Positions 1-64,000 of a stretch of 64,000 nucleotides of DNA are shown here, piece after piece. Position 1 is the stretch's first letter, and each line of letters begins with the position of its first letter. Location of the stretch: the NCBI RefSeq assembly GCF_035084215.1, contig NC_090340.1, positions 15,314,001 through 15,378,000 on the forward strand, given 5' to 3'. Source of the DNA: Heptranchias perlo. Its lineage: Eukaryota. The translations under genes were made by a program, and so were the position numbers. Below the pieces are notes generated by a model. That model was not told the origin of the DNA, did not search any database, and saw only the letters and a list, made by a program, of their open reading frames with translations.

Positions 1-36
1 GAATTGCATTGGCCTCCATTAAACACCCCAGCCTTT

Positions 37-3000
37 AACATAAGAACAGAAGAAATAGGAGCAGGAGTAGGCCAATCGGCTCCTCGAGCCTGCTCCGCCA
101 TTCAATAACATCATGGCTGATCTGATCCTAACATCAAATCTAAATTCATGTCCAATTTCCTGCCCGCTTCCCGTATCCCCTAATTCTCTTCACTTCGAGG
201 AAACTGTCGATTTCTGTTTTAAATTTATTTAATGATGTAGCTTCCACAGCTTCCTGGGGCAGCAAATTCCACAGACCTACTACCCTCTGAGTGAAGAAGT
301 TTCTCCTCATCTTAGTTTTGAAAGAGCAGCCCCTTATTCTAAGATTATGCCCCCTAGTTCCAGTTTCACCCATCCTTGGGAACATCCTTACCGCATCCAC
401 CCAATCAAGCCCCTTCACAATATTACATGTTTCAATAAGATTGCCTCTCATTCTTCTGAACTCCAATGAGTAGAGTCCCAATCTACTCAACCTCTCCTCA
501 TATGTCCACCCCCTCATCCCCGGGATTAACTTAGTGAACCTTCTTTGTACTGCCTCAAGAGCAAGTATGTCTTTTCTTAAGTATGGACACCAAAACTTTA
601 TGCAGTATACCAGGTGCGGTCTCACCAATACCTTGTATAACTGCGGCAATACCTCCGTGTTTTTATATTCTATCCCCCTAGCAATAAAAGCCAACATTCC
701 GTTGGCCTTCTTGATCACCTGCTGCACCTGCATACTAACCTTTTGATTTTCTTGCACCAGGACCCCCAGATCCCTTTGTACTGCAGTACTTTCCAGTTTC
801 TCGCGATTAAGATAATAACTTGCTCTCTGATTTTTCCTGCCAAAGTGCATAACCTCACATTTTCCAATATTGTATTGCATCTCCCAAATCTCCGCCCACT
901 CACCCAACCTGTCTATATCCCCTTGTAGGTTTTTTATGTCCTCCTCACTCTCTACTTTCCCTCCCATCTTTGTACCATCTGCAAACTTTGATATGTTACA
1001 CTCGGTCCCCTCCTCCAAATCGTTAATATAGATTGTAAAGAGTTGGGGACCCAGCACCGACCCCTACGGAACACCACTGGCTACTGGTTGCCAGTCCGAG
1101 AATGAACAATTTATCCCAACTCTCTGCTTCCTGTCAGATAACCAATCCTCCACTCATGCCAGAATATTACCCCAAATCCAGTGATTCTTTATCATGAGCA
1201 ATAATCTTTTATGTGGCACCTTGTCGAATGCCTTCTGGAAGCCGAAATACACTACTTCCACTGGTTCCCCTTTATCCACCCTGTACGTTATATCCTCAAA
1301 GAACTCAAGCAAATTTGTCAGACATGACTTCCCCTTCATAAAGCCATGCTGACTTTGTCCTATTAAATTATGTTTATCCAAATGTTCCGCTATTGCCTCC
1401 TTAATAATAGACTCCAACATTTTACCCACCACTGACTGACTGGTCTATAATTTCCAGCCTTCTGCCTACAACCCTTTTTAAATATGGGTGTTACATTAGC
1501 AGTTTTCCAATCTGCCGGGACCTTTGCCGAGTCCAGAGAATTTTGGAAAATTATTACCAAAGCATCCACAATCCCTACTGCCACTTCCCTCAAGACCCGA
1601 GGATGTAAGCCATCAGGTCCAGGGGATTTATCCGCCTTGAGTCCCATTAATTTACTGAGTACCAATTCCTTCGTGATTTTAATTGTATTTAGCTCCTCCC
1701 CCCTTCGAGCCCCCTGTTTGCCCAGTGCTGGGATATTCTTAGTGTCCTCAACCGTAAAGACTGAAACAAAATATTTGTTCAGCATTTTTGCCATCTCCAT
1801 GTTTCCCACCATTAATTTCCCAATCTCATCCTCTAAGGGACCTACGATTGCCTCAGCCACCCTTTTTCTTTTTATATAACGAAAGAAACTCTTGCTATCT
1901 GTTTTTATATTTTTTGCTAATTTATTTTCATAATCTATCTTCCCTTTCTTAATCAATCCTTTAGTTACTTTTTGCTGTCTTTTGAAGACTTCCCAATCTT
2001 CTATCCTCCCACTAAGTTTGGCTACCTTATATGTCATTGCTTTTAGTCGGATACTTTCCTTAATTTCGTTACTTCGCTACGAATGGCTGTCATTTCTTTT
2101 ACACCCTTTTTTCCTCAGTGGAATATATTTTTTTTAAAGTTGTAAAATAACTCCTCAAATGAACACCACTGCTCATGTACCGTCTTACCCTTTAATCTAT
2201 TTTCCCAGTCCACTTTAATCAATTCCGCTCTCATACCGTCATAGTCTCCTTTATTCAAGCTCAGTACGCTTGTTTGAGAACCAACCTTCTCACCCTCTAA
2301 TTGGATATGGAATGTAACCATGTTATGGTCACTCATTCCAAGGGGATCCTTAACTAGGACATTATTAATTAATCCTGGCTCATTACACAGGACCATGTCC
2401 AAGGTTGCTTGCCCCCTTGTAGGATCAGTTACATACTGCTCAAGAAATCCATCACTAATACACTCAATAAACTCTTCCTCAAGGTTGCCCTGCCCAATTT
2501 GATTTGTCCAGTTAATATGATAGTTAAAATCCCCCATAATTATAGCTGTTCCCTTATTACATGCCCCGACTATTTCCTGATTAATACTTCTTCCAGTAGA
2601 GTTGCAACTATTAGGAGGCCTATATACTACGCCCACTAGTGTTTTTTCCCCCTTATTATTCCTTATCTCTACCCAAACTGTTTCATTATCCTGATCCTTT
2701 GTCCCAATATCATTTCTCTGTATTACAGTGATTCCTTCTTTTATTAACATAGCCACCCAAACTCCCCTTCCTCCCTGCCTGTCCATCCGGATTGTTAAAT
2801 AGCCTGGCATATTTAATTCCCAGTCGTTGTCACCCTGCAGCCATGTTTCTGTAATGGCCACACGATCATACCCATACGTAGTTATTTGTGCCGTTAACTC
2901 GTCCATTTTGTTACGAATGCTACGTGCATTCAGATAAAGAACTTTCAAATATGTTTTGTAACACTTTGTTCCTGCTTTTTCCTTTTTTAACGCTTTACCT

Positions 3001-3497
3001 TTTACTCCATACTTTCTGTCCCTTCCTGACACGCTTTCCTCTGTCTCCCTGCTCAGGTTCCCAACCCCCTGCCACAGCTTTGATGCTGGGTTAATCGCCT
3101 TACACTTCTAGTTTTTATTTTATCTGTCGTGCCTAAAGTACACTTTCTTTCCGCTGATCTACGCTTTTCCCTTTCACTTGTTCTTGAACAACCGTTTGTA
3201 CTATTTGTATTGTAGAGTTCCCCTGGGTCTTCCCCTCTCTTGCTGCTCTCAACTTTATTCCCTTCTGACTCCCCGCTCAGGTTCCCATCACCCTGCCACT
3301 CTAGTTTAAACCTTCCCCAACAGCACGAGCAAACACCCCCGCGAGGACATTGGTCCCGGTCTTGCTCAGGTGTAACCCGTCACGCTTGTACAGGTCCCAC
3401 CTTCCCTATGTCCCAGGAATCTAAATCCCTCCCTCCTACAACATCCCTGCAGCCACACATTCATCCTGTCTATTCTCCTGTTCCTATACTCACTAAT
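37..3497 (-). mobile_element. CR1 LINE, near-complete ORF2 (APE endonuclease + RT), frameshifted, with a short ORF1 3' remnant
   Basis: Minus ORFs 2115-3032 (YLNARSI, AITETWL, MGDFN, SDH), 1390-2037, 1154-1432, 146-1057 (QGSVLGP, FADG instead of FADD); (TTCTTATG)-type 3' tail at about 37-56. Confidence 0.95.
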
Positions 3498-5266
3498 ACT
3501 ATTTTCCTTTCCATTGATTTTAATGGCGAGGAAAATCGGGTGTGGTATATTTGGGGCGGTAAATTCGATATTGCCTGTTTCACTCTATCACCCAAAGTTA
3601 AAATTACTCCCATTGATGCAATGGTAGATGTATCTGTGAATGTAACAATATTGAATTGGTGTACAATAAAGTATAGGACGTTTAGATTGAACGTAGAAAA
3701 ACGAGAAATGAATTTGCAATATTTTAAAACACATGAATTTCCACTATGGGAATTCTGATTCCCCGCCCCACCCCCCACCCCCCGCACTTCCATGGCAGAT
3801 TCACGAAATCCCTGGGTAACGGCGTTAATGGCATCCTCGGGGTTTTAGTAAATCTTCCACCAAACGTCGGGTGGAGCATCCATGGGGAGACTTTCGTTAA
3901 AATCGAACTCCTTGGAGCGAAACTAATCTTGACCATTAGCGCAAAACCGGCGATCGAGAATTAGCAGCATATTTTACACCCATCCGATTTTCTTTTCCAT
4001 TGAAATCAAAGGAAAAGAAAATCCTGCCGGACGTACTGGAAAAGAATGTCTGCAACGGTGGAAAACGGGCTGCCGATTCTCTGTCACCTGGTCTGCGCTG
4101 CTGCCCAAGACCAATATCACTCCCATATATAATTCTATTTTTTCTTAAAGATCAAGAACCGTCCAGAATCTTTGCATTCTGCTGCTCAAAATTTCCCTGC
4201 TCAATGAAAGGGGAAAATCCTTAGCCTTTGGGAAAGAGTAACGAGTGTTCAAATACAGCAGGGAAAGTAAAACAGACACATACTGAAGCAGGGAACTGAT
4301 GAAGGAGTCACAATATACAGGAATCGAGGATTCAGCAATTTTAGACTTGCATCTGCCTTCTGTTATATTACCCCATGCAGGCTTCTTGAAACATTAGATT
4401 TGGGTCATTAGATCGGTGAACAGGAGTTAAAATCGAGCGGCTCTTTTTTCCTCTTTTGATACTGCCTGGTTCCTCTGTCTCATAGAATTGTGAGGTAATT
4501 ATAACAGCTTACTGGCCACAACGACTGCTGTGGTTGCTCCGACCAGTGAATCCTGCCGGACACCCAGCAAAAGCCCCAAATAGTAAGTTTAAAACTTTCC
4601 TTCGGGGGACCAGCAGAAGCAGCTGAGTTGTCTGCGGTTATCTGAGTGCTGGCAGCAACCTCTGGCCACCCGACCTTCACCTGTTGGCAACTGGTCAGCT
4701 GCCTCCTGACACACAATTTGGGTGGGCAGCTGGCCAGAGGGTTTTAACGTGCTGTTGGGGAATAAGACGGAACGATGTATATGGGATGCCCATTATGGAA
4801 AGTGCTCGATTTTCAGTCCCATTGAAATCGTACTGTCTAATGGTCCTATACTTGTAAATAAGAAAGTGTCCATTAAAACTGGTTCTTCGTGTTAGTATAT
4901 TCAGACAGATAACATACTTATTGTTGCATAAATGTTACAAGCTGAGGAAATTTCAAAATAATTCTAAGTATTGGTATGCATAAATGTCTCGTGCTGAATA
5001 TGTAAAGCTTTCATTTGCCTTATATTTTACTGAGGCTAATTGAAGTGAGTTGTAACGGAAGTTCTATTGACAGAAATATGAATATTGCATTTGAAGCTGA
5101 TTAACATCCACATTTGAACATTTCTGGTCATGTTTTCATCTTGTCGCCAGATTGTCGTGATAGTAACTGCCCGATATTCATTTCCATCAATTAAATTAAT
5201 GGAATGAAAAAATCGGGTGGGGAGTATAAGAGGCGGTGGATCCGCAACCGCCAGTTCTCCGCCCAT

Positions 5267-5421
5267 GGGGTAATTTTAATTTTATCAGTGAGCAAAATAC
5301 GGGCGATGACAAATCGGCCGCCCGTTTTACAACCCCATTGAAGTCAATGGAAAGAAAATCGGATGGGTGTCAAACGGCGGAGCCTGTTTTGAGTCTCGCC
5401 AGAAAAGTTTACATTACCCCC
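5267..5421. mobile_element. Palindromic MITE-like element
   Basis: Terminal inverted repeats GGGGTAATTTTAATTTT ... AAAAGTTTACATTACCCC and central palindrome CCATTGAAGTCAATGG (5335-5350). Related copies or halves at about 3498-3612, 3961-4125, 5150-5265, 7510-7612, 13330-13455, 46620-46740. Confidence 0.7.
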
Positions 5422-5549
5422 AAATGGAAATCGTGGTTTCTGTAACGAGCGGCTGATCCGTATCGCGGGCTTTATGCCTGGCTGGCAAGTTCAAAATCGA
5501 ACCCTCTGTCTCTCATTTTATGTTACATTGCAATGCGTTTGATCGTGAT

Positions 5550-5742
5550 AGGTAATTGGCGGTTCTATCTTATACCTCCATTCTCATGTCAAACTGGCGG
5601 TACCCGATCGGTCGCCCGTTACACACGTCGCTTGATTTTTCTTCCATTGAAGTTAATGGAAAAGAAATTTAGGAGAGGTACCTAACAGGCGGCAGATCAG
5701 ATATCTCCCGTTTCTAACTAGCGCCAAAAGTTAAAATTACCC
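5550..5742. mobile_element. Palindromic MITE-like element, same family
   Basis: Central TTCCATTGAAGTTAATGGAA, right end AAAAGTTAAAATTACCC. Confidence 0.65.
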
Positions 5743-6454
5743 ACCTTCATTTTCCTGTTAATGACCAGTAATGTTGCATTAAATAAAAGATATTTACCGA
5801 CTTAATTCCATTGTTTCCTTTCGAAATAATGACCCATTTAGTGACCACACAGTCATATTAGAAATTCTTTTGGAAAGGAGTGTCAGTTTTGAACACTTGA
5901 ATAAAATTGATATTAATAATAGTTTCAATTTTATTGGTCATCAAATTTCACTTCTTGTTGTTTACAAAAGCACCGTTCTTTAGAGTGACCATTCCGCGCG
6001 TGTTGCAGTCCCGGGAATCCCTGCTGAACTCGCCTGCTGCCATTGATGTTCTACGTTGCTCTGCGACACAGAGGTTGGGGCCGTAGGATTGTGCGTGAGG
6101 TGCAGAATAACGATGAGTTAAATTTTCGAAACTAAAGTCGGCCGAATACTTTCCATTTTATAATATTAGAAAAGAGTTAGCTATCCTGTCACTGCCAGTG
6201 GAAGGACTTTATTGCACGAGTTTAAGTACCCACGAAGAGAGTTCTACTTTAGATTCCAGAGGCGTCTGAACCAAAAGGAAAGCACAGCACCGTCTGCTGA
6301 ATAAAAGCAGAAACTATTGAAAACACAGAGTCGAACTGTTCGAACAAGGGGTCTCAGTGAAAAAATAAACTGTTCTCATTCTTTTATGATGCAGAAAAAC
6401 TGTCAGATTTTCCAGGATCTTCTGTTTATATTTTACGATTCAGTATCCATGCCC

Positions 6455-7050
6455 CATCCATGTATTTGCTACCTCCAGGCTGGGCGATTCCAATGGTCTC
6501 CTGGCTGGCCTGCCATCTTGCACCCTCCATAAACATTAGCTCATCCAAAACTCTGCTGCCCATGTCCTAATTCGCACCAATTCCCGTTCTCCCATCACTC
6601 CTATGCTCACTAACCTGCATTGACTCCCTGTCCGGGAGCGCTTGGATTTTAAAATTCTCATCCTTGTTTGCAAATTCCTCTTTGGCCTTGCCCTCCCTAT
6701 CTCCATAACCTCGTCCAGACCTACAACCCTCCGAAATCTCTGCGCGCCTCCAATCCATACCTCTTGCACATTCCCGATATTAATCGCTCCAACATCGGCA
6801 GCGGTGTCTTCAGCTGCCTAGGCCCTAAGCTCTGGAATTCCATCTCTAAACTTCTCCGACTCTCAACCTCTCCTCCTTTAAGACACTGCTGAAAACCTAC
6901 CTCTTTGACCAAGCTTTTGGTCATTCTGTCCTGATAGCGCCTTATGTGGTTCGGTGTGAAATTTTCTTTGATAAGGTCTCTGTGAAGCGCCTTGGGACGT
7001 TTTATTGCGTTAGAGGCGCTATATCGATGGAAGTTGTTGATGTTGATGAT
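6455..7050 (+). mobile_element. L2-type LINE 3' fragment
   Basis: Degenerate RT C-terminal region (LIQNSAA-like, HITP-L--LH-LP) followed by the L2-type 3' end and a (TTG/TGA)n tail. Confidence 0.75.
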
Positions 7051-7109
7051 TATCTCTCTTGTCCACTGATAGCGCTTCAGAGTTGCTACAGATATCTTAC
7101 TGCAACCAA

Positions 7110-7190
7110 AGGAGCCAGTCTTTGGCTTCGTGGTAGCATACCCACCTCTGAGTCAACAGGTGCACGGTTCAACCCCTACTGCAGAATGTC
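7110..7190 (+). mobile_element. tRNA-derived SINE head, degenerate
   Basis: TGGCTTCGTGG A-box-like and GGTTCAACCCC B-box-like motifs; a related minus-strand copy lies at 13500-13625. Confidence 0.5.
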
Positions 7191-7877
7191 CTGGCCAGTG
7201 GAGACTAGAGCTCCAGCTTTGGGTTCACATCCAACGTGATACAGACTCCCAGTGGGTGAGGGTGGCCAGTGTATAAGTTGTGCGAGCAATACTCCTGCCG
7301 TATAGGGCTAACCATTTTATTGGCTGGCATAACGATGGTTATAACCATGAAAGGAGCGCCCTGTGAATCTGCGAATCCTTCCCTTAATTCACACTATTCA
7401 CGAAGGCAAGATACAAAAACAACGACTGGAACTTGCATCACTGCAGAAGTTTAATTCATAAATACAGTTGAATGGGATATTCTAATTTGAACTACAACTG
7501 AGCAAAAGTAAGGTATTGTCAATGGAAATAAAAATGGGGAGAGATGTAAAACCGGATACCGATTCGCAATCGCCCGTTTTACACCATCGCACAAAATCAA
7601 AATCTACCGCAATGAGCTAGGAAACCGTCCCTTTATGTCTGAGAAGCAGGTTTCAATCCTCAATACATACTAATTGGAATCTCTTTGTTTTCGCGATCGT
7701 GAAATGAGATTTAACAGTCGTAAGCCTGAGTCCAGTGAACTTGGGCCCACGGCGGAAAATTGTCCCTAAATTGGTACTCATTATGAATCTCGCTTCGATA
7801 GATCTGATAGGAGGTTATTGTGAGAACTGTTATCCTGCTCCAGTTCTATTCGCAATTTTCGATGAAACGAAACTAGT

Positions 7878-10800
7878 ACGGTAGCATAGTGGTTATGTTA
7901 CTGGGCTAGTAATCCAGAGGCCACGGCAGCTGGGGAATTTAAGTTCAATTAATTAAATTCAATTAATTAAATAAAATCTGGAATTAAAATACTAGTATCA
8001 GTAATGGTGGCCATGAAACTACCGGATTGTTGTAAAAACCCATCTGGTTCACTAATGTACTTTAGGGAAGGAAACATACCGTCCTTACCTGGTCTAGTCT
8101 ATATGTAACTCCAGACCCACAGCAATGTGGTTGATTCTTAATTGCCCTCTGAAATGGCCTAGCAAGCCACTCAGTTGTAAAACCTCGCTAAAAAAAAGTC
8201 ACAATAAGAATAAAACCGGATGGACCACCCGGCATCGGACCACTAGGCACTGGAAATGACAAAGGCAAACCAAGCCCAATCGGCCCTGCAAAGTCCTCCT
8301 CACGAACATCTGGGGACCTGTGCCAATATTGGGAGAGCTGTCCCACAGACTAGTCAAGCAACAGCCTGACCCAGCCATACTCACAGAATCATACCTTTCA
8401 TCCAATGTCCCAGACTCTTCCATCACCATCCCTGGGTATGTCCTGGCCCATAGGCAGGACAGATCTTTTAGAAGTGGCGGTACAGTGATATACAGTCAGG
8501 AGGGAGTGGCCCTGGGAGTCCTCAACATTGACTCTGGACCCCATGAAATCTCATGGCATCAGGTCAAACATGGGCAAGGAAATCTCCTGCTAATTACCAC
8601 CTACCGCCCTCCCTCAGCTGATGAATCAGTCCTCCACCATGTTGAACACCACTTGGAGGAAGCACTGAGAGTAGCAAGGGCACAGAATGTACTCTGGGTG
8701 GGGGACCACAATGTCCATCACCAAGAGTGGATCGGTAGCACCACTACTGACCGAGCTGGCCGAGTGCTAAAGGACATAGCTGCTAGACTGGGCCTGCGGC
8801 AGGTGGTGAGCGAATCAACACGAGGGAAAAAATTGTTTGACCTCATCCTCACCAATCTACCTGTCGCAGATGCATCTGTCCATGACATTATTGGTAGGAG
8901 TGACCACTGCACAGTCCTCGTGGAGATGAAGTCCCGTTTTCGCAGTGAGGACACCATCCAACGTGTTGTGTGGCACTACCACAGTGCTAAATGGGATAGA
9001 TTCAGAACAGATCCAGCAGCTCAAAACTGGGCATTCACGAGGCGTTGTGGGCCATCAGCAGCAGCAGAATTGTATTGCAGAACAATCTGTAACCTCATGG
9101 CCCGGCATATTCCTCACTCTACCATTACCAACAAGCTAGGGGATCAACCCTGGTTCAATGAGAAGTGTAGAAGAGCAGGCCAGGAGCAGCACCAGGCGTA
9201 CCTAAAAATGAGGTGCCAACCTGGTGAAGCTGCAACTCATGACTACATGCATGCTAAACAGCGGAAGCAACATGCTATAGACAGAGCTAAGCGATTCCAC
9301 AACCAATGGATCGGATCAAAGTTCTGCAGTCCTGCCACATCCAGTCGTGAATGGTGGTGGACAATTCAACAACTAACGGGAGGAGGAGGCTCTGTAAACA
9401 TCCCCATTCTCAATGATGGCGGAGTCCTGCACATGTATGCAAAAGGCAAGGCTGAAGCGTTTGCAACCATCTTCAGCCAGAAGTGCCAAGTGGATGATCC
9501 ATCTTGGCCTCCTCCATATATCCCCACCATCACAGAAGCCAGTCTTCAGCCAATTCGATTCACTCCACATGATATCAAGAAACGGCTGAGTGCACTGGAT
9601 ACAGCAAAGGCTATGGGCCCCGACAACACCCCGGCTGTAGTACTGAAGTCTTGTGCTCCAGAACTAGCTGCGCCTCTAGCCAAACTGTTCCAGTACAGCT
9701 ACAACACTGCCATCTACCCAACAATGTGGAAAATTATGTCCTGTCCACAAAAAGCAGGACAAATCCAATCCGGCCAATTACTGCCTCATCAGTCTACTCT
9801 CAAGCATCAGCAAAGTGATGGAAGGTGTCGTCGACACTGCTATCAAGCGGCACTTACTCACCAATAACCTGCTCACCGATGCTCAGTTTGGGTTCCACCA
9901 GGACCACTCGGCTCCAGACCTCATTACAGCCTTAGTCCAAACATGAACAAAAGAGCTGAATTCCAGAGGTGAGGTGAAAGTGACTGCCCTTGACATCAAG
10001 GCAGCATTTGACTGATTGTGGCACCAAGGAGCCCTAGTAAAATTGAAGTCAATGGGAATCAGGGGGAAAACTCTCCATTTGCTGGAGTCATACCTAGCAC
10101 AAAGGAAGATGGTAGTAGTTGTTGGAGGCCAATCATCCCAGCCCCAGAACATTGCTGCAGGAGTTCGTCAAGGCAGTGTCCTCAGCCCAACCATCTTCAG
10201 CTGCTTCATCAATGACCTTCCCTCCATCATAAGGTCAGAAATGGGGATGTTCGCTGATGATTGCACAGTGTTCAGTTCCATTCGCAACCCCTCAATTAAT
10301 GAAGCCGTCCGATCCCGCATTCAGCAAGACTTGGACAACATCCAGGCTTGAGCTCATAAGTGGCAAGTAACATTCGCGCCAGACAAGTGCCAGGCAATGA
10401 CCATCTCCAAAAATAGACAGTCTAACTACCTCCCCTTGACATTCAACGGCATTACCATCGCCGAATCCCCCACCATCAACATCCTGGGGGTCACCAGAAA
10501 CTTAACTGGACCAGCCATATAAATACCGTGGCTACAAGAGCAGGTCAGAGGCTGGGTATTCTGTGGCGAGTGACTCACTTCCTGACTCTCAAAGCCTTTC
10601 CACCATCTACAAGGCACAAGTCAGGAGTGTGATGGAATACTCTCCACTTGCCTTGATGACTGCTGCTCCAACAACTCTCAAGAAGCTCGACACCATCCAG
10701 GACAAAGCAGCCCGCTCGATTGGCACCCCATCCACCACCCTAAATATTCACTCCCTTCACCACTGGCGCACTGTGGCTGCAGTGTGTACCATCCACAGGA

Positions 10801-11617
10801 TGTACTGCAGCAACTCGCCAAGGCTTCTGCGACAGCACCACCCAAACCCGCGAACTCTACCACCTCGAAGGACAAGAGCAGCAGGTACATGGGAACAACA
10901 CCACCTGCACGTTCCCCTCCATAGAATCATAGAAGTTACAACATGGAGACAGGCCCTTCGGCCCAACATGTCCATGTCGCCCAGTTTATACCACTGAGCT
11001 AGTCCCAATTGCCTGCACTTGGCCCATATCCCTCTATACCCATCTTACCCATGTAACTGTCCAAATGCTTTTTAAAAGACAAAATTGTACCCGCCTCTAC
11101 TACTGCCTCTGACAGCTCGTTCCAGACACTCACCACCCTTTGAGTGAAAAAATTGCCCCTCTGGATCCTTTTTTATCTCTCCCCTCTCACCTTAAATCTA
11201 TGTCCCCTCGTTATAGACTCCCCTACCTTTGGGAAAAGATTTTGACTATCTACCTTATTTATGCCCCACATTATTTTATAGACTTCTATAAGATCACCCC
11301 TTAACCTCCCACTCTCCAGGGAAATAAGTCCCAGTCTATCTAACCTCTCCCTATAAGTCAAACCATCAAGTCCCGGTAGCATCCTAGTAAATGTCACACA
11401 CCATCCCGACTTGGAAATATAGCACCGTTCCTTCATCGTCGCTGGGTCAAAATCCTGGAACTCCCTTCCTAACAGCACAGTGGGAGAACCTTCACAACAC
11501 TGACTGCAGCGGTTCAAGAAGGCGGCTCACCACCACCTTCTCAAGGGCAATTAGGGATGGGCAATAAATGCCGGCCTTGCCAGCGACGCCCACATCTTAT
11601 GATCGAATAACAAAAAA
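7878..11617 (+). mobile_element. Single-ORF APE-RT non-LTR retrotransposon (family B, clade not determined), apparently full length, disrupted
   Basis: ORFs 8320-9867 (APE), 10016-10351 (QGSVL, MFADD), 10563-10997; 3' tail GGGCAATTAGGGATGGGCAATAAATG...GAATAACAAAAAA; the 5' UTR starts with a tRNA-like head. Confidence 0.9.
10921..11392 (-). mobile_element. 5'-truncated CR1 3' end nested in family B LINE
   Basis: Interrupts the host at GTTCCCCTCC|AAGTCACAC (uninterrupted at 36885-36903); encodes FTRMLPGL...RLRGDLIEVYKIM...TRGH; ATAGAATCATAGAA tail. Confidence 0.9.
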
Positions 11618-11959
11618 CTTACTCACAATATATCTGACCTGACAGCGCTTCATCTCTATGCTGAATGCTTGAAATGGGGAGTGTACCCTTCATTGAAATT
11701 AACATCCTTCACTTCATGAGTCCGAAAAAAGGACCAAAGAAAACAGCCATGGATTTAATAAAAAATACAATTTGGCTTCCGAACCAAAGTTTGCATCCAA
11801 ATTCTCCCCCATTAGTGCCCAGTTATGATGCACGCTTGTTTCTAGAATCCCCCCACCGAAATTCACATAAGGCACCACTAGTAACGTTCCTCCTCGCTCA
11901 ACCACATCAGTTAACTAGAACTTTTTGGCTGCGGGATTGGAGACTATTCCAAATCCAGC

Positions 11960-12345
11960 GTTTCAAATTCCTGCTGATACCACATGATTCTATCTCGTGC
12001 AGCTATCTTAGTCTGAGGTACCTTAACAAGGGCGTTCTGGAAGTCCAGGTAGACAATGTCTACCGGATTTCCGTCATCAACTACTCTAGCGACTTCCTCA
12101 AAAAAACTATCAAATTTTTACTGCACGACCTATTTTTTCGAAAGCCGTTTTGTGAATTTCTAATGGCCCCTTTGCTTTTCCAGTGATTATAAAGGGCATC
12201 TCTTACAATCCCTTCTATCATCTCCCCAAAGTGGCTGTCACGCTGATAGGCCTACAATTCCCTATCTCTGATTTGTCCCCTTTTTTTTCAAAACGGGATG
12301 GCGTTTGCAACAGCGCGGTAAATAACTCTGTTAGAACAAATGGAA
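11960..12345 (-). mobile_element. Old CR1 RT fragment
   Basis: Minus translation FEKKGDKSEIGNCRPISV and a degenerate LDFQ-A--KVP region. Confidence 0.6.
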
Positions 12346-13499
12346 TTACTGGAAATGATACACGGCCTAGCACATCAATAAGTAATTTAAAATATATCAC
12401 TTTCAGAAAAACATGTGTTACTGAGAGATTGCACCATTATATATTGGACAGTGAGACTTTTTCTCTGGAAGTGAACCCAATTTTACTCTTTACAGCTTAC
12501 AGGGTTATAAAGTCGACTTATCTTTTTATTATGAAATATAAAATGTTTTGTCATTTCATCTTGCATCATTGTGAGTGGACAACATGGGAGTTTAGAGGAT
12601 GTTAAGGTTTCAATTATATTTTTTAAAAACTATACGCATTGTATTTAGGTCGCTGTATCCACAGCCAGTCCGATAGAGAGTGTGAACAAGTATTTAAGTT
12701 ATCAATCCACTCCTTCGTTTGCGTTTATATCATTTTTAAACTAGATCAGCACGATTTACAACTGAGAACTTTTCAACGTCAAATGGCGATAAGGACTAAG
12801 AGATCCAAACCAGTCAGTAAGACTGTCCTTGAACATCTCAACAGAAACTGAAATTGATACAAATTATCACTCTGGGGCGATTGCGTCATGGCATTAAAAA
12901 GTCAGCTTCCATTCATCGAACGAACTATTTCTCACATCGAAGCTGGTAAATACATTGCTTGAATTAACTTCAGTTATCCATGTTAATGGTATAATTCAAC
13001 GTAAGTTTAACGAGAATTTAAACCGAAAAAAAAATGCAGTTCCGTCCAAACCAGGTCCCAGTTTTTTCCTCTTCTCAACTTGATCAGTCGGTGCACATTC
13101 TGCGCGCCCAATCTACGCACCAAATCAGAAGTTCTTCCATTTGTAAACGCCAGTTGAAACTAACATTTCCACCGCCCCAAAACAAGTAAGCAGTTCCAGC
13201 TGATGGCAACTCCCCACCTCTGTTGAAAAAGTAGACGATAATCTTTTAAGTTGGTATTACACGATTAAAGCGAGAAATGAAGGGGGTGATTCTCTTCGTC
13301 TCAAATGCAACTTTCGGAAATAGAATAGCATATTGGTGTTCTTTAGGTTACACTCTCCCTGAAGCCAATGGAAATAAAAATCGGGAGGGATGTAAAACGG
13401 GCTGCCGATTTGCTATCACCCGTTTTACATTCTCGCATGAAGTTTCAATTGCTCCCTTTGTGTGTTAATTGGAAGAAGAAAAGATCTGAGACGGCATCT

Positions 13500-13625
13500 C
13501 GGACAATGCGGCACTCACACAGAGCACGGAAGTGGCAGTCTAGATTATGTGCTGAAGTCTCTGGAGTGGGGCTTGAACCCACAATCTTCTAACTCGGACG
13601 CAAGAGCGCTTCCAATGATCCATGA
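13500..13625 (-). mobile_element. tRNA-derived SINE 5' part
   Basis: Reverse complement gives GGGTTCAAGCCCCACTCCAGAGACTTCAGCACATAATCTAG, a B-box followed by SINE body. Confidence 0.6.
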
Positions 13626-13829
13626 TGGAGACCTAACATCACTCTTGCTGAATATCGTATATTCAAACTAACTTTGAGCACCACCATGGGAGATCCATAT
13701 ATTAGCAAATTTCAGACGGTGAGTAAAAGATTCTACAGCTGTGTACCAAGATGGGTTTCTCGGATTTGTAAATGGGAGCAGCGCTCAACTCGACTGGAAG
13801 AATTTGGAAACCTGTTTACAATCAACAGA

Positions 13830-15935
13830 ATTTCAGAATAAGTGCACTTATTCCCAACAAAACATGAACTGTCTCGCATCCTAGTTATATCCAGGTTTAT
13901 GTCTTAATCTTCAGCTCCTCAAATCCAAGAAGCGCATACTTGATCGCATCTTGCAAACAAGTGGCGTAACTATCTAATGCCAAATCTCGATGGACCAAGT
14001 GAAGCTTTGTTAACTGTCCAACTGTCCACTGCCACAACTGCCCACTGCCCTGGAATCGTCCTGGAGAGCAAAGGCAACCAATTGTTTCTTTCCTCCTCTA
14101 CCAACCGGCTGCTGAAACCCTACTTCTCTAACGACATGTTCTAAGAGCTCATGGATTTCTTTTTATCAAATAGAGACCATCCGCTCAGCTGACTCTACTG
14201 CTTCGCCGTTCCATTTCCTCACCAGGCCAAATCTCTCCTCCACGCCATACCGTATCACGAGTCATGTTACTCTGTAGCTTCTCTCCCTTCTTCCCTCATG
14301 CACTCTGAGCTAATCTGATCCACATGAGCTACTTCCTGCTCCATAGACCCTATTCACACCAATCTGCTGCCCACTTAACGTCCGGCCGTCATGGGCGCTA
14401 ACATTGTAAATGTCTCCCTCTCCTCAGAGACTGTCCCGCTTCGTTTGGAAACCGCTGTCAACAACCCGTCACAAAAAAATTCACCCTCGATCCCTCTCTC
14501 CTTGCGAGCTACCACCCCATCTCCAACCTCCCTTTCCTCACTTAATGCAGTGAACATGTTGTCACCTTTTAGATGCATGCCCATCTCCCCAGCAGTCCCC
14601 GTTTCCATCTCTCCATTCTGTTTTCCATTTCTCACACAATACGAAAACAGACCTAACCAAGGTCATGAATTACAATATATGTGATTGTGACCGTGGTGCA
14701 TATTCACATCTTTTCTTTCTCAACCCTCCATTGACTTTGATATGATCAACTAAACCACCATTCCCCAACGCTTCTGATCTGTTATCCAACCTGGTTAGAC
14801 TATGGCTCCACCCTTCCTCCAATCACAGCCATAGAATCTTTACCAACGGCTTATCTTCCCATCCCACACAGTCAAATTGTCAGTCCCCCAAACATATATC
14901 CTTGGCACTTTCCGCTTGCTCATGTTACCCCTTGACAATATTGTCCACAGCCATTGGACCCGTTTCCATTTGCACACAGTATTCATTTCTACCTCTCCAT
15001 CACTCCACCACCACCACTACCACCACTCCCCCACCTACACATTGACCCTTCTGCTGCTTCTGTGATGTGACACTGCTTGTCTGACTCCAATCTTGGATAA
15101 AATGTAATTTCCCCCAACTAGACATTGGAAAGACTGAAGCCACCGCATTGTCCCCGTAACAAAATCTATCCACTTACCAATCACTCCGCCCCCTTCCTAG
15201 ACATTGTCACAAGCTGTATGAGATTGTTTGCAATCTTGTCTGAATAAACCCTGAGATGAGCTTCTGACCCTATATACTCTCCATTATAACGACCACATGC
15301 GTCCCCCTCCGTGACATTGCCCAACTCTGCCCCGACCTCAGTGCATCTGCTGATCAAACCCTCGTCCATGCCTTTGTCACCTTCAGACTTGACTATTCCA
15401 ATGCTCTCTTGGTCAGCCTCCCATCTCCACCTTCCGGAAACGTCAGATCATCCAACCTCTGCTGTCCATTTCCTATTCCACACCAAGTCCACTCACCCAT
15501 CACAGCTGAACGTGCTGAGCTAAGTAAGCTTATATTCCCACAATGCTTCAAAATTAAAATTCTCATCCTTGTCTTGAATCCCTCCATGGCTTCACCTTTC
15601 GCTCAATGCTAGAACCTCCTCCCCAAGCTTTCCATTCCACTGACTCCGTCCTCCTGGATATCTGCTTTCCCTTCAAGTTACCATTGGCGGCCGCGCCTAT
15701 CAGCCATCCAGGACCCGTGCACTGGAATCCCCTCCTTAATCGTCTCCATCTCTCCAGCTGTCACTTCTCCTTCACAAACCTCCTTCAAAGCTGCCTCTTT
15801 CAGAAAGCTTTAGGTGCTAATATCTCCTTTATTGTCTCTAACTCCTATTGTACTTACCGCTCTGTGAACCACCTTGGAACGTATTTCCACGTTAAAGGCA
15901 CAATGGAAGTGCAAATTTTTGCTTTTATTGTTGCT
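13830..15935 (+). mobile_element. Old L2-type LINE fragment
   Basis: Degenerate RT remnants (ANIVNVSLSSETVP, SVPQ-ILG, SRLDYSNALLVSLP) and the same 3' end as 6455-7050. Confidence 0.75.
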
Positions 15936-17339
15936 GGGTTATGTGGTTGAGGCGGCGGGGTGGGGGGGGGGCTGTTCTCTATTGTTGCAGTTGCTATTGT
16001 CCATATCTGAGAAAATCCATCAGGAACTTTATCGGAGATTGGTTATCTGAACCAATCAGAGAAGCATGACGTGTTAATTTGTGGAGTGTTGCTCTAATGC
16101 GAAGCTTTATCTATATTGTTCAAGTGTGGTCCGCGTGGATAGGGGCAATACATGAGACTTTTAATTCCATAGATTTTTTAAAGTTCTGCTCTAGATCTTC
16201 TCTGAAGCGGATACTCTTCAAACGGTGATACAGCCTGCAATGGGCAGGAACTTGAATAGGAAGAATGTTACCTTTCATTTTTCTTAACTCGTTCTTCCGT
16301 ATTGAGTATTTTACTTGCAACTCATTAGGCGGCCAATTTATGCTTAGCTAAATAACATTACCACTATAAAGCCAATTTGCACCACTTTAACGTGACAACC
16401 ATTAATGCGCTATATTCATTTTGGACAGAACCCGCGCGCTGATAACACAACAATAAATTTGGAGGTAAAGCCAGACTTCAAGGACACATCTGCAGCTGTA
16501 TAATGGGATCCTACGCTGTGTGTTTTTTGAACGTCGGAAAGTTAGAGAAATATAAAATGAACAATTGATAACAAAGAGGCTCACGGTTTGCAACGTCAAC
16601 GAGCTGCCCACAGAACGACGTTATAACAGCTCAGTACGTCACAGTGAACGGTTTCCGACACCAGCATCCACGCCCAATCATATGGCAAGGCACACGATCA
16701 CGTGATCACTGATCTTTCAGCTTTCATATTACTCATTTCGGTTTCGTGTCAAATCTACTGGGTATAAAACATTACAAAGCACAACATCAGTATAAAACCA
16801 CCTGGGGTGTGCAAGAAAGCCTACAAACTGCCGTATTAATCAGTCCTTTTCTCAACAACGTTTTTCAGAAAATATTGCTGCTTATTATTCAAAAGCTGAT
16901 TATGAACAATCTATGACGGACCCCACTTTGTAATGATTTCGCATTAGGTCACGTTAAAGTAGTGAGCAGAGGATGGCCAATGTGCGCATCAAGGTCTTGC
17001 GTAATTCACCGGAGAAGATCGCACTCGCACCTACATTCCGGCATTTGAAAGCATCAGGAAACGACACTGACTGCACGAGTTTTATTAAATTCTGCATTCG
17101 GAAAGCACAAATATTTTTCCTTACTCTTTTCTGTCCGTGAAACATGTGATTCCAACAGTCGAATAATGCAGAAGTTAGTGTATCGCACTGAACAAACGAA
17201 ACATCTGTTCTAAAGCCGCAGTTACAGGATGTCATACGACAGAGCGACGCATCTTATGAAAATCAAACCGCAAACCATTCTTAACAGCGGTAAACTCGTA
17301 ATTATTGCAGTGAGTCATCAGTTTAAACTGTTGCTCAGA

Positions 17340-17394
17340 ATGTCGACGAGTATGATGTTTCTGTGCTTGACGCTCCAGGGGATTTTTTACACAG
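17340..17394 (+). CDS. IgSF receptor copy 1, exon 1 (signal peptide MSTSMMFLCLTLQGIFYT)
   Basis: ATG at 17340, 55 nt, phase-1 donor ACAG|GTACCT; same length and donor as the copy 3 leader. Confidence 0.85.
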
Positions 17395-17563
17395 GTACCT
17401 CTTTATTCACAAGAACAGCTAATTTAATTACTAAACTGATTCCGAAGTAGTTTCCACATGAATGAAATGAACGTAATTCCTCTATCTAGATTCAATTTTC
17501 TCTTTTCCATCTCCATGTTGTATCTAATACAATTAACCCGGACTTGACTATATTTTCTGACAG

Positions 17564-17884
17564 CTGCGGACCACACTTCGTTCAGAGTGACTCAAGCGCC
17601 CGAACAGGCGACTGTATCCAGAGGGGGAAACATCACCTTCCACTGCATATTCCCCATCTCTCAAACCCATTCCTGGGCAAGAGTATATTGGTGGAAACAG
17701 GGTGAGAATAAATACCTGCACAGAAGCGCCGATAAGAGAAAACGATTTGGTCTGGAAGGTAAAGGGAGCGGTTTCTTTCAGTTGCTGAGCGCGACTTTCC
17801 AAGACTCTGGAGTCTATCACTGCGCAGTGATCCGAGAGGGAACAGTTGGAGGAAATGGAACCGGATCATATCTCATTGTGCATG
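17564..17884 (+). CDS. IgSF receptor copy 1, exon 2 (VJ-type V domain)
   Basis: Acceptor TTTTCTGACAG, donor G|GTAAGT, 321 nt phase 1/1; ITFHC, VYWWKQ, DSGVYHC, J-like GNGTGSYLIV. Confidence 0.93.
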
Positions 17885-18937
17885 GTAAGTGTGAAACACC
17901 GGAGAGCGGGACTGTTGTAAACATATCAAACATAACAAAAGGGAATGTTTTGTGATTGTTTTGTTGTACAGTTTTTGACAGTATAAACATTTCTGTGAAC
18001 ACATTTCGCGAGAAAGTTAAGTTGCATTTTCGTGTTCTCGATATAGAGCTTTCAATTAGAGAGTATAATATAACGCTCCACACCCAGGGTACTGCAAAAT
18101 GTATCAATATTAAGCAATTGGACTGTAACTCCAAATAAATTTATACACCAGATGCCTGATAGCGGAAGTTCGGATAAATTCCAAGCTGAGTGAAAATTGT
18201 TTATATTAATGCGCTTCCCCCACCATATACACGGCTCTTCGCCCATTTGGATGCTCTGTCTGCGCCGATGGCAGTCTCTGAGGTTTAACATTCTTGAAAT
18301 TAATTCTCACACGATGATTGGCTCGTTAGCGTCACGGATTTGAAAGCCAGCGTGCAACTGTTGATCAACGGATTCACTCAACAAATTGGAGCTTGGAATT
18401 CACAACTTTGTCGCCTCACTAACCCCCAATAAATAAAATAATACGCAGGAACTGTGTTGCTGAAACCTCCTGAGGTTCAACCGAATATAGTTTATTTCAC
18501 CAATTGTCATGCTTCGGCTGTGAGATCTGTCCGATACCGACTAATGCCCTCCTTTTATCATCGGCAATGTGTAGATTACTCGATTACTCGTCACCCTGTA
18601 ACTGAGTAAAAAAAAACAATGGCGAGACAAGGCGCGCCAACTTTCCCCCAGGGTTTATTTGCTTAATTATTTGGACTGTGAAACGCGACATTGATTACCG
18701 ATTGTTGCGACGTGTCTGCTGCATTATCGAGTCCAAAATTCAACGTTTTGGACTCGATAGCGCGTGTAAAATTGAACAGATGTCGGTGACGATGAATGAT
18801 ATGGTTGAGGTGTGTGTAGATGATGTGCCGAAAATTAAAAGGACAGGAGGCTGTGCTGTGGAAGGTAAATAAAAATCATATTTAATTTCTGCCAGTGGTG
18901 CCCAGTAACTCGATTTTGTTCATTGTCTGTTCCGCAG

Positions 18938-19243
18938 CTGCCCCAACTGCACTGAAGATTGCCTCGAGGACAGCTAAAGGGAATTCATCTGCGCCTCTGA
19001 CTCTTGTGTGTGAAACGGCTGAGTTTTATCCGGAGAATTTCACCCTCACTTGGTATAAAAATGCGGTCGAAACTACAACAGGAATACACACCATTAAACG
19101 GCAGAACACTGAGGGGCTGTATGAAGTTTCCAGCAGTTTGGAAGAGACGCAGCCTGTCCCGAGCGGCACGAATTATACCTGTTTGGTATCTCATGTCTCC
19201 CTTGAGACTCCAGCTGTTATCACCTATACTAAATTTAACCCAG
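18938..19243 (+). CDS. IgSF receptor copy 1, exon 3 (C1-set domain)
   Basis: 306 nt phase 1/1; LVCETAEFYP, LTWYKNA, GLYEVSSSL, YTCLVSH are C1-set motifs. Confidence 0.93.
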
Positions 19244-19384
19244 GTACGAGGCCAATGGTCCAGCTACTCTTAAATTCGCAAAGAGCTATATCGTAGAATT
19301 TGTACATATTAATATGGTTCACAGAAAACTCATGGGAGATATTATCGGAACCACCCGCCATAATGTACAACATTATTCTTGCAG

Positions 19385-19503
19385 ATCCTGTCGGTATGTC
19401 CCCTTACTACTCGGGTTTTAGATATGCGCTGGGTGGTTTGGCGTTTCTAGTGCTCCTGGTCATCATCGGGACGCATTGCCAATTGCAGGTAAAAAAAAGG
19501 TAA
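19385..19503 (+). CDS. IgSF receptor copy 1, exon 4 (stalk, TM with Arg, short tail)
   Basis: Acceptor TTCTTGCAG; DPVGMSPYYSGFRYALGGLAFLVLLVIIGTHCQLQVKKR*; donors at 19488 and 19499, in-frame TAA 19501-19503. Confidence 0.88.
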
Positions 19504-19987
19504 GATCTACTGTAAGCGTTTGATTTTTATACAAAACTTCAGGGAGCGGTGGAGAGGGAAAGTGAGAGCCTCCGAATAACACAAAGGAGAACTCGATTAT
19601 GACTTAAACTTGAAGGCAGTGTTATCTGATTTCAGGGAACGCCGGTTGTTCCAGACAGTAATAGATTCTGCACTTTAAAACGCAGAAATCCTCAAAAATC
19701 AGATTAAAAATAGACGTGATTACCTGTGTATTTGCAACAAAAGTTTCCACTTTGCAGCGTGATAAATGAAATGTACCGTGACACACGATCACTTTCCAAA
19801 CCAGTGGGCTGTGGGTCCGCAATTCGTTTGAGCGAAGCGGTGTGAGGCTCCGGCTGGTAAATCACTGCTGATCTCTACAGGGGCTCGGATTCAAACATTG
19901 TCCGTAAGAATATCTTTGAAACCATTGATATGGAAACTCGGTAAATATTTCAATCATTCATTATGATTACATTTCATTAATTCACAG

Positions 19988-20016
19988 GTGAAAAAGATGT
20001 AACGGGATCAAAGCCG
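19988..20016 (+). pseudogene. Copy 1 former cytoplasmic mini-exon, now out of frame
   Basis: TTCACAG|GT...CCG|GTATGT; flanks align with the copy 2 exon 42206-42249; open only in phase 1 (GEKDVTGSKP), which neither exon 4 donor supplies. Confidence 0.7.
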
Positions 20017-20204
20017 GTATGTTCACTCATTCATTCCCACAAAGAGTTCAATTATGCAGAAAGATTGATATCATGGAGACATTTTATCATAATCATGTCA
20101 GAACAGTTTGCCTATTTCCTAGAAGTATTTGTTCCGCTTAATGGGTCATTCAAATCGTGTTCAGTAAAATATTTGACGCTGGCAGGGAAGGAGTTCACCC
20201 TCAA

Positions 20205-20308
20205 GGGCGAAATTGGCTTTCAGAAAAGTAAAGCCAGCGAGGTATAAAACGGGCGGTCGATTCCCTATCGCTCGTTTCCCGCTACCGCGGAAGACCAATT
20301 TCAACCCC
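20205..20308. mobile_element. Short MITE in a copy 1 intron
   Basis: TIR GGGCGAAATTGGCTTT ... AAGACCAATTTCAACCC; absent from the paralogous intron near 42370-42390. Confidence 0.6.
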
Positions 20309-20688
20309 GTCCTCGTTGCGTTGCTGCTTTAAATTGTCAAATAGCAGAAAAGAAAACTGTCTGTTTCATTGAAAATGCACCTAAGTAATAACTGTTTATA
20401 GATTCAACATTATTTTTAATTGGGGAAAAAATAAATGAATTTGTATTCTGGAACTACCGCCCATTGAAACATTTCTGTATTGTAGAATGAAGATTGTCAG
20501 CTTTAAATAGTTGTTATAGTGACCACAGTATTCACCGGTCTTAACATTTGCACTTATGTAACTGTATTAATTATGGTTTCTGTACTTCATCTCTAGCCTA
20601 AGTTGTTCTGTCTAATGGTTAGCCAGTATTCTGTAAACTGGTGAACTAGCCACATTACAAAACATATACTTGTTTCTGGCCCATGCAG

Positions 20689-21092
20689 GAGGCAAAGGCT
20701 GATATCGTTGATACGCTGCAGCAAGTTTGACCAGAACCAAAGAAACTCCAAGACGTAAGCTTGCAGAGAAAAGGACTGTGTATAATCAGTCGGGGCGGGA
20801 AGCGGATCAGACAGATACAGATCATCAGTGTAGCACCAAAATTCATGCGATAACGGAGAATATTAGGCTGGCTGACTCTGGTGGTTTATTGTATCTAAAG
20901 CTGTTCGTGTGTTATTCTGATGATTGTTTTCGGCAGCAGTCGTCAAATTGGCAAAACGACCAATTAACAAAATTTCCAAACATGGGTTTACAGACCAAAC
21001 AAGGCACCTTCGCGACTCTAGAATTGTCAGTCCAAAAAACGGGGAAATCCAAAAAAAAACAGAGAAACACGTTCCAGTATTATATCATTTAA
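20689..21092 (+). pseudogene. Copy 1 decayed cytoplasmic ITIM exons A (20689-20789) and B (20994-21092), probably now 3' UTR
   Basis: Align with copy 2 exons 42773-42874 and 46416-46588; 1-nt deletion, lost donor, motifs changed to YAAA, YNQ(S/T), TFATL. Confidence 0.78.
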
Positions 21093-21152
21093 TGTGGGTG
21101 CAATTGTTTGTTTCTGCTTAAATATTTGAGGAATTTTAATTTATTTACTTGT

Positions 21153-21158
21153 AATAAA
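21153..21158 (+). terminator. Probable polyadenylation signal of copy 1
   Basis: AATAAA in TACTTGTAATAAAAA, the same context as in copy 2 at 46880-46885. Confidence 0.55.
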
Positions 21159-21610
21159 AATGCACTTACGTTACACATTTTTTGAACATTCTGCAGTTTT
21201 TAATAGATGACAAATCTCTGCAACGCTACACTAATTGTTTTGCTGTACCCAGTTATTATCGTGCATAATTTCAATAAAAAGATGTTCTGCGATTTCTCTC
21301 TTTTCACCATTAGTGATACTTTTTCTTCGCGAGTAACACCCCAGAACTTGGGTTTTGATTTATGTGTTGCCTTACTGCATTCAGGAATCCAGTCCAGGCG
21401 ATTCTCCTGATGTGGAAGGCAGGACGCTCCAGTCTATGGACTGGTCCATAAACCCACTGAACCCAGTTTGCAGTTGATGGAGCATGAGTATGCCTTTCTC
21501 TAAACTCTGTATGAATATTCATTCCTATCCGAAACGATGCTCCCAGACAATTCCAAGTGGCTTCCAAAGGAAAGGCCCCGATTATTCTCATTAAGATCTA
21601 TCTTCAAGAG

Positions 21611-22389
21611 TAAAGAATCTTACAACACCAGGTTATAGTCCAACAAATTTATTTGAAAATCACAAGCTTTCGGAGGCTTTCTCCTTCGTCAGGTGAATGT
21701 GGAAATGAAATCATTGAACGTTTCGCATTTATATTCAGAGAACAATACCTGGTGATTACAGATAATCTTTCCAACTGCCCGTTGTCAAGGCAATCAAAGG
21801 GTTCAGACAGAGAGGTGTTACGTACAGGACCACCGAATTTACAAACGGCCAGAACACAAAACAGAGAGAGAGAGGGAGAAACATTCTAAAGGAACAGAAA
21901 GACAGAAAATGACCCGTTGTATTAAAAACAGATAACTTTTATTCGCTGGTGGGTTTACGTGTAGCGTGACATGAACCCAAGATCCCAGTTGAGGCCGTCC
22001 TCATGGGTGCGGAACTTGGCTATCAATTTCTGCTCGACGATTTTGTGTTGTCGTGTGTCTCGAAGGCTGCCTTGGAGAACGCTTACCCGAAGATCGATGG
22101 CTGAATGTCCTTGACTGCTGAAGTGTTCCCCGACTGGGAGGGAACCCTCCTGTCTGGCGGTTGTTGTGCGGTGTCCGTTCATCCGTTGTCGCAGTGTCTG
22201 CATGGTCTCGCCAATGTACCATGCTCCGGGGCATCTGTTCCTGCAACGTATGAGGACACGTTCACCTGACGAAGGAGAAAGCCTCCGAAAGCTTGTGATT
22301 TTCTAAAAAATATTTGTTGGACTATAACCTGGTGTTGTAAGATTCTTTACATTTGCCAACCCCAGTCCATCATCGGCATCTCCACATCA
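21611..22389 (-). mobile_element. Penelope-like element, truncated, with inverted terminal repeat and 12-bp TSD
   Basis: Minus ORF 21955-22203 is a GIY-YIG C-terminus (ETMQTLRQRMNGH...EQKLIAKFRT..GLN); about 90-bp inverted repeat 21611-21700 / 22256-22349; TSD TATCTTCAAGAG at 21599-21610 and 22390-22401; empty site in copy 2 near 47340. Confidence 0.9.
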
Positions 22390-22879
22390 TATCTTCAAGA
22401 GGACAGAGATTCGAGAGGGTTCTGAGACAAGCAAACAAGAATGAATCCGGGACATGGCAGTTAAGTTGTGAGAAAAGCCCCACCGAGCTGAATGCATTTT
22501 ATTGAAGAAAATACCAAATTAAAAGGGATTCAGGTCTTTGAAATGTAGAAAGACGTGGATAAGATAGATATAAGCAGGTTGCATGGTTTAACGCGCAACC
22601 AGAAGCTCGGAATTAAAAAGCACTAAGGAGGTCCCGTGGCTCCCTGGTCAGCTGAGGGAAAGTTGTAGTTTGAATGTTTAAACTGTCAGCTATTTAGGAA
22701 GTAGATCACTTCAATTACAGGGTGAAGACTAGATGGTTACTGGAAGAACAGCAGCCCAGCACTTCCAGAGACTAAGCCTTTAACTCAGAATTTAAAGATA
22801 ATACAAGACAAAATGAATGAGTTACATTGTATTTAGCCTAACTCTCCTGGTTTGATGACAGTGTCCATCATCACATGTT

Positions 22880-24050
22880 TTAGAGTCCTAGAATGCTGCT
22901 CCGCAGAAGCAGCTCATTTGGCTCTTAAAGTCTGTAACTCTTTTCTCTTCACTTATTTTGAACCACTTAATTTGTACAATATCCCTTTTAGATTCCAACA
23001 ATCATTAATATTCCTATTTTCAAGCAACTAATTCCATTCTAAAAGAAGTTCTGGGCTGGGTTTGTGGCAGAGAACGCCATATTTCATTCTAACCAGCCTC
23101 TGTGTAGAGAGTATTTTACCTCTGCCTTTATTTTGTGAGATTATGTTCAATTTGTGGTCAGTCGTTACGTTCTACTGATCAACGAAAACAATCTATTAAT
23201 ATTCCCTTATCATAACGCCTCATAGACTGAAAACATCTATCAGGTCACTGCTTAAACTTTTGAGCTCAAGTGAAAGATGTCCAAGATTCTCAAATAATAA
23301 GAATCCCACATTCCTGGTAATTAAGCCAGCCTCTTTTCAATTGTTTTTATTTGTTTCCATAGTTTTAGAAAAACTCTTTCATCAGTTGCCACCAAATACT
23401 AAGCCAGGACATTCCCTTTGCATTTTTGTCGTATAATAAACTTCTGCTGGCATCATTCGTTAAGGTCCCTCTGCTGCTCTCCATTTAAAATCCTACAATT
23501 TAAAATACATTTCCCATTCTTACCTCCAGAAATGTACTATTTCACATTCCTCTCCATTCGCCATGGACCATCTATCTGCCCTTCTAACTAACTATTGAAG
23601 TCGCCTGCAGGATTTTACAATCTGCTTCGGAATGTCCTCCCTGCATCCCCATTGTTTGTCATCAGCAGATTTTAATGTTTCTCCCTACATTCCCCAGTCA
23701 AGATAATTAATCTTTATAATAAATAAAAGCAGCCCAACACAGACCCCGGGGAACACCTCTCGGCACATCATTCCACTCCGAGAACCGTCATTTTGCCCTT
23801 ACACTTTGTTTTCTGTCCTCCAATCATCTCTCTATTCCTGCGGCCACGTTGTCCTTACTTCCACGTGCCTTTGTCATATGTGGTATCTAATCAAATACAT
23901 TTTGAAAACCGGTACAATCTACATCTGCGACATTCACTTTCTCTATTATCTCTGTTATTTCCTCAATTCATTGTATAAATCAAACGTGATCTGCTTTTTC
24001 GGAATCCCTTTTGGCTGGACTTAATCAGCTCAAGTTTCTACAAGAACCGA
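22880..24050 (-). mobile_element. Old degraded CR1 fragments
   Basis: Reverse complement shows GVPRGSVLG, FADDKQ-like and RLSSDLIDVF-like remnants. Confidence 0.6.
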
Positions 24051-27000
24051 TCAGTTTTATGCCGACCGACGCAGGTCCTGCAAAATGCAAGCAAATGTGC
24101 TACTGTTTACCTGTCATTTTATGTTTCAGGTTGCTTCACATTCTCTTTTCTCATCTAATAACAATTCATTGGCTTCGAGATGGAGATTAGGTCAACGTGT
24201 TTTAGATTATTTTGATAATTAGTTAAGCGAAAGTGACACATTCATGCAGTGCGTTCGACCAGTCCTGTGCTCTGAGAAAATGTAAGATATCAACCGAAGC
24301 GTTGACCAGTCAGGTTTCAGCTGCACGAGATGTTTTGCTAAATATTGACACTAGCGAATAGTTTTCTCAAGCAAAATAAACACATTGCTCAGTGGTTCAG
24401 CTCGAAGCACCAACTGTTCAAAGTTTAAATTTAGCTTTGTTAATTGCAACATCATGAAAACGCATCGAGTGTCGAATAATGGTACTAATTAAACACCATC
24501 TTTCAATGTAATTGTGATAACATATGATGTTCACATTTAACAGAGATACGATTTCATATTTGCCTTTGTAACATCTGCTATCCTCATCAATAGTACAGTC
24601 TGCAATATATAATCGACCTAAGGCGCCTGTGTGTGTTCCACTTTTTCCTATTTCATATTATATGAAGTGTAAGGCAAGCCGCAGAAGTATTTCCTAAATA
24701 CACTTTCTGGCGTTTTATTTATTCATGCGTAAACAAGTGCAGTTATATCAGTTAAATCCATGACATTTGCCGTAATTTCTTCGTGTACTACAATATTGTA
24801 ACATTGATCACATGGGCTTCCACATGATACGTTCTGGGTATTGTCCAAAATGTCAACAGAGTTCCGTTAAAATGAATCGCATGTTATTTAATCGCCCCAT
24901 AATTGTAACCATTTTTAAAAGAATGTTACTCATTCAAGTTGTTCCTATCACGGTGTTTTCCGCCTGAGAACTGGAGATTGGAGGTGATAAAGGAATTGGG
25001 TTTTGTAAATAATGTCTAAAGCGTCATCTTGCCATCCGCACCAACCACATCAGGGCAGAGACAAGAAGTCCGCATTCGGGATATCATAGGAGAGGCACAT
25101 CCACACGGAATTCCTGCTCCTAGACAGCCGGGAATCAGCAGTTTAGGACCATAAGAAGGGGTGACTGGAAGACAGCAGTAAGTGGAAGGAATATAAGACA
25201 AATCTGTTAAGAATATCTGTGTTAGAGTAAACAGAACCGGTGGAATTGATACATGTTTTGAGAAAGCAAATGTTAGCGTGGGGTCTTGAAAATAAATTAT
25301 TGGACCGTGACTAATGTTTTACCACAAGAAAACGAAATTTTAATTATTTCCCATTTACACCAAATTTCATCAAACGGTCACATGTCGTAGGTAATGTACA
25401 GACCAAATCATTTTAAATGATACAATATGAATTTTAAAGGCATTTCGTAATGGTCATATCTAGTATCATTGTGAATACATAATAGGGGCGTTAAGAGGTG
25501 ATTACAGCGTGTTATATTGTAACAACCTATACTCATTTATTTTCCATCTTCTTATCCAGAAACAGCCGTCCGCCCACATACGCACGATTTCGACTGAGTT
25601 TACTCAATACTGACAGAAACCTGAGATTTGGTAAATTCAAGAATGTAACGCAGTCCACAGTCCACAAAATGATTTGAGGTATTTGATGTTAAACTCGAAC
25701 TTTAGTTGCTGAGTGACTGACTCTGCACTAATGGTTCAATTGTATAATTTGAAATTGTGTTATGCAAATACAAATTTACAACAAAAGGCTGCATATGTGA
25801 GCAAAACGGAACATACAATATAGGAATCAGCTTGTGTGCACAGGTCAAACCAGGCAGACTCAAAAGTCTAAGACAGTGGGCACCCTTGACCTTTAGCAAA
25901 CTGACGATTTTAATGAATACGGCAAAATAAAACCCCGACCATTTTGATTGGAGAGTGTCAGTACACGCTATCACGAAGATTGCATCGCTGTGTCACACTT
26001 GCATCTGATTTGCTTGTTAGGTTCTCGATAAAAAGCAACAAATTAGAACTGAAAAGGTAGAGAACGCCCAAATCAAACATGAGAAAGGTGGTTAGAACCA
26101 CCACCAATGGGGAATTACTAAAAACATATTAAAATATTAACGCATGAGCGGTGAGTAAAATCTACAAATACAATAAAGAGGAACCGATAAATTGGTCCAT
26201 TTTTTGAAAATCCTTTGTTTTTTTGTTCCATCACTAAGATGAGAACTTACTGCTGGAAACACATGTGGATTACAAAATTTAGAAGAAAATATTCAAACCT
26301 ATTGACACAATAGCATTTTCTGTGTTTTCTGCAGATTCTGAGAACGTTTTCGGCTGGAAGCTTGCATCTCTCTGAGAAGCCTGAGTCTACAATGTAAGGG
26401 CTTGCCAGAGATGTCAATCTTGTCATCTGAAATCAAGCCCCAACAAGACAGGGGATTACACCTCCCACCTGCACCGCTGTGACTGATTTTAACAGCCTGT
26501 GTAGAGAATTGCGAGCTTGCACTTACAGCTGCTTCCTTTCTGAATCCAATGAACACGATCATTGTCAGAACATGCCATGACTTGTGGTTCGTAAACACAT
26601 CCTTTGTCCGTGTGCAGCAACGAAAGAGGCATTGCTGAGGAATGATCGAAGTGAAACGGTAAAGAAGCCTTCATTTTCTTCATCGAATACTTTAAAAATA
26701 ACAGCATGTTTTTACATGGAACATTAACGCAATCTAAAGTAGGAACTTTTGAACACTTTCTTAAGGAACTATATTCAACCGGTTAGTGATTTAGGTCACT
26801 ATAGATATTACATATTTATTGGTTTATATAACTGTCTTATGCGATTGAAACAAAGTGATTGAATTACACTTCCTGCAGTGGGTGAGAAAAAAGTCATTTG
26901 ATTGATTAATTAATTTGTTAGTTCAATTGGTAATTTTCAGGAAGTAATTAAAACATTTGCTTCAAAAACTCTCACGAACTTCTTTCCAATTCCGTTCAAT

Positions 27001-27639
27001 GGCTATATGCACTTCTTTGACATGGAAACTTAATGGCAGAGGTTCCTTTCACCTTAACAGCAGGCGTCCAAAATGCGTTTGACCAGTTCTTTCTGTGTAT
27101 GGGTCACAGAACCAAATGGCCCTGTTTGGAACCAATTGTCACTCTCACTGAGAGAAACCACATGGGAGCATGGGAGTGAACAAAGTCCTACTGGTATACT
27201 TGCCAGCGTTCTACTCAGGTTTGGACTGAGCCATTTGCTTAGCTCCATGCCTGCTTCCCTTCTGGGTGGTGCTGACACCATAAAATGTCCTCTGTTATCT
27301 GTAACGACATTGTAAACCTATTCGTTATAAATGGATTCGGAATGTTGTTCTATATAGAACACAGTGGCGAACCATATAAGTAAAAGAGTAAATAGTTCCA
27401 CTCCCCAGCCCTCACATCCTTCGTCTAGATTAATGCAAAATTCAAACTAACAGATTTTAAAAAGGAGGGAGATGGTGTTTGACGTTCAGTTATACTAAAA
27501 TCAGAAATATTCAAAATCAGATTACACTACGGTTGTGCACTTCAGCTGTTCAGTGAAAGTAGACACAGAAAAATGTTGATGCAATGAATCGCTTAGTGCT
27601 GTGCAGATATTAACAGTGGCGTCATATGTTCAATAGCTC

Positions 27640-28020
27640 AACGCAAGTTCGAGGAACAGCACCTCATCTTTCGATGAGGCACTTTACAGCCTTCTGGCCT
27701 CAACACTGAGTTCAACAACTTTAGATCATAACCACCGCTCCCATTTTATCGGACAAAGTGTCTTGATTATGGTTCTACTGTTAGCATTTACACTTCCTCT
27801 CGACCCAATTTTTGTTTCTTTATTTGTCCCATTACCACCGCCATTTACCTTTCACCGTCACCCCTTTTGCCATTTAATCACTCCTGCTCTCCACCGTATC
27901 ACAGACTTTCCGCTTTGTTCTTACCTCGCCATCCCCCCCCCCCCCCCCCCCACGCCCCGCGCTTTTTTTGCGCGGCTCTGTACTTCCTTATAAACTGTTA
28001 AATTTCTAACTTCTTCCAGT
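27640..28020 (+). mobile_element. Penelope-like element 3' remnant (second family)
   Basis: Translates RKFEEQHLIFR*GTLQPSGLNTEFNNFRS followed by a pyrimidine-rich 3' UTR; cut by a CR1 at about 28021. Confidence 0.7.
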
Positions 28021-30700
28021 TACGAACATACGAAATTGACGGGCAGGAAAAGACAAACTGGTCCATCAATCTGCCCCACACCATGATGGCCGGACCATCA
28101 TGGCAAAACGCCTCTTCCCTCTCCCGATCTCTCACCCTCACACCCACCCCAGCTGCCACGTAACCTCCTAGGAGAAGGAAAAAACAGATAAGACCAGGGC
28201 CAATGAGGGAAAAAATATGCTGTCAACTCCCTCTCCGACCCCCTTTGGCGATCGAAACCAGTCCAGGAGATCACATGGACCAAGTGTTGTGTATTAAGAT
28301 AATTACCTCCTCTATGATGCGATCTCTGCCCCAGTCAGGAGCCGACCCAGCTCCCTCTTGAAGGCAGTACAGAGAGTCAGCATCCACCACAGCAGCTGGA
28401 AATGTATTCCAGGGGCTCACATTTATCTGGGAATAGAAGAACCGCCTAACATCCAGTCTATTCCTACTCTTGCATAGTTTAAACTCGTGTTCCCTGGACC
28501 TCCCCAACCTGTTAAACTGGAATAATCTATCAATAGGAATGCTATCCAGCCCTTTAATTATTTTATAGACTGTTATCAGATCACCTCTAAGTCTACGCTC
28601 CTCTAAAGTAAATACACCAAGGTTCTTGAGCCTATCTAAGTAGCTGAGGTTCTTTAAGCTAAGAATCATAATTGTAGCTCTCCTCTGGACCTTTTCCAAA
28701 GCCGCTGCATCACCCACCATTTGGGGGGACTGAAACTGGGCACAGTACTCTAGATGTGATCTGACCAGCGACCTGTATAGAGTCGAAATGTTTCATACTG
28801 AATGGTTCTTTTAATACAACCCATTACCTTGTTAGCTTTACCTGCAGTTTCTCTACATATAGTGATCTGTGCACAATACCACCAAGATCTTTCTGTCACT
28901 CAACCTCTTTTAGTAGTGTTCCCTGCAAATGATACATGTATTCTATGTTGGCCCTACCAACATGCCTGACAGTAAATTTATCTAAATTAAATGCAATTTG
29001 CCAATGTGTTCCCCACTTCCCTCGCACATCTAAATCTTTATGGATTTGATTGCACTCCTCTCCCGTCTTAACCTTTGCACAGATTTTGGTGTCATCTGCA
29101 AACTTACTTACCATACTCCGAACACGAATGTCCAGGTCATTCATAAAGACCATGAAGAGTAGCAGGCCTAGGATCGATCCCTAGGGTCACCACTGGTAAC
29201 ATGTCTCCAAGCTGAACCACATCCGTTAACTACAACGTTTCCTATCTTTCCTGAACTCCTTGTATCCAGGAATATTTAGTACCCAATCCTGCCCTTTTTT
29301 GAGCCGGGTCTATGTTATCGCCACTGCATCATATTCCCATGTGGCTATTTGCACCTGCAGCTCACCAACATTATTTGCCATGCTTCGTGCGTTTACACAG
29401 CTGCACTCTAAACCTAACTTAGACCTTTTCGTATTGTCTCTCAATCTGATCCCACCTAATACAGTACTATTTCTTACTCTAGTTCTAAGTGTCTCTCCCA
29501 ATCCTTTGTGCACCTTGTTTCTCCTGTCTAATGCCAGTCTCTGGTGCACATCCCCCTGCCAAATTAGTTTAACCGCCCACCCGCCCCCACCACCACTGCA
29601 CCATTGAACCTCCGTGTGAGTACATTGGTCCTAGCTCTGTTGACGTGCAAACTGTCTTTCTTGAACAGGTCCCTCCTGCTCCAGAACTGATCCCAAACAC
29701 ACCAAGAATCTGAAGCCCTCTCTTTTGCATCATATCTCTAGCCACACATTAACCTGCCTTACCTTCCTATTTCTGTACTCACTAGCGCATGGCACTGGGA
29801 GTAATCGAGAGATTACTACCTTTGAGGTCCTGCTTTTCAACTTCCTCATGAGCTCTTGAAACTCTAGACACAGGACGTCATCCCTTTCCTTTCCTATGTC
29901 TTTGGTAGCCAGATGCACCACGACTTCTGGCGGTTTCCCTTCCCCCCGCAGAATGTTCCAGACCTTCTCTATGATGTCTTTTACCCTGTCACCAAGGAGG
30001 CAACACAACATGCAGGACTCATGTCGACGATCGCAGAAACGCCTATCTCTCCCCCTGACTATCGAATCTCCTATGACTTCACTGTGCCCCCACCACCCCC
30101 CACCCCGCCCCGTGCAGTCCTTTGCCCCAGGACTGCACTCCTCCGAGGTGTCGTCACCCTCACTGGTATTCAATGCTGAAAACCGGTTTGAGAGTGCCTC
30201 ACACCCAGAAGATTTCTGCACTGCCTGCCTCTTCCTACCCTCTTCCTACCCTTTCGGATGGCCACTCACTTGCTATCCTGAAGTCTCTGTGGCTGCTGGG
30301 TGACCACATCCTGGAACGTACGATCCAGGAAACCTGCAACCTCCCTTATGCTCTGCAGTGACTTCAGATGCCCCTCAAGCTCAGAAGCCCTCAACTTGAG
30401 CTCGAGCAACTGAAGGTATTTCCTGTACATGTGGCCTTCCAGGACACATGAAGCATCCTGAATTTCCCACATGGCACAAGAATTGCAGGCAATGGATCGC
30501 AGCTGCCCGTCCATTATATTTATAAACCTTTTATTTTTCTAAACTCTCTTAAGATGCTCTTATTATTAATTTACTTATTGGTACTTAACTCGATTAACCT
30601 ACCCTTTTAGTTCGGGTCTCTCAGAGCACTTCCTGTCTGTTCACTGTCCTTCTCTAACTGCATCTAATTCCCCCCTCACCAAATTCTCAACCACCCACTC
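28021..30700 (-). mobile_element. CR1 fragments: RT 3' end (28021-29240) joined to ORF1 region (zinc finger/coiled coil + SGNH esterase) and APE start
   Basis: ORFs 28271-28720, 28896-29153 (FADD), 29310-29549 (CVNARS), 29730-30221 (VIGDSIVRG), 30266-30514 (CNSCAMWE). Confidence 0.88.
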
Positions 30701-31396
30701 TGTTCGCAATCCACTCCATTCAGTCTGTGCTTCAGCAGGTACCGTCTACTTTATGCACCTTTTGAGAACAGTAGTTACAACTGCTCAATCAACCTCCAGC
30801 ACACAGTAATTACCCTCTATTCAGACAAACACTTGCAGCTGATTAACTACTAACTATTATCTAACTTGCACATTTTCCATAACAATAGAACTTTGCATCA
30901 TATTCTATTCTTTACAACCTCTGACTCATTGTGAACAATGCCACAAGAGATCCACTAGTTATAAATCTAACAGTTTTGCATAGATCACGTCCCCTTCATC
31001 CATTATAAATATATACCTGTACGTGATTAATAGAAACAGACAAAATAAACTTGTCAGACTGCAGGTACACCATGTCACTGATGAAGTCTCTTCTGCGCCA
31101 TAACAAGCAGAACAGTGTAATTAGGGATTGCCAAGTTTGCCTTGGCTGTTTACATTATAAATGTGGGTACAAGAATTAGCATGGAAAACGCAGAAAAAAT
31201 AGGACGTGATATATGACTTTAAAAAATGACCGAATATCTATGTGCACATTCAGGTCTAATTATAAGCTGCCCACTAAAATCATTTTAATTGAAGACAACA
31301 CATGGTCTTGACTCTCTGTCTGCAAAGCTACGGGCAATTAATTGGTAATATATGAACAATCTTACATCTACACATATTTCAAATATAAATTCCCCT

Positions 31397-33473
31397 CATA
31401 AGAACATAGGAATATAAGAAATAGGAGCAGGAGCAGGCCATACAACCCCTCGAGCCTGCTCCGCCATTCAATAAGATCAAGGCTGATCTTCGACATCAAC
31501 TCCACTTTCCCACCCGATCCCCATATCCCTTGATTCCCCTAGACTCCAAAAATCTATCGATCTCAGTCTTGAATACAGTCAATAACTGAGCATCTGCAGC
31601 CCTCTGGGGTAGAGAATGCCAAAGATTCACAAACCTGTGAGTAAACAAATTCCTCCTCATCTCAGTCCTAAATGGCAGAACTCTTATCCTGAGACTATGG
31701 CCCCTAGTTCTAGACTTTCCACTCAGGGGAAACAGCCTCTCCCATTTACCATGTCAAGCCCTCTCAGAATCGTATCTGTTTCAATGAGAGCAGCTCTCAT
31801 TCTTCTAAACTCCAGAGAGTATAGGTCCATTCCATTCGATCTCTCCTCATAGGACAACCATCTCATTCCAGGAATTAATCTAGTGAACCTTCGTTGCACC
31901 GCCTTCAAAGCAAGTGTATTCTTCCGTAGGTAAGAGGAATAAAACTTTACACCAGTTGTGGTCTCACCAAAGCCCTCTACAACTGTGGCAAGTCTTCCTT
32001 ACTCTTGTACTCCAACCTCCTTGCAATAAATGCCAATGTACCATTTGCCTTCCTAATTGCTTGCTGTTCCTGCGTGTTAACTTTCTTTGTTTCGTGAACA
32101 AGAATATCCAAATCATAGAATCATGGATCATGGAACGTTATGGCACAGAAGGAGGCCATTTGGGCCATCGTGTCCATGCTATCCAGTTTAATCCCACTTT
32201 CCAGGACTTGGTCCGTAGCCCTGTAGATTACGGCATTTTAAGTGCACACCCAAGTATTTTTAAATGAGTTGAGGGTTTCTGCCTCTACCACCTCTTCAGG
32301 CAGTGAGTTCCAGACCCCCACCACCCTCTGGGTGAAAACAATTCTCCTCATCTCCCATCTAATCCTTCTAGCAAATACTTTGAATCTCTGCCCCTGTACA
32401 CTGATCCCTCTGCTAAGGGAAATAAGTCCTCCCTATCCACTCTATCATAGAATCATAGAAAGATAGAAAGGTTACAGCACGGAAGGAGGCCGTTCGACCC
32501 ATCGAGTCTGCAACGGCTCTATGCAAGAGCAATCCAGCTAGTCCCACTCCCCCACCCTTTCCCTGTCACCCTGCATTTTTTCCTTTCAAGTACTTATCCA
32601 GTTCCCTTTTGAAGGCCATGATTGAATCTGCTTCCACCACCCCCTTGGTCAGTGCATTCCAGATTCTAGCCTGTGTAAAAAAAGTTCTTCCTCATTTCAC
32701 CTTTGGTTCTTTTGCCAATCACCTTAAATCTATGTCCTCTGGCCCTTGAACCTTCCGCCAATGGGAACAGTTTCGCTCCATCTACTCTGTCTGGACCCTT
32801 CATGATTTTGAATGCCTCTGTCAAATCTCCTTGCAACTGTCTCTGTTCCAAGGAGAACAAACCCAGCTTCTCCAGTCCATCCACCTAACTAAAGTCCCTC
32901 GTCCCTGGAATCATTCAAATAAATCTCTTCAGCACTCTTTCTAAGGCCTTCACAGCTTTCCGGAAGTGCGGTGCCCAGAACTGGACACAATACTCCAGTT
33001 GTGGCTGAAGCAGTGTTTTATAAAGGTGCATCGTGACTTCCATACTTTTGTGCTTTATGACTCTATTTATAAAGCCCAGGATCCCGTATACCTTTTTAAC
33101 CGCTTTCTCAACCTGCCCTACCATCTTCAACGATTTGTGCACAAAAACCACCAGATCTCTCTGTTCCTGTACCCCTTTTACAGTCGTGCCCTCTAGTTTA
33201 TATTGTCTCTCCTCATTCTTCCTACAAAAATGTGTCACTTCGCATTTTTCGACGTTAAATTTTAGCTGCCATGTTTCCACCCATGACACCAGCCTGTCGA
33301 AATCCTCTTGAAGTCTATCACTATCAATAGCCTCCATACTGTTTACAACTCTTCTGAATTTTGTGTCATCTGAAAATTTTGAAGTTGTGCCCAGTACAGT
33401 CAAGTGCAAGTTATTAATATGTTTCAAGAAAAGCAGTGGTCCCAGCACTGACCTCTGGTAACACCACTGTGTA
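31397..33473 (-). mobile_element. Three stacked CR1 3' fragments
   Basis: Separate 3' tails at about 31397, 32112 and 32446; ORFs 31723-31908, 32666-32884, 32915-33448. Confidence 0.85.
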
Positions 33474-33474
33474 T

Positions 33475-36400
33475 CTCAATGGTGGTGGAGTCGAGCACGT
33501 GAGTGCAAAAGACAAGGCTGAAGCGTTTGAAATTATCTTCAGCCAGAAGTGCCGAGTGGACGATCCATCTCGGCCTCCTCCCGATATCCACACCATCACA
33601 GAAGCCAGTCTTCAGCCAATTTGATTCACTCCACGTGATATCAAGAAACGGCTGAGTGCACTGGATACAGCAAAGGCTATGGGACCCGACAACATCCCGG
33701 CTTTAGTGCTGAAGTCTTGTGCTCTAGAACTAGCTGCTCCACTAGCCAAGCTGTTCCAGTACAGCTACAACACTGCCATCGACCCAACAATGTGGAAAAT
33801 TGCCCAGGTATGTCCTGCCCACAAAAAGCAGGACAAATCCAATCCGGCCAATTACTGCCCCATCAGTCTATTCTCAATCATCAGCAAAGTGATGGAAGGT
33901 ATCGTCGACAGTGCTATTAAGCGGCACTTACTCACCAATGACCTGCTCACTGATGCTCAGTTTGGGTTCGGCCAGGACCACTCGGATCCCGTCCTCATTA
34001 CAGCCTTGGTCCAAACATGGACAAAAGAGCTGCATACCAGAGGTGAGGTGAGAGTGACTGCCCTTGACATCAAGGCAGTATTTGACCGAGTGTGGCACCA
34101 AGGAGCCCTTGTAAAATTGAAGTCAATGGGAATCAGGGGGAAAACTCTCCAGTGGCTGGAGTCATTCCTAGCACAAAGGAAGATGGTAGTGGTTGTTGGA
34201 GGCCAATCATCTCAGCCCCAGGACATTGCTGCAGGAGTTACTTGGGGCAGTGTCCTAGGCCCAACCATCTTCAGCTGCTTCATCAATGACCTTCCCTCCA
34301 TCATAAGGTCAGAAATAGGGATGTTCGCTGATGATTGCAGAGTGTTCACTTCCATTCACAATCCCTCAAATAATGAATCAGTCCGAGTCCACATGCATCA
34401 AGACCTGGACAACATCCAGGCTTGGGCTCATAAGCGGCAAGTAACATTCGCGCCAGACAAGTGCCAGGCAATGACCATCTCCAAAAAGAGAGTGTCTAAC
34501 CACCTCCCCTTGACATTCAACGGCATTACTATCGCCGAATCCCCCACCATCAACATCCTGGGGGTCACCATTGACCAGAAACTTAACTGGACCAGCCATA
34601 TAAATACTGTGGCTACAAAAGCAGGTCAGAGGCTGGGTATTCTGCGGCGAGTGACTCACCTCCTGACTCCCCAAAGCCTTTCCACCATCTACAAGGCCCA
34701 AGTCAGGAGTGTGCCTTGTAGATGGTGGATAGAAAGAGTATCTACAGTTATATAAAAAGAAAAAGGGTGGCTAAGGCAAACGTAGGTCCCTTAGAGGATG
34801 AGACCGGGAAATTAATGGTGGGAAACATGGAGATGGCAAAAATGCTGAACAAATATTTTGTTTCAGTCTTTACGGTAGAGGATGCGAAGAATATCCCAAC
34901 ACTGGACAAACAGGGGTCTCTAGGGGGGGAGGAGCTAAATACGATTAAAATTACTAAGGAATTGGTACTCAGTAAATTAATGGGACTCAAGGCGGATAAA
35001 TCCCCTGGACCTGATGGCTTACATCCTAGGGTCTTGAGGGAAGTGGCAGTAGGGATTGTGGATGCTTTGGTGATAATTTTCCAAAATTCTCTGGACTCGG
35101 CAAAGGTCCCGGCAGATTGGAAAACTGCTAATGTAACACCCTTATTTAAAAAGGGTAGTAGGCAGAAGGCTGGAAATTATAGACCAGTTACCCTAACATC
35201 TGTGGTGGGTAAAATTTTGAAGTCTATTATTAAGGAGACAGTAGCAGAATATTTGGATAAACATAATTTAATAGGACAAAGTCAGCATGGCTTTATGAAG
35301 GGGAAGTCATGTCTGACAAATTTGCTTGAGTTCTTTGAGGATATAACGTACAGGGTGGATAAAGGGGGACCAGTGGACGTAGTGTATTTAGACTTCCAGA
35401 AGGCATTCGACAAGGTGCCACATAAAAGATTATTGCTCAAGATAAAGAATCACTGGATTGGGGGTAATATTCTGGCATGGGTGGAGGATTGGTTATCTGA
35501 CAGGAAGCAGAGAGTTGGGATAAATGGTACATTCTCGGACTGGCAACCAGTAGCCAGTGGTGTTCCGCAGAGGTCGGTGCTGGGTCCCCAACTCTTTACA
35601 ATCTATATTAACGATTTGGAGGAGGGGACCGAGTGTAACATATCAAAGTTTGCAGATGATACAAAGATGGGAGGGAAAGTAGAGAGTGAGGAGGACATAA
35701 AAAACCTACAAGGGGATATAGACAGGCTGGGTGAGTGGGCGGAGATTTGGCAGATGCAATACAATATTGGAAAATGTGAGGTTATGCACTTTGACAGGAA
35801 AAATCGGAGAGCAAGTTATTATCTTAATGACGAGAAGCTGGAAAGTACTGCAGTACAAAGGGATCTGGGGGTCCTGGTGCAAGAAAATCAAAAGGTTAGT
35901 ATGCAGGTGCAGCAGGTGATCAAGAAGGCCAACGGAATGTTGGCTTTTATTGCTAGGGGGTTAGAATATAAAAACAGGGAGGTATTGCTGCAGTTATATC
36001 AGGTATTGGTGAGACCGCACCTGGAATACTGCATACAGTTTTGGTGTCCATACTTAAGAAAAGACATACTTGCTCTCGAGGCAGTACAAAGAAGGTTCAT
36101 TCGGTTAATCCCGGGGATGAGGGGGTGGACGTATGAGGAGAGGTTGAGTAGATTGGGACTCTACTCATTGGAGTTCAGAAGAATGAGAGGCGATCTTATT
36201 GAAACATATAAGATTGTGAAGGGGCTTGATCGGGTGGATGCAGTAAGGATGTTCCCAAGGATGGGTGAAACTAGAAGTAGGGGGCATAATCTTAGAATAA
36301 GGGGCTGCTCTTTCAAAACTGAGATGAGGAGAAACTTCTTCACTCAGAGGGTGGTGGGTCTGTGGAATTTGCTGCCCCAGGAAGCTGTGGAAGCTACATC

Positions 36401-37110
36401 ATTAAATAAATTTAAAACAGAAATCGACAGTTTCCTAGAAGTGAAGGGAATTAGGGGTTACTGGGAGCGGGCAGGAAATTGGACATGAATTTAGATTTGA
36501 GGTTAGGATCAGATCAGCCATGATCTTATTGAATGGCGGAGCAGGCTCGAGGGGCCGATTGGCCTACTCCTGCTCCTATTTCTTATGTTTTTATGTTCTT
36601 ATGTGATGGAATACTCTCCACTTGCCTGGATGACTGCAGCTCCAACAACACTCAAGAAGCTCGATACCATCCAGGACAAAGCAGCCCGCTTGATTGGCAC
36701 CCCATACACCACCCTAAACATTCACTCCCTTCACCACCGGCGCATTGTGGCTGCAGTGTGTACCATCCACAGGATGCACTGCAGCAACTCGCCAAGGCTT
36801 TTTCGACAGCACCTCCCAAACCTGCGACCTCTACCATCTAGATGGACAAGAGCAGCAGGTACATGGGAACAACACCACCTGCACGTTCCCCTCCAAGTCA
36901 CACATCATCCCGACTTGGAAATATATCACCGTTCCTTCATCGTCGCTGGGTCAAAATCCTGGAACTCCCTTCCTAACAGCACTGTGGGAGAACCTTCACC
37001 ACACGAACTGCAGCGGTTCAAGAAGGCCACCTTCTCAAGGGCAAGTAGGAATGGGCAATAAATACCGCCCTCGCCAGCGACGCCCACATCCCATGAACGA
37101 ATGAAAAAAA
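33475..37110 (+). mobile_element. Family B APE-RT LINE, 5'-truncated second copy
   Basis: ORFs 33436-33624, 33679-34755, 36585-37061 closely match 9410-11617; A-rich end at 37104-37110. Confidence 0.92.
34714..36603 (+). mobile_element. Young 5'-truncated CR1 nested in family B LINE; uninterrupted 588-codon RT reading frame (34722-36488)
   Basis: Splits host GGAGTGTG|ATGGAATAC; FADD intact; (TTCTTATG)n tail; nearly identical to the minus copy at 37-1900. Confidence 0.95.
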
Positions 37111-39410
37111 CACCCTGGTGCCCATCCCATGCCATACTAGTTTAAACAACCCCTCCCACAGCACTTTTGAAACCTCGCCTCGAGGACATTGGTCCCAGCT
37201 CTGTTGACATGCAAACCATCCGGCCTGTACAGGTCCACCTTCCTCAGAACTGGTCCCAATGCTCCAGGAATCTAAATCCCTCCCTCCTGCACCATCTCTC
37301 CAGCCACGCATTCTCCTGCTTTATCCTCCTATTTCTATGCTCACTGCCGCGTGGCACCGGGAGCAATCTGGAGATTACTACTTTTGAGGTCTTGCTTCTT
37401 AATCCCTTTGCCATCGTAATATTACATGCGTCAATTATATCCCCCCTCAGCCTCTTTTGTTCCAAAGAAAACAACCCCCGCCGAGCTAATCTTTTCTCAT
37501 AAATTAAATTCTCCAGCCCTGGCAACATCCTCGTAAAAATCCTCTGTACCCTTTCTGGTGCAATCACATCCTTCCTTTAATGTGGTGCCCAGAACTGTAC
37601 GCAGTACTCAAGCTGTGTGTAACCAGTGTTTTATACGGTTCTAGCATAACCTCACTGCTCTAAATTCTATGCCTCGGATAATAAAGGAAAATATCCCGTA
37701 TGCCTCTTTAACCACCTTATGTACCTGTCCTGATACCTTCAGGGATTTGTGGACATGCGCTCCAAGGTCCCTTTGTTCCTCTACACCTCTCAATATCGTT
37801 CCATTTATTGTGTATTCCCTTGCCTTGTTTGTCCTCTCCAAATCCATTACCTCATACTTCTCTGGATTGAATTCCATCCAAATCTCTCTGAACAGCTACA
37901 CTTAATAGTTTATCACCATTTAATAAGTAATCTGCTTGTCTACTCTTCCTACCAAAGTGAATAACCTCACATTTCCCCACATTATACTCCATCTGCTACC
38001 TTCTTGCCGACTCACTGTCTATATCCCTTTGCAGACTCTTTGTGTCCTCCACACAGCTTACTTTCCCACCTAGCTTTCTATGGTCAGCAAAATTAGATAC
38101 ATTACACTCGGTCCCTTCATCTAAGTCATTAATATAGATTGTAACTGGCTGAGGATCAAGCACTGATCCTTGCGGCACCACACTAATTACAGCCTGCCAG
38201 CCTGAAAATGACTCGTTTATTCCTACTCTTTTGTTTCTGTCCGTTAACCAATCCTCTATCCATGATAGTACATTACTCCCAACTCCATGAGCCCTTATCT
38301 GTGTAACAACCTTTTGTGTGGTACCTTATCGAATGCTTTTTGAAAATCCAAATATACTACATCTACTGGTTCCCCTTCATCTACCCTGCTGGTTACAACC
38401 TCAAAAAATTCCAATGGATTTGTCAAACATGATTTCCCTTTCATAAAATCATGTTAACTCTGCCTAATCATATTATGATTTTCTAAGTGCCCCGTTACTA
38501 TGTCCTTAATAATGGATTCCAGCATTTTCCCGACAACTGATGTCAAGTTAAATGGCAGGTCGTTGCTTGTTTTCTCTCCCTCTTTTCTTGAATAGCGGTG
38601 TTACATTTGATGCATACCAATCTATTGGGACCGTTCTAGAAACTAGGCAATTTTGAAAGATCACAACCAATGCATCCACTATTTCTACAGCCACCCATTT
38701 TAGAACTCTAGGATTTAGGCCATCAGATCCAGAGGATTCGTTGGCTTTTAGTCCCATTAATTTCTCCAGTACCTTTTGATTGTTAATATTAATTACGTTA
38801 AGTTCCTCACTCTTGATAGGCCCTTGGTTTCCCACTAGTTCTTGCATGTTTTTGTGTCCTCTACTGTAAAGACGAATATAAAATTCTTGTTTAACGTCTC
38901 AGCCATTTCCTTATTCCCCATTATAATTTCTCCTGTCTCTGCCTCTAATGGGCCCAGGTTTACTTTTGCTACTCTCTTCCTTTTTATATACTTGTAGGGA
39001 TCTTACAATCTGTTTTTATTTTTATTTTTAGTTTACTCTCATTTTTTATTTTCTCCCTCTTCATCAATTTTTATCATCCTTTGCAGGTGTCTAAAACTTT
39101 CCCAATCCTCAGGCTTACTTTCCTTGTTGGCAACATTATAACCCTCTTCTTTTAATCTAATACTATCCTTATCTTCTTTAGTTAACCACGGATGAATTAT
39201 TTTTTTAATGTTCTCCATTGCTTACCTACCAGCATATATTTTAATCTAATTTCCCAATCAACCTTAGCCAACTCTCCTCTTATACCTATGTTATTGGTTT
39301 TGTATAAGCTCAAGACTCTAGTTTTGGACTTAAGTATGTAACTGTCGAACTCAATGTGAAATGCTATCATATTATGATCACTCTTCCCCAGAGGATGCCT
39401 TACTATGAGA
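37111..39410 (-). mobile_element. Mosaic of CR1 fragments
   Basis: ORFs 37244-37567, 37641-37877, 37996-38181, 38548-38847; the part from 37760 is duplicated at 55205-56890. Confidence 0.85.
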
Positions 39411-41856
39411 TTATTTGTTCACTTTTATTAGAGCAACTACCTAAGTAAACTTATTATTCTGTAATGGCATGCGCCCACGAGCACTGCACTGCCTCAGTTT
39501 TGCACCTCGCTGGTCCTCAGCCTGTACTTCAGCGTAACTCTTATGCCCATACTTCTCTGGTTTCTAGATGGTCATTAGATTTGCTATTTAACTATGAATA
39601 ATTATATAAACTAAAAGTTTATGTAAATAAGGACAGAATTTATGATTTCAACATGGAGATTGAATTAATTCTGCGTGACCTGGGTCAATTATTTCTCAAC
39701 CCTCAACCGCTCCTTCATGGAAACACAATCCTTGGTCTTGGCTCCCTGCCACGACCTGAAGTGCCGAGAATTGTTCCTGACTCCACTCTCAGCGCGTCCG
39801 GACCCAAACGATCTGGTTGCACTTCAGTCTTTCTTCATTCGTCCAGTTCATTTCCTCTGTTGCTATTTTTTGATTCTTCTACTGCGCTGGCCGAATCTGG
39901 CTGTGTTGGTGTGGGTCGTACTGTAAAGAATTCGACTCTGCAAAGTTTGAATTCTTCATTTGGGTTCGACCACAAATGAATGGACTTTAGGCGTTGGGAA
40001 CAGGCTGCAAATGCTTCGTCGTGGAATGGCCAGGGTGCAGAAGTGACCTCCCCACTTATTCCAGCAGTCTACTCACTCGGTCCATATATTTTCACGAAAA
40101 TCGTTTCAGAGAAGTTTGAAGTGTTTATATTTTATTTTGTTTTTGTTATACAAAAAGGACCCTTATTTTCATTGTCCAAAGATGGCCTCTCTGGGGGTTT
40201 TCATTCCCGGCGCTACAATCCAATCTCGAACTCACAATTCCTCTAATTCCCACCTCTTATGCGCCCCCTCCCTTTGTCCTACCATTGCTGGTCATTCTTT
40301 CGGCCGTCGAGGCCCCATCTACCACAGTTTCCTCCCTAACATCGTTTCCTTTAAGAGACTCCTTAAATCACACCTCTTTGACCAAGCTTTCGGCCGCACC
40401 AGGTAGTGTCTCCTTCTTTGGTTCGACGTCATTTTTTCCTTCCGCTCTTGCGAAGCCCCTTGAGACGTTTTCTTCTATCATAAAGGAGCTATAAAAATAC
40501 AGATTCTTGGAGGTTTCTGGTTTTGATTGGCAGCATTCGCTACTCTGCATATTGAGCAAATCCATCAGGTAAACTTAAGGGAGAGTGATTATTTGAATCA
40601 ATCAGAAAAGTATTAGGTGCTAATTTTTGGATTAATGCACTTACATACATTTTTAAAATGCAGTGTCAATGGACACGAGAAATATGAGAGCCCTTTAAGA
40701 GGCCCTTAAAATAACGGCGAAGCCTCCATTGCACTTCACGCTCGAATGAGGGGAATATTTCCCTCAGCCGTTCCCATGCTCGGGCAGTGTGTGCTGCCCG
40801 ACATCCATCTGGTCCCTCCTTTTATTCTGGGTAATGCACAGATTTTTCGTTTCTCTCTTGGGGAGACAATCAAACAGAGCCAGAGTTATTAATAAATAGG
40901 GAAAGACTGATAATGGCATCCATCTCTCAAATCCAACGTCTAATATCTCCCCAGTAACCTGATTTTCCCCATTGTCTGTTCGACAGCTGCCCCAACTCCA
41001 CTGAAGATTGTTTCCAGAACACCCGAGCCAAATCGTCTGCCTCTCTGACTCTTGTGTGTGAAACGGCTGAGATTTACCCGGAGGATTTCATCCTCACTTG
41101 GTATAAAAATGGCGTCAAAACCACAGCTGGGATAAATATTACTAAACGACAAAACACTGGGGGTCTGAATGAAGTTTCCAGTCCTTTGGAAGAGACGCAG
41201 CTTAACCGAAATGGCTCTGTTTACATCTGTTTGGTAACTCATGTCACCCTCCAGACACACACCATTGTAACCTACACTGTAAGCAATTCCAACCCAGGTA
41301 AGAGGTCAACAGGCCAAGAACTGAGGTCAGCTACTGTTAAATACTGAAAAGGTATTTCATAGAGTTTGTTCATATTGATAATCGTAAGATAATTTGAATA
41401 AAATTCCCGGGAAAGCAAACTGAAAATTCATGTTTCAATGTAATGTATTATTGACCTGAACCTGTTGTAAAACCGGAAGTAATATTATCGCTCTCCACCC
41501 AGAAACTGCCAGTGAAACCTCGACAGCTTCTCAAAATGCCATGGCGGTGTTTGAATCACCTTCTCTGGATTGTAAGTCCACGCCTCTGGATTAAAAGTTC
41601 AGTAACATAAGCACTACCCTACCGTACCCTTATATTGCTAGATATTTAACTGTGGGGGCTAAACTAGGGAACACTGGTAAAAAGTAGTAAATGATAATTT
41701 TAAGAATGATGTCAGGAATTTCTTCTTCACAAAGATCAACATGTGGAATAAACTTGCAGACTCAGCAAAGGAGGCAAAAGACCGAGAATCCTTTAACAAA
41801 TAGCTGGATTCTACATCGGGGAAACATTTTCATCAGGGTGGATGAATTAAATTCTA
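37760..41856 (+). repeat. Segmental duplication, paralogous to 55209-64000 (copy 2 versus copy 3 unit)
   Basis: Colinear similarity across a shared CR1-CR1 junction (TTCCATCCAAA.CTCTCTGAAC), unique DNA 39410-40200 / 56890-58060, an L2 tail 40200-40510 / 58060-58345, the C1 exon and intron. Confidence 0.92.
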
Positions 41857-44800
41857 CTGTTTTGCCTATGTAGTTCAATGTCGTATTGGCTTTGTCCACT
41901 GCTGCTCTGCTTGGATGGACATGTGGTTAGCGTCCAGTCTACTAAGACTCCTAAGTCTCTTTTAGTTCCATCCTTAGCTATTTCAATGCAATCCATGGAA
42001 TACATGTATAGTTTAATTTTCCTTCCCATCCGTAGTAATCTACTCTTCTCTGCATTGAATTTCATCTGCTATTGCTCTGCCCACCTATATATCTAAATTC
42101 ATGTTAAGCTTTACATTGATTCTAAAAATACTTTTGAAAGCATAAACATGGAAATTGAATAAACATTTTAATCATTGAGTGTGATCAAATATCATTAATT
42201 CCCAGGTAAACAGAATAGGGTAAGAACACCGCACCGCAATGAAGAGCTGGTAGGTTCATATCATTCATCCAGGAAGAGAGTTCGAATTTAAATAAATATT
42301 GTTATGATGGAGATATTTTATCAAAAGTAATTGTCCCTCTTTGATGAGTCATTCAAATCGTGTTTTGAAAATTAATTGGCACTTGTTGCAATGCTGGTGT
42401 AACTGGTTAAACAAAGATTTTTTAAAAATAAAATTGGTAGCTTTATTCAACATTTACCTAGGTAATAATTATTTGTAAATCCATCTAATCCTTGCTTTTG
42501 GAATCTGACATTACACGTCTAAGATTCTGAAACTACCTCTTGTTTAATCATATCTGTAACACTGTATAGTGGTGAAAATTGATAGGTTGAAATGTCAGTT
42601 ACAGTGGACACACTATTTACCGGCCTTAATATTCGCATAATTCTAAAATATATTAACTGTGGTTTTATTTGTAGTCCCGATCATTCTGTGCAATATTTCA
42701 TCAGCAGTCTGTAAACGGGCGAAGGCACTGAACTAGCCACATAACAAGACAATTTCCTTCTGGCCCGTGCAGGGAGCAGAGAGTGAGATGGCGCCTTATG
42801 CTGCATTAGATGTGAGCAAAGCCAAGAAAACCCCAGGACGTAAACTTGAAAAGGAGAGGGCAGTATACGCTCAGGTACGGCAGAGAAGCAGATAAGGGAA
42901 ACATAAATCACCACTGTGGCACTAACATTCATGGAATAGCGGAGTATTTTGGGTTATAGAAGTGGCTGATCCTTTATCTGAATACCATATTCCCGCTCTC
43001 TCCCCATACCCCTTTTGTGTCTAGAAATCTATCTGGCTCCTTCTTAAATATATTCAGTGACTTGGCCTCCATTGCCTTCTGTGGTAGAGAATTCCACAGG
43101 TTCACCAAATTCTGAGTGAAGAAATTTGTCCTTATCTCAATCCTAAATGTCCTACCGCATATCCTGAGACTGTGAGCCCTTGATCTGGACAGCCCAGCCA
43201 GGGGAAACATCCTCCCTGTATCCAGTCTTTCTAGCCCTGTCAGAATTTTATATGTTCAATGAGATACCCTCTCATTCTTCTAAAATCGAGTGAATATAGG
43301 CCGAGTCAACCCAATCTCTCCTCATATGACAGTTCTGCCATCCCAGGAATCAGTCTGGTGAACCTTCTATGGAAAGTATATCCTTTCTTAGTTAAGGAGA
43401 TGAAAACTGCATACAATACTCCAGGTGTGGTCTCACCAAGACCCTGTATAACTTCAGTAAACATCGTTGCTCCTGTACTCAAATCCTCTTGCAATGAAGG
43501 CCAACATAACAGTTGCCTTCCTAGTTACTTGCTGCACCTGCACGTTTGCTTTCAGTGACTGGTGTTCAAGGATACTCAGGAACATCAACATTTCACAATC
43601 TACCCCATTTAATAAATCGCTGCCTTTCTGTTTTACCTTCCGAAGTGGATAACTTCACATTTATCCATATTATACTGCATCTACCATGTATTTGCCCACT
43701 CACTCAACTTGCCTAAATCGCCTTGAAGCCTCTTTGCATCACCCTCACAACTCACGATCCCACCTAGTTTTATGTCATCAGCAAACTTAGAAACATTACA
43801 TTTCGTTCCCTCATCCAAATCATTGCTATATATTGTAAATAGCTGGGGCCCAAGGACCGATCCCTACCGTACCCCACTAGTCGCTTCCTGCCACCCCGAA
43901 AAAAAAACATTTATTCCTACTCTCTGTTTCCTGTCTGTTAACCAATTTTCAATCCATGCCAGTATATTACCCCCAATCCCATGTGCTTTAATTTTGCATA
44001 CTAACCTCTTATGTGGAATTTATCAAAGGCCTTCTGAAAATCCAAATAAACCACATTCACTGGTTCTCCCTTATCTATTCTACCAGTTACATCCTCAAAA
44101 AACTCCAGTAGGTTTGTCAAACACGATTTCCTTTTCATAAATCCATGTTGACTTTGTCCAATCCCGTTGATATTTTCTAAGTGTCCTGTTATCACATCCT
44201 TTATAATAGACTCGAGCATTTTCTCTACTATTGATGTTAGGCCAGCTATAGTTCCCTGTTTTCTATCTCCCTCATTTTTGAAATAATGGGGTTACATTTG
44301 CCACCCTCCAATCTGCAGGAACTGTTCCATAATCTACAGAATTTTGGAAGATGACAACCAATGCATCCATTATTTCCAAAGCTACCTCTTTTAGTATTCT
44401 GGGATGCAGATTATCAGGCCCTGGGAATTTATCGGCTTTCAGTCCCATTAATTTCTCCAACAGTATTTTTTTACTAATACTACAACCCTTTAGTTCCCCC
44501 TTCTCACTAGTCCCTTGGTTCCCTAGCATCTCTGGGAAGTTATTTGTGTCCTCTTCCGTGGAGACAGAACCAAAGTATTCGTTTAATTGCTCTGCCATTT
44601 CCTTGTTCCCCATTATAAATTCTCCCGTTTCTGACTGTAAGAGACCTACATTTGTCTTCACTAATCTTTTTCTTTTTACATACTTGTAGAAGCTTTTACA
44701 GTCCACTTTTATGTTCCTTGCAAGTTGACTCTCATACTCTATTTTCCCCCTTTTAATCAATCTCTTGGTCCTTTTTTGCTGAATTCTAAACTGCTCCCAA

Positions 44801-46588
44801 TCCTCAGCCTTGTTACTTTTTCTGGCAACTTTAAGTGACTTCTCTTTGGATCTAATACTATCCTTAATTTCTTTTGTTAGCCATGGTTGGGCCGCTTTTC
44901 CTATTGTGTTTTTGCGTCAGAAAGGAAAGTATATTTGTTGCAATTCATGCATTCGTTCCTTAAATGTTAGCCATTGCCTCCCCACCAGCATGCCTTTTAA
45001 TGAAGCTTCCCAGTCTATCATAGCCAACTCACTGCTCATACCTTCGTAGTTTCCTTTGTTTAGATTTATGACCCTAGTTTCGGATTGACCTACTTCACTT
45101 TGCATCTTAATGCCGAATTCTATCGTGTTATGTTCACTCTTCTCTAAAGGTCCCCGCACAACAAGATTATTAATTAATCCCTTCTCATTGCACAATACCC
45201 AACCTAGGATAGCCTGTTCCCTGGTTGGCTCCTCAACATACTCTGAAAAACCATCTCGCACACTCCAGGAATTCATCCTCCACATTATTATTGCTAATTT
45301 AGTTTGGCCAGTCTACATGTAGATTAAAGTCACCCATGATTACTATAGTACTCTTGTTACATGCATCTCTAATTTCCTGTTTGATGCCGTTTTCTACATT
45401 ACCACTACTGTTTGGAGGCCTATAGACAACTCCCACCGGTGTTTTCTGCCCCTTTGTGCTTCTTAACTTCACCCAGACTGATTCTACATCTTGATTTTCT
45501 GAGCCAATATCCTTTCTCACTATTGCTCTGATTTCATCCTTTACTAACGCCAGACCACCTACTTTACCTTTTTGCCTGTCCTTCCTAAATATCGAATACC
45601 CTTGGATATTCAGCTCCCAGCCTTTGTCACCCTGCAGCCATGTCTCTGTAATTGCAAATATATCGTATGGGTTTACATTTATTTGTGATGTTAATTCATC
45701 TACATTATTGTGAATGCTTCGTGCATTCAGATGCAGTGCCTTTAGATTTGTCTTTTTAACATTTTTAGACATCTTAAAAAAATTTTGTGCTATGGCCCTA
45801 TTTGTCTTAATACCATTTTTTCTTACCCGGACCCTATTTGTTAGTGCACTCTTTTGTTTGTACGCTCTGCCCTTCCTGACACAATCTGATTAACCTTACC
45901 CCAATCACTTTCCTGCACTGCTTCTTTGTCTTTTCTCTTTAGCATTCTAGATTTCTCTCCACCGGGACTCTTCCCCCCACCCCACCCCCACTTATTTAGT
46001 TTAAAGCCCTATGTACCTCACTAGTTATTCGATTTGCTTGAACTCTGGTCCCAGCATGGTTCAGGTGTAGACCGTCCCAACGGAACAGCTCTCTCTTTCC
46101 CCAGTACTGGTGCCAGTGCCCCACGAATCGAAACCCACTTCTTCCACACCAATATTTGAGCCACGCATTCATCTCTCTGATCTTAGTTACCCTATGCCAA
46201 TTTGCTCGTGGCTCAGGTAATACTCCAGAGATTAATACCTTTGCGCTTCTGCTTTTTAATTTAGTCCCGAGCTGCTCAAACTCTCAGTTGTGCTGACTTT
46301 AACCGTATTTTGTATCTAAAGCTATTTGTGAGTTATTCGGATGACTATTTTGAGCAGCATTCCACAAACTGGCAAAAAGACCAATCAACAATACTTCCAA
46401 ACATTGGCTTTTCGGGTAAAACAAGGAAGAGCCCGTGACAAACTGACGTACGCGATCTAGAATTGTCTGGCCCCGAGAAAGCGGGGAAATCTAAAAATAA
46501 CCGAAAAAGTACAGAATTAGGCGAACTACAGACGAAAAAACAAAGAGGAGTAACAGAGGTCGTTTACACAGAAGCAAGAACCAAATAG
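40987..46588 (+). pseudogene. IgSF receptor copy 2 pseudogene: frameshifted C1 (40987-41297), cytoplasmic exons 42206-42249, 42773-42874 (read-through stop 42895), 46416-46588; no leader, V or TM
   Basis: C1 is 311 nt versus 312 in copy 3 (GAG CC AAA versus GAG AGC AAA); exon A reads GAESEMAPYAALDVSKAKKTPGRKLEKERAVYAQ; exon B has a CGG acceptor and a 1-nt deletion. Confidence 0.88.
42958..46286 (-). mobile_element. CR1, near-complete disrupted ORF2, in the last intron of copy 2
   Basis: ORFs 45299-45772 (APE), 44917-45285, 44272-44760, 44001-44219, 42974-43210; flanks rejoin to match the 204-bp copy 1 intron 20790-20993. Confidence 0.92.
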
Positions 46589-47899
46589 TGATGCAATCTG
46601 AGGCACATAAATCGGTTTACTGGTGTATACTGATTTATCCCGCAGCCGTATCAACTCCATTGATGTCAATGGAAAAAAAAAAGTCTGTCGGTTCCTTTAA
46701 AAGGCTGAAGATCCGATGCAGCAGTTTACCGCCTAAACAGTGACAGTGTGCATGTATATCCGTGTAATCCAATCATCATGCATCCGAAATGTAACACATT
46801 CCAGTTTCATGGTATAAAATACACCTGTATACATAGCTTCATTATTTGGGGATTATTAGTCAGCAATATAGTTACTTGTAATAAAAAGCATTTTCAAGTT
46901 AAATCTGTATTATTTAATGTATGACGCATCTATACTATTTCAATTATAATGATAGGCGAACTGTCATGCTGCAGCTACTTGCATCATGTATATGTATTCA
47001 ATACATATGGATGTTTTACGTTCTCCTTGTTAAAAATCAACCATATCACATAAGTGATACTTATTTCTGGGAACAAAACGGGAAAGTTTTTGACTTTACG
47101 CGCTGTGTCACTGTATTCCGGCTTCGAGACCAGGCGATGCTCCTGGAGCGGAGAGCAGGAAGTTTCAATCCATGGACTGGTCCATAAACTATCTGAACTC
47201 AACTTCTGCATGACGATACTGGAGACACACTTGCCTGAACTCTGGGATGGCTATCGATTCCTTTCCGAAACGATATTCCCAGACACTCCACAGTAACCGT
47301 GAAGGGAACGGCCCTGATTATCCCCATTAAGTCCAATTTTCAGAAGGAGAGTGATGTTTGAGAGAGAGTTCTGAAACAAGCAATATAAATTTTTCCGGGA
47401 TTTATAATTTAACTTCTGAGAAAACATATACTAAGCTAAATGTATTTTAGTTGTAGAAAAGCTTGAATAAACCATGATCTAGGCATTTAAAATATTTCGA
47501 GGCCTAGGCAATGGAAATATAAACAGGTTAGTTGATTTAGATATTTAACATGCAATAGAGGTTCAACTTTAACAAGCCTCAATGAAGAAGAGGATATAAC
47601 TACATACACTCATTCCCTATAGAGTGGTTCCCTCATCAGGAAAGAGATAACTCGTGGTTTAAAATGTTAAATATTAAAACCTATTTGGGGAGCAGCTAAA
47701 CTAAATTACAGGCTTAGAACATTGTGCAACTGTTACTGTACGGTAGCCCGGCTGTTCCAATGATTAAGTCTTTGACTCCGAATTTAAAGACAATACAAGA
47801 GGAAGTGAATTAATTGCCTCCTGCTTCGTGTAACTATCATTCTTTGGTTACTGTGTGCGTTATCAAGTCGGAAACCAGACACAATGCCCAGGGGTTTGG

Positions 47900-49850
47900 A
47901 ATCCTAGAATGTTATAGCATAGAAACTGGCCATTTGGTTCATAGATTCTGCAACCTTGTTTTTCTCCACATGTACCACTTAGTTAATTCCACTCTCTTGT
48001 TCGATCCCCACAATGTTCAATATTCCTCTTTTTCATTCAGCTGCTTCCCATTGAAAAAAGTTTCTGCTTCAACAACGGAATGCAGCAGTGAACTCCAAAT
48101 TTTCATACTGTAACCATGGTCTATGTAAAAAGTATTTTATATCTTAATTTTAATTATTTGCGATTGTTAACTTTGCGCCCTTTTATTACCGTCCACCCGC
48201 CAGTGGGAATAATTTTTCAGTATTATTTTATTACAATCCTTCACAACCTTGAAAGCCTTTGCATGCTTACCCCTTAATCTTCTCAGCTCTATTGATGAAA
48301 GCCCTAGCTTCTCAAATTTCTCCTTAACATTAACTCCACATCGTTGGTAACATAGTAGTCATTCTCTGCTGCACGCATTCCATTGTTTTTCTATCCTGTT
48401 TATAATGGAGTGCTCATACCTGTACACAACGCTCAATTACAGTCAAACTAAAGTCAAGTACAACATTACCTCTTTGTTTTTCTATTTTATGCCTCTACGG
48501 CTTTTTGTGGCCTAATCTAATATCGGTGCCACCATTAATAACTTGTGAAGCTGCACATCAAGATCACTACTCCACTGCACCATTTCAAATCCAACCTTTT
48601 AAGGATGGTTTTGTTTTTCGGTTTTTATCTCCAAAAATGTATTACTTCAAATTTCTCTGCCTTTCACATCTGCTACCTAACTGTCCATCCAGCGATGTCT
48701 ATCAGTATCCTCCCTGCAGGATATCACAAGCTCCATCCTCATCCTCCATTCTCCCCTTCTCATTAGGTGTCATCTTCAAATTTGGATGTTAATACCTCAA
48801 TTCCCGCGAACCCATAATGCATGTGCGCAGTAAATAAAAGCAGCACCAACTCAGGCGGCTGTGAAACATCAGTCATCAAATACGTCCATTCTAAGAAGCT
48901 GCATTTTATCCCTATACTTTGTTTGCTAGCTCCCAAACATCGATCTACCCTTGTGGCCAGATTCGTCTTACTTCCATATGGTGAGGGTCTCTTTTGTGAT
49001 ACATAGAAACAAAGAAACATAGAAAATAGGAGCAAGAGGAGGCCATTTGGCCCTTCGGGCCTACTCAGCCATTCAAAATGATCATGGCTGATCGTCTAAC
49101 TCAGTACCCCGTTCCTGCTTTTTCCCCATATCCCTTGATCACTTGAGCATTAAGAAATATATCTATCTCCTTCTTGAATACATGTAATGACTTGGCCTCC
49201 ACTGCCTTCTGTGGTAGAGAATTCCAAAGGTTCACCACCCTCTGAGTGAAGAAATGTCTCCTCATCTCGGTTCTAAATGGCATACCCCGCATCCTGAGAC
49301 TGTGACCCCTGGTTCTGGACGCCACAACCATCGGGACCGTCCTCCCTGCATCTAGTCTGTCTCGTCCTGTTAGAATTTTACATGTTTCAATGAGATCACC
49401 TCTCATTCTTCTAAACTCTAGCGAATATAGTCCTGCCATCCCAAGAATCAGTCTGGTAAACCTTCGTTGCACTCCCTCCATGGCAAGGACATACTTCCTC
49501 AGATATGGAGGCCAAAATTGCACACAACACTCTAGATGTGGTCTTACCAAGGTCGTGTATAACTGCAGTAAGACATCCCTGCTCCTGTACTCAAATCCTC
49601 TTGCAATGAAGGCCGACGTACCATTCACCTTCCTAACTGCTTGCTGCACCCATACCTTACTAAATGCATTTCGAAAGTCCATGTAAATCACTTCCACGAC
49701 CTTTCCTTTGTCTTTTCCCTCTGTTATTTCTTCAAAGAATTCTCTAAGGGAAGCCAAGCACGATCTGCTATTTAGAAATCGATGCTCGCTGGCCATGATG
49801 AGCTCTTCTTTCGACAAGTGCCTGGCAGTTTTATCTAGTTTGACAAAGTG
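47900..49850 (-). mobile_element. Old CR1 remnants with a younger CR1 3' end (about 49000-49653)
   Basis: ORF 49101-49853 is a chimera of two RT segments; CATAGAAAC tail at about 49000-49025. Confidence 0.8.
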
Positions 49851-51399
49851 CACATTAAATGTAAGTAAATGTTCAACAACTAGGATTATGTTTCAAATTA
49901 ATTTCACATTCGATTTTCTCATCTAATAACTGCATAATGTTTGAAGAATAATGCTTGAAGATACTTTTGCTAACTAGTTAACTAATTGTGACACATTCGT
50001 GAAAAGTCAACGAGTGGGCGCTCAGCCAGCCCTGTGTTCTGAAAAAAATGGAAGCGATTAGCTGAAGATTTCGTCTTGTGTTTTTTTGCTCTACTAACAA
50101 ATGTTGCTAAATATTGACACCGGCGCGTGGGTTTCTAAAGCTCATGGCTCATATGCTCATCTCCGCTGTCGCAGTTCAAGTTTTAAATTTAGCTGTTAAT
50201 TGCAACACTCTGAAAACTTAGCGAATGTTTCAACAACAGCAGTTATTACGCCTCATGGCTCAGTGTAATTGCATCAATGGCAATGCTCACATTTATTCAT
50301 CTACACACACGTTTCAGTACATTTAAACTGGCTAAACCACTGACACTTGGCTTAATTTAATGTACTGCAATACTGTAATATTGATCACACAGGCTTCCAG
50401 CTTGTAAGTTGTGGACAGCTGTCTAAAATGTCAAAAGTATTTCGTTAATGTGAAGCATATTTTATTCAATCATCTTTTACTTGTAATAATTTTAAGAGGA
50501 ATGTTGCTACTTAAAATTGTCCCTTGTCATGGTGTTTTACACATTAGGAATGCAGATTGGAGGCGACCAAGGAGTGTATTGTGTATAGAACATCTTATGG
50601 GATATCTTGTCGTTTAACTTCATCCTCATCGTGAGCAGGACATAGTGTAGAATGTAATTATAATGTCACAGTCGGGGAAGTTTCATGTAAAACCCGTGCT
50701 CCCAGGCTGCCTACAAGCAGCACGGTAACAGTTTATAATTAGTGACCGAACATAGCAGTCAGTGTATAGGTATTTCCCTTTATAACACTAAAGGCTTAAC
50801 CGACAGGTTAGAAGAATGCGCTTCCCCTTTAAGAACACGCTGCCTTTGATTATGTTCAAGACGGTTGAAAAGTTAAGGAACACAAATAGAAACAAGTATA
50901 CGGACCAACACGCATGCACGTGTGATTACGTGCACGCACACACGCACACACCAAATTTATAGTTTCTGTGCATACCCAGTGAAAAATTACAACCTAGAGC
51001 ATTAAAATGGATATATAATAAAAATCAAGGTTAACATATCAATAAGAAAGGAGAGTCGTCTTGGCAGACTCAAAGGGGGTAAAATTCAATTATTTCGCTA
51101 TCTCTATCTTAACCCAGCACCAACTCGTTATAATTTCTCACCCATCCTAATCAGAAATGTATTTATTTCACCGATTCTGTAGTCACGGCGCTTGGTGCAT
51201 TTTACAAGTCTGAGTCAGAACAAGCTGGGCTTTCAGTTGGATCCTCTCCATGATTTCGAGACCTAAGAATCAGGACTCTGATTCCACACAAACGGCCGGC
51301 TACCCCACTGCAGTTGATAAGGTCGTCCCAGCTGATCGACGTGAACTGATTCGAGCGACTCCATGGAACATATTATTGTATATCGATAACACGTCATTT

Positions 51400-54300
51400 T
51401 TTTAGCACAGAGCTTGATGAGTACAAGAGTTGGGTGAATCTGCTGAACGGATTGAATTGCAAACAAAGTGAGGACTTTAAAAACGGAAATTTGGTGATAG
51501 TAGGAGTTAATAAGAGGGGGAAGGAAAGCCTAAGTAATTTGTTACAAGCGGAAAAAGTAAATAAGCAAATATATCAATAAATAATCAGTAATTAATTCGA
51601 TCTAAGTGGATAAAATTAAAGTTAACTAAGATTGGATACCAACATTATAAGGATCTGAATTGCATTAAAGAAAATCTGGTATACATAAAAATATATTAAA
51701 ATAATATAGTCGTTAAGTGGTTATTAACTAAAACATATATGTAACATGAGACATATACATAAAACATAAGTAGATAGACAATTAATTAAAATGGTTAGTC
51801 AGCTGAGACGCATTGCCTGCAATTCCTGTGTCCTGGATAACTATATGTGCAGCAAGTGTCTCCACCTGCTCGAACTCAAGCTCAGGGTTTCTGAGCATGA
51901 GGAGAGAATGGAGTCACTGTAACGTCTCCAGGAGGCTGAGAATTTCCTGGACTGCATGTTCGAGGAGGTTGTCACTCCGCAGCCACAGAGAGTTAAGGGG
52001 GATAGCAAGTCAGTGGTCATTCGGAGGGGTAGGGACAGTTAGGCAGTGCAGGAATCCTCTGGGAGTGTGGCACTCCCAAACCAGTTTTCACCACTGAATA
52101 CCGGTGAGGGTGACGACACCTCGAGGTAGAGCACATCCACGTTACCGTGGGGCATATGACTGCATCGGGGGCGGTGCACAGCAAAGTGTAGAAATGCAGT
52201 CGTCACAGGGGATTCGATAGTCAGGGGGACAGACAGGCATTTCAGTAACCGCCGGTGTGAATCTTGCATGGTGTGTTGCCTCTCTGGTGCCGGGGTAAAT
52301 CTTGTATGGTGTGTTGCCTCTCTGGTGCCAGGGCAAAGGACATCACTGATCGAATGCAGAACATTTTGCGTGGAGAAGGGGGATAGCTAGAAGCCGTGGT
52401 CCATGTTGAACCAACGACATAGGTAGGAAAGGGTTGAGATCCACAGTATCTGGAGCAAGGGTGAAAATAAAAGAGCAGGATTCAAACGTAGTAATCTCTG
52501 GATTACTCCCAGTGCCACGTGCTAATGAGTATAGGAGCAGTAAGATAAGACGGGATAATGCGTGGCTGAAGAAATGGTGATAGGTGGGAGGACTTCAGAT
52601 TCCTGGGCCATTAGGACCAGTTCTGGGGCAGGACGGACCTGTACAATATGTTAGATCTCAACAAAGTTGGGACCAATGTCCTCGTGGTGAGGTTTTAAAC
52701 TAATTTGGCAGGAGGAAGGGCAACCAGAATGAAGCATCAGAGAGGAGATACAAGGTGTACCAAGTACTGGGAGAGACAAACAACTTTATAACAAAGAGTA
52801 GTTTAGAAATAGGAGGATTCAGACAGGGGTAAATGCGAGGTAGTCTAAGGTGGGCCTGAAGTGCATGTGTGTAAATGCAAGGAGCATGGCAAATAAGGTT
52901 GGTGAGCTTCAGGGACAAGTAGCTGCATGGGATTATGATATAGTAGCAATAACGGAGACTTAGCTCAAACAAGGGGAGGAATGCACACTTAATATTCCTG
53001 GCTACCCGGAATTTAGGAAAGATAGGGAAAGAAAAAAATGAGGGAATGGCAGTATTGCTCAAAGGTACTGCTCCAGCACTAAAAAGGGATAATCTACATG
53101 AAGGTTCAAAGACAGAATCTATTTGATTAGAATTAAGGAAGAATAGAAGAATTATTATGCTGCTGGATGTATACTATGGGCCACCAAAATAGTGGGAAGG
53201 AGATAGAGGCAGTCAAATTGCAGAAAGATGCAAGTAAGATAGAGTAGTGATAATGGGAGTCTTCAATTGTCCTAGACTGGGAAAATAGCATTGTAAAGGG
53301 CAAAGAGGGGGAGGAATTCTTGAAATATGTACAAGAGAACTTTCTTCATCAGAATGTTTCCAGACCAACAAGGAAGGAAGCAGTGCTGGATCTAGTCTGG
53401 GGAATGAAGTGGGGCTAGTGGAGCATGTTTCAGTGGGGCAGCATTTGGGAAACAGTCAACAAAACATCATTAGGTTTAGAGTTGTTACAGAAAAGGACAA
53501 AGAAAGATCAAATTTGAAAATACTCAACTGGAGGAGAGCTAATTTCTGTGAGCTGAAAAGGGATCTGGCCCAGGTGGATTGGAATCAAAGATTGGCATGT
53601 AAAACCTTAATGAGCAATGGGAGGCCTTCAAAGGGGACATATTTCGGATACAGACTAGAAACATTTCCACGAGGGGGACGGAAGGGCATCTAAAGCTAGA
53701 GCTCCCTGGATAATGAAAGATATAGCGACTAAAATGAAACAGGAAAAGGAGGCTTATGATGAATGTTCGGTTCATAATTCAGTAAAGAACTAAGTTGAAT
53801 ACAGAAAGCACAGAGAACTGAAAAGGAAATAAGAAGGGCTAAGAGAGTGTATGAGAATAGATTAGCAGCTAACATAAAAGGGAACCCAAAAGTCTTTTAT
53901 AAACATATAAATTGTAAGTTGGGGCCAATTGGTGACCAAAAAGGCGATGCTCTTGTGAAGGCAGAGGGCATGGCTGAGGTATTAAATGAGTACTTTGCAT
54001 CTGTCTCCACTAAGGAAGAGAATGCTACCAGTGTCACAGTAAAGGAGGAGATAGTAGAGAAATTGGATAGGATAAAAATAGAAGAAAATGAAGCACGTAA
54101 AAGGTTGGCAGCGTTCAAAGTAGAGAAGTCACCTGGCCCAGAGGGGATGCGTCCTAGGTTGCTGAGGGAAGTAAGGGTGAACATTTTGGCGGCTCTGGCC
54201 ACAATCTTCCAATCCTCCTTAAATATGGAAGTCATGCCAGAGGACTGGAGAATTGGAAATTGGAAATTGGAAATGGAATAAACCCGGCAACTATAGGCCA

Positions 54301-55200
54301 ATCACCCTAACTTCACTGGTGGGGAAACTTTTAGAGACAAAAATCCGGGACAAAATGAATTGGCACTTGGAAGAATATGGTTAATAAATGAAAGCCAGCA
54401 TGGATTTGTTAAAGGCAAATCGTGCTTGACTAACTTGATTGAGTTCTTTGATGAAGTAATGAAGAAGGTTAATGCAGCTGATGTTGTGTATATGAAATTT
54501 CAAAATGTGTTTGATAAAGTACCACTTATTAAATTTGTTAGCACGATTGAAGCCCATGGAATTAGAGGGGCAGTAGCTTCGAGGATACGCAATTAGCTAA
54601 GGGACTGAGAGCAGGGAGCAGTGGTGAGGGTTGTTTTTCAGACTGGAGGGAAGTGTGCAGTGATGTCCCCCAGGTGTCGCTGTTGGGACCGCTGCTCTTT
54701 TTGATATTTGTAAACAATTTTACAACACCAAGTTATAGTCCAGCAATTTTATTTTAAATTCACAAGCTTTCGGAGGCTTCCTCCTTCGTCAGGTGAACGA
54801 TGTGAAAAGGAGGAAGCCTCCGAAAGCTTGTGAATTTAAAATAAAATTGCTGGACTATAACTTGGTGTTGTAAAATTGTTTACAATTGTCAACCCCAGTC
54901 CATCACCGGCATCTCCACATCATGACTTTTTGATATATATTAATGACTTGGACTTGGGTATAGAGGGCATAATTTCAAAGTTTGCAAATGACACTAAATT
55001 CGGAAATGTAGCAAACAGTGAGGAGGATAGTAAAAGACTCCAGGAGGACATAGAGAGACTGGTGAAATGGGCAGATACATGATAGATACAATTTAACACA
55101 GTGAAGTAATTCATTTTGGTAGGAAGAACGAGGAGAGGTAATATAAACCAAATGGTACAATTTTAAAGGGGGTGCAGCAACAGACAGACCTGGGGGTGCA
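51400..55200 (+). mobile_element. Degraded CR1 with ORF1 and ORF2 remnants, 3' end missing
   Basis: ORF1 remnants (CSKCLHLLELKLRVSE, GDSIVRGTDR), APE (CVNARS), ORFs 53847-54281, 54360-54596, 54876-55082; 38-bp tandem duplication at 52260-52336. Confidence 0.85.
54708..54925. mobile_element. 218-bp Penelope-derived hairpin insertion with 11-bp TSD
   Basis: Perfect 79-bp inverted repeat (54708-54786 / 54807-54885), 20-nt loop, TSD CTTTTTGATAT at 54697-54707 and 54926-54936; homologous to the ends of 21611-22389. Confidence 0.92.
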
Positions 55201-56890
55201 CATACACGCCAAGATCCCTTTGTTCCTCTACACCTCTCAGGACCCTTCCATTTATTGTGTACTCCCTTGCCTTGCTTGCCCTCCCCAAATCCATTACCTC
55301 ACATGTCTCTGGATTGAATTCCATCCAAAACTCTCTGAACACCAACACTTAATAGTTTCTCACCATTTAATAAATAATTTGTTTTTCTTCTGTTCCTACT
55401 AAAGTGAATAACTTCACATTTCCCCACATTATACTCCATCTGCCACCTTCTTGCTGACTTTTACCTGTCTAAATCCCTTTGACGACTGTTTGTGTCCTCC
55501 TCACAGCTTACTTTCCCACCTAGCTTTGTATGTTCAGCAAACTTAGATGAATTACACTCGGTCCCGTCATCTAAGTCATTAATATAGATTGTAACTAGCT
55601 GAGGCTCACGCACTGATCCTTGCAGCACCCCACTAGTCACAGCCTGCCAACCTGAAAATGACCCGTTTTTCCCTACTCTCTTTTTTCTGTTCATTAAGCA
55701 ATCCACTTTCACTATCTGTGCTAATATATTACCCCCAACCCCATGAGCCTTTATTTTATGTAACAACCTTCTGTGTAGCACTTTATCAATTGCTTTTTGA
55801 AAATCCAAATATAACATATCCACTGGTTCCCTTTTATCTACTCTGCTAGTTACATCCTCAAAAAACTTCAGTAGATTTGTCAAACACGATTTCCCTTTCA
55901 TAAAATCATGTTGACTCTGTCGAATCATATTATGATTTTCTAAGTGCCCTCTTACTAAGTCCTTAATAATGGATTCCACCATTTTCCCGACAACTGATGC
56001 ATGTTTTCTCTCTCCCTTTTTAAATAGCGCTTTTACGTTTGCAACATTCCAATCCATTGGGACCATTCTAGAATTTAGGGAATTTTGGAAGATCACAACC
56101 AATATATCCACTATCTCTGCAGCCACGTCTTTTAGAACTCTAGGATGTAGCCCATCAGGCCCAGGAGATTTGTCAGCTTTTAGTCCCATTAATTTCTCCA
56201 GTACCTTTTCTTTACTAATATTAATTACGTTAAAGTCCTCACTCTCATTAGACCCTTGGTTCCCCACTATTTCTGGTTTGTTTTTCATGTCTTTTACTGT
56301 GAAGACAGATACAAAATATTTGGTTAACGTCTCTGCCATTTCCTTATTCCCCATTATAATTTCTCCTGACTCTGCCTCTAAGGGACCCACATTTACTTTC
56401 ACTAATCTTTTCCTTTTTACATACTTGTAGAAGCTCTTACAATCTGTTTTTATATTTCTTGTGAGTTAACTCTCGTTTTCTATTTTCTGCCTCTTTATCA
56501 ATTTTTGGTCATCCTTTGCAGGTTTCTAAAACTTTCCTAATCCTCAGGCCTACTTCCATTGTTGACAACGTTATAAGCCTCTTCTTTTAATCTAATGCTA
56601 TCTTTAACGTCTTTAGTTAGCCACGGATGGATCATTTATCCCGTGAAGTTTTTATTCCTCAATGAGATATATATTCATTGAAAATTATGAATTTTCACCA
56701 TTACTTATCGACCGTCATAATCTAATCTAATTTCCCAATCAACCTTAGCCAACTCTCCTCTCATACCTATGTTATTGGCTTTGTTTAAGTTCAAGACACT
56801 AGTTTTGAACTTAAGTACGTAACTCTCGAACTGTGAAATTCTATCATATAATGATCACTCTGCCCCATAGGATGCCTTACTAGGAGATTA
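55201..56890 (-). mobile_element. CR1 RT fragments, paralogous to 37760-39410
   Basis: ORFs 55163-55348 and 55461-56402. Confidence 0.88.
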
Positions 56891-57465
56891 CTTCTTCACT
56901 TTTATAATAGGAACTACCTAATTAAACTTATTTTTCTGTAATGACAGGCTCCCACGAGTACTGCACTCCCTCAGTTTTGCACATCGCTGTTCCTCAGCCT
57001 GTACTTCAGGGAAACTCCTATGCCTCGACTGCTCTGCTTCCTAGACTGTCATAAGTTTTGCAATTTAACTATGAATAATTATATTTAAAAAGTTTATGTA
57101 AATAAAGACCGAATTTATGATTTCAATATGGAGATTGAATTAATTCTGCGTGACCTGGGCCAATTATTTCTCAACCCTCAACCGTTCCTTCATAGCAACA
57201 CCTCCCTTGGTCTTGGCTCCCTGCCACGACCTGAAGTGCCGAGAATTGGTCCTGACTCCATTCTCACCGTGCCCGGACCACAACCGATCTGGTAGCACTC
57301 CAGTGTTTCTTCACTCGTCCAATTCATTTCCTCTATTGCTATTTTTGATTCTTCCACTGCGCTGGCCGAATCTAGCTGTGTTGGTGTGGGTCTGACTGTA
57401 AAGGATTGGACTCTGCGAAGTTCGAATTCTTCATTTGGGTTTGACTACGAAGGACTGGACTTTAG

Positions 57466-57836
57466 GCGCACAGTGGCTGCAGTGTGTACCACCCACAGGA
57501 TGCACTGCAGCAACTTCTTCGACAGCATGTTCCAAACCCGCGACCTCTACCACCTAGAGGTAGAAGGGCAGCAGGCGCATGGGAACAACACCACCTGCAC
57601 GTTCCCCTCGAAGTCACACGCCATCCAGACTTGGAAATATATCGCCGTTCCTTCATCGTCGGTGGGACAAAATCCTGGAGCTCCCTACCTAAAAGCACTG
57701 TGGGAGAACCTTCACCACACAGACTGCAGCCGTTCAAGAAGGCGGCTCACCACCACCTTCTCAAGGGCAATTAGGAATGGGCAATAAATGCTGGCCTTGC
57801 CAGCGACGCCCACATCCCATGAACGAATAAAAAAAC
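57466..57836 (+). mobile_element. Family B LINE 3' fragment inserted after the copy 2/3 duplication
   Basis: Matches 36740-37110; empty site at 39981-40010 (GGACTTTAGGCG..ACAGGCTGCAAAT). Confidence 0.9.
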
Positions 57837-59345
57837 ACAGGCTGCAAATATCTCGGTGTGGAATGGCCAGTTTGGAAAAGTGACCTCCCCACTTATTCCA
57901 GCGGTCCACTCACTCGGTCCATGTATTTTCATGAAAATCTTTTCAGAAAAGTTTGAAGTGTTTATATTTTATCTTCTTTTTGATTTTTATACAAAAAGGA
58001 CACTTATTCTCATTGTCCATAACTGGCCTCTCTGGGGGTTTTCATTCCCAGCGCTACAATCCCCTCTCGAACCACAATTTCTCTAATTCCCACCTCTTAT
58101 GCGCCACCTCCCTTTGTCCTACCATTGCTGGTCATTCTTTCGGCCGTCTAAGCCCCATGTTCCACTATTTCCTCCCTAAAATCGTCTCATTTAAGAGACT
58201 CCTTAAAATCCATCTCTTTTACCAAGCTTTCGGCCGAAACTGGTAGTGTCTCTTTAGTTCGACGTCCATTTTTTTCCTTCCACTTTTGCGTAGCCCCTTG
58301 GGGTGTTTTCTTCTATCATGAAGGAGCTTTAAAAATACAGATTCTTGGGGGTTTCTGATTTTGATTGGCATCATTCGCTACTCTGTATGCTTGAGCAAAT
58401 CCATCAGGTAAACTTAAGGGAGAGTGATTATTTGAATCAATCAGAAAAGTGTTAGGTAATAATTTTGGGAGTAATGCACTTACCTACATTTTTAAAATGC
58501 AGTGTCCATGGACACGAGCAATATGAGAATATTTAGGATGCCCTTCAAATAACGGTGAAGCCTCCGTTGCACTTGACGCTCGTTTGAGGACAATATTATC
58601 GTTCACTATTAATATATTTTGGTCATTGAGCTCTTGACCTGGACGCTCATTAGGCGCACGGTTCTTGTTTATCTAACTAACTTATCCGCTATCAAACCAA
58701 CTTGCGCAGTTTAATCATTGCCGCCATTATTTTGCTCCAAACATTTTTGGCAGGATGCGCTGTTAACTGGAAATTGCATTTGCAAACATGCCCTGATCTC
58801 GGCAGCTGTCTGATGGGATCATCAAATCTCTATTTCCGAACTGTTAAATAAGGTGATTATAATGTAAAAATGGACCCTCGGTCTTTCTCATAAACTATTG
58901 CCACTTTATTTAAGAACTGATTAGAAATGATCTATAAAATTTCCCAGTCTGTACATATTTGACATTTTTACAATATTGTGTGACGAGTGCAACCTAAATG
59001 AGGTGTAATTATCGCACGAGATTCACCACAAGGAGCTTGCACATTCGACATCTTAATCTGGGGCAATCCAATACGGTGCAGCAGCTGTTCGAAAATATAT
59101 TTGCTGTTGGTAAATTCTCCATTTGAAATTCGGATATTATGTTTTCCTAATCCTGCGTTAACCGTGACAAAGGTGATTGCAGTGGCTGCTTCGGAGCAAA
59201 ACGGTCAGCAAATCTCACTTTACAAACGAAACCTATTTTCTGAATCTGCAGACACAGGATGTCAAACGTCATTGCGAGGCATTTCAGCTTAAGTAAGTAA
59301 TCAGTAGTGGAAACAGTCAGTGATCAGTTTAATCTTTTGCTCGGA

Positions 59346-59400
59346 ATGTTGTGGAGTGTGATATTTCTGTTCCTGTCTCTCCGGGGAATTAGATTCACAG
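59346..59400 (+). CDS. IgSF receptor copy 3, exon 1 (signal peptide MLWSVIFLFLSLRGIRFT)
   Basis: 55 nt, donor ACAG|GTACCT, homologous to the copy 1 leader. Confidence 0.85.
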
Positions 59401-59593
59401 GTACCTGTTATTCTCTATCCCAGCTGTCTCAATAAAAACACATCTGAAGGAGTTACCACTTGAATTGAATGAGATTTATTTCGTCCATCTATATTCTTTT
59501 TCCTCTAACTTATTTCCATGTACAAATATTTTCCAAAGTGTCTGGTTCCACATAGAATATAAATAACCAAATGTTTCATATATTTTCGAACAG

Positions 59594-59902
59594 CTGCTGC
59601 ACGTATTTCACAAACACCCGAAAAGATGATTGCATTAAGGGGGACAGACATCACCTTCTACTGTATAATCCCCCTCTCTCATGAAAACTCATGGGTAGAA
59701 GTGCGTTGGTGGAAACAGGGTGAGAACGAATATCTGCAAATAGGCGACGATAACAGAAAACGATTTGGTGTCAAAAATAAAGGAGCTGGTTTCTTTGAGC
59801 TGCGGAACGTGACTTTCCAGGATTCTGGAATCTATCACTGCACAGTGACCCGTCAGGGAAGAGTTAGTGAAAATGGAACGGGCTCAAATCTAATTGTGTG
59901 CG
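59594..59902 (+). CDS. IgSF receptor copy 3, exon 2 (VJ-type V domain)
   Basis: 309 nt phase 1/1; ITFYC, VRWWKQ, DSGIYHC, ENGTGSNLIVC; donor G|GTAAGT. Confidence 0.93.
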
Positions 59903-60736
59903 GTAAGTGACTGGGATGAGCGGGAACGTCCAAATGTATCAGATGTAACAAGAGGTCATTTTGTGATTGTTTTATTGTACATTTTTTGACAGTATGAAAC
60001 ATTTATTTTAATACATTTACAGTCAAACTCAATGTTACTCCGATGTCTCTGTACACAGCTGCCAAATACGCGGCATAAAATGGCGCTTCATTTGCTGAGT
60101 TTTGTGAAATTCCATCAATATTAACCAGATTAAGTAACATGTTACTGGATTCATCTCAAAATGTCGTTTCTACATCAGACTTCTGAGGAGGGAAGGTGCG
60201 GAACAAATTCCAAATATATTGATGACTGACTGAAAATACTTTATATTATTGCGCCATTTATACGGCTCTTACCTTATTTTAGAAGCTTTGTTTGTCCCTG
60301 TCACTGTCGGAGAGGTTTAACGGTCTCTCCTGAAATTAATGCTCACAAAATGACAGGCTGGTTCGATTGGCTGATTTCAAATCAGATGTAATTAACTCAA
60401 CAAACGGCACCATGAACCAAAATATCGCCGCCTCTTTCGTCTCCAATAAATAAAATATTCCCCAGACACTGTGCGGCTGATGCTTTCTGAGATTGAATGG
60501 AATGTAATTTCCTTCAGCCATTCCCATGCTCGGGCAGTGTGAGCTCTCCGATAATCATTTGGTCCCTCCTTTTATTCTCGGAAATGTACAGATTTTTCGT
60601 TTCTCTCTTGGGGAGACAGTCAAACAGAGCCAGAGTTACTAACAAACAGGGAATGACTGAGAATGGCATTCATCTCTCATCTCTCATCTCTCAATATCTC
60701 CCAGTAACCTGATTTTCCCATTTCTCTGTTCGACAG

Positions 60737-61048
60737 TTGCCCCAACTCCACTGAAGATTGTCTCCAGGACACCCGAGAGCAAATCGTCTGCCTCTCTGAC
60801 TCTTGTGTGTGAAACGGCTGAGTTTTACCCGGAGGATTTCACCCTCACTTGGTATAAAAATGGCGTCAAAACCACAACTGGGATAAATATCACTAAACGG
60901 CAAAACGCTGGGGGTCTGTATGAAGTTTCCAGTTCTTTGGAAGAGAAGCAGCTTAAGCGGAATGGATCTGTTTACATCTGTTTGGTAACTCATGTCAGCC
61001 TACCGACACCCGCCATTGTAACCTACACTGTAAGCAATTCCAACCCAG
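60737..61048 (+). CDS. IgSF receptor copy 3, exon 3 (C1-set domain)
   Basis: 312 nt phase 1/1, open; LVCETAEFYP, WYKNG, YICLVTH; donor CAG|GTAAGA. Confidence 0.93.
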
Positions 61049-62200
61049 GTAAGAGGCCAACAGGCCAAGAACTGAGGTCAGCTACTGTTAAATACTGAAA
61101 AGGTATTTCATAGAGTTTGTTCATATTGATAATCGTAAGACAATTTGAATAAAATTCCCGGGAAAGGAAACAGAAAATTCCTGTTTCAATATAATATATT
61201 ATTGACCTGAACCTGTTGTAAAACCGGAAGTAATATTATCGCTCTCCACCCAGAAACTGCAAGTTAAACCTCGACTGCTTCCAAATTGTTAAAAAAAATG
61301 AGCAGGGATTTTATCTTTTCTATCCAATTATTTTATGTCTCTTGCTTATTACTAAACATTCTAATTTGTCCTCTTGTTAAAGTGTTTTTATTCTATCGCA
61401 TTATATTCTTTCCTTACATGAGCTGCAGGACCAGGAGCTGCAGTTCGGTGTCTGCCATCGAGCCTCTTCTGGTGCGGCTCCTGATTCCGAGCGCTGTTGG
61501 GCGATTCATTGTGAATGGGTCAGAAATCGACCTTGTGGATAGGCCGTAATCTGACCCCTCCAGGATACAGAAGTTTGGAGCGGGATCCCATTTCATACCT
61601 TTCATTCAGGCCCTGCCCCAGATCTGTCTGTACTACAACCGGGTGCAAAGCATCGTTTTATTAACAACCATTTTTCTGTAATTAACAAATAATCGTGTGC
61701 TGGTTTCCTTTCCTATTCAGTGACAGTCTTATTTCGGTAAATACGCTGCAGATAATTGAATTGACGTTTAAACCAATTGATACAATCAGCCTTTTTTCTC
61801 AAACAATGGCGAGTCACATGTCGCTGACTGGCCCTGATTTCATCAAACAAGCGCTTAAGAGCAGAAGAAAAGTCAATTCGAAGAGCAAGCCATTCGGTCC
61901 ATCGAAACTTATTCTTCTAGAATTCCAACTTTCCCAAACCAATCTTCAGAACACCCTAAACTGGTTCCCTCCGTCGCAGATTATTCCGGTCATGTGTCAC
62001 CCTTTTTGACAAGAAGCTCCTTTTGATATCAGTTCTAAAAAGATAAATTAAGATTATTTTCAAATTCCGACGTACTCGTGCTATAATGCGGAGTTACTGT
62101 AAATATGAACAGTAGTTCAACCAACCAAAGTTATCCCGACGTCTCCATTTAGGTAACGTCCGCCACAAATTAGAACTCTATGTTGCTTTTCATCTTGCAG

Positions 62201-62311
62201 ATCGTGACGGTAAATATCGTTACCTTTGGGGTGTTGGATGTGCGGTGGGTGAATTGGCGTTTCTCGTGCTCATAATCATCATTGGGACAAGATGCAATTT
62301 GACGAATAAAC
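62201..62311 (+). CDS. IgSF receptor copy 3, exon 4 (stalk, TM with Glu); gene continues beyond the window
   Basis: Acceptor CATCTTGCAG, donor C|GTAAGT, 111 nt phase 1/1; DRDGKYRYLWGVGCAVGELAFLVLIIIIGTRCNLTNK; aligns without gaps to the copy 1 TM. Confidence 0.88.
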
Positions 62312-62764
62312 GTAAGTGTTACCTTAATCGTCTTATTTTCAGAAAAATATTCAGAGGGATAGTTAGAGCGTCATGGGCGGCACAGCAGGAGAATAGTGCG
62401 ATTGTTATTTAAAGGTGAAGGTGATATTATCTGATGCCAAAGGAATAGAGACCACCGCTTGCTGCAAATGGCACCGAATTCAGCATCGTACAATGCAAGA
62501 ATCCTCACAGAATCATATTATAAAGAATCTGATTATCTGGATTTTAATAAGGGAAATTTCCACTTTGTGGCAGATAAGTGAAATCTGATCGATTGTTTGA
62601 TCAATTTGCGGGTCCCTGACTATTTTGGGTAAAGTGGTGTCAGTGTCCAGTCGGTGTCGATGTGCACGACTGCTGATGGCTTCAGGGACTCGGATTTACA
62701 ATACAATCCGGAAAATGTGATATCACTAAATAACTGCGACGAGGAAGACCATTCGGTCCATCCG

Positions 62765-63992
62765 AATTCATCCGCCCAGATGAAAATGTTCCCCCAATGT
62801 AGAATCCAGCTGTTTGTTAAAGGATCCTCGGACATTTGCCTCCTTTGCCGTATCTGGAAGTTTATTCCACATGTTGATCGTTGAGAAGGAGAAATTCCTG
62901 ACATCATTCTTAAAATTATCATTTACTACTTTTTACCAGTGTCCCCTAGTACAGCCCCTACAGTTAAATATTTAGCACTATAAGGGTACAGTAGTGTAGT
63001 GCTTATGGTACTGAACTTTTAATCCTGAGGCCTGGATTTATAATCCAGAGAAGGTGATTGAAACAGCGCCATGGCATTTCCAGAACTTGAAACCAGTTTT
63101 AAAATTTGGAAATAAAAAGCTGGTTTCAGTGAAAAAGCAAGTGACCGTGAAGCTGCCGGATTGTCATAAAAAGCCAAGTAATTCGTTAATGTCCTTTGGG
63201 GACGGAAACCTGCCGTCCTTACTCGGTCTGGCCTATATGAGACTCCAGTCCCACACCAATGTGGTTAACTCTTAACTGTTCTCTGAAGTGGTCTAGTAAG
63301 CTAATCAGTTGTCTCTAACTCAAGACAACTAAAGATGGAGAATAAATGCTGCCCTTGTTGACCACACCACATCCTGAGAATGAATAAAGCAAAAATGTGG
63401 GTTAACTTTATGCGCTTAACATTCTTATATATTTCCATAAGATCACTGCTCAGACGCCGCCTTTCCAGGCTAAAAGATCAAGTTTATTCAGGGTTTCTTC
63501 ATAACTCAGTTCCTTGACACTGGGAAACCAGCCTGGTGGCTCTTCTCTGCACTGGCGCTAGCGCTAACGCTTGTTCATCAGTGACCAAAACTGGTCGCAG
63601 TATTCAATGGTCCATGTGACCAGAGCACTGATGCCAGCTATTTATTTCCAAATTTTAAATACTGGTTTCAAGATCTCAAAATGCCATGGCGGTGTTTGAA
63701 TCACATTCCCTGGATTATAAATCCAGGCCTCTGGATTAAAAGTTCAGTAACATAAGCACTACACTACCGTACCCTTATAGTGCTAGATATTTAACTGTGG
63801 GGACTGAACTTGGGGACACTGGTAAAAAGTAGTAAATGATAATTTTAAGAATGATGTCAGGGATTTCTTCTTCACAACGATCAACATGTGGAATAAACTT
63901 CCAGTTACAGCAAAGGAGACAAATGTCCTAGTAACCTTTAACAAACAGCTGGATTCTACTTCGGGGAACATTTTCATCTGGGCGGATGAATT
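62765..63992. repeat. Imperfect inverted duplication, arms about 359 bp (62765-63123 / 63634-63992), 510-bp spacer
   Basis: Arms are reverse complements across a CR1-remnant/SINE-head junction; ORFs 62620-62922(-), 41691-41873(+) and 63783-63977(-) reflect it. Confidence 0.88.
62985..63395 (+). mobile_element. tRNA-headed SINE sharing both 5' and 3' ends with family B LINE
   Basis: 62985-63312 aligns with 7878-8178; 63320-63395 aligns with 11540-11617. Confidence 0.8.
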
Positions 63993-64000
63993 AAATTCTA

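What the first reader, a model, noticed from the sequence alone, without database searches (positions are those of the whole stretch)
17340..62311. Tandem cluster of non-rearranging VJ-C1-TM receptors that looks like a paired activating/inhibitory family
Seen: three same-strand paralogs with phase-1 leader, V and C1 exons, a TM exon and tyrosine-motif tail exons. Known: one V with a J-like G strand plus one C1 domain is the layout of TCR and Ig light chains; C1 domains are otherwise limited to few families (MHC, beta2m, tapasin, SIRP, some B7/butyrophilin members); SIRPs are V-C1-C1 or V-only, NKp30 is V-only, teleost NITRs are V plus I. Inference: a lineage-expanded innate receptor family with antigen-receptor-like architecture and no RSS, evolving by birth and death, relevant to models of the pre-RAG VJ-C1 ancestor. 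I cannot tell whether it is already described; automated annotation would probably call it SIRP-like or NCR3-like.
Basis: partly seen in the sequence, partly recalled or inferred. Interest (0 to 1): 0.9.

Follow-up and report, generated by a model that had tools for sequence, protein, structure and literature searches.

The report
Shark SIRP-like VJ-C1 receptor gene cluster
This stretch of shark DNA holds two intact genes and one broken copy of a large, shark-and-ray-wide family of non-rearranging immune receptors. Their outer part is laid out like a T-cell-receptor chain, and their inner part either carries inhibitory tyrosine motifs or is cut short. The family is annotated only by automatic names, and I found no paper describing it.

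Summary
The window holds two complete same-strand genes, copy 1 at 17340-19503 and copy 3 at 59346-62311. Each has a 55-nt phase-1 leader, one V exon that already contains a J-like G strand, one C1-set exon and a TM exon. The middle copy is a pseudogene. A 1.9-kb deletion removed its leader and V exon, its C1 exon has a 1-nt deletion, no TM exon was found, and its tail is broken. There are no RSS-like sites anywhere in the window.

The genes belong to a large family limited to cartilaginous fish: about 80 clusters at 50% identity in sharks, rays and a chimaera. Automatic names include 'SIRP-alpha/beta-like', 'tapasin-related-like', 'NCR3LG1-like' and 'Ig lambda-like'. Family members carry either long tails with several ITIM/ITSM motifs or short tails with charged TM residues, so the paired inhibitory/activating reading holds for the family.

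Within the window:
- Copy 1 is a short-tailed form with a conserved Arg at the TM edge and decayed ITIM exons downstream.
- Copy 2 keeps relics of an ITIM tail.
- Copy 3's tail lies beyond the window.

No domain is specifically closest to SIRP, NKp30, UrIg or TCR/Ig. RNA support is thin: one spliced leader-V contig, 96.5% identical to copy 1. First readers of this scan noted the same kind of gene at ten or more other places in this genome. Interest is moderate to high. I class it as a new variant of a known kind.

The parts
17340..17394 (+). Copy 1 leader exon. It is 55 nt, begins with ATG and ends in phase 1 with donor GTACC.
   Evidence: Sequence and frame check. An RNA-run contig joins 17394 to 17564 with GT..AG ends.
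17564..17884 (+). Copy 1 V exon. It is 321 nt, phase 1-1, and contains Cys, Trp, YHC and a J-like GNGTGSYLIVH strand in the same exon.
   Evidence: Pfam V-set 2e-9. Family HMM 1e-49. AlphaFold model pLDDT 91.
18938..19243 (+). Copy 1 C1-set exon, 306 nt, phase 1-1.
   Evidence: Pfam C1-set 4e-13. PDB hits to UrIg2, Ig CH, TAPBPR, MHC II beta and SIRP-alpha.
19385..19503 (+). Copy 1 stalk, TM and short-tail exon (GMSPYYSGFRYALGGLAFLVLLVIIGTHCQLQVKKR, stop TAA at 19501-19503). An A8 run puts the homologous GTAAG donor in phase 2 instead of phase 1.
   Evidence: Catshark P0001 has the same TM and ends after a 5-residue tail.
20712..20804 (+). Copy 1 relic of the first ITIM tail exon (YAAASL...TVYNQS). 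The motif residues are lost and there are stops just upstream.
   Evidence: tblastn with family tails, three-frame translation showing the upstream stops and translation of the relic.
20991..21071 (+). Copy 1 relic of the second tail exon (GTFATLEL, NTFQYY). The tyrosines are replaced.
40757..40759 (+). Copy 2 deletion junction. The equivalent of copy 3 positions 58598-60506, which holds the leader and V exons, is missing here.
   Evidence: blastn: 57837-58597 matches 40000-40759 (88%), then 60507-61288 matches 40757-41538 (92%).
40987..41297 (+). Copy 2 C1 exon. Its splice sites are kept, but a 1-nt deletion at 41027/41028 shifts the frame.
   Evidence: DNA alignment, translation, Pfam C1-set 9e-9 on the part after the shift.
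42776..42883 (+). Copy 2 tail exon relic. It is still open and reads APYAAL...AVYAQV.
   Evidence: tblastn with P0034 (6e-5) and P0010 (8e-4); translation.
46401..46585 (+). Copy 2 last tail exon relic. A frameshift falls inside LTYA|LELS, and TEYAEL has become TELGEL. It ends YTEARTK, as Heptranchias P0172 does.
42977..46290 (-). LINE insertion in the intron between the two copy 2 tail relics.
   Evidence: Reverse-transcriptase ORFs on the minus strand. Copy 1 homology is interrupted here.
59346..59400 (+). Copy 3 leader exon, 55 nt, phase 1.
59594..59902 (+). Copy 3 V exon, 309 nt, with J-like GTGSNLIVC. It has a Cys at the V-C1 junction.
   Evidence: Pfam V-set 1.4e-8. Family HMM 4.5e-46.
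60737..61048 (+). Copy 3 C1-set exon, 312 nt.
   Evidence: Pfam C1-set 1.5e-13. Family HMM 1.7e-48.
62201..62311 (+). Copy 3 stalk and TM exon (DRDGKYRYLWGVGCAVGELAFLVLIIIIGTRCNLTNK). It has a strong GTAAGT donor in phase 1 and a Glu inside the TM.

Best explanation
The window holds part of a tandem array of a multigene family found across cartilaginous fish. The genes encode germline-joined (non-rearranging) type I membrane receptors made of a signal peptide, a compact VJ-type V domain, one C1-set domain, a stalk, a TM segment and a tail.

By inference, these work as paired innate immune receptors of the SIRP / NITR / KIR kind:
- The V domain binds a ligand that is still unknown. Its BC and FG loops are the most variable parts.
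- Long-tailed members recruit SHP-type phosphatases through repeated ITIM/ITSM motifs ([LV]xYAxL, TEYAx[ILV]).
- Short-tailed members with a charged residue in or at the edge of the TM would signal through an ITAM adaptor.

In this window:
- Copy 1 is a short-tailed member with a conserved Arg (GFRY). It descends from an inhibitory gene, because dead ITIM exons still lie downstream of it.
- Copy 2 is a dead duplicate of a copy-3-like gene.
- Copy 3 is intact as far as its TM exon. Its tail is not in the window.

What is shown: the gene structures, the domain types, the absence of RSS, the family's distribution, the tail motifs in relatives, and the pseudogene lesions. What is inferred: the ligand binding, the phosphatase and adaptor recruitment, and the cell type that expresses the genes.
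For: - Exon models and phases.
- Pfam V-set and C1-set above the cut-offs.
- The family HMM finds 2 V, 3 C1 and 2 TM exons.
- No RSS.
- HMMER against 1.84 billion representative proteins with V1: 81 proteins at E<=1e-10, mostly V(20-125)-C1(127-225)-TM(230-260)-tail.
- All 20 family members I looked up are from Chondrichthyes: Scyliorhinus, Mustelus, Heterodontus, Heptranchias, Hemiscyllium, Chiloscyllium, Hypanus, Hemitrygon, Amblyraja, Mobula and Callorhinchus.
- Tails with 2-5 ITIM/ITSM motifs occur in many members. Short tails with R, K or D/E in the TM occur in others.
- Heptranchias P0172 is 80% identical to copy 1 in C1 and has a nearly identical start of V, but carries the tail LHYTAL/IVYAQI/LTYATL/TEYAQL.
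- Catshark P0001 has copy 1's GMSxYYSGFRY TM and a 5-residue tail.
- Copy 2 lesions.
- C1 tree: copy 2 and copy 3 are sisters (97), and copy 1 groups with Heptranchias P0172 (92).
- A spliced leader-V contig in an RNA-type run uses exactly the predicted junction.
Against: - No functional data exist.
- The only transcript evidence is one low-depth contig at 96.5% identity, which could be an allele, a paralog or a related species. The runs are only guessed to be RNA.
- The Arg of copy 1 sits at the outer edge of the TM, not in its middle.
- Copy 3 has a Glu in its TM, which no relative I saw shares. This could mean the gene is decaying.
- Copy 3's tail is unseen.
- The homodimer prediction gave no verdict.
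- Chondrichthyan restriction rests on 20 looked-up family members and on searches that favour close relatives.
Confidence: 0.75

Rival explanations
1. These are true SIRP genes: the cartilaginous-fish orthologs of the tetrapod SIRP-alpha/beta cluster that lost (or never gained) the second C1 domain. They would bind a CD47-like self marker.
For: - NCBI names many relatives 'PTPNS1-like' or 'SIRP beta-1-like'.
- The family profile aligns in one stretch to SIRP-alpha V plus d2 (2wng, E 1.4e-32) and to SIRP-gamma.
- SIRPs are V-C1-C1 with a J-like G strand (PMC2785349).
- The alternating xTYAxLxx / TEYAxI tail pattern resembles the SIRP-alpha tail. That comparison rests on my memory of the human sequence.
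Against: - SIRP is not the best match for either domain taken alone. V1's top 60 PDB hits are antibody, VNAR, TCR and PD-L1 chains.
- For C1, the best matches with a single stretch are TAPBPR and MHC II beta. SIRP-alpha's 39.6 bits is summed over two stretches.
- These genes have one C1, not two.
- The V is compact (103-107 residues, short C'-C'' region), unlike SIRP d1.
- ITIM plus ITSM tails of this form are common to many SHP-recruiting receptors (my knowledge).
- Synteny could not be tested.
Confidence: 0.12
2. The family is part of the NCR3 (NKp30) / B7H6 system already described in sharks, either as C1-bearing NCR3-family receptors or as B7H6-like V-C1 ligands.
For: - Some relatives are named 'NCR3 ligand 1-like'.
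- NKp30 is among the structural neighbours of the V model (Z 13.3; TM 0.75-0.76).
- NKp30 is a non-rearranging VJ domain with a multigene family in sharks (cited in PMC12227049; Kinlein 2021 could not be read).
- RefSeq isoforms that skip the C1 exon give NKp30-like V-TM proteins.
Against: - NKp30's structural score is tied with NCAM, VNAR, CD79b, TCR V and antibody V, at only 21% identity.
- B7-family V domains lack a J-like strand (my knowledge), whereas GNGTGSxLxV is nearly invariant here.
- PMC12227049 treats NCR3 as a V-only outgroup and mentions no V-C1-TM family.
- First-reader notes place the MHC class I windows of this genome on other assembly pieces (untested).
Confidence: 0.08
3. 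The family is a direct surviving relative of the pre-RAG antigen-receptor precursor. It would be sister to TCR/IgL chains or to UrIg/UrIg2, not just another innate IgSF family.
For: - It has exactly the VJ + one C1 + TM layout of a TCR chain.
- UrIg2 is the top non-antibody hit for C1 and for the whole profile.
- It is present in all chondrichthyan lineages sampled, including a chimaera.
- The nearest V domains outside Chondrichthyes include teleost TCR-alpha V and Ig kappa-like V.
Against: - The UrIg2 score is summed over three C domains, and the best single domain scores only 27 bits.
- Similarity to Ig/TCR is at the general V/C1 level, 20-30% identity.
- There is no linkage evidence to the MHC or to the antigen-receptor complex.
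- No homodimer support was obtained (no verdict).
- The tails mark it as a typical paired innate receptor.
Confidence: 0.05

Closest known systems
SIRP family (SIRP-alpha / SIRP-beta paired receptors)
   Same: A non-rearranging V with a J-like G strand, followed by C1-set domain(s). Both have paired forms with near-identical ectodomains: a multi-tyrosine ITIM tail versus a short tail with a basic TM residue. The family profile aligns across SIRP-alpha V-d2, and automatic annotation uses this name.
   Different: One C1 instead of two. A compact V of 103-107 residues without a real C'-C'' segment. No specific sequence closeness in either domain. Far larger copy number. Ligand and synteny are unknown.
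UrIg / UrIg2 (non-rearranging shark antigen-receptor-like genes; PMC12227049, PDB 9dmx)
   Same: A single-exon VJ domain with a split leader followed by C1-type domains, in cartilaginous fish. UrIg2 is the top non-antibody PDB match.
   Different: UrIg has three C domains and is secreted. UrIg2 has nine or more C domains. Both are treated in PMC12227049 as individual genes, linked to the MHC or to the antigen-receptor complex. Here there is one C1, a TM, ITIM or short tails, and dozens of copies.
PRARP genes of bony vertebrates (Fu et al. 2019, cited in PMC10751288; paper not held, details from memory)
   Same: A non-rearranging VJ domain plus one C-type domain plus a TM, with inhibitory motifs. 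[quoted passage not shown]
   Different: As I recall, PRARPs are a linked gene pair reported in bony vertebrates, not a large family in cartilaginous fish. No sequence was available here for comparison.
Teleost NITRs
   Same: A large, rapidly evolving, clustered family of germline-joined V(J) receptors with ITIM-bearing and charged-TM members. A knifefish protein that I read as NITR-like from its sequence (named only 'uncharacterized' in the database) is among the distant V hits.
   Different: The second domain of NITRs is I-type, often with its own J motif, not C1. They are limited to ray-finned fish.
NKp30 (NCR3)
   Same: A compact non-rearranging VJ-type domain and a structural neighbour of the V model. 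It forms a multigene family in sharks.
   Different: NKp30 has no C1 domain, and identity is only about 21%.

Membership tests
Rearranging antigen receptors (TCR / Ig light chain) | V and J are separate gene segments flanked by RSS (heptamer, 12/23 spacer, nonamer). | tested here: not met
   V and the J-like strand are in one exon that ends at a splice donor. There are 0 RSS-like sites in 64 kb.
Rearranging antigen receptors (TCR / Ig light chain) | One V domain followed by one C1-set domain (plus a TM in TCR chains). | tested here: met
   Pfam V-set and C1-set on consecutive exons, followed by a TM exon.
SIRP family | V domain followed by two C1-set domains (alpha, beta1, gamma). | tested here: not met
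   There is a single C1 exon between V and TM in copies 1 and 3, and in almost all relatives.
SIRP family | Paired members: ITIM tail versus short tail with a basic TM residue. | tested here: met
   Family tails and TMs. P0172 versus copy 1/P0001, and P0037 versus P0174. The signalling itself was not tested.
SIRP family | Orthology: groups with SIRPs in trees and lies in the SIRP chromosomal region. | not testable with these tools
Domain-level PDB ranks do not favour SIRP.
SIRP family | Binds CD47 (alpha, gamma). | not testable with these tools
   No ligand information is available.
UrIg / UrIg2 | A VJ domain followed by three or more C1-type domains; homodimer. | tested here: not met
   One C1 only. 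The dimer prediction gave no verdict.
NCR3 / NKp30 | A single VJ-type Ig domain joined directly to the stalk and TM; Arg in the TM. | tested here: not met
   A C1 exon is present. V-TM forms appear only as predicted C1-skipping isoforms of relatives. Copy 1 does have an Arg at the TM edge.
B7 family (B7H6 / NCR3LG1) | V-C ectodomain whose V domain lacks a J-like GxGxxLxV strand (from my knowledge of the family). | tested here: not met
   GNGTGSxLxV is nearly invariant across the family: G98, G100 and V105 are at 90% or more.
Teleost NITR | V domain plus an I-type second domain; ray-finned fish. | tested here: not met
   The second domain is C1-set. All 20 family members I looked up are chondrichthyan.
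ITIM-bearing inhibitory IgSF receptors (functional class) | A cytoplasmic [SIVL]xYxx[ILV] motif in an intact reading frame. | tested here: inconclusive
   Met in many relatives. In the window the motifs appear only as relics in copies 1 and 2. Copy 3's tail is outside the window.

The most novel reading that the evidence does not exclude
This chondrichthyan VJ + single C1 + TM family could be the closest living relative of the membrane-bound, non-rearranging receptor chain whose V exon was split by the RAG transposon. In layout it would be a better model of the pre-RAG TCR/IgL ancestor than UrIg/UrIg2. NKp30-like V-only receptors might have arisen from such genes by loss or skipping of the C1 exon.
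Probability: 0.08. Interest if true: 0.9.

Novelty: new variant of a known kind. Interest (0 to 1): 0.58.

Why it matters
Single-exon VJ genes joined to C1 domains are actively sought as relics of the receptor that the RAG transposon invaded. UrIg (2023) and UrIg2 (2025) were reported as individual genes of this kind in sharks.

This family has the exact one-V, one-C1, TM layout of a TCR chain. It is germline-joined, present from chimaera to rays and sharks, and expanded to dozens of copies with inhibitory and putatively activating members. In public annotation it is hidden under five different automatic names.

Recognising it as one family would:
- give comparative immunologists a shark counterpart of SIRP, NITR and KIR-type paired receptors;
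- add a new outgroup for V and C1 phylogenies of antigen receptors;
- provide clear cases of inhibitory-to-short-tail conversion to study.

If the family has already been described under another name, this window is simply a well-resolved example of it.

Tried and rejected
- Homodimer prediction on the ectodomain of chimaera member P0007 (residues 24-232, two copies): no verdict, score 0.00. This is not evidence either way.
- The search for homologous proteins with the V ORF gave 2 hits. With full-length P0007 it gave 11 hits, all chondrichthyan. The word index and the length filter make these blanks uninformative about distant kin.
- RNA runs: only four runs of one sample, kept as contigs and only guessed to be RNA. 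One spliced contig was found. No information was obtained on the C1-TM junction, the tails or copy 3.
- Papers: Kinlein 2021 (shark NCR3 family), Flajnik 2012 (B7H6/NKp30), Ohta 2019 and the UrIg 2023 paper are not held. Fu 2019 (PRARP) did not turn up in the searches. Seven successful full-text searches found no description of this family.
- Lizard P0108 looked like a possible tetrapod V-C1 relative. It turned out to be a receptor with three V-like domains and an ITIM tail.
- Foldseek and VIA searches with the V model gave tied hits to NCAM, VNAR, CD79b, NKp30, TCR V and antibody V, so no family could be assigned.
- Rfam and tRNA scans of the window found nothing.
- A weak minus-strand C1-like tblastn hit at 34609-34761 lies inside a LINE ORF and was not recovered by the family HMM.

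Full report
**Source and setting.** The window is vertebrate DNA rich in LINE reverse-transcriptase ORFs, with no N runs. A first-reader note on another piece of this genome describes a V-D-D-J-Cmu mini-locus (untested), which fits a cartilaginous fish. The relatives found here are all chondrichthyan. The best match to the V exon is 68% (catshark, Mustelus). The best match to the C1 exon is 80% (Heptranchias). The species' own proteins do not seem to be in the protein collections.

**Checking the observation.** A family HMM run over every open frame of 25 residues or more finds exactly 2 V, 3 C1 and 2 TM exons and nothing else. I read the sequence and checked frame continuity in a script. That script translated the joined exons only to check the frame.

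- Copy 1: leader 17340-17394, V 17564-17884, C1 18938-19243, TM 19385-19503.
- Copy 3: leader 59346-59400, V 59594-59902, C1 60737-61048, TM 62201-62311.
- Every internal exon is a multiple of 3 nt long and in phase 1. All introns are GT..AG.
- Pfam calls the V exons V-set and the C1 exons C1-set, above the curated cut-offs.
- The V exon runs through GNGTGSYLIVH (copy 1) or NGTGSNLIVC (copy 3) straight into the donor site. This is a GxGxxLxV J-like strand, so V and J are germline-joined.
- A scan for heptamer, 12/23 spacer and nonamer found nothing in 64 kb.

**The middle copy is a pseudogene fragment.**
- Copy 2 and copy 3 share flanks in the same order. 55196-57468 matches 37749-39993 (84%, including a shared LINE). 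57837-58597 matches 40000-40759 (88%). 60507-61288 matches 40757-41538 (92%).
- The 1.9 kb between these blocks in copy 3 holds its leader and V exons and is absent from copy 2. Copy 1 has the equivalent segment (17308-18585 matches 59314-60602), so this is a deletion in copy 2.
- Copy 2's C1 exon (40987-41297) keeps both splice sites but has a 1-nt deletion at 41027/41028.
- No TM exon was detected.
- Two tail exons survive. One is still open (42776-42883, APYAAL...AVYAQV). The other (46401-46585) has a frameshift and a lost Tyr (TEYAEL has become TELGEL). A LINE sits between them.

So 'three paralogs with leader, V, C1, TM and tail' is only partly right.

**What the genes are.** A HMMER search with the copy 1 V exon against 1.84 billion representative proteins gave 172 hits at E<=0.001 and 81 at E<=1e-10.
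- Apart from a few giant multi-Ig proteins, the hits down to about rank 90 are proteins of 220-490 residues. They have the V at about 20-125, a C1 that is 40-80% identical to ours at about 127-225, a TM at about 230-260, and a variable tail.
- All 20 family members I looked up come from cartilaginous fish, including the chimaera Callorhinchus.
- They carry a mixture of automatic names: PTPNS1 (SIRP-alpha)-like, SIRP beta-1-like, tapasin-related protein-like, NCR3 ligand 1-like, Ig lambda-1 light chain-like, or uncharacterized.
- The next hits outside the family are heterogeneous: teleost TCR-alpha V, Ig kappa-like, a knifefish receptor I read as NITR-like, a lizard three-V ITIM receptor, and IGSF3-like. 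They share 27-33% identity.

The family is therefore a distinct chondrichthyan lineage. First readers of this scan noted the same kind of gene at 12.6, 12.5, 12.4, 10.5, 9.8, 9.4 and 0.43 Mb before this window, at 0.25 Mb beyond it, and on other pieces. I did not check those notes.

**Relation to known domains.**
- The copy 1 C1 exon alone matches UrIg2 (9dmx, 61 bits summed over three domains, best single domain 27 bits) and Ig heavy-chain C domains. It also matches TAPBPR (41 bits), MHC II beta (40 bits) and SIRP-alpha (40 bits over two stretches).
- The V exon alone matches antibody V, VNAR, TCR V and PD-L1 at E of about 1e-5.
- A 27-member family profile matches V-C1 proteins as a unit: Ig heavy chains, UrIg2 (2.6e-38), SIRP-alpha V-d2 (1.4e-32) and SIRP-gamma.
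- An AlphaFold model of the V exon (pLDDT 91) is a compact V/I-like sandwich with almost no C'-C'' segment.
- Its structural neighbours are tied at Z 12.4-14.2: NCAM Ig1, VNAR, basigin, CD79b, TCR V, antibody V, NKp30 and PD-1.

No known family stands out. The architecture is antigen-receptor-like, but the sequence similarity is only at the general V and C1 level.

**Signalling parts**.
- Many relatives have long tails with two to five motifs such as VSYATL, LTYAAL, TVYAQx and TEYAQL/TEYAEI. These fit ITIM and ITSM consensus patterns.
- Others end a few residues after the TM and have charged TM residues: an Arg near the outer edge, or an R...[DE]H pair.
- Ectodomains are shared between the two kinds. 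Heptranchias P0172 is 80% identical to copy 1 in C1 and nearly identical at the start of V, yet it carries the tail LHYTAL / IVYAQI / LTYATL / TEYAQL / ...YSEARTK.
- Catshark P0001 shares copy 1's stalk and TM (GMSxYYSGFRYxxGGLAFL) and stops after five residues.
- Copy 3's V and TM resemble catshark P0174 (short tail, Arg in the TM) and P0037 (ITIM tail).

The paired inhibitory/activating-like reading is therefore supported for the family.

**The window's own genes.**
- Copy 1 reads ...VIIGTHCQLQVKKR and then TAA. Relative to copy 3, an A8 run adds one base before the homologous GTAAG donor. Splicing there would be in phase 2 instead of phase 1.
- The downstream exons homologous to the ITIM tail are still recognisable, but the motifs are destroyed: YAAL has become YAAA, VYAQV has become VYNQS, LTYATL has become GTFATL, and there are stops upstream.
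- Copy 1 is thus a short-tailed derivative of an inhibitory gene, with an Arg conserved with catshark.
- Copy 3 is intact through a strong phase-1 donor at 62311. No tail exon was found in the remaining 1.7 kb, which is largely a foldback repeat.
- Copy 3's TM has a Glu (GVGCAVGELAFL) where relatives have Gly. I cannot tell whether this is functional or a defect.

**Evolution.**
- In a C1 tree of 69 rows, copies 2 and 3 are sisters (SH-aLRT 97) and copy 1 pairs with Heptranchias P0172 (92). All three lie in an 11-row clade (94) with catshark, Mustelus and ray sequences.
- That tree used the quick method on short columns, and many forks are open. I left out isoform duplicates P0151, P0153-P0156, P0158-P0161, P0165 and P0166.
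- Together with the pseudogene, the LINE insertions and the 84-92% identical duplicated flanks, this fits birth-and-death evolution with old subfamilies.
- Across 47 family V domains, the FG loop (2.9 bits) and the BC loop (2.6 bits) are the most variable. The C strand (WWKxGE) and the G strand are the most conserved.

**Expression.**
- Only four runs of one sample were offered. They are kept as contigs and are only guessed to be RNA.
- One 256-nt contig joins 17394 to 17564 with GT..AG ends, exactly the predicted leader-V splice. It differs from the window at 7 of 198 laid bases. A second contig covers 17730-17825, and another run has depth in the C1 exon.
- This shows that a very close allele or paralog is spliced as predicted. 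It does not show expression of these exact copies, the later junctions or the tails.

**Literature.**
- UrIg and UrIg2 are described as non-rearranging VJ plus multi-C genes. [quoted passage not shown]
- VJ-C1 genes in tetrapods and PRARP are mentioned in PMC10751288.
- SIRP-alpha is discussed as a V-C1-C1 link to antigen receptors in PMC2785349.
- I found no paper in the held library that describes this chondrichthyan V-C1-TM family. Several key papers were not held (see Tried and rejected), so prior description is not excluded.

**Verdict.** The cluster is real, though less complete than the finding describes. I read it as a window onto a large, unnamed chondrichthyan family of SIRP-like, antigen-receptor-shaped paired receptors. 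Its mechanism is inferred by analogy, and membership of SIRP, NCR3, UrIg or TCR/Ig is not established.

Noticed in passing
window 21500-22500: A very high-copy repeat with inverted arms at 21610-21701 and 22257-22350 (94.7% identical). Thousands of contigs from the RNA-type runs lie on it. It has no Rfam or tRNA match.
   Followed up: partly
window 62765-63131 and 63626-63992; also 41528-41856: A foldback pair of 367-nt arms (92% identical, inverted) just downstream of copy 3's TM exon. A third copy sits directly after copy 2's C1 exon, where the TM exon would be expected.
   Followed up: no
window 17190-17260 and 59200-59265: Copies 1 and 3 are otherwise about 67% identical, but they share conserved 5' flank blocks about 90-150 nt upstream of the ATG (ACAAACGAAAC and CTGCAG..ACAGGATGTCA[T/A]ACG). 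This is a candidate promoter with IRF-like and ETS-like cores, untested.
   Followed up: partly
window 62240-62262: Copy 3's TM segment has a Glu (GVGCAVGELAFLVL) where family members have Gly. The catshark counterpart P0174 has an Arg four residues earlier.
   Followed up: partly
window 59897-59902; relatives P0005, P0007, P0011, P0018: A Cys at the V-C1 junction (LxVC) recurs in copy 3 and in several shark and chimaera relatives. It could form an interchain disulfide.
   Followed up: no
relatives P0054/P0058 and P0046/P0069: Predicted RefSeq isoforms of the same genes lack the C1 domain. Skipping the phase 1-1 C1 exon gives NKp30-like V-TM proteins.
   Followed up: partly
relatives P0033, P0043, P0050, P0064, P0070: A short-tailed subfamily has a [DE]H pair at the inner end of the TM. 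Most of them (not P0050) also have an Arg near the outer end.
   Followed up: no
window 149-3107 (-), 8260-9864 (+), 33625-36485 (+), 44275-45889 (-), 55464-56465 (-): Long reverse-transcriptase/endonuclease ORFs of several LINE copies fill much of the space between the receptor genes.
   Followed up: no

Follow-up and report, generated by a model that had tools for sequence, protein, structure and literature searches.

A VJ-C1 receptor gene of Heptranchias perlo with a transmembrane arginine and decayed inhibitory-tail exons, a possible member of an old activating-type branch of paired receptors

The window, that is, the whole 64 kb stretch of Heptranchias perlo DNA that was analysed, is free of N stretches throughout, and three gene copies in it were compared, here called copy 1, copy 2 and copy 3. 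Copy 1 comprises the following features.

17340..17394, + strand: leader exon, with ATG at 17340 and a phase-1 donor (CAG/GT, the slash marking the exon boundary here and below)
17564..17884, + strand: V exon of the VJ type, open, with Cys/Trp/YxC and a J-like motif (GNGTG..LIV); Pfam V-set, E 2e-9
18938..19243, + strand: C1-set exon, open; Pfam C1-set, E 4e-13
19385..19499, + strand: transmembrane exon, with the Arg codon AGA at 19420-19422 and donor GT at 19500-19501
19488/19489, + strand: alternative donor within the transmembrane exon
19491-19498, + strand: run of eight A (A8) inside the transmembrane exon
19501-19503, + strand: read-through stop TAA directly past the transmembrane exon

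The leader, V, C1 and transmembrane exons are all bounded by AG/GT, every frame is open, and over their 797 nt neither a stop nor a frameshift occurs and all splice sites are retained. Pseudogene lesions are absent from these four exons and confined to the sequence 3′ of the stop. The leader/V junction (17394/17564) and the V/C1 junction (17884/18938) each recur exactly in a spliced RNA contig of a paralog from the same sample. Copy 1 is predicted to encode a signal peptide, a VJ domain, a C1 domain and a transmembrane segment with Arg near its outer edge. The transmembrane exon ends in GTA AAA AAA AG/GTAAGA and, through the A8 run, extends 1 nt past the phase-1 end that this exon has in relatives. 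Read-through past this exon yields AGG TAA, splicing to a relic mini-exon (19988-20016) yields AGG TGA, and the alternative donor (CAG/GTAAAA) yields VKKM-stop; by every splice route the tail stop is reached within 1–4 codons, and the cytoplasmic tail has about 10 residues, no Tyr and neither ITIM nor ITSM. If the run is read as A7, the frame stops in relic exon A after 32 residues, with no tyrosine among them.

Copy 1 is a member of a chondrichthyan VJ-C1-TM receptor family present in sharks, rays and chimaeras, which carries the NCBI names 'SIRP-alpha-like / tapasin-related-like' and of which full-text literature searches returned no description. It has the hallmarks of the family, namely a leader, one VJ-type V exon, one C1-set exon and phase-1 junctions; its transmembrane exon is of the family kind xGCAxGGLAFLVLxIIIG, and 79 cluster representatives match at E up to 1e-10. 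The tail of the inhibitory members (mini / YAAL...VYAQ / LTYATL...TEYAEL...VYSEA) is found in copy 1 only as damaged relics behind the stop. Within H. perlo, the V domain is 91% identical to that of P0157, and the C1 domain is 80–85% identical to those of P0162 and P0169 and 83% to that of P0157; the type III transmembrane exon of P0169 (R...IIVDH) was not found within the window. The best structural-sequence matches of the C1 domain are UrIg2, antibody C domains and tapasin-related protein, with SIRP-alpha (2wng) at E 2e-9, and V and C1 match antibodies, PD-L1, UrIg2 and tapasin-related protein as well as or better than SIRP.

The two other copies lie further along the same strand.

40987..41297, + strand: copy 2 C1 exon, with a 1-nt deletion and frameshift
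42206..46588, + strand: copy 2 tail exons (mini-exon 42206-42249, exon A 42773-42874, last exon about 46416-46588)
59346..62311, + strand: copy 3 (leader 59346-59400, V 59594-59902, C1 60737-61048, transmembrane exon 62201-62311)

Copy 2 is a pseudogene fragment. Its leader, V and transmembrane exons are absent within the window, a mutated acceptor, a stop and a 1-nt deletion disrupt its last exon, and its tail span (42206..46588) is interrupted by a 3.3-kb repeat insertion; the tail exons are 62–64% identical to intact H. perlo tails. The transmembrane exon of copy 3 has a phase-1 donor, a Gly codon (GGA, 62236-62238) that aligns with the Arg codon of copy 1 (AGA, 19420-19422), and a Glu codon (GAA, 62251-62253) in the transmembrane core, and the tail of this copy lies beyond the window end. 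LINE insertions are abundant throughout the locus.

Downstream of the copy 1 stop, comparison with copy 2 and with intact H. perlo tails identifies the remains of an inhibitory tail.

19988..20016, + strand: relic mini-exon, AG/GT kept, 15-nt in-frame deletion; the copy 1 phase gives AG/G TGA, with the stop at 19989-19991
20689..20789, + strand: relic tail exon A, with a 1-nt deletion and a TGA just before the Tyr; donor lost (CAG/TC)
20994..21092, + strand: relic last exon, acceptor kept, 18-nt deletion, new stop at 21090-21092
21145..21160, + strand: ancestral poly(A)-signal block TTACTTGTAATAAAAA, identical to copy 2 46872-46887

These relics are true homologs of the copy 2 tail (blastn E 1e-24). 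The mini-exon is homologous to copy 2 42206-42249 and to GKQGRVMGPTRHEEL in P0157, and the poly(A) block is colinear with a second block shared by the two copies (21066-21078 in copy 1, 46793-46805 in copy 2). In exon A, YAAL has become YAAA, VYAQ has become VYNQ and the donor GT is now TC; in the last exon LTYATL reads GTFATL, and a deletion of ~280 nt has removed the distal TEYAxL and VVYTEA motifs. Some 230 of about 330 nt survive in the relic exons, with at least five indels, the lost donor and new stops. Exon A is 65.7% identical to copy 2 at the nucleotide level and its flanks 68–71%; over all relic exons the identity is 52–69%, as against 68–80% in the flanking introns. The relic exons have diverged as far as introns and are no better conserved than the introns beside them. 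To intact H. perlo tails the relic tail is 44–49% identical, whereas the V domain reaches 91%; functional paralogs at the ectodomain distance of copy 1 and P0157 have tails that are 71–93% identical. We conclude that the inhibitory tail exons of copy 1 are long-decayed relics, which are perhaps still readable because shark DNA changes slowly.

Much of what the original prediction described at this locus is borne out, namely the open leader, V, C1 and transmembrane exons with canonical splice sites, the tail that ends within a few residues, AGA (Arg) opposite the GGA (Gly) of copy 3, and the damage to the tyrosine motifs. Two corrections apply: copy 2, taken as the tail reference, does have homologous tail exons but is itself a pseudogene fragment, and copy 3, taken for comparison, has Gly at the column but also the Glu in its transmembrane core and a tail outside the window.

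The transmembrane exon appears to have a different history from the domains in front of it. Its best match is the transmembrane exon of the catshark protein XP_038661932.1 (P0001; Scyliorhinus canicula), with 76% identity over 29 amino acids; P0001 reads ...YYSGFRYTVGGLAFL...ARYKSR-stop, has the GFRY Arg as in copy 1 and ends in a 5-residue tail. In a transmembrane-exon tree built without the Arg column, copy 1 and P0001 form a clade (support 96/94), and the AU test rejects a placement of the copy 1 exon among the inhibitory exons of H. perlo (p 0.018). To the transmembrane exons of its nearest ectodomain relatives it is only ~50% identical. The V tree, by comparison, places copy 1 with P0157, P0159 and P0162 of H. 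perlo (99/90), while the P0001 V domain, 67% identical to that of copy 1, groups with galeomorph relatives. Grouping the copy 1 V domain with P0001 is not rejected by the AU test (p 0.16), so V alone cannot separate orthology with homogenisation from plain species-wise grouping. Measured against the catshark, the transmembrane exon (61–76%) and the ectodomain (67%) are equally conserved. The gene model of P0001 has an odd N-terminus and no signal peptide, and S. canicula is the one species besides H. perlo in which the GFRY Arg-type exon is known; a protein search restricted to the transmembrane-exon part of P0001 returned P0001 alone, a blank that is uninformative for so short a region in so huge a database. 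From these comparisons, the copy 1 transmembrane exon appears to share ancestry with the catshark Arg-type exon, and the V and C1 exons closely resemble those of inhibitory paralogs, from the same genome or a near-identical one. Since an old Arg-type transmembrane exon and 3′ end are combined with an ectodomain close to inhibitory paralogs, copy 1 is best described as a mosaic.

The Arg column recurs across the family. Short-tailed proteins with Arg at this position are found in Scyliorhinus, Mustelus, Heterodontus, Hypanus and Hemitrygon. Motif-bearing tails occur in 4 of 17 proteins with a basic residue in the outer transmembrane segment and in 25 of 38 without one (Fisher p 0.0075), and the median tail length is 33 residues in the former and 93.5 in the latter. 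The original prediction had counted Arg in ITIM-bearing paralogs against itself, and a single paralog, Mustelus XP_078066431.1 (P0026), does have both Arg and an ITIM tail. Arg-type genes of the family arose on more than one occasion: the ray Arg-type exons are similar to inhibitory exons of rays, and those of subfamily B, in S. canicula and Mustelus, are similar to copy 3.

The reading we favour, with about even confidence, places the structurally intact copy 1 in an old Arg-type, that is, activating-type, branch of VJ-C1-TM paired receptors. The catshark shares its transmembrane exon, which points to an old branch and not to a gene in mid-conversion. The original description of a receptor 'caught converting' is not supported, given this clade and relics that stand at intron-level divergence (44–49% against 91% in V), and an independent change from GGA to AGA in this lineage, also proposed there, is likewise disfavoured by the rejected grouping with H. 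perlo inhibitory exons. What survives of that proposal is the activating-type derivative, with Arg at a recurrent transmembrane column, a tail devoid of Tyr and relic ITIM exons; the ongoing or lineage-specific event does not.

If this reading holds, the ectodomain of copy 1 would have been kept like that of its inhibitory partner (P0157/P0162-like) by gene conversion or exchange, a homogenisation that we infer by likeness to other paired receptors. The partner of the Arg would be the membrane Asp of an ITAM adaptor like FcR-gamma, CD3-zeta or DAP12, whereby the same ligand would give an activating signal. Truncation would be fixed by the phase-2 exon end. Were the relic exons still spliced in, the loss of the exon A donor would leave only 26 nt from the stop to the last junction, and escape of the mRNA from nonsense-mediated decay would be expected.

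The strongest alternative, possible although we doubt it, is that copy 1 is dying or dead: unexpressed, its tail the first part to decay, and its ectodomain seemingly intact because it either was copied recently from functional paralogs or has had too little time to gather lesions. The RNA data, which are contigs from three small runs of the same sample, contain paralog transcripts but no copy 1 transcript at ≥99% identity. The original prediction had named the lack of a transcript as a point against it, and this point stands in part; rare forms drop out of contigs, which makes the absence weak negative evidence, and in the sequencing-run search the three runs shared next to none of the words. 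Paralog contigs from this sample are 90–96% identical at the nucleotide level to the copy 1 ectodomain exons, so that few lesions would be expected yet even in a dead gene. No copy 1 protein is annotated in a set of 5.8 billion proteins; copy 3 also looks intact and is equally absent from this set, so the missing annotation says little. In C1, pN/pS between copy 1 and the expressed P0162-like paralog is 0.97 (22/28 differences), a value near 1 that fits relaxed constraint as well as diversifying selection. A dead gene would also agree with the +1 slip in the A8 run that ends the frame, with a neighbour, copy 2, that is a clear pseudogene, and with a locus full of LINE insertions. Against it, the four exons are lesion-free over 797 nt while the relic exons behind them have lost a donor and gained new stops and at least five indels, and the transmembrane exon, which has no close paralog to refresh it, nevertheless retains the Arg also present in the catshark, together with a clean hydrophobic core.

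It is improbable, in our estimation, that copy 1 is expressed but uncoupled from any adaptor, as a short-tailed decoy or adhesion-type receptor whose Arg lies at the interface and outside the bilayer. On hydropathy alone, the Arg immediately precedes the top-scoring 19-residue window (position −1) and may therefore sit at the interface, and short-tailed members without a transmembrane charge exist (P0160, P0062 and P0031). The cytoplasmic KR anchor of the inhibitory paralogs, however, fixes the helix with the Arg column 5 residues inside, short-tailed members from sharks and rays repeatedly have Arg at precisely this position, and the FcR-gamma partners NKp46, Fc-alpha-RI, GPVI and PIR-A have their Arg equally near the outer edge. 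Very improbable is a recent, independent conversion in place, with an inhibitory gene that has just gained its Arg and is now losing its tail: a single transition would suffice (copy 3 and many inhibitory relatives have Gly, GGA, at this column), the truncation is a simple homopolymer slip and such conversions occur elsewhere in the family (the ray and subfamily B exons), but the transmembrane exon shares about half of its residues with its closest ectodomain relatives and finds its match in the Arg-type exon of the catshark, the relics are at intron-level divergence where 71–93% tail identity is expected, and independent lesions (four indels, the donor loss and the ~280-nt deletion) have piled up.

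Returning to copy 1 as a member of an old Arg-type branch, a broader and more tentative proposal, which we hold to be somewhat unlikely as a whole, is that the family has a built-in switch. Gly (GGA) would have changed to Arg (AGA) with loss of the tail several times in sharks and rays; the older GFRY exon would have persisted since before the squalomorph/galeomorph split while its ectodomains were repeatedly overwritten from inhibitory partners; and the relic ITIM exons would survive as a 3′ untranslated end that provides the poly(A) signal and, through the donor loss, escape from nonsense-mediated decay. If true, this would place paired receptors coupled to an FcR-gamma-type adaptor at the base of jawed vertebrates. 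A gene that looks frozen in mid-conversion is, as a useful correction, better read as an old Arg-type exon with a young ectodomain. If expressed, copy 1 would offer a simple system for asking which ITAM adaptor cartilaginous fish use, and whether homogenisation of partner ectodomains dates to the origin of jawed vertebrates.

Among cartilaginous-fish genes, copy 1 resembles UrIg and UrIg2, which are non-rearranging and have a VJ exon followed by C1, and UrIg2 is the best solved-structure match of its C1 domain (9dmx, E 9e-16). Nurse shark UrIg2 has nine C1-type domains, and neither ITIM nor paired forms are described for it (PMC12227049). We rejected UrIg/UrIg2 as the same family; UrIg genes are multi-C1 and copy 1 has a single C1. 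The SIRP family proper was ruled out as well, given the one C1 of copy 1 and its best matches to UrIg2, antibody C domains and tapasin-related protein. In organisation, several features are shared with SIRP-alpha and SIRP-beta: a VJ-type V domain followed by C1-set, a long tail with four Tyr motifs opposed to a short tail with a basic transmembrane residue, and partners whose ectodomains are kept similar. Copy 1 differs in its single C1 exon, where SIRP is V-C1-C1, and in its Arg, where SIRP-beta uses Lys and DAP12. A further comparison is with the catshark XP_038661932.1 (P0001), of the same family, with the same domain order, the same kind of transmembrane exon (DxVGMSxYYSGFRYxxGGLAFL) and an R-stop a few residues further on.

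In mammals, receptors that come in inhibitory and activating pairs (KIR, Ly49, SIRP, PIR and LILR) have been studied thoroughly; their activating forms repeatedly evolve from inhibitory forms and are considered short-lived. As in such pairs, the ectodomain of copy 1 is close to that of an inhibitory counterpart in the same genome (V 91% to P0157). NKp46, Fc-alpha-RI, PIR-A, LILRA and GPVI, which are coupled to FcR-gamma, have an Arg 3–5 residues into the transmembrane segment from the outside and a short tail, and RMGLAFLVL of NKp46 resembles RYALGGLAFLVL of copy 1; these receptors differ in having C2/I-set domains and a location in the leukocyte receptor complex. Activating KIR (KIR2DS/3DS) and Ly49 derive from an inhibitory ancestor by acquisition of a basic transmembrane residue and by a frameshift or stop that truncates the tail, with the former ITIM-coding sequence left downstream, and have arisen repeatedly in one family. 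Copy 1 resembles them in its basic residue, cut tail and downstream ITIM sequence, but has VJ and C1 domains instead of D0-D2 or lectin domains, and an Arg at the outer edge in place of a mid-membrane Lys. In contrast to the short-lived activating KIR, its Arg-type exon is apparently common to distant sharks. The locus would follow the same paired-receptor logic as mammals, in one of the oldest living lineages of jawed vertebrates.

The window holds three plus-strand copies of one Ig-receptor gene, and its DNA is vertebrate and repeat-rich, with LINE reverse-transcriptase and endonuclease ORFs.

Receptor gene copies and LINE-type ORFs in the window
17340-17394, plus strand: leader exon of copy 1, the gene under study; open, AG/GT-bounded
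17564-17884, plus strand: copy 1 V exon, VJ-type (Pfam V-set); open, AG/GT-bounded
18938-19243, plus strand: copy 1 C1-set exon (Pfam); open, AG/GT-bounded
19385-19499, plus strand: copy 1 transmembrane (TM) exon; open, AG/GT-bounded
40661-46888, plus strand: copy 2; leader, V and TM exons deleted, C1 frameshifted by a 1-nt deletion, tail exons retained
59346-59400, plus strand: copy 3 leader exon
59594-59902, plus strand: copy 3 V exon
60737-61048, plus strand: copy 3 C1 exon
62201-62311, plus strand: copy 3 TM exon
33679-36488; 8320-9867; 2115-3032 (minus strand); 55461-56402 (minus strand): LINE-type ORFs (reverse transcriptase, endonuclease)

As originally predicted, the four exons of copy 1 are open with canonical splice sites, and its leader/V and V/C1 junctions are exactly those in spliced RNA contigs of its paralogs from the same sample. 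The predicted Arg codon was also found: copy 1 has AGA at 19420-19422, aligned with GGA at 62236-62238 in copy 3. The proposed location of this Arg within the membrane depends on where the helix is taken to begin. Aligned on the KR anchor that the inhibitory paralogs have, the Arg column lies five residues inside, whereas by hydropathy alone it directly precedes the best 19-residue window. Because these placements differ, the position is typical of a membrane-embedded Arg but no proof of one.

The TM exon of copy 1 ends in GTA AAA AAA AG|GTAAGA, where an A8 run takes it 1 nt past the phase-1 end that copy 3 shows and that the H. perlo proteins imply. The tail is short by every route considered, in agreement with the prediction that it ends within a few residues: the result is AGG TAA by read-through, AGG TGA by a splice to the following exon, and VKKM-stop with an alternative donor. 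With the run taken as A7, a stop follows after 32 residues, none of them tyrosine.

Intact H. perlo tails define four parts, namely the TM exon end, a mini-exon (GKQGRVMGPTRHEEL), an exon with IVHYAAL...TVYAQ (exon A) and a last exon with LTYATL...TDYAEL...AVYSEARIK. All are recognisable yet damaged in copy 1, and the reported damage to every tyrosine motif was found. The relic mini-exon lacks 15 nt. Relic exon A has a 1-nt deletion, a TGA immediately ahead of the Tyr, YAAL changed to YAAA, VYAQ changed to VYNQ, and its donor GT changed to TC. The relic last exon lacks 18 nt and reads GTFATL for LTYATL, and about 280 nt with the distal motifs are deleted. Copy 1 retains the old poly(A) block TTACTTGTAATAAAAA. 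A short-repeat inverted pair, tcttacaacaccaggttatagtccaac...cacaagctttcggaggc, lies just past the 3' end (about 21590-21700 and 22260-22380).

The original prediction held that copy 1 was caught converting from an inhibitory to an activating receptor. Four results on the age of its parts weigh against this. Compared with P0157 and P0162, two H. perlo proteins of the family, its TM exon shows about 50% identity, but it reaches 76% over 29 residues against the TM exon of catshark (Scyliorhinus canicula) XP_038661932.1, which reads ...DYVGMSRYYSGFRYTVGGLAFLLLLIIAGARYKSR-stop. In a TM-exon tree built without the Arg column these two form a clade (96/94), and constraining copy 1 with the H. perlo inhibitory exons, a group named after the tree was seen, was rejected (AU p 0.018). 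The V tree nests copy 1 among the H. perlo members (99/90) and places the catshark protein with galeomorph relatives; a copy 1-catshark clade on V alone is not rejected (p 0.16). Copy 1 and P0157 share 91% identity in V and 83% in C1, and 44-49% in the surviving relic residues, whereas functional paralogs at comparable ectodomain distance have tails 71-93% identical; tail identities of 42-49% are otherwise limited to the most distant members. Between copies 1 and 2, relic exons are 52-69% identical in nucleotides and flanking introns 68-80%, so that the relics are no better preserved. From the two groupings, the relic identity and the relic-intron comparison, copy 1 reads as a mosaic, in which a young ectodomain is joined to a TM exon of the Arg type and a 3' end that are both old. 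The proposed repeated origin of activating forms does stand elsewhere in the family: in rays, Arg-type exons are similar to the inhibitory exons of the same group, and subfamily B Arg-type exons (S. canicula, Mustelus) resemble those of copy 3 and Heterodontus P0178, save for the Arg.

With the V exon as query, a full HMMER search matched 178 cluster representatives at E <= 0.001 and 79 at E <= 1e-10, by source name from sharks, rays and one chimaera (Scyliorhinus, Mustelus, Heterodontus, Heptranchias, Carcharodon, Chiloscyllium, Stegostoma, Hypanus, Hemitrygon, Mobula, Pristis, Leucoraja and Callorhinchus). NCBI names of members include SIRP-alpha-like, SIRP-beta-1-like and tapasin-related-like. 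A full-text literature search, shark VJ-C1 gene papers included, found no description of this family. Told apart by sequence past the C1 domain end, one kind of member has several Tyr motifs in a long tail, the Arg column of copy 1 being occupied by Gly or a different small residue, and a second has a short tail and Arg in that column. A third, found from chimaera to sharks, has a short tail and a distinct TM exon (R...IIVDH). This second activating-type exon, with Arg in its outer part and (V/F/M)DH or VEH at its inner end (IIVDH in several), is conserved over that range (P0163 Callorhinchus, P0169 and P0052 H. perlo, P0045 Carcharodon, P0069 S. canicula, P0065 Chiloscyllium); none lies within the 64-kb window. 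Motifs occur in 4/17 proteins with an outer-TM basic residue versus 25/38 without (Fisher p 0.0075, only indicative since the rows are related), and median tails are 33 versus 93.5 residues. Mustelus asterias XP_078066431.1 (P0026) is an exception: it combines Arg in the same column with a long ITIM tail containing LAYASL, and could represent either an intermediate or a receptor with dual signals, as in KIR2DL4.

Copy 2 duplicates part of a copy 3-like gene (92% nucleotide identity over 784 nt, around C1). Since its tail exons retain 62-64% identity to the tails of functional H. perlo members, it is a young pseudogene. The tail of copy 3 falls past the window end. Its TM core has a mid-position Glu (GAA, 62251-62253), at a site that is Gly (GGLAFL) in all relatives examined; this is either an acidic residue with its own role or a first lesion, the gene being intact in other respects. 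A repeat of about 330 nt has three copies 90-91% alike (41528-41856; 62765-63085, inverted; 63674-64000). The inverted pair sits behind the copy 3 TM exon and the remaining copy occupies the place of copy 2's lost TM exon, suggesting that the repeat mediated the deletion. The receptor cluster as a whole is embedded in retrotransposon-rich DNA.

RNA contigs of two runs over 17333-19243 show expression of copy 1 paralogs in the tissue sampled. Placing the 22 listed differences of one contig into the copy 1 C1 exon gave a translation matching P0162 at 97/101 residues; all four mismatches are at sites that could hold one of the six unlisted differences, and the contig continues into ASVIDVSLYFW, the inhibitory TM exon of P0162. 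The window is therefore from H. perlo or a very close relative, and P0157, P0159, P0162 and P0169 are most plausibly copy 1 paralogs. Another contig, 96% identical to copy 1 across the leader and the initial portion of V, probably represents the P0157 gene.

Evidence on the function of copy 1 points both ways. Its 797 nt of exons carry zero lesions and the relic exons (about 230 nt left of about 330) many, and its TM exon, with no close paralog able to refresh it, preserves its hydrophobic core as well as the Arg that it has in common with a distant shark; these features argue for function. Counting against it, the transcript check yielded no RNA contig at least 99% identical to copy 1, though paralog contigs were present in the same sample; the protein sets contain none for copy 1, nor for copy 3; and pN/pS in C1 against the expressed P0162-like paralog is 0.97, from only 22 known differences. 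The deeper comparison with copy 3 gave ratios of 0.60 (V), 0.40 (C1) and 1.0 (TM), with dS near 0.5, which shows past constraint on the Ig domains without isolating the copy 1 branch.

Copy 1 combines its domain order, Arg, short tail and relics with a mosaic ancestry. Its Arg would couple to an ITAM adaptor, and a stable mRNA could arise through read-through with ATTAAA at 19703, or through splicing into the relic exons with the stop only 26 nt ahead of the last junction, owing to the lost exon A donor. Gene conversion or exchange may keep the ectodomain similar to that of an inhibitory partner, and a mosaic is the pattern expected of an activating receptor maintained in this way. Copy 1 appears to be old rather than caught in the act: a real, neatly readable member, putatively of activating type, in a system whose kind is known.

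What the first reader, a model, noticed from the sequence alone, without database searches (positions are those of the whole stretch)
42206..46588. Pseudogene preserves an ancestral SIRPalpha-like multi-tyrosine tail with an ITIM split by an intron
Seen: repairing the CGG acceptor and one deleted base gives ...EMAPYAALDVSKAKKTPGRKLEKERAVYAQ|VKQGRARDKLTYAxLELSGPEKAGKSKNNRKSTELGELQTKKQRGVTEVVYTEARTK*. That is four tyrosine motifs plus a probable lost one (STELGEL), with an alternating YAxL / YAxV pattern like SIRPalpha (ITYADL, TEYASI, LTYADL, SEYASV). The YAQV valine comes from GTA both in the donor site and at the next exon start, so spliced and read-through forms (AVYAQVRQRSR*, 42895) both keep the motif. 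Inference: built-in switch between a two-motif and a four/five-motif tail; the 3.3-kb intronic CR1 may have favoured the short form before exon B decayed.
Basis: partly seen in the sequence, partly recalled or inferred. Interest (0 to 1): 0.7.

Follow-up and report, generated by a model that had tools for sequence, protein, structure and literature searches.

The report
Dead copy of shark inhibitory receptor
This is the broken tail of a dead copy in a large shark-type family of antibody-like surface receptors that likely act as immune brakes; the intron inside its tyrosine motif is real and spliced out in relatives, and a built-in short/long tail switch remains possible but unshown.

Summary
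The sequence details check out, and intact paralogs confirm the reconstructed tail, including the lost tyrosine (TEYAEL). The copy is dead: leader, V and transmembrane exons are deleted and C1 is frameshifted, so it makes no receptor with either tail. It belongs to a V-C1-TM receptor family with about 109 C1 matches on contig C18, with inhibitory-type and short Arg-TM members. The A-B intron is about 206 nt in 14 of 14 other copies; probable-RNA contigs of a related species splice it in five junction forms. The donor valine proves nothing, since any phase-0 GT reads Val. The exon-start valine is particular to this clade: 7 of 10 family junctions give Thr. Exons A and B are duplicated two-tyrosine cassettes, with the donor on the motif's +3 codon. 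A retention switch in intact genes stays open: the intron is unusually conserved and one relative has a database-modelled short isoform. SIRP-like in logic, not shown to be a SIRP. This scan found the family (17 notes) and the motif-cutting donor (1 note) before, on other DNA.

The parts
40757..40759 (+). Deletion junction 1: about 1.9 kb holding the leader and V exons is missing relative to gene 3 (58597-60507)
   Evidence: self-blastn, junction sequences, no leader or V hit between 22 and 59 kb
40987..41297 (+). C1-set exon of the pseudogene, 311 nt instead of 312, frameshift at codon 13
41529..41538 (+). Deletion junction 2: about 2.4 kb holding the transmembrane exon is missing relative to gene 3 (61288-63674)
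42206..42249 (+). Small 44-nt juxtamembrane exon, AG/GT intact
   Evidence: S-to-A join seen in a contig of run X2
42773..42874 (+). Exon A, phase 0-0 cassette with two tyrosines 23 residues apart (APYAAL, AVYAQ)
42875..42895 (+). Donor GTACGG and read-through to the TAA stop at 42893-42895
42955..46287 (-). CR1-type LINE of about 3.3 kb inserted about 80 nt into the A-B intron; ends approximate by a few bases
46413..46415 (+). Dead acceptor CGG (CAG in L021, L022, L023)
46416..46588 (+). Exon B, terminal cassette: LTYA motif at 46449, one-base deletion near 46455, lost tyrosine at 46517-46519, VVYTEA, TAG stop
17340..21092 (+). Gene 1: paralog with open leader-V-C1-TM and a broken tail (frame errors in TM and A exons, A donor lost)
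59346..64000 (+). Gene 3: close intact paralog (leader 59346, V 59594-59902, C1 60737-61048, TM 62201-62311; tail exons lie beyond the window in L021). Glu in the TM; fifth tyrosine replaced by Asp

Best explanation
The stretch is the tail end of a dead duplicate (leader, V and transmembrane exons deleted, C1 frameshifted, last acceptor lost, LINE inserted) of a seven-exon V-C1-TM receptor whose intact paralogs likely splice exon A to exon B as the normal product and are predicted to inhibit immune cells by recruiting SHP-type phosphatases to paired phosphotyrosines. The tail is built from duplicated ~100-nt phase-0 cassettes, each with two tyrosines 23 residues apart. In internal cassettes the donor CAG|GTA lies on the +3 codon of the second motif, so splicing cuts that motif and the next exon supplies the +3 residue. 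That residue is usually Thr, and Ile or Val only in clades of this sub-cluster. Shown: lesions, intact paralogs, cassette homology, splice joins in a related species. Inferred: origin of the donor from a motif codon, phosphorylation, SHP binding, pairing with the Arg-TM members.
For: Lesions. Four of 15 modelled 10-kb loci give open seven-exon products (L021, L022, L025, L026; L025 needs a GC donor after V). Intron 197-208 nt in 14 of 14 other copies modelled. Run X1: exact 206-nt GT..AG skip at depth 9.7, plus joins with AAC (50.5) and ATTATGTAC (8.3); loose ends in X1/X3 show two more spliced forms. Cassette homology: 0.54 identity in register over 78 nt against 0.27 for shifted or permuted controls, 0 of 300 permutations reaching it; database proteins with repeated cassettes (P0041 four, P0125 exon A twice). 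All 10 internal cassettes end CAG|GTA, and all 10 terminal cassettes with CAG continue with a Leu codon (related copies, not independent). Arg-TM short-tail members in the same genome: L037, L054, L056, L058, L059.
Against: The runs are only guessed to be RNA, are contigs, and come from two other organisms; X1 and X3 are one sample. One X2 contig joins S to A and continues 133 nt into the A-B intron (depth 3.5), and no spliced A-B join was seen in X2. The A-B intron is more conserved than other non-coding parts, which plain splicing does not explain. Homology between intron start and terminal-exon continuation is inconclusive (14 of 300 permutations, below the best shifted control). Only one of five tyrosines in L022 is a strict ITIM.
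Confidence: 0.8

Rival explanations
1. Regulated retention of the last intron in intact genes gives a second, short tail. In most paralogs read-through would complete TVYAQV or IVYAQV and stop within about 5-25 residues, giving one ITIM-plus-ITSM pair, while splicing breaks that motif and adds a new pair.
For: Intron interior 144-148 of 178 identical between L021/L022 and L025/L026, against 52-73% for seven other non-coding segments. It is still alignable with paralogs of the distant cluster (z 3.6-7.2 in 10 of 10 pairs), whereas the equally short leader-V intron is not (z 0.6 and 1.1). It is the last intron, so a retained form would escape nonsense-mediated decay (established knowledge). Horn shark RefSeq models a long and a short tail for one gene (XP_067906080.1 and XP_067906081.1). 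One retained contig in X2.
Against: In X2 a second contig shows 9-nt and 1-nt deletions at the start of exon B, so that gene may simply have lost the exon. The only listed intron-holding contig in X1 also holds S-A intron sequence (unspliced RNA or DNA). The horn shark short form has His at the second tyrosine and its RNA support was not seen. No codon-phase bias (21/57, 20/58, 27/58), no stable fold (z +2.2), no Rfam match. The intron after V is also partly conserved (z 3.5-3.7), and gene conversion could give the same signal.
Confidence: 0.2
2. One reading: the CR1 insertion favoured the short tail in this copy while it was still a working receptor, and exon B decayed afterwards.
For: The LINE is old (22 of 567 private differences, 3.9%) and so came early on this branch (74 of 1663, 4.4%). 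Exon A is open with both tyrosines, while exon B has several lesions. Exon B loss recurs in the family (L029-L031, P0125, run X2).
Against: The same copy lacks leader, V and TM exons and has a C1 frameshift. Exon A has 4 replacement and 0 silent private changes, with no sign of constraint, though intact paralogs show 3 and 1, so the test has no power. Lesion order cannot be read from one copy.
Confidence: 0.1
3. There is no intron: A and B are one long terminal exon that the LINE interrupted.
For: Gene 1 has a 126-codon open frame across the region.
Against: No other paralog has a frame open across it (0 of 19 loci); GT/AG are conserved; exact GT..AG skip in X1.
Confidence: 0.02

Closest known systems
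SIRP family (SIRP-alpha, SIRP-beta, SIRP-gamma)
   Same: V-set plus C1-set ectodomain; the C1 has the FYP and xVxH motifs and 13 residues between Cys and Trp described in PMC2785349 (passages read); clustered genes with inhibitory-type and short charged-TM members (PMC3716694, passages); LTYAxL and TEYA motifs resemble LTYADL and TEYASI (PMC5413580, one passage; SEYASV seen only as a search count).
   Different: One C1 domain, not two; five tyrosines in duplicated exon cassettes; Arg in the TM of the short members (Lys in SIRP-beta, recalled); no SIRP V domain among 26 and 60 listed structure hits; SEP and PI31 family genes, SIRP neighbours in mammals from memory, lie on C22/C3 and not on C18; ligand unknown.
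RefSeq-modelled cartilaginous-fish V-C1 cluster proteins (e.g. Heterodontus francisci XP_067906080.1, XP_067905823.1; Mustelus asterias XP_078067246.1)
   Same: Same architecture, 40-77% V identity, same tail cassettes and junctions.
   Different: Automatic names only (SHPS-1-like, SIRP-beta-like, Ig light chain-like, NCR3LG1-like, tapasin-like); cassette number varies from one to four.
PD-1 ITIM-ITSM tandem motif
   Same: Two tyrosines about 25 residues apart that work as one SHP-2 docking unit (PMC12151841, passages); each cassette here has 23-residue spacing.
   Different: PD-1 has a single V domain and one pair; no ancestry is implied.
CEACAM paired receptors
   Same: Precedent for YxxL motifs split by phase-0 introns (PMC5112662, legend of additional file 1 in the main text; the file itself not read); long and short tail isoforms of CEACAM1 (recalled).
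   Different: Different Ig domain types; there the split concerns ITAM-type motifs.
UrIg and UrIg2 (non-rearranging shark VJ-C1 genes)
   Same: Unsplit VJ exon followed by C1; UrIg2 is the second-best structure-database hit of the C1 exon.
   Different: UrIg2 has nine C1 domains (PMC12227049, passages); the word ITIM does not occur in that paper; here a cluster of about a hundred single-C1 genes.

Membership tests
SIRP | N-terminal V-set domain | tested here: met
   Pfam V-set over cut-off in genes 1 and 3; deleted in the pseudogene itself
SIRP | True C1-set domain (FYP, xVxH, 13 residues Cys to Trp) | tested here: met
   criteria from PMC2785349
SIRP | V-C1-C1 three-domain ectodomain | tested here: not met
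   one C1 exon between V and TM in the modelled loci that have all three
SIRP | ITIM/ITSM tail in the inhibitory member | tested here: met
   strict ITIM LTYATL and near-ITSM TEYAEL in L021/L022; VHYAAL also strict in L025/L026
SIRP | Paired cluster with activating-type members | tested here: met
   Arg-TM short-tail genes L037, L054, L056, L058, L059; adaptor binding untested
SIRP | Orthology by V-domain similarity or phylogeny | tested here: inconclusive
   no SIRP V among listed hits; C1 hits SIRP-alpha no better than IgH, CD276 or UrIg2; no tree was built
SIRP | Conserved synteny with mammalian SIRP neighbours | tested here: inconclusive
   SEP family on C22 and C3, PI31 family on C22, none on C18; opioid precursor search found nothing; neighbour list recalled
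SIRP | Binds CD47 | not testable with these tools
   CD47 profile found no match, and no control rang
Chondrichthyan V-C1 paired receptor cluster (RefSeq-modelled) | Seven-exon leader-V-C1-TM-S-A-B layout with two-tyrosine cassettes | tested here: met
   the pseudogene keeps C1, S, A and B at 91-94% identity to L022
Strict ITIM at the split motif | (S/I/V/L)xYxx(I/V/L) or TxYxx(V/I) | tested here: not met
   AVYAQV has Ala at -2; definitions from PMC12151841

The most novel reading that the evidence does not exclude
Across this shark receptor family a conserved ~200-nt last intron acts as a signalling switch: keeping it completes an ITSM from the donor's own GTA codon and ends the protein as a PD-1-like ITIM-ITSM receptor, while splicing destroys that ITSM and appends another cassette. 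The pseudogene's clade would have regained the valine in the spliced form, and new cassettes would arise by duplicating the terminal exon, whose motif codons double as a splice donor.
Probability: 0.2. Interest if true: 0.6.

Novelty: new member of a known kind. Interest (0 to 1): 0.3.

Why it matters
The pseudogene matters little by itself. The family is a large non-rearranging VJ-C1 paired-receptor system of cartilaginous fish that I did not find described in nine library searches, though databases model it and three papers likely to bear on it could not be read. Its tails show a simple way to grow and shrink inhibitory signalling: tandem phase-0 cassettes with the donor inside the motif. 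If retention is regulated, one small intron would switch motif class, which is directly testable by RT-PCR.

Tried and rejected
Single long terminal exon: rejected. Hidden coding frame, RNA structure or known RNA family in the intron: none. Extension of cassette homology beyond the donor: inconclusive (8 of 91 local alignments with z above 3). Expression of the pseudogene or of any gene of this species: no RNA holder listed; the four runs laid are other organisms, so this is no evidence either way. Exon B as protein query: no hit among 16 candidates. Profile search of 1.84 billion representatives: the best 150 were mostly long multi-Ig proteins without names and were not used. Opioid precursor and CD47 profile searches found nothing and are uninformative. 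Replacement/silent test on exon A has no power. L036-L040 were fetched but not modelled exon by exon; automatic boundaries for L024 and L028 (V) and L029-L031 (exon B acceptor) were off and were read from the alignment instead. Three papers were not held (Ohta 2019 J Immunol by DOI and PMC id; two Immunogenetics papers by recalled DOI) and may describe this family. No supplements were read. No structure prediction, complex prediction or tree was run.

Full report
Observation. Exon A (42773-42874) ends in AVYAQ before a CAG|GTACGG donor, and read-through stops at 42893-42895. Exon B (46416-46588) starts with GTA behind CGG. The three closest paralogs have CAG there, YATL where this copy lacks one base, and (two of three in frame) TEYAEL where it has TELGEL. 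The intron is 3541 nt here and 197-208 nt in 14 of 14 other copies modelled. The extra 3.3 kb is a minus-strand LINE with endonuclease, RT and esterase remnants (3 of 6 fragments matched) and many 90-92% identical copies (40 scored of 4087 candidates).

Against gene 3 of the same window it lacks about 1.9 kb with the leader and V exons and about 2.4 kb with the transmembrane exon, and its C1 exon has a frameshift at codon 13. It cannot make a membrane receptor with either tail. Private differences are 74 of 1663 sites (4.4%) for the copy and 22 of 567 (3.9%) for the LINE, so the insertion is about as old as the branch. The order of insertion, deletions and exon B decay cannot be read. Exon A has 4 replacement and 0 silent private changes, but intact paralogs show 3 and 1, so this says nothing about selection.

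Family. A C1 query gave 135 matches among 150 scored candidates, 109 of them on C18, almost all in two clusters (matches are not gene counts). Of 15 ten-kb loci modelled, four give open leader-V-C1-TM-S-A-B products (L021, which is gene 3, L022, L025, L026). L022 has five tail tyrosines. Named relatives come from sharks and rays under automatic labels. Short-tailed members with Arg in the TM exist in this genome (L037, L054, L056, L058, L059), so the family looks like paired receptors. That framing came partly from earlier scan notes and was then checked here.

Splicing. No run of this species was listed. Contigs of two other organisms, guessed to be RNA, were laid on L022. Organism A (X1 and X3, one sample) shows an exact 206-nt GT..AG skip and four further spliced forms from other clades. 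Its one listed intron-holding contig also holds S-A intron sequence. Organism B (X2) has one contig that joins S to A and runs into the A-B intron (depth 3.5), and another with 9-nt and 1-nt deletions at the start of exon B; no spliced join was seen there.

The valine argument. A phase-0 donor begins GT, and GTN is always Val, so read-through must give Val. The spliced +3 residue varies. Among 34 cassettes found in 30 loci, the 10 internal ones all end CAG|GTA and are followed after splicing by Thr (7), Ile (1) or Val (2); L025/L026 give Asn, and L029-L031 are frameshifted at the exon B start. Database proteins add Tyr and Ala. For most of the family, splicing breaks the motif and read-through would complete TVYAQV. 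This clade is the exception, and its Ala at -2 makes the motif neither a strict ITIM nor an ITSM (definitions in PMC12151841, passages). An earlier scan note reached the same reading on other DNA.

Mechanism of the tail. Exons A and B are homologous cassettes: 0.54 identity in register against 0.27 in controls, with local alignments that put the donor GTA on the Val codon of a terminal TEYAEV. L057 has three cassettes, P0041 four, P0125 a doubled exon A with a cut exon B, and P0020 one ending AVYAEV. I infer that terminal-exon duplication makes new cassettes and that the Gln-Val codon pair serves as donor. Homology beyond the donor was tested and is inconclusive. The 23-residue spacing fits tandem-SH2 docking as described for PD-1; binding is inferred, not shown.

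What keeps the switch alive. The intron interior is 81-83% identical between two clades, against 52-73% for seven other non-coding segments and 53-70% for four-fold sites of C1 and exon B; V four-fold sites reach 77-83%. It stays alignable with the distant cluster in 10 of 10 pairs, unlike the equally short leader-V intron. It is the last intron, so a retained form would not trigger nonsense-mediated decay (established knowledge). Horn shark has database-modelled long and short tails for one gene. No coding, structural or Rfam signal explains the conservation, and gene conversion is an alternative. I put a regulated switch at about 0.2.

Comparison with known systems. It likely works like SIRP-alpha or PD-1, but membership of the SIRP family is not shown: one C1 instead of two (PMC2785349, passages), no SIRP V domain among the listed hits, and recalled SIRP neighbour families on other contigs. 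Tyrosine motifs split by phase-0 introns have precedent in CEACAMs (PMC5112662, passage). UrIg2 differs in domain number (PMC12227049, passages); PMC10751288 (passages) does not mention SIRP. PMC3716694 (passages) gave the paired-receptor definition and PMC5413580 (one passage) three of the four SIRP-alpha motifs. Nine searches found no paper on this family; three likely relevant papers were not held and no supplements were read.

Verdict. A correctly reconstructed pseudogene tail of an under-described but database-modelled receptor family that this scan has met repeatedly. The specific switch argument fails as stated; a family-level version remains testable. Interest 0.3.

Noticed in passing
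L010 (C15), L011 and L017 (C1), about 1100-1900: Three dispersed copies of exon A, intron and exon B without V or C1 hits in the 8-15 kb of upstream flank checked; all have lost the A donor, and the two C1 copies follow a 34-bp minisatellite. Origin unexplained.
   Followed up: partly
L029, L030, L031 (L013-L015), exon B start: A clade with a frameshift right after the exon B acceptor and decayed LTYA motif; a spliced contig end in organism A fits the same one-base loss, so a fixed two-tyrosine tail may be shared between species.
   Followed up: partly
window 62201-62311 and L021:7221-7394: Gene 3 has Glu in its transmembrane segment and Asp in place of the fifth tyrosine.
   Followed up: no
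window 17340-21092; L032-L035: A clade with open V-C1-TM but broken tail exons and lost A donor; may encode tail-less receptors or be decaying.
   Followed up: partly
L037 (C18:14828000-14837999): Arg-TM short-tail gene whose V and C1 exons are about 90% identical in DNA to those of window gene 1; V four-fold sites are more alike between clades than C1 sites, a hint of gene conversion.
   Followed up: partly
P0121 and P0006 (horn shark): The A exon appears two codons longer (AQIG before the junction), so the +3 residue is exon-encoded; the short isoform continues with Ala-Ser, which would fit read-through of a GC donor (DNA not seen).
   Followed up: no
C18 14.59-14.79 Mb vs 14.98-15.13 Mb: Near-identical locus pairs (L006/L007, L015/L016, L002/L004) point to recent segmental duplication or duplicated haplotype assembly.
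   Followed up: no
window 37-1899 vs 34728-36597; 62765-63131 vs 63626-63992: A 95%-identical inverted pair of young LINE fragments, and an inverted repeat element near the window end.
   Followed up: no
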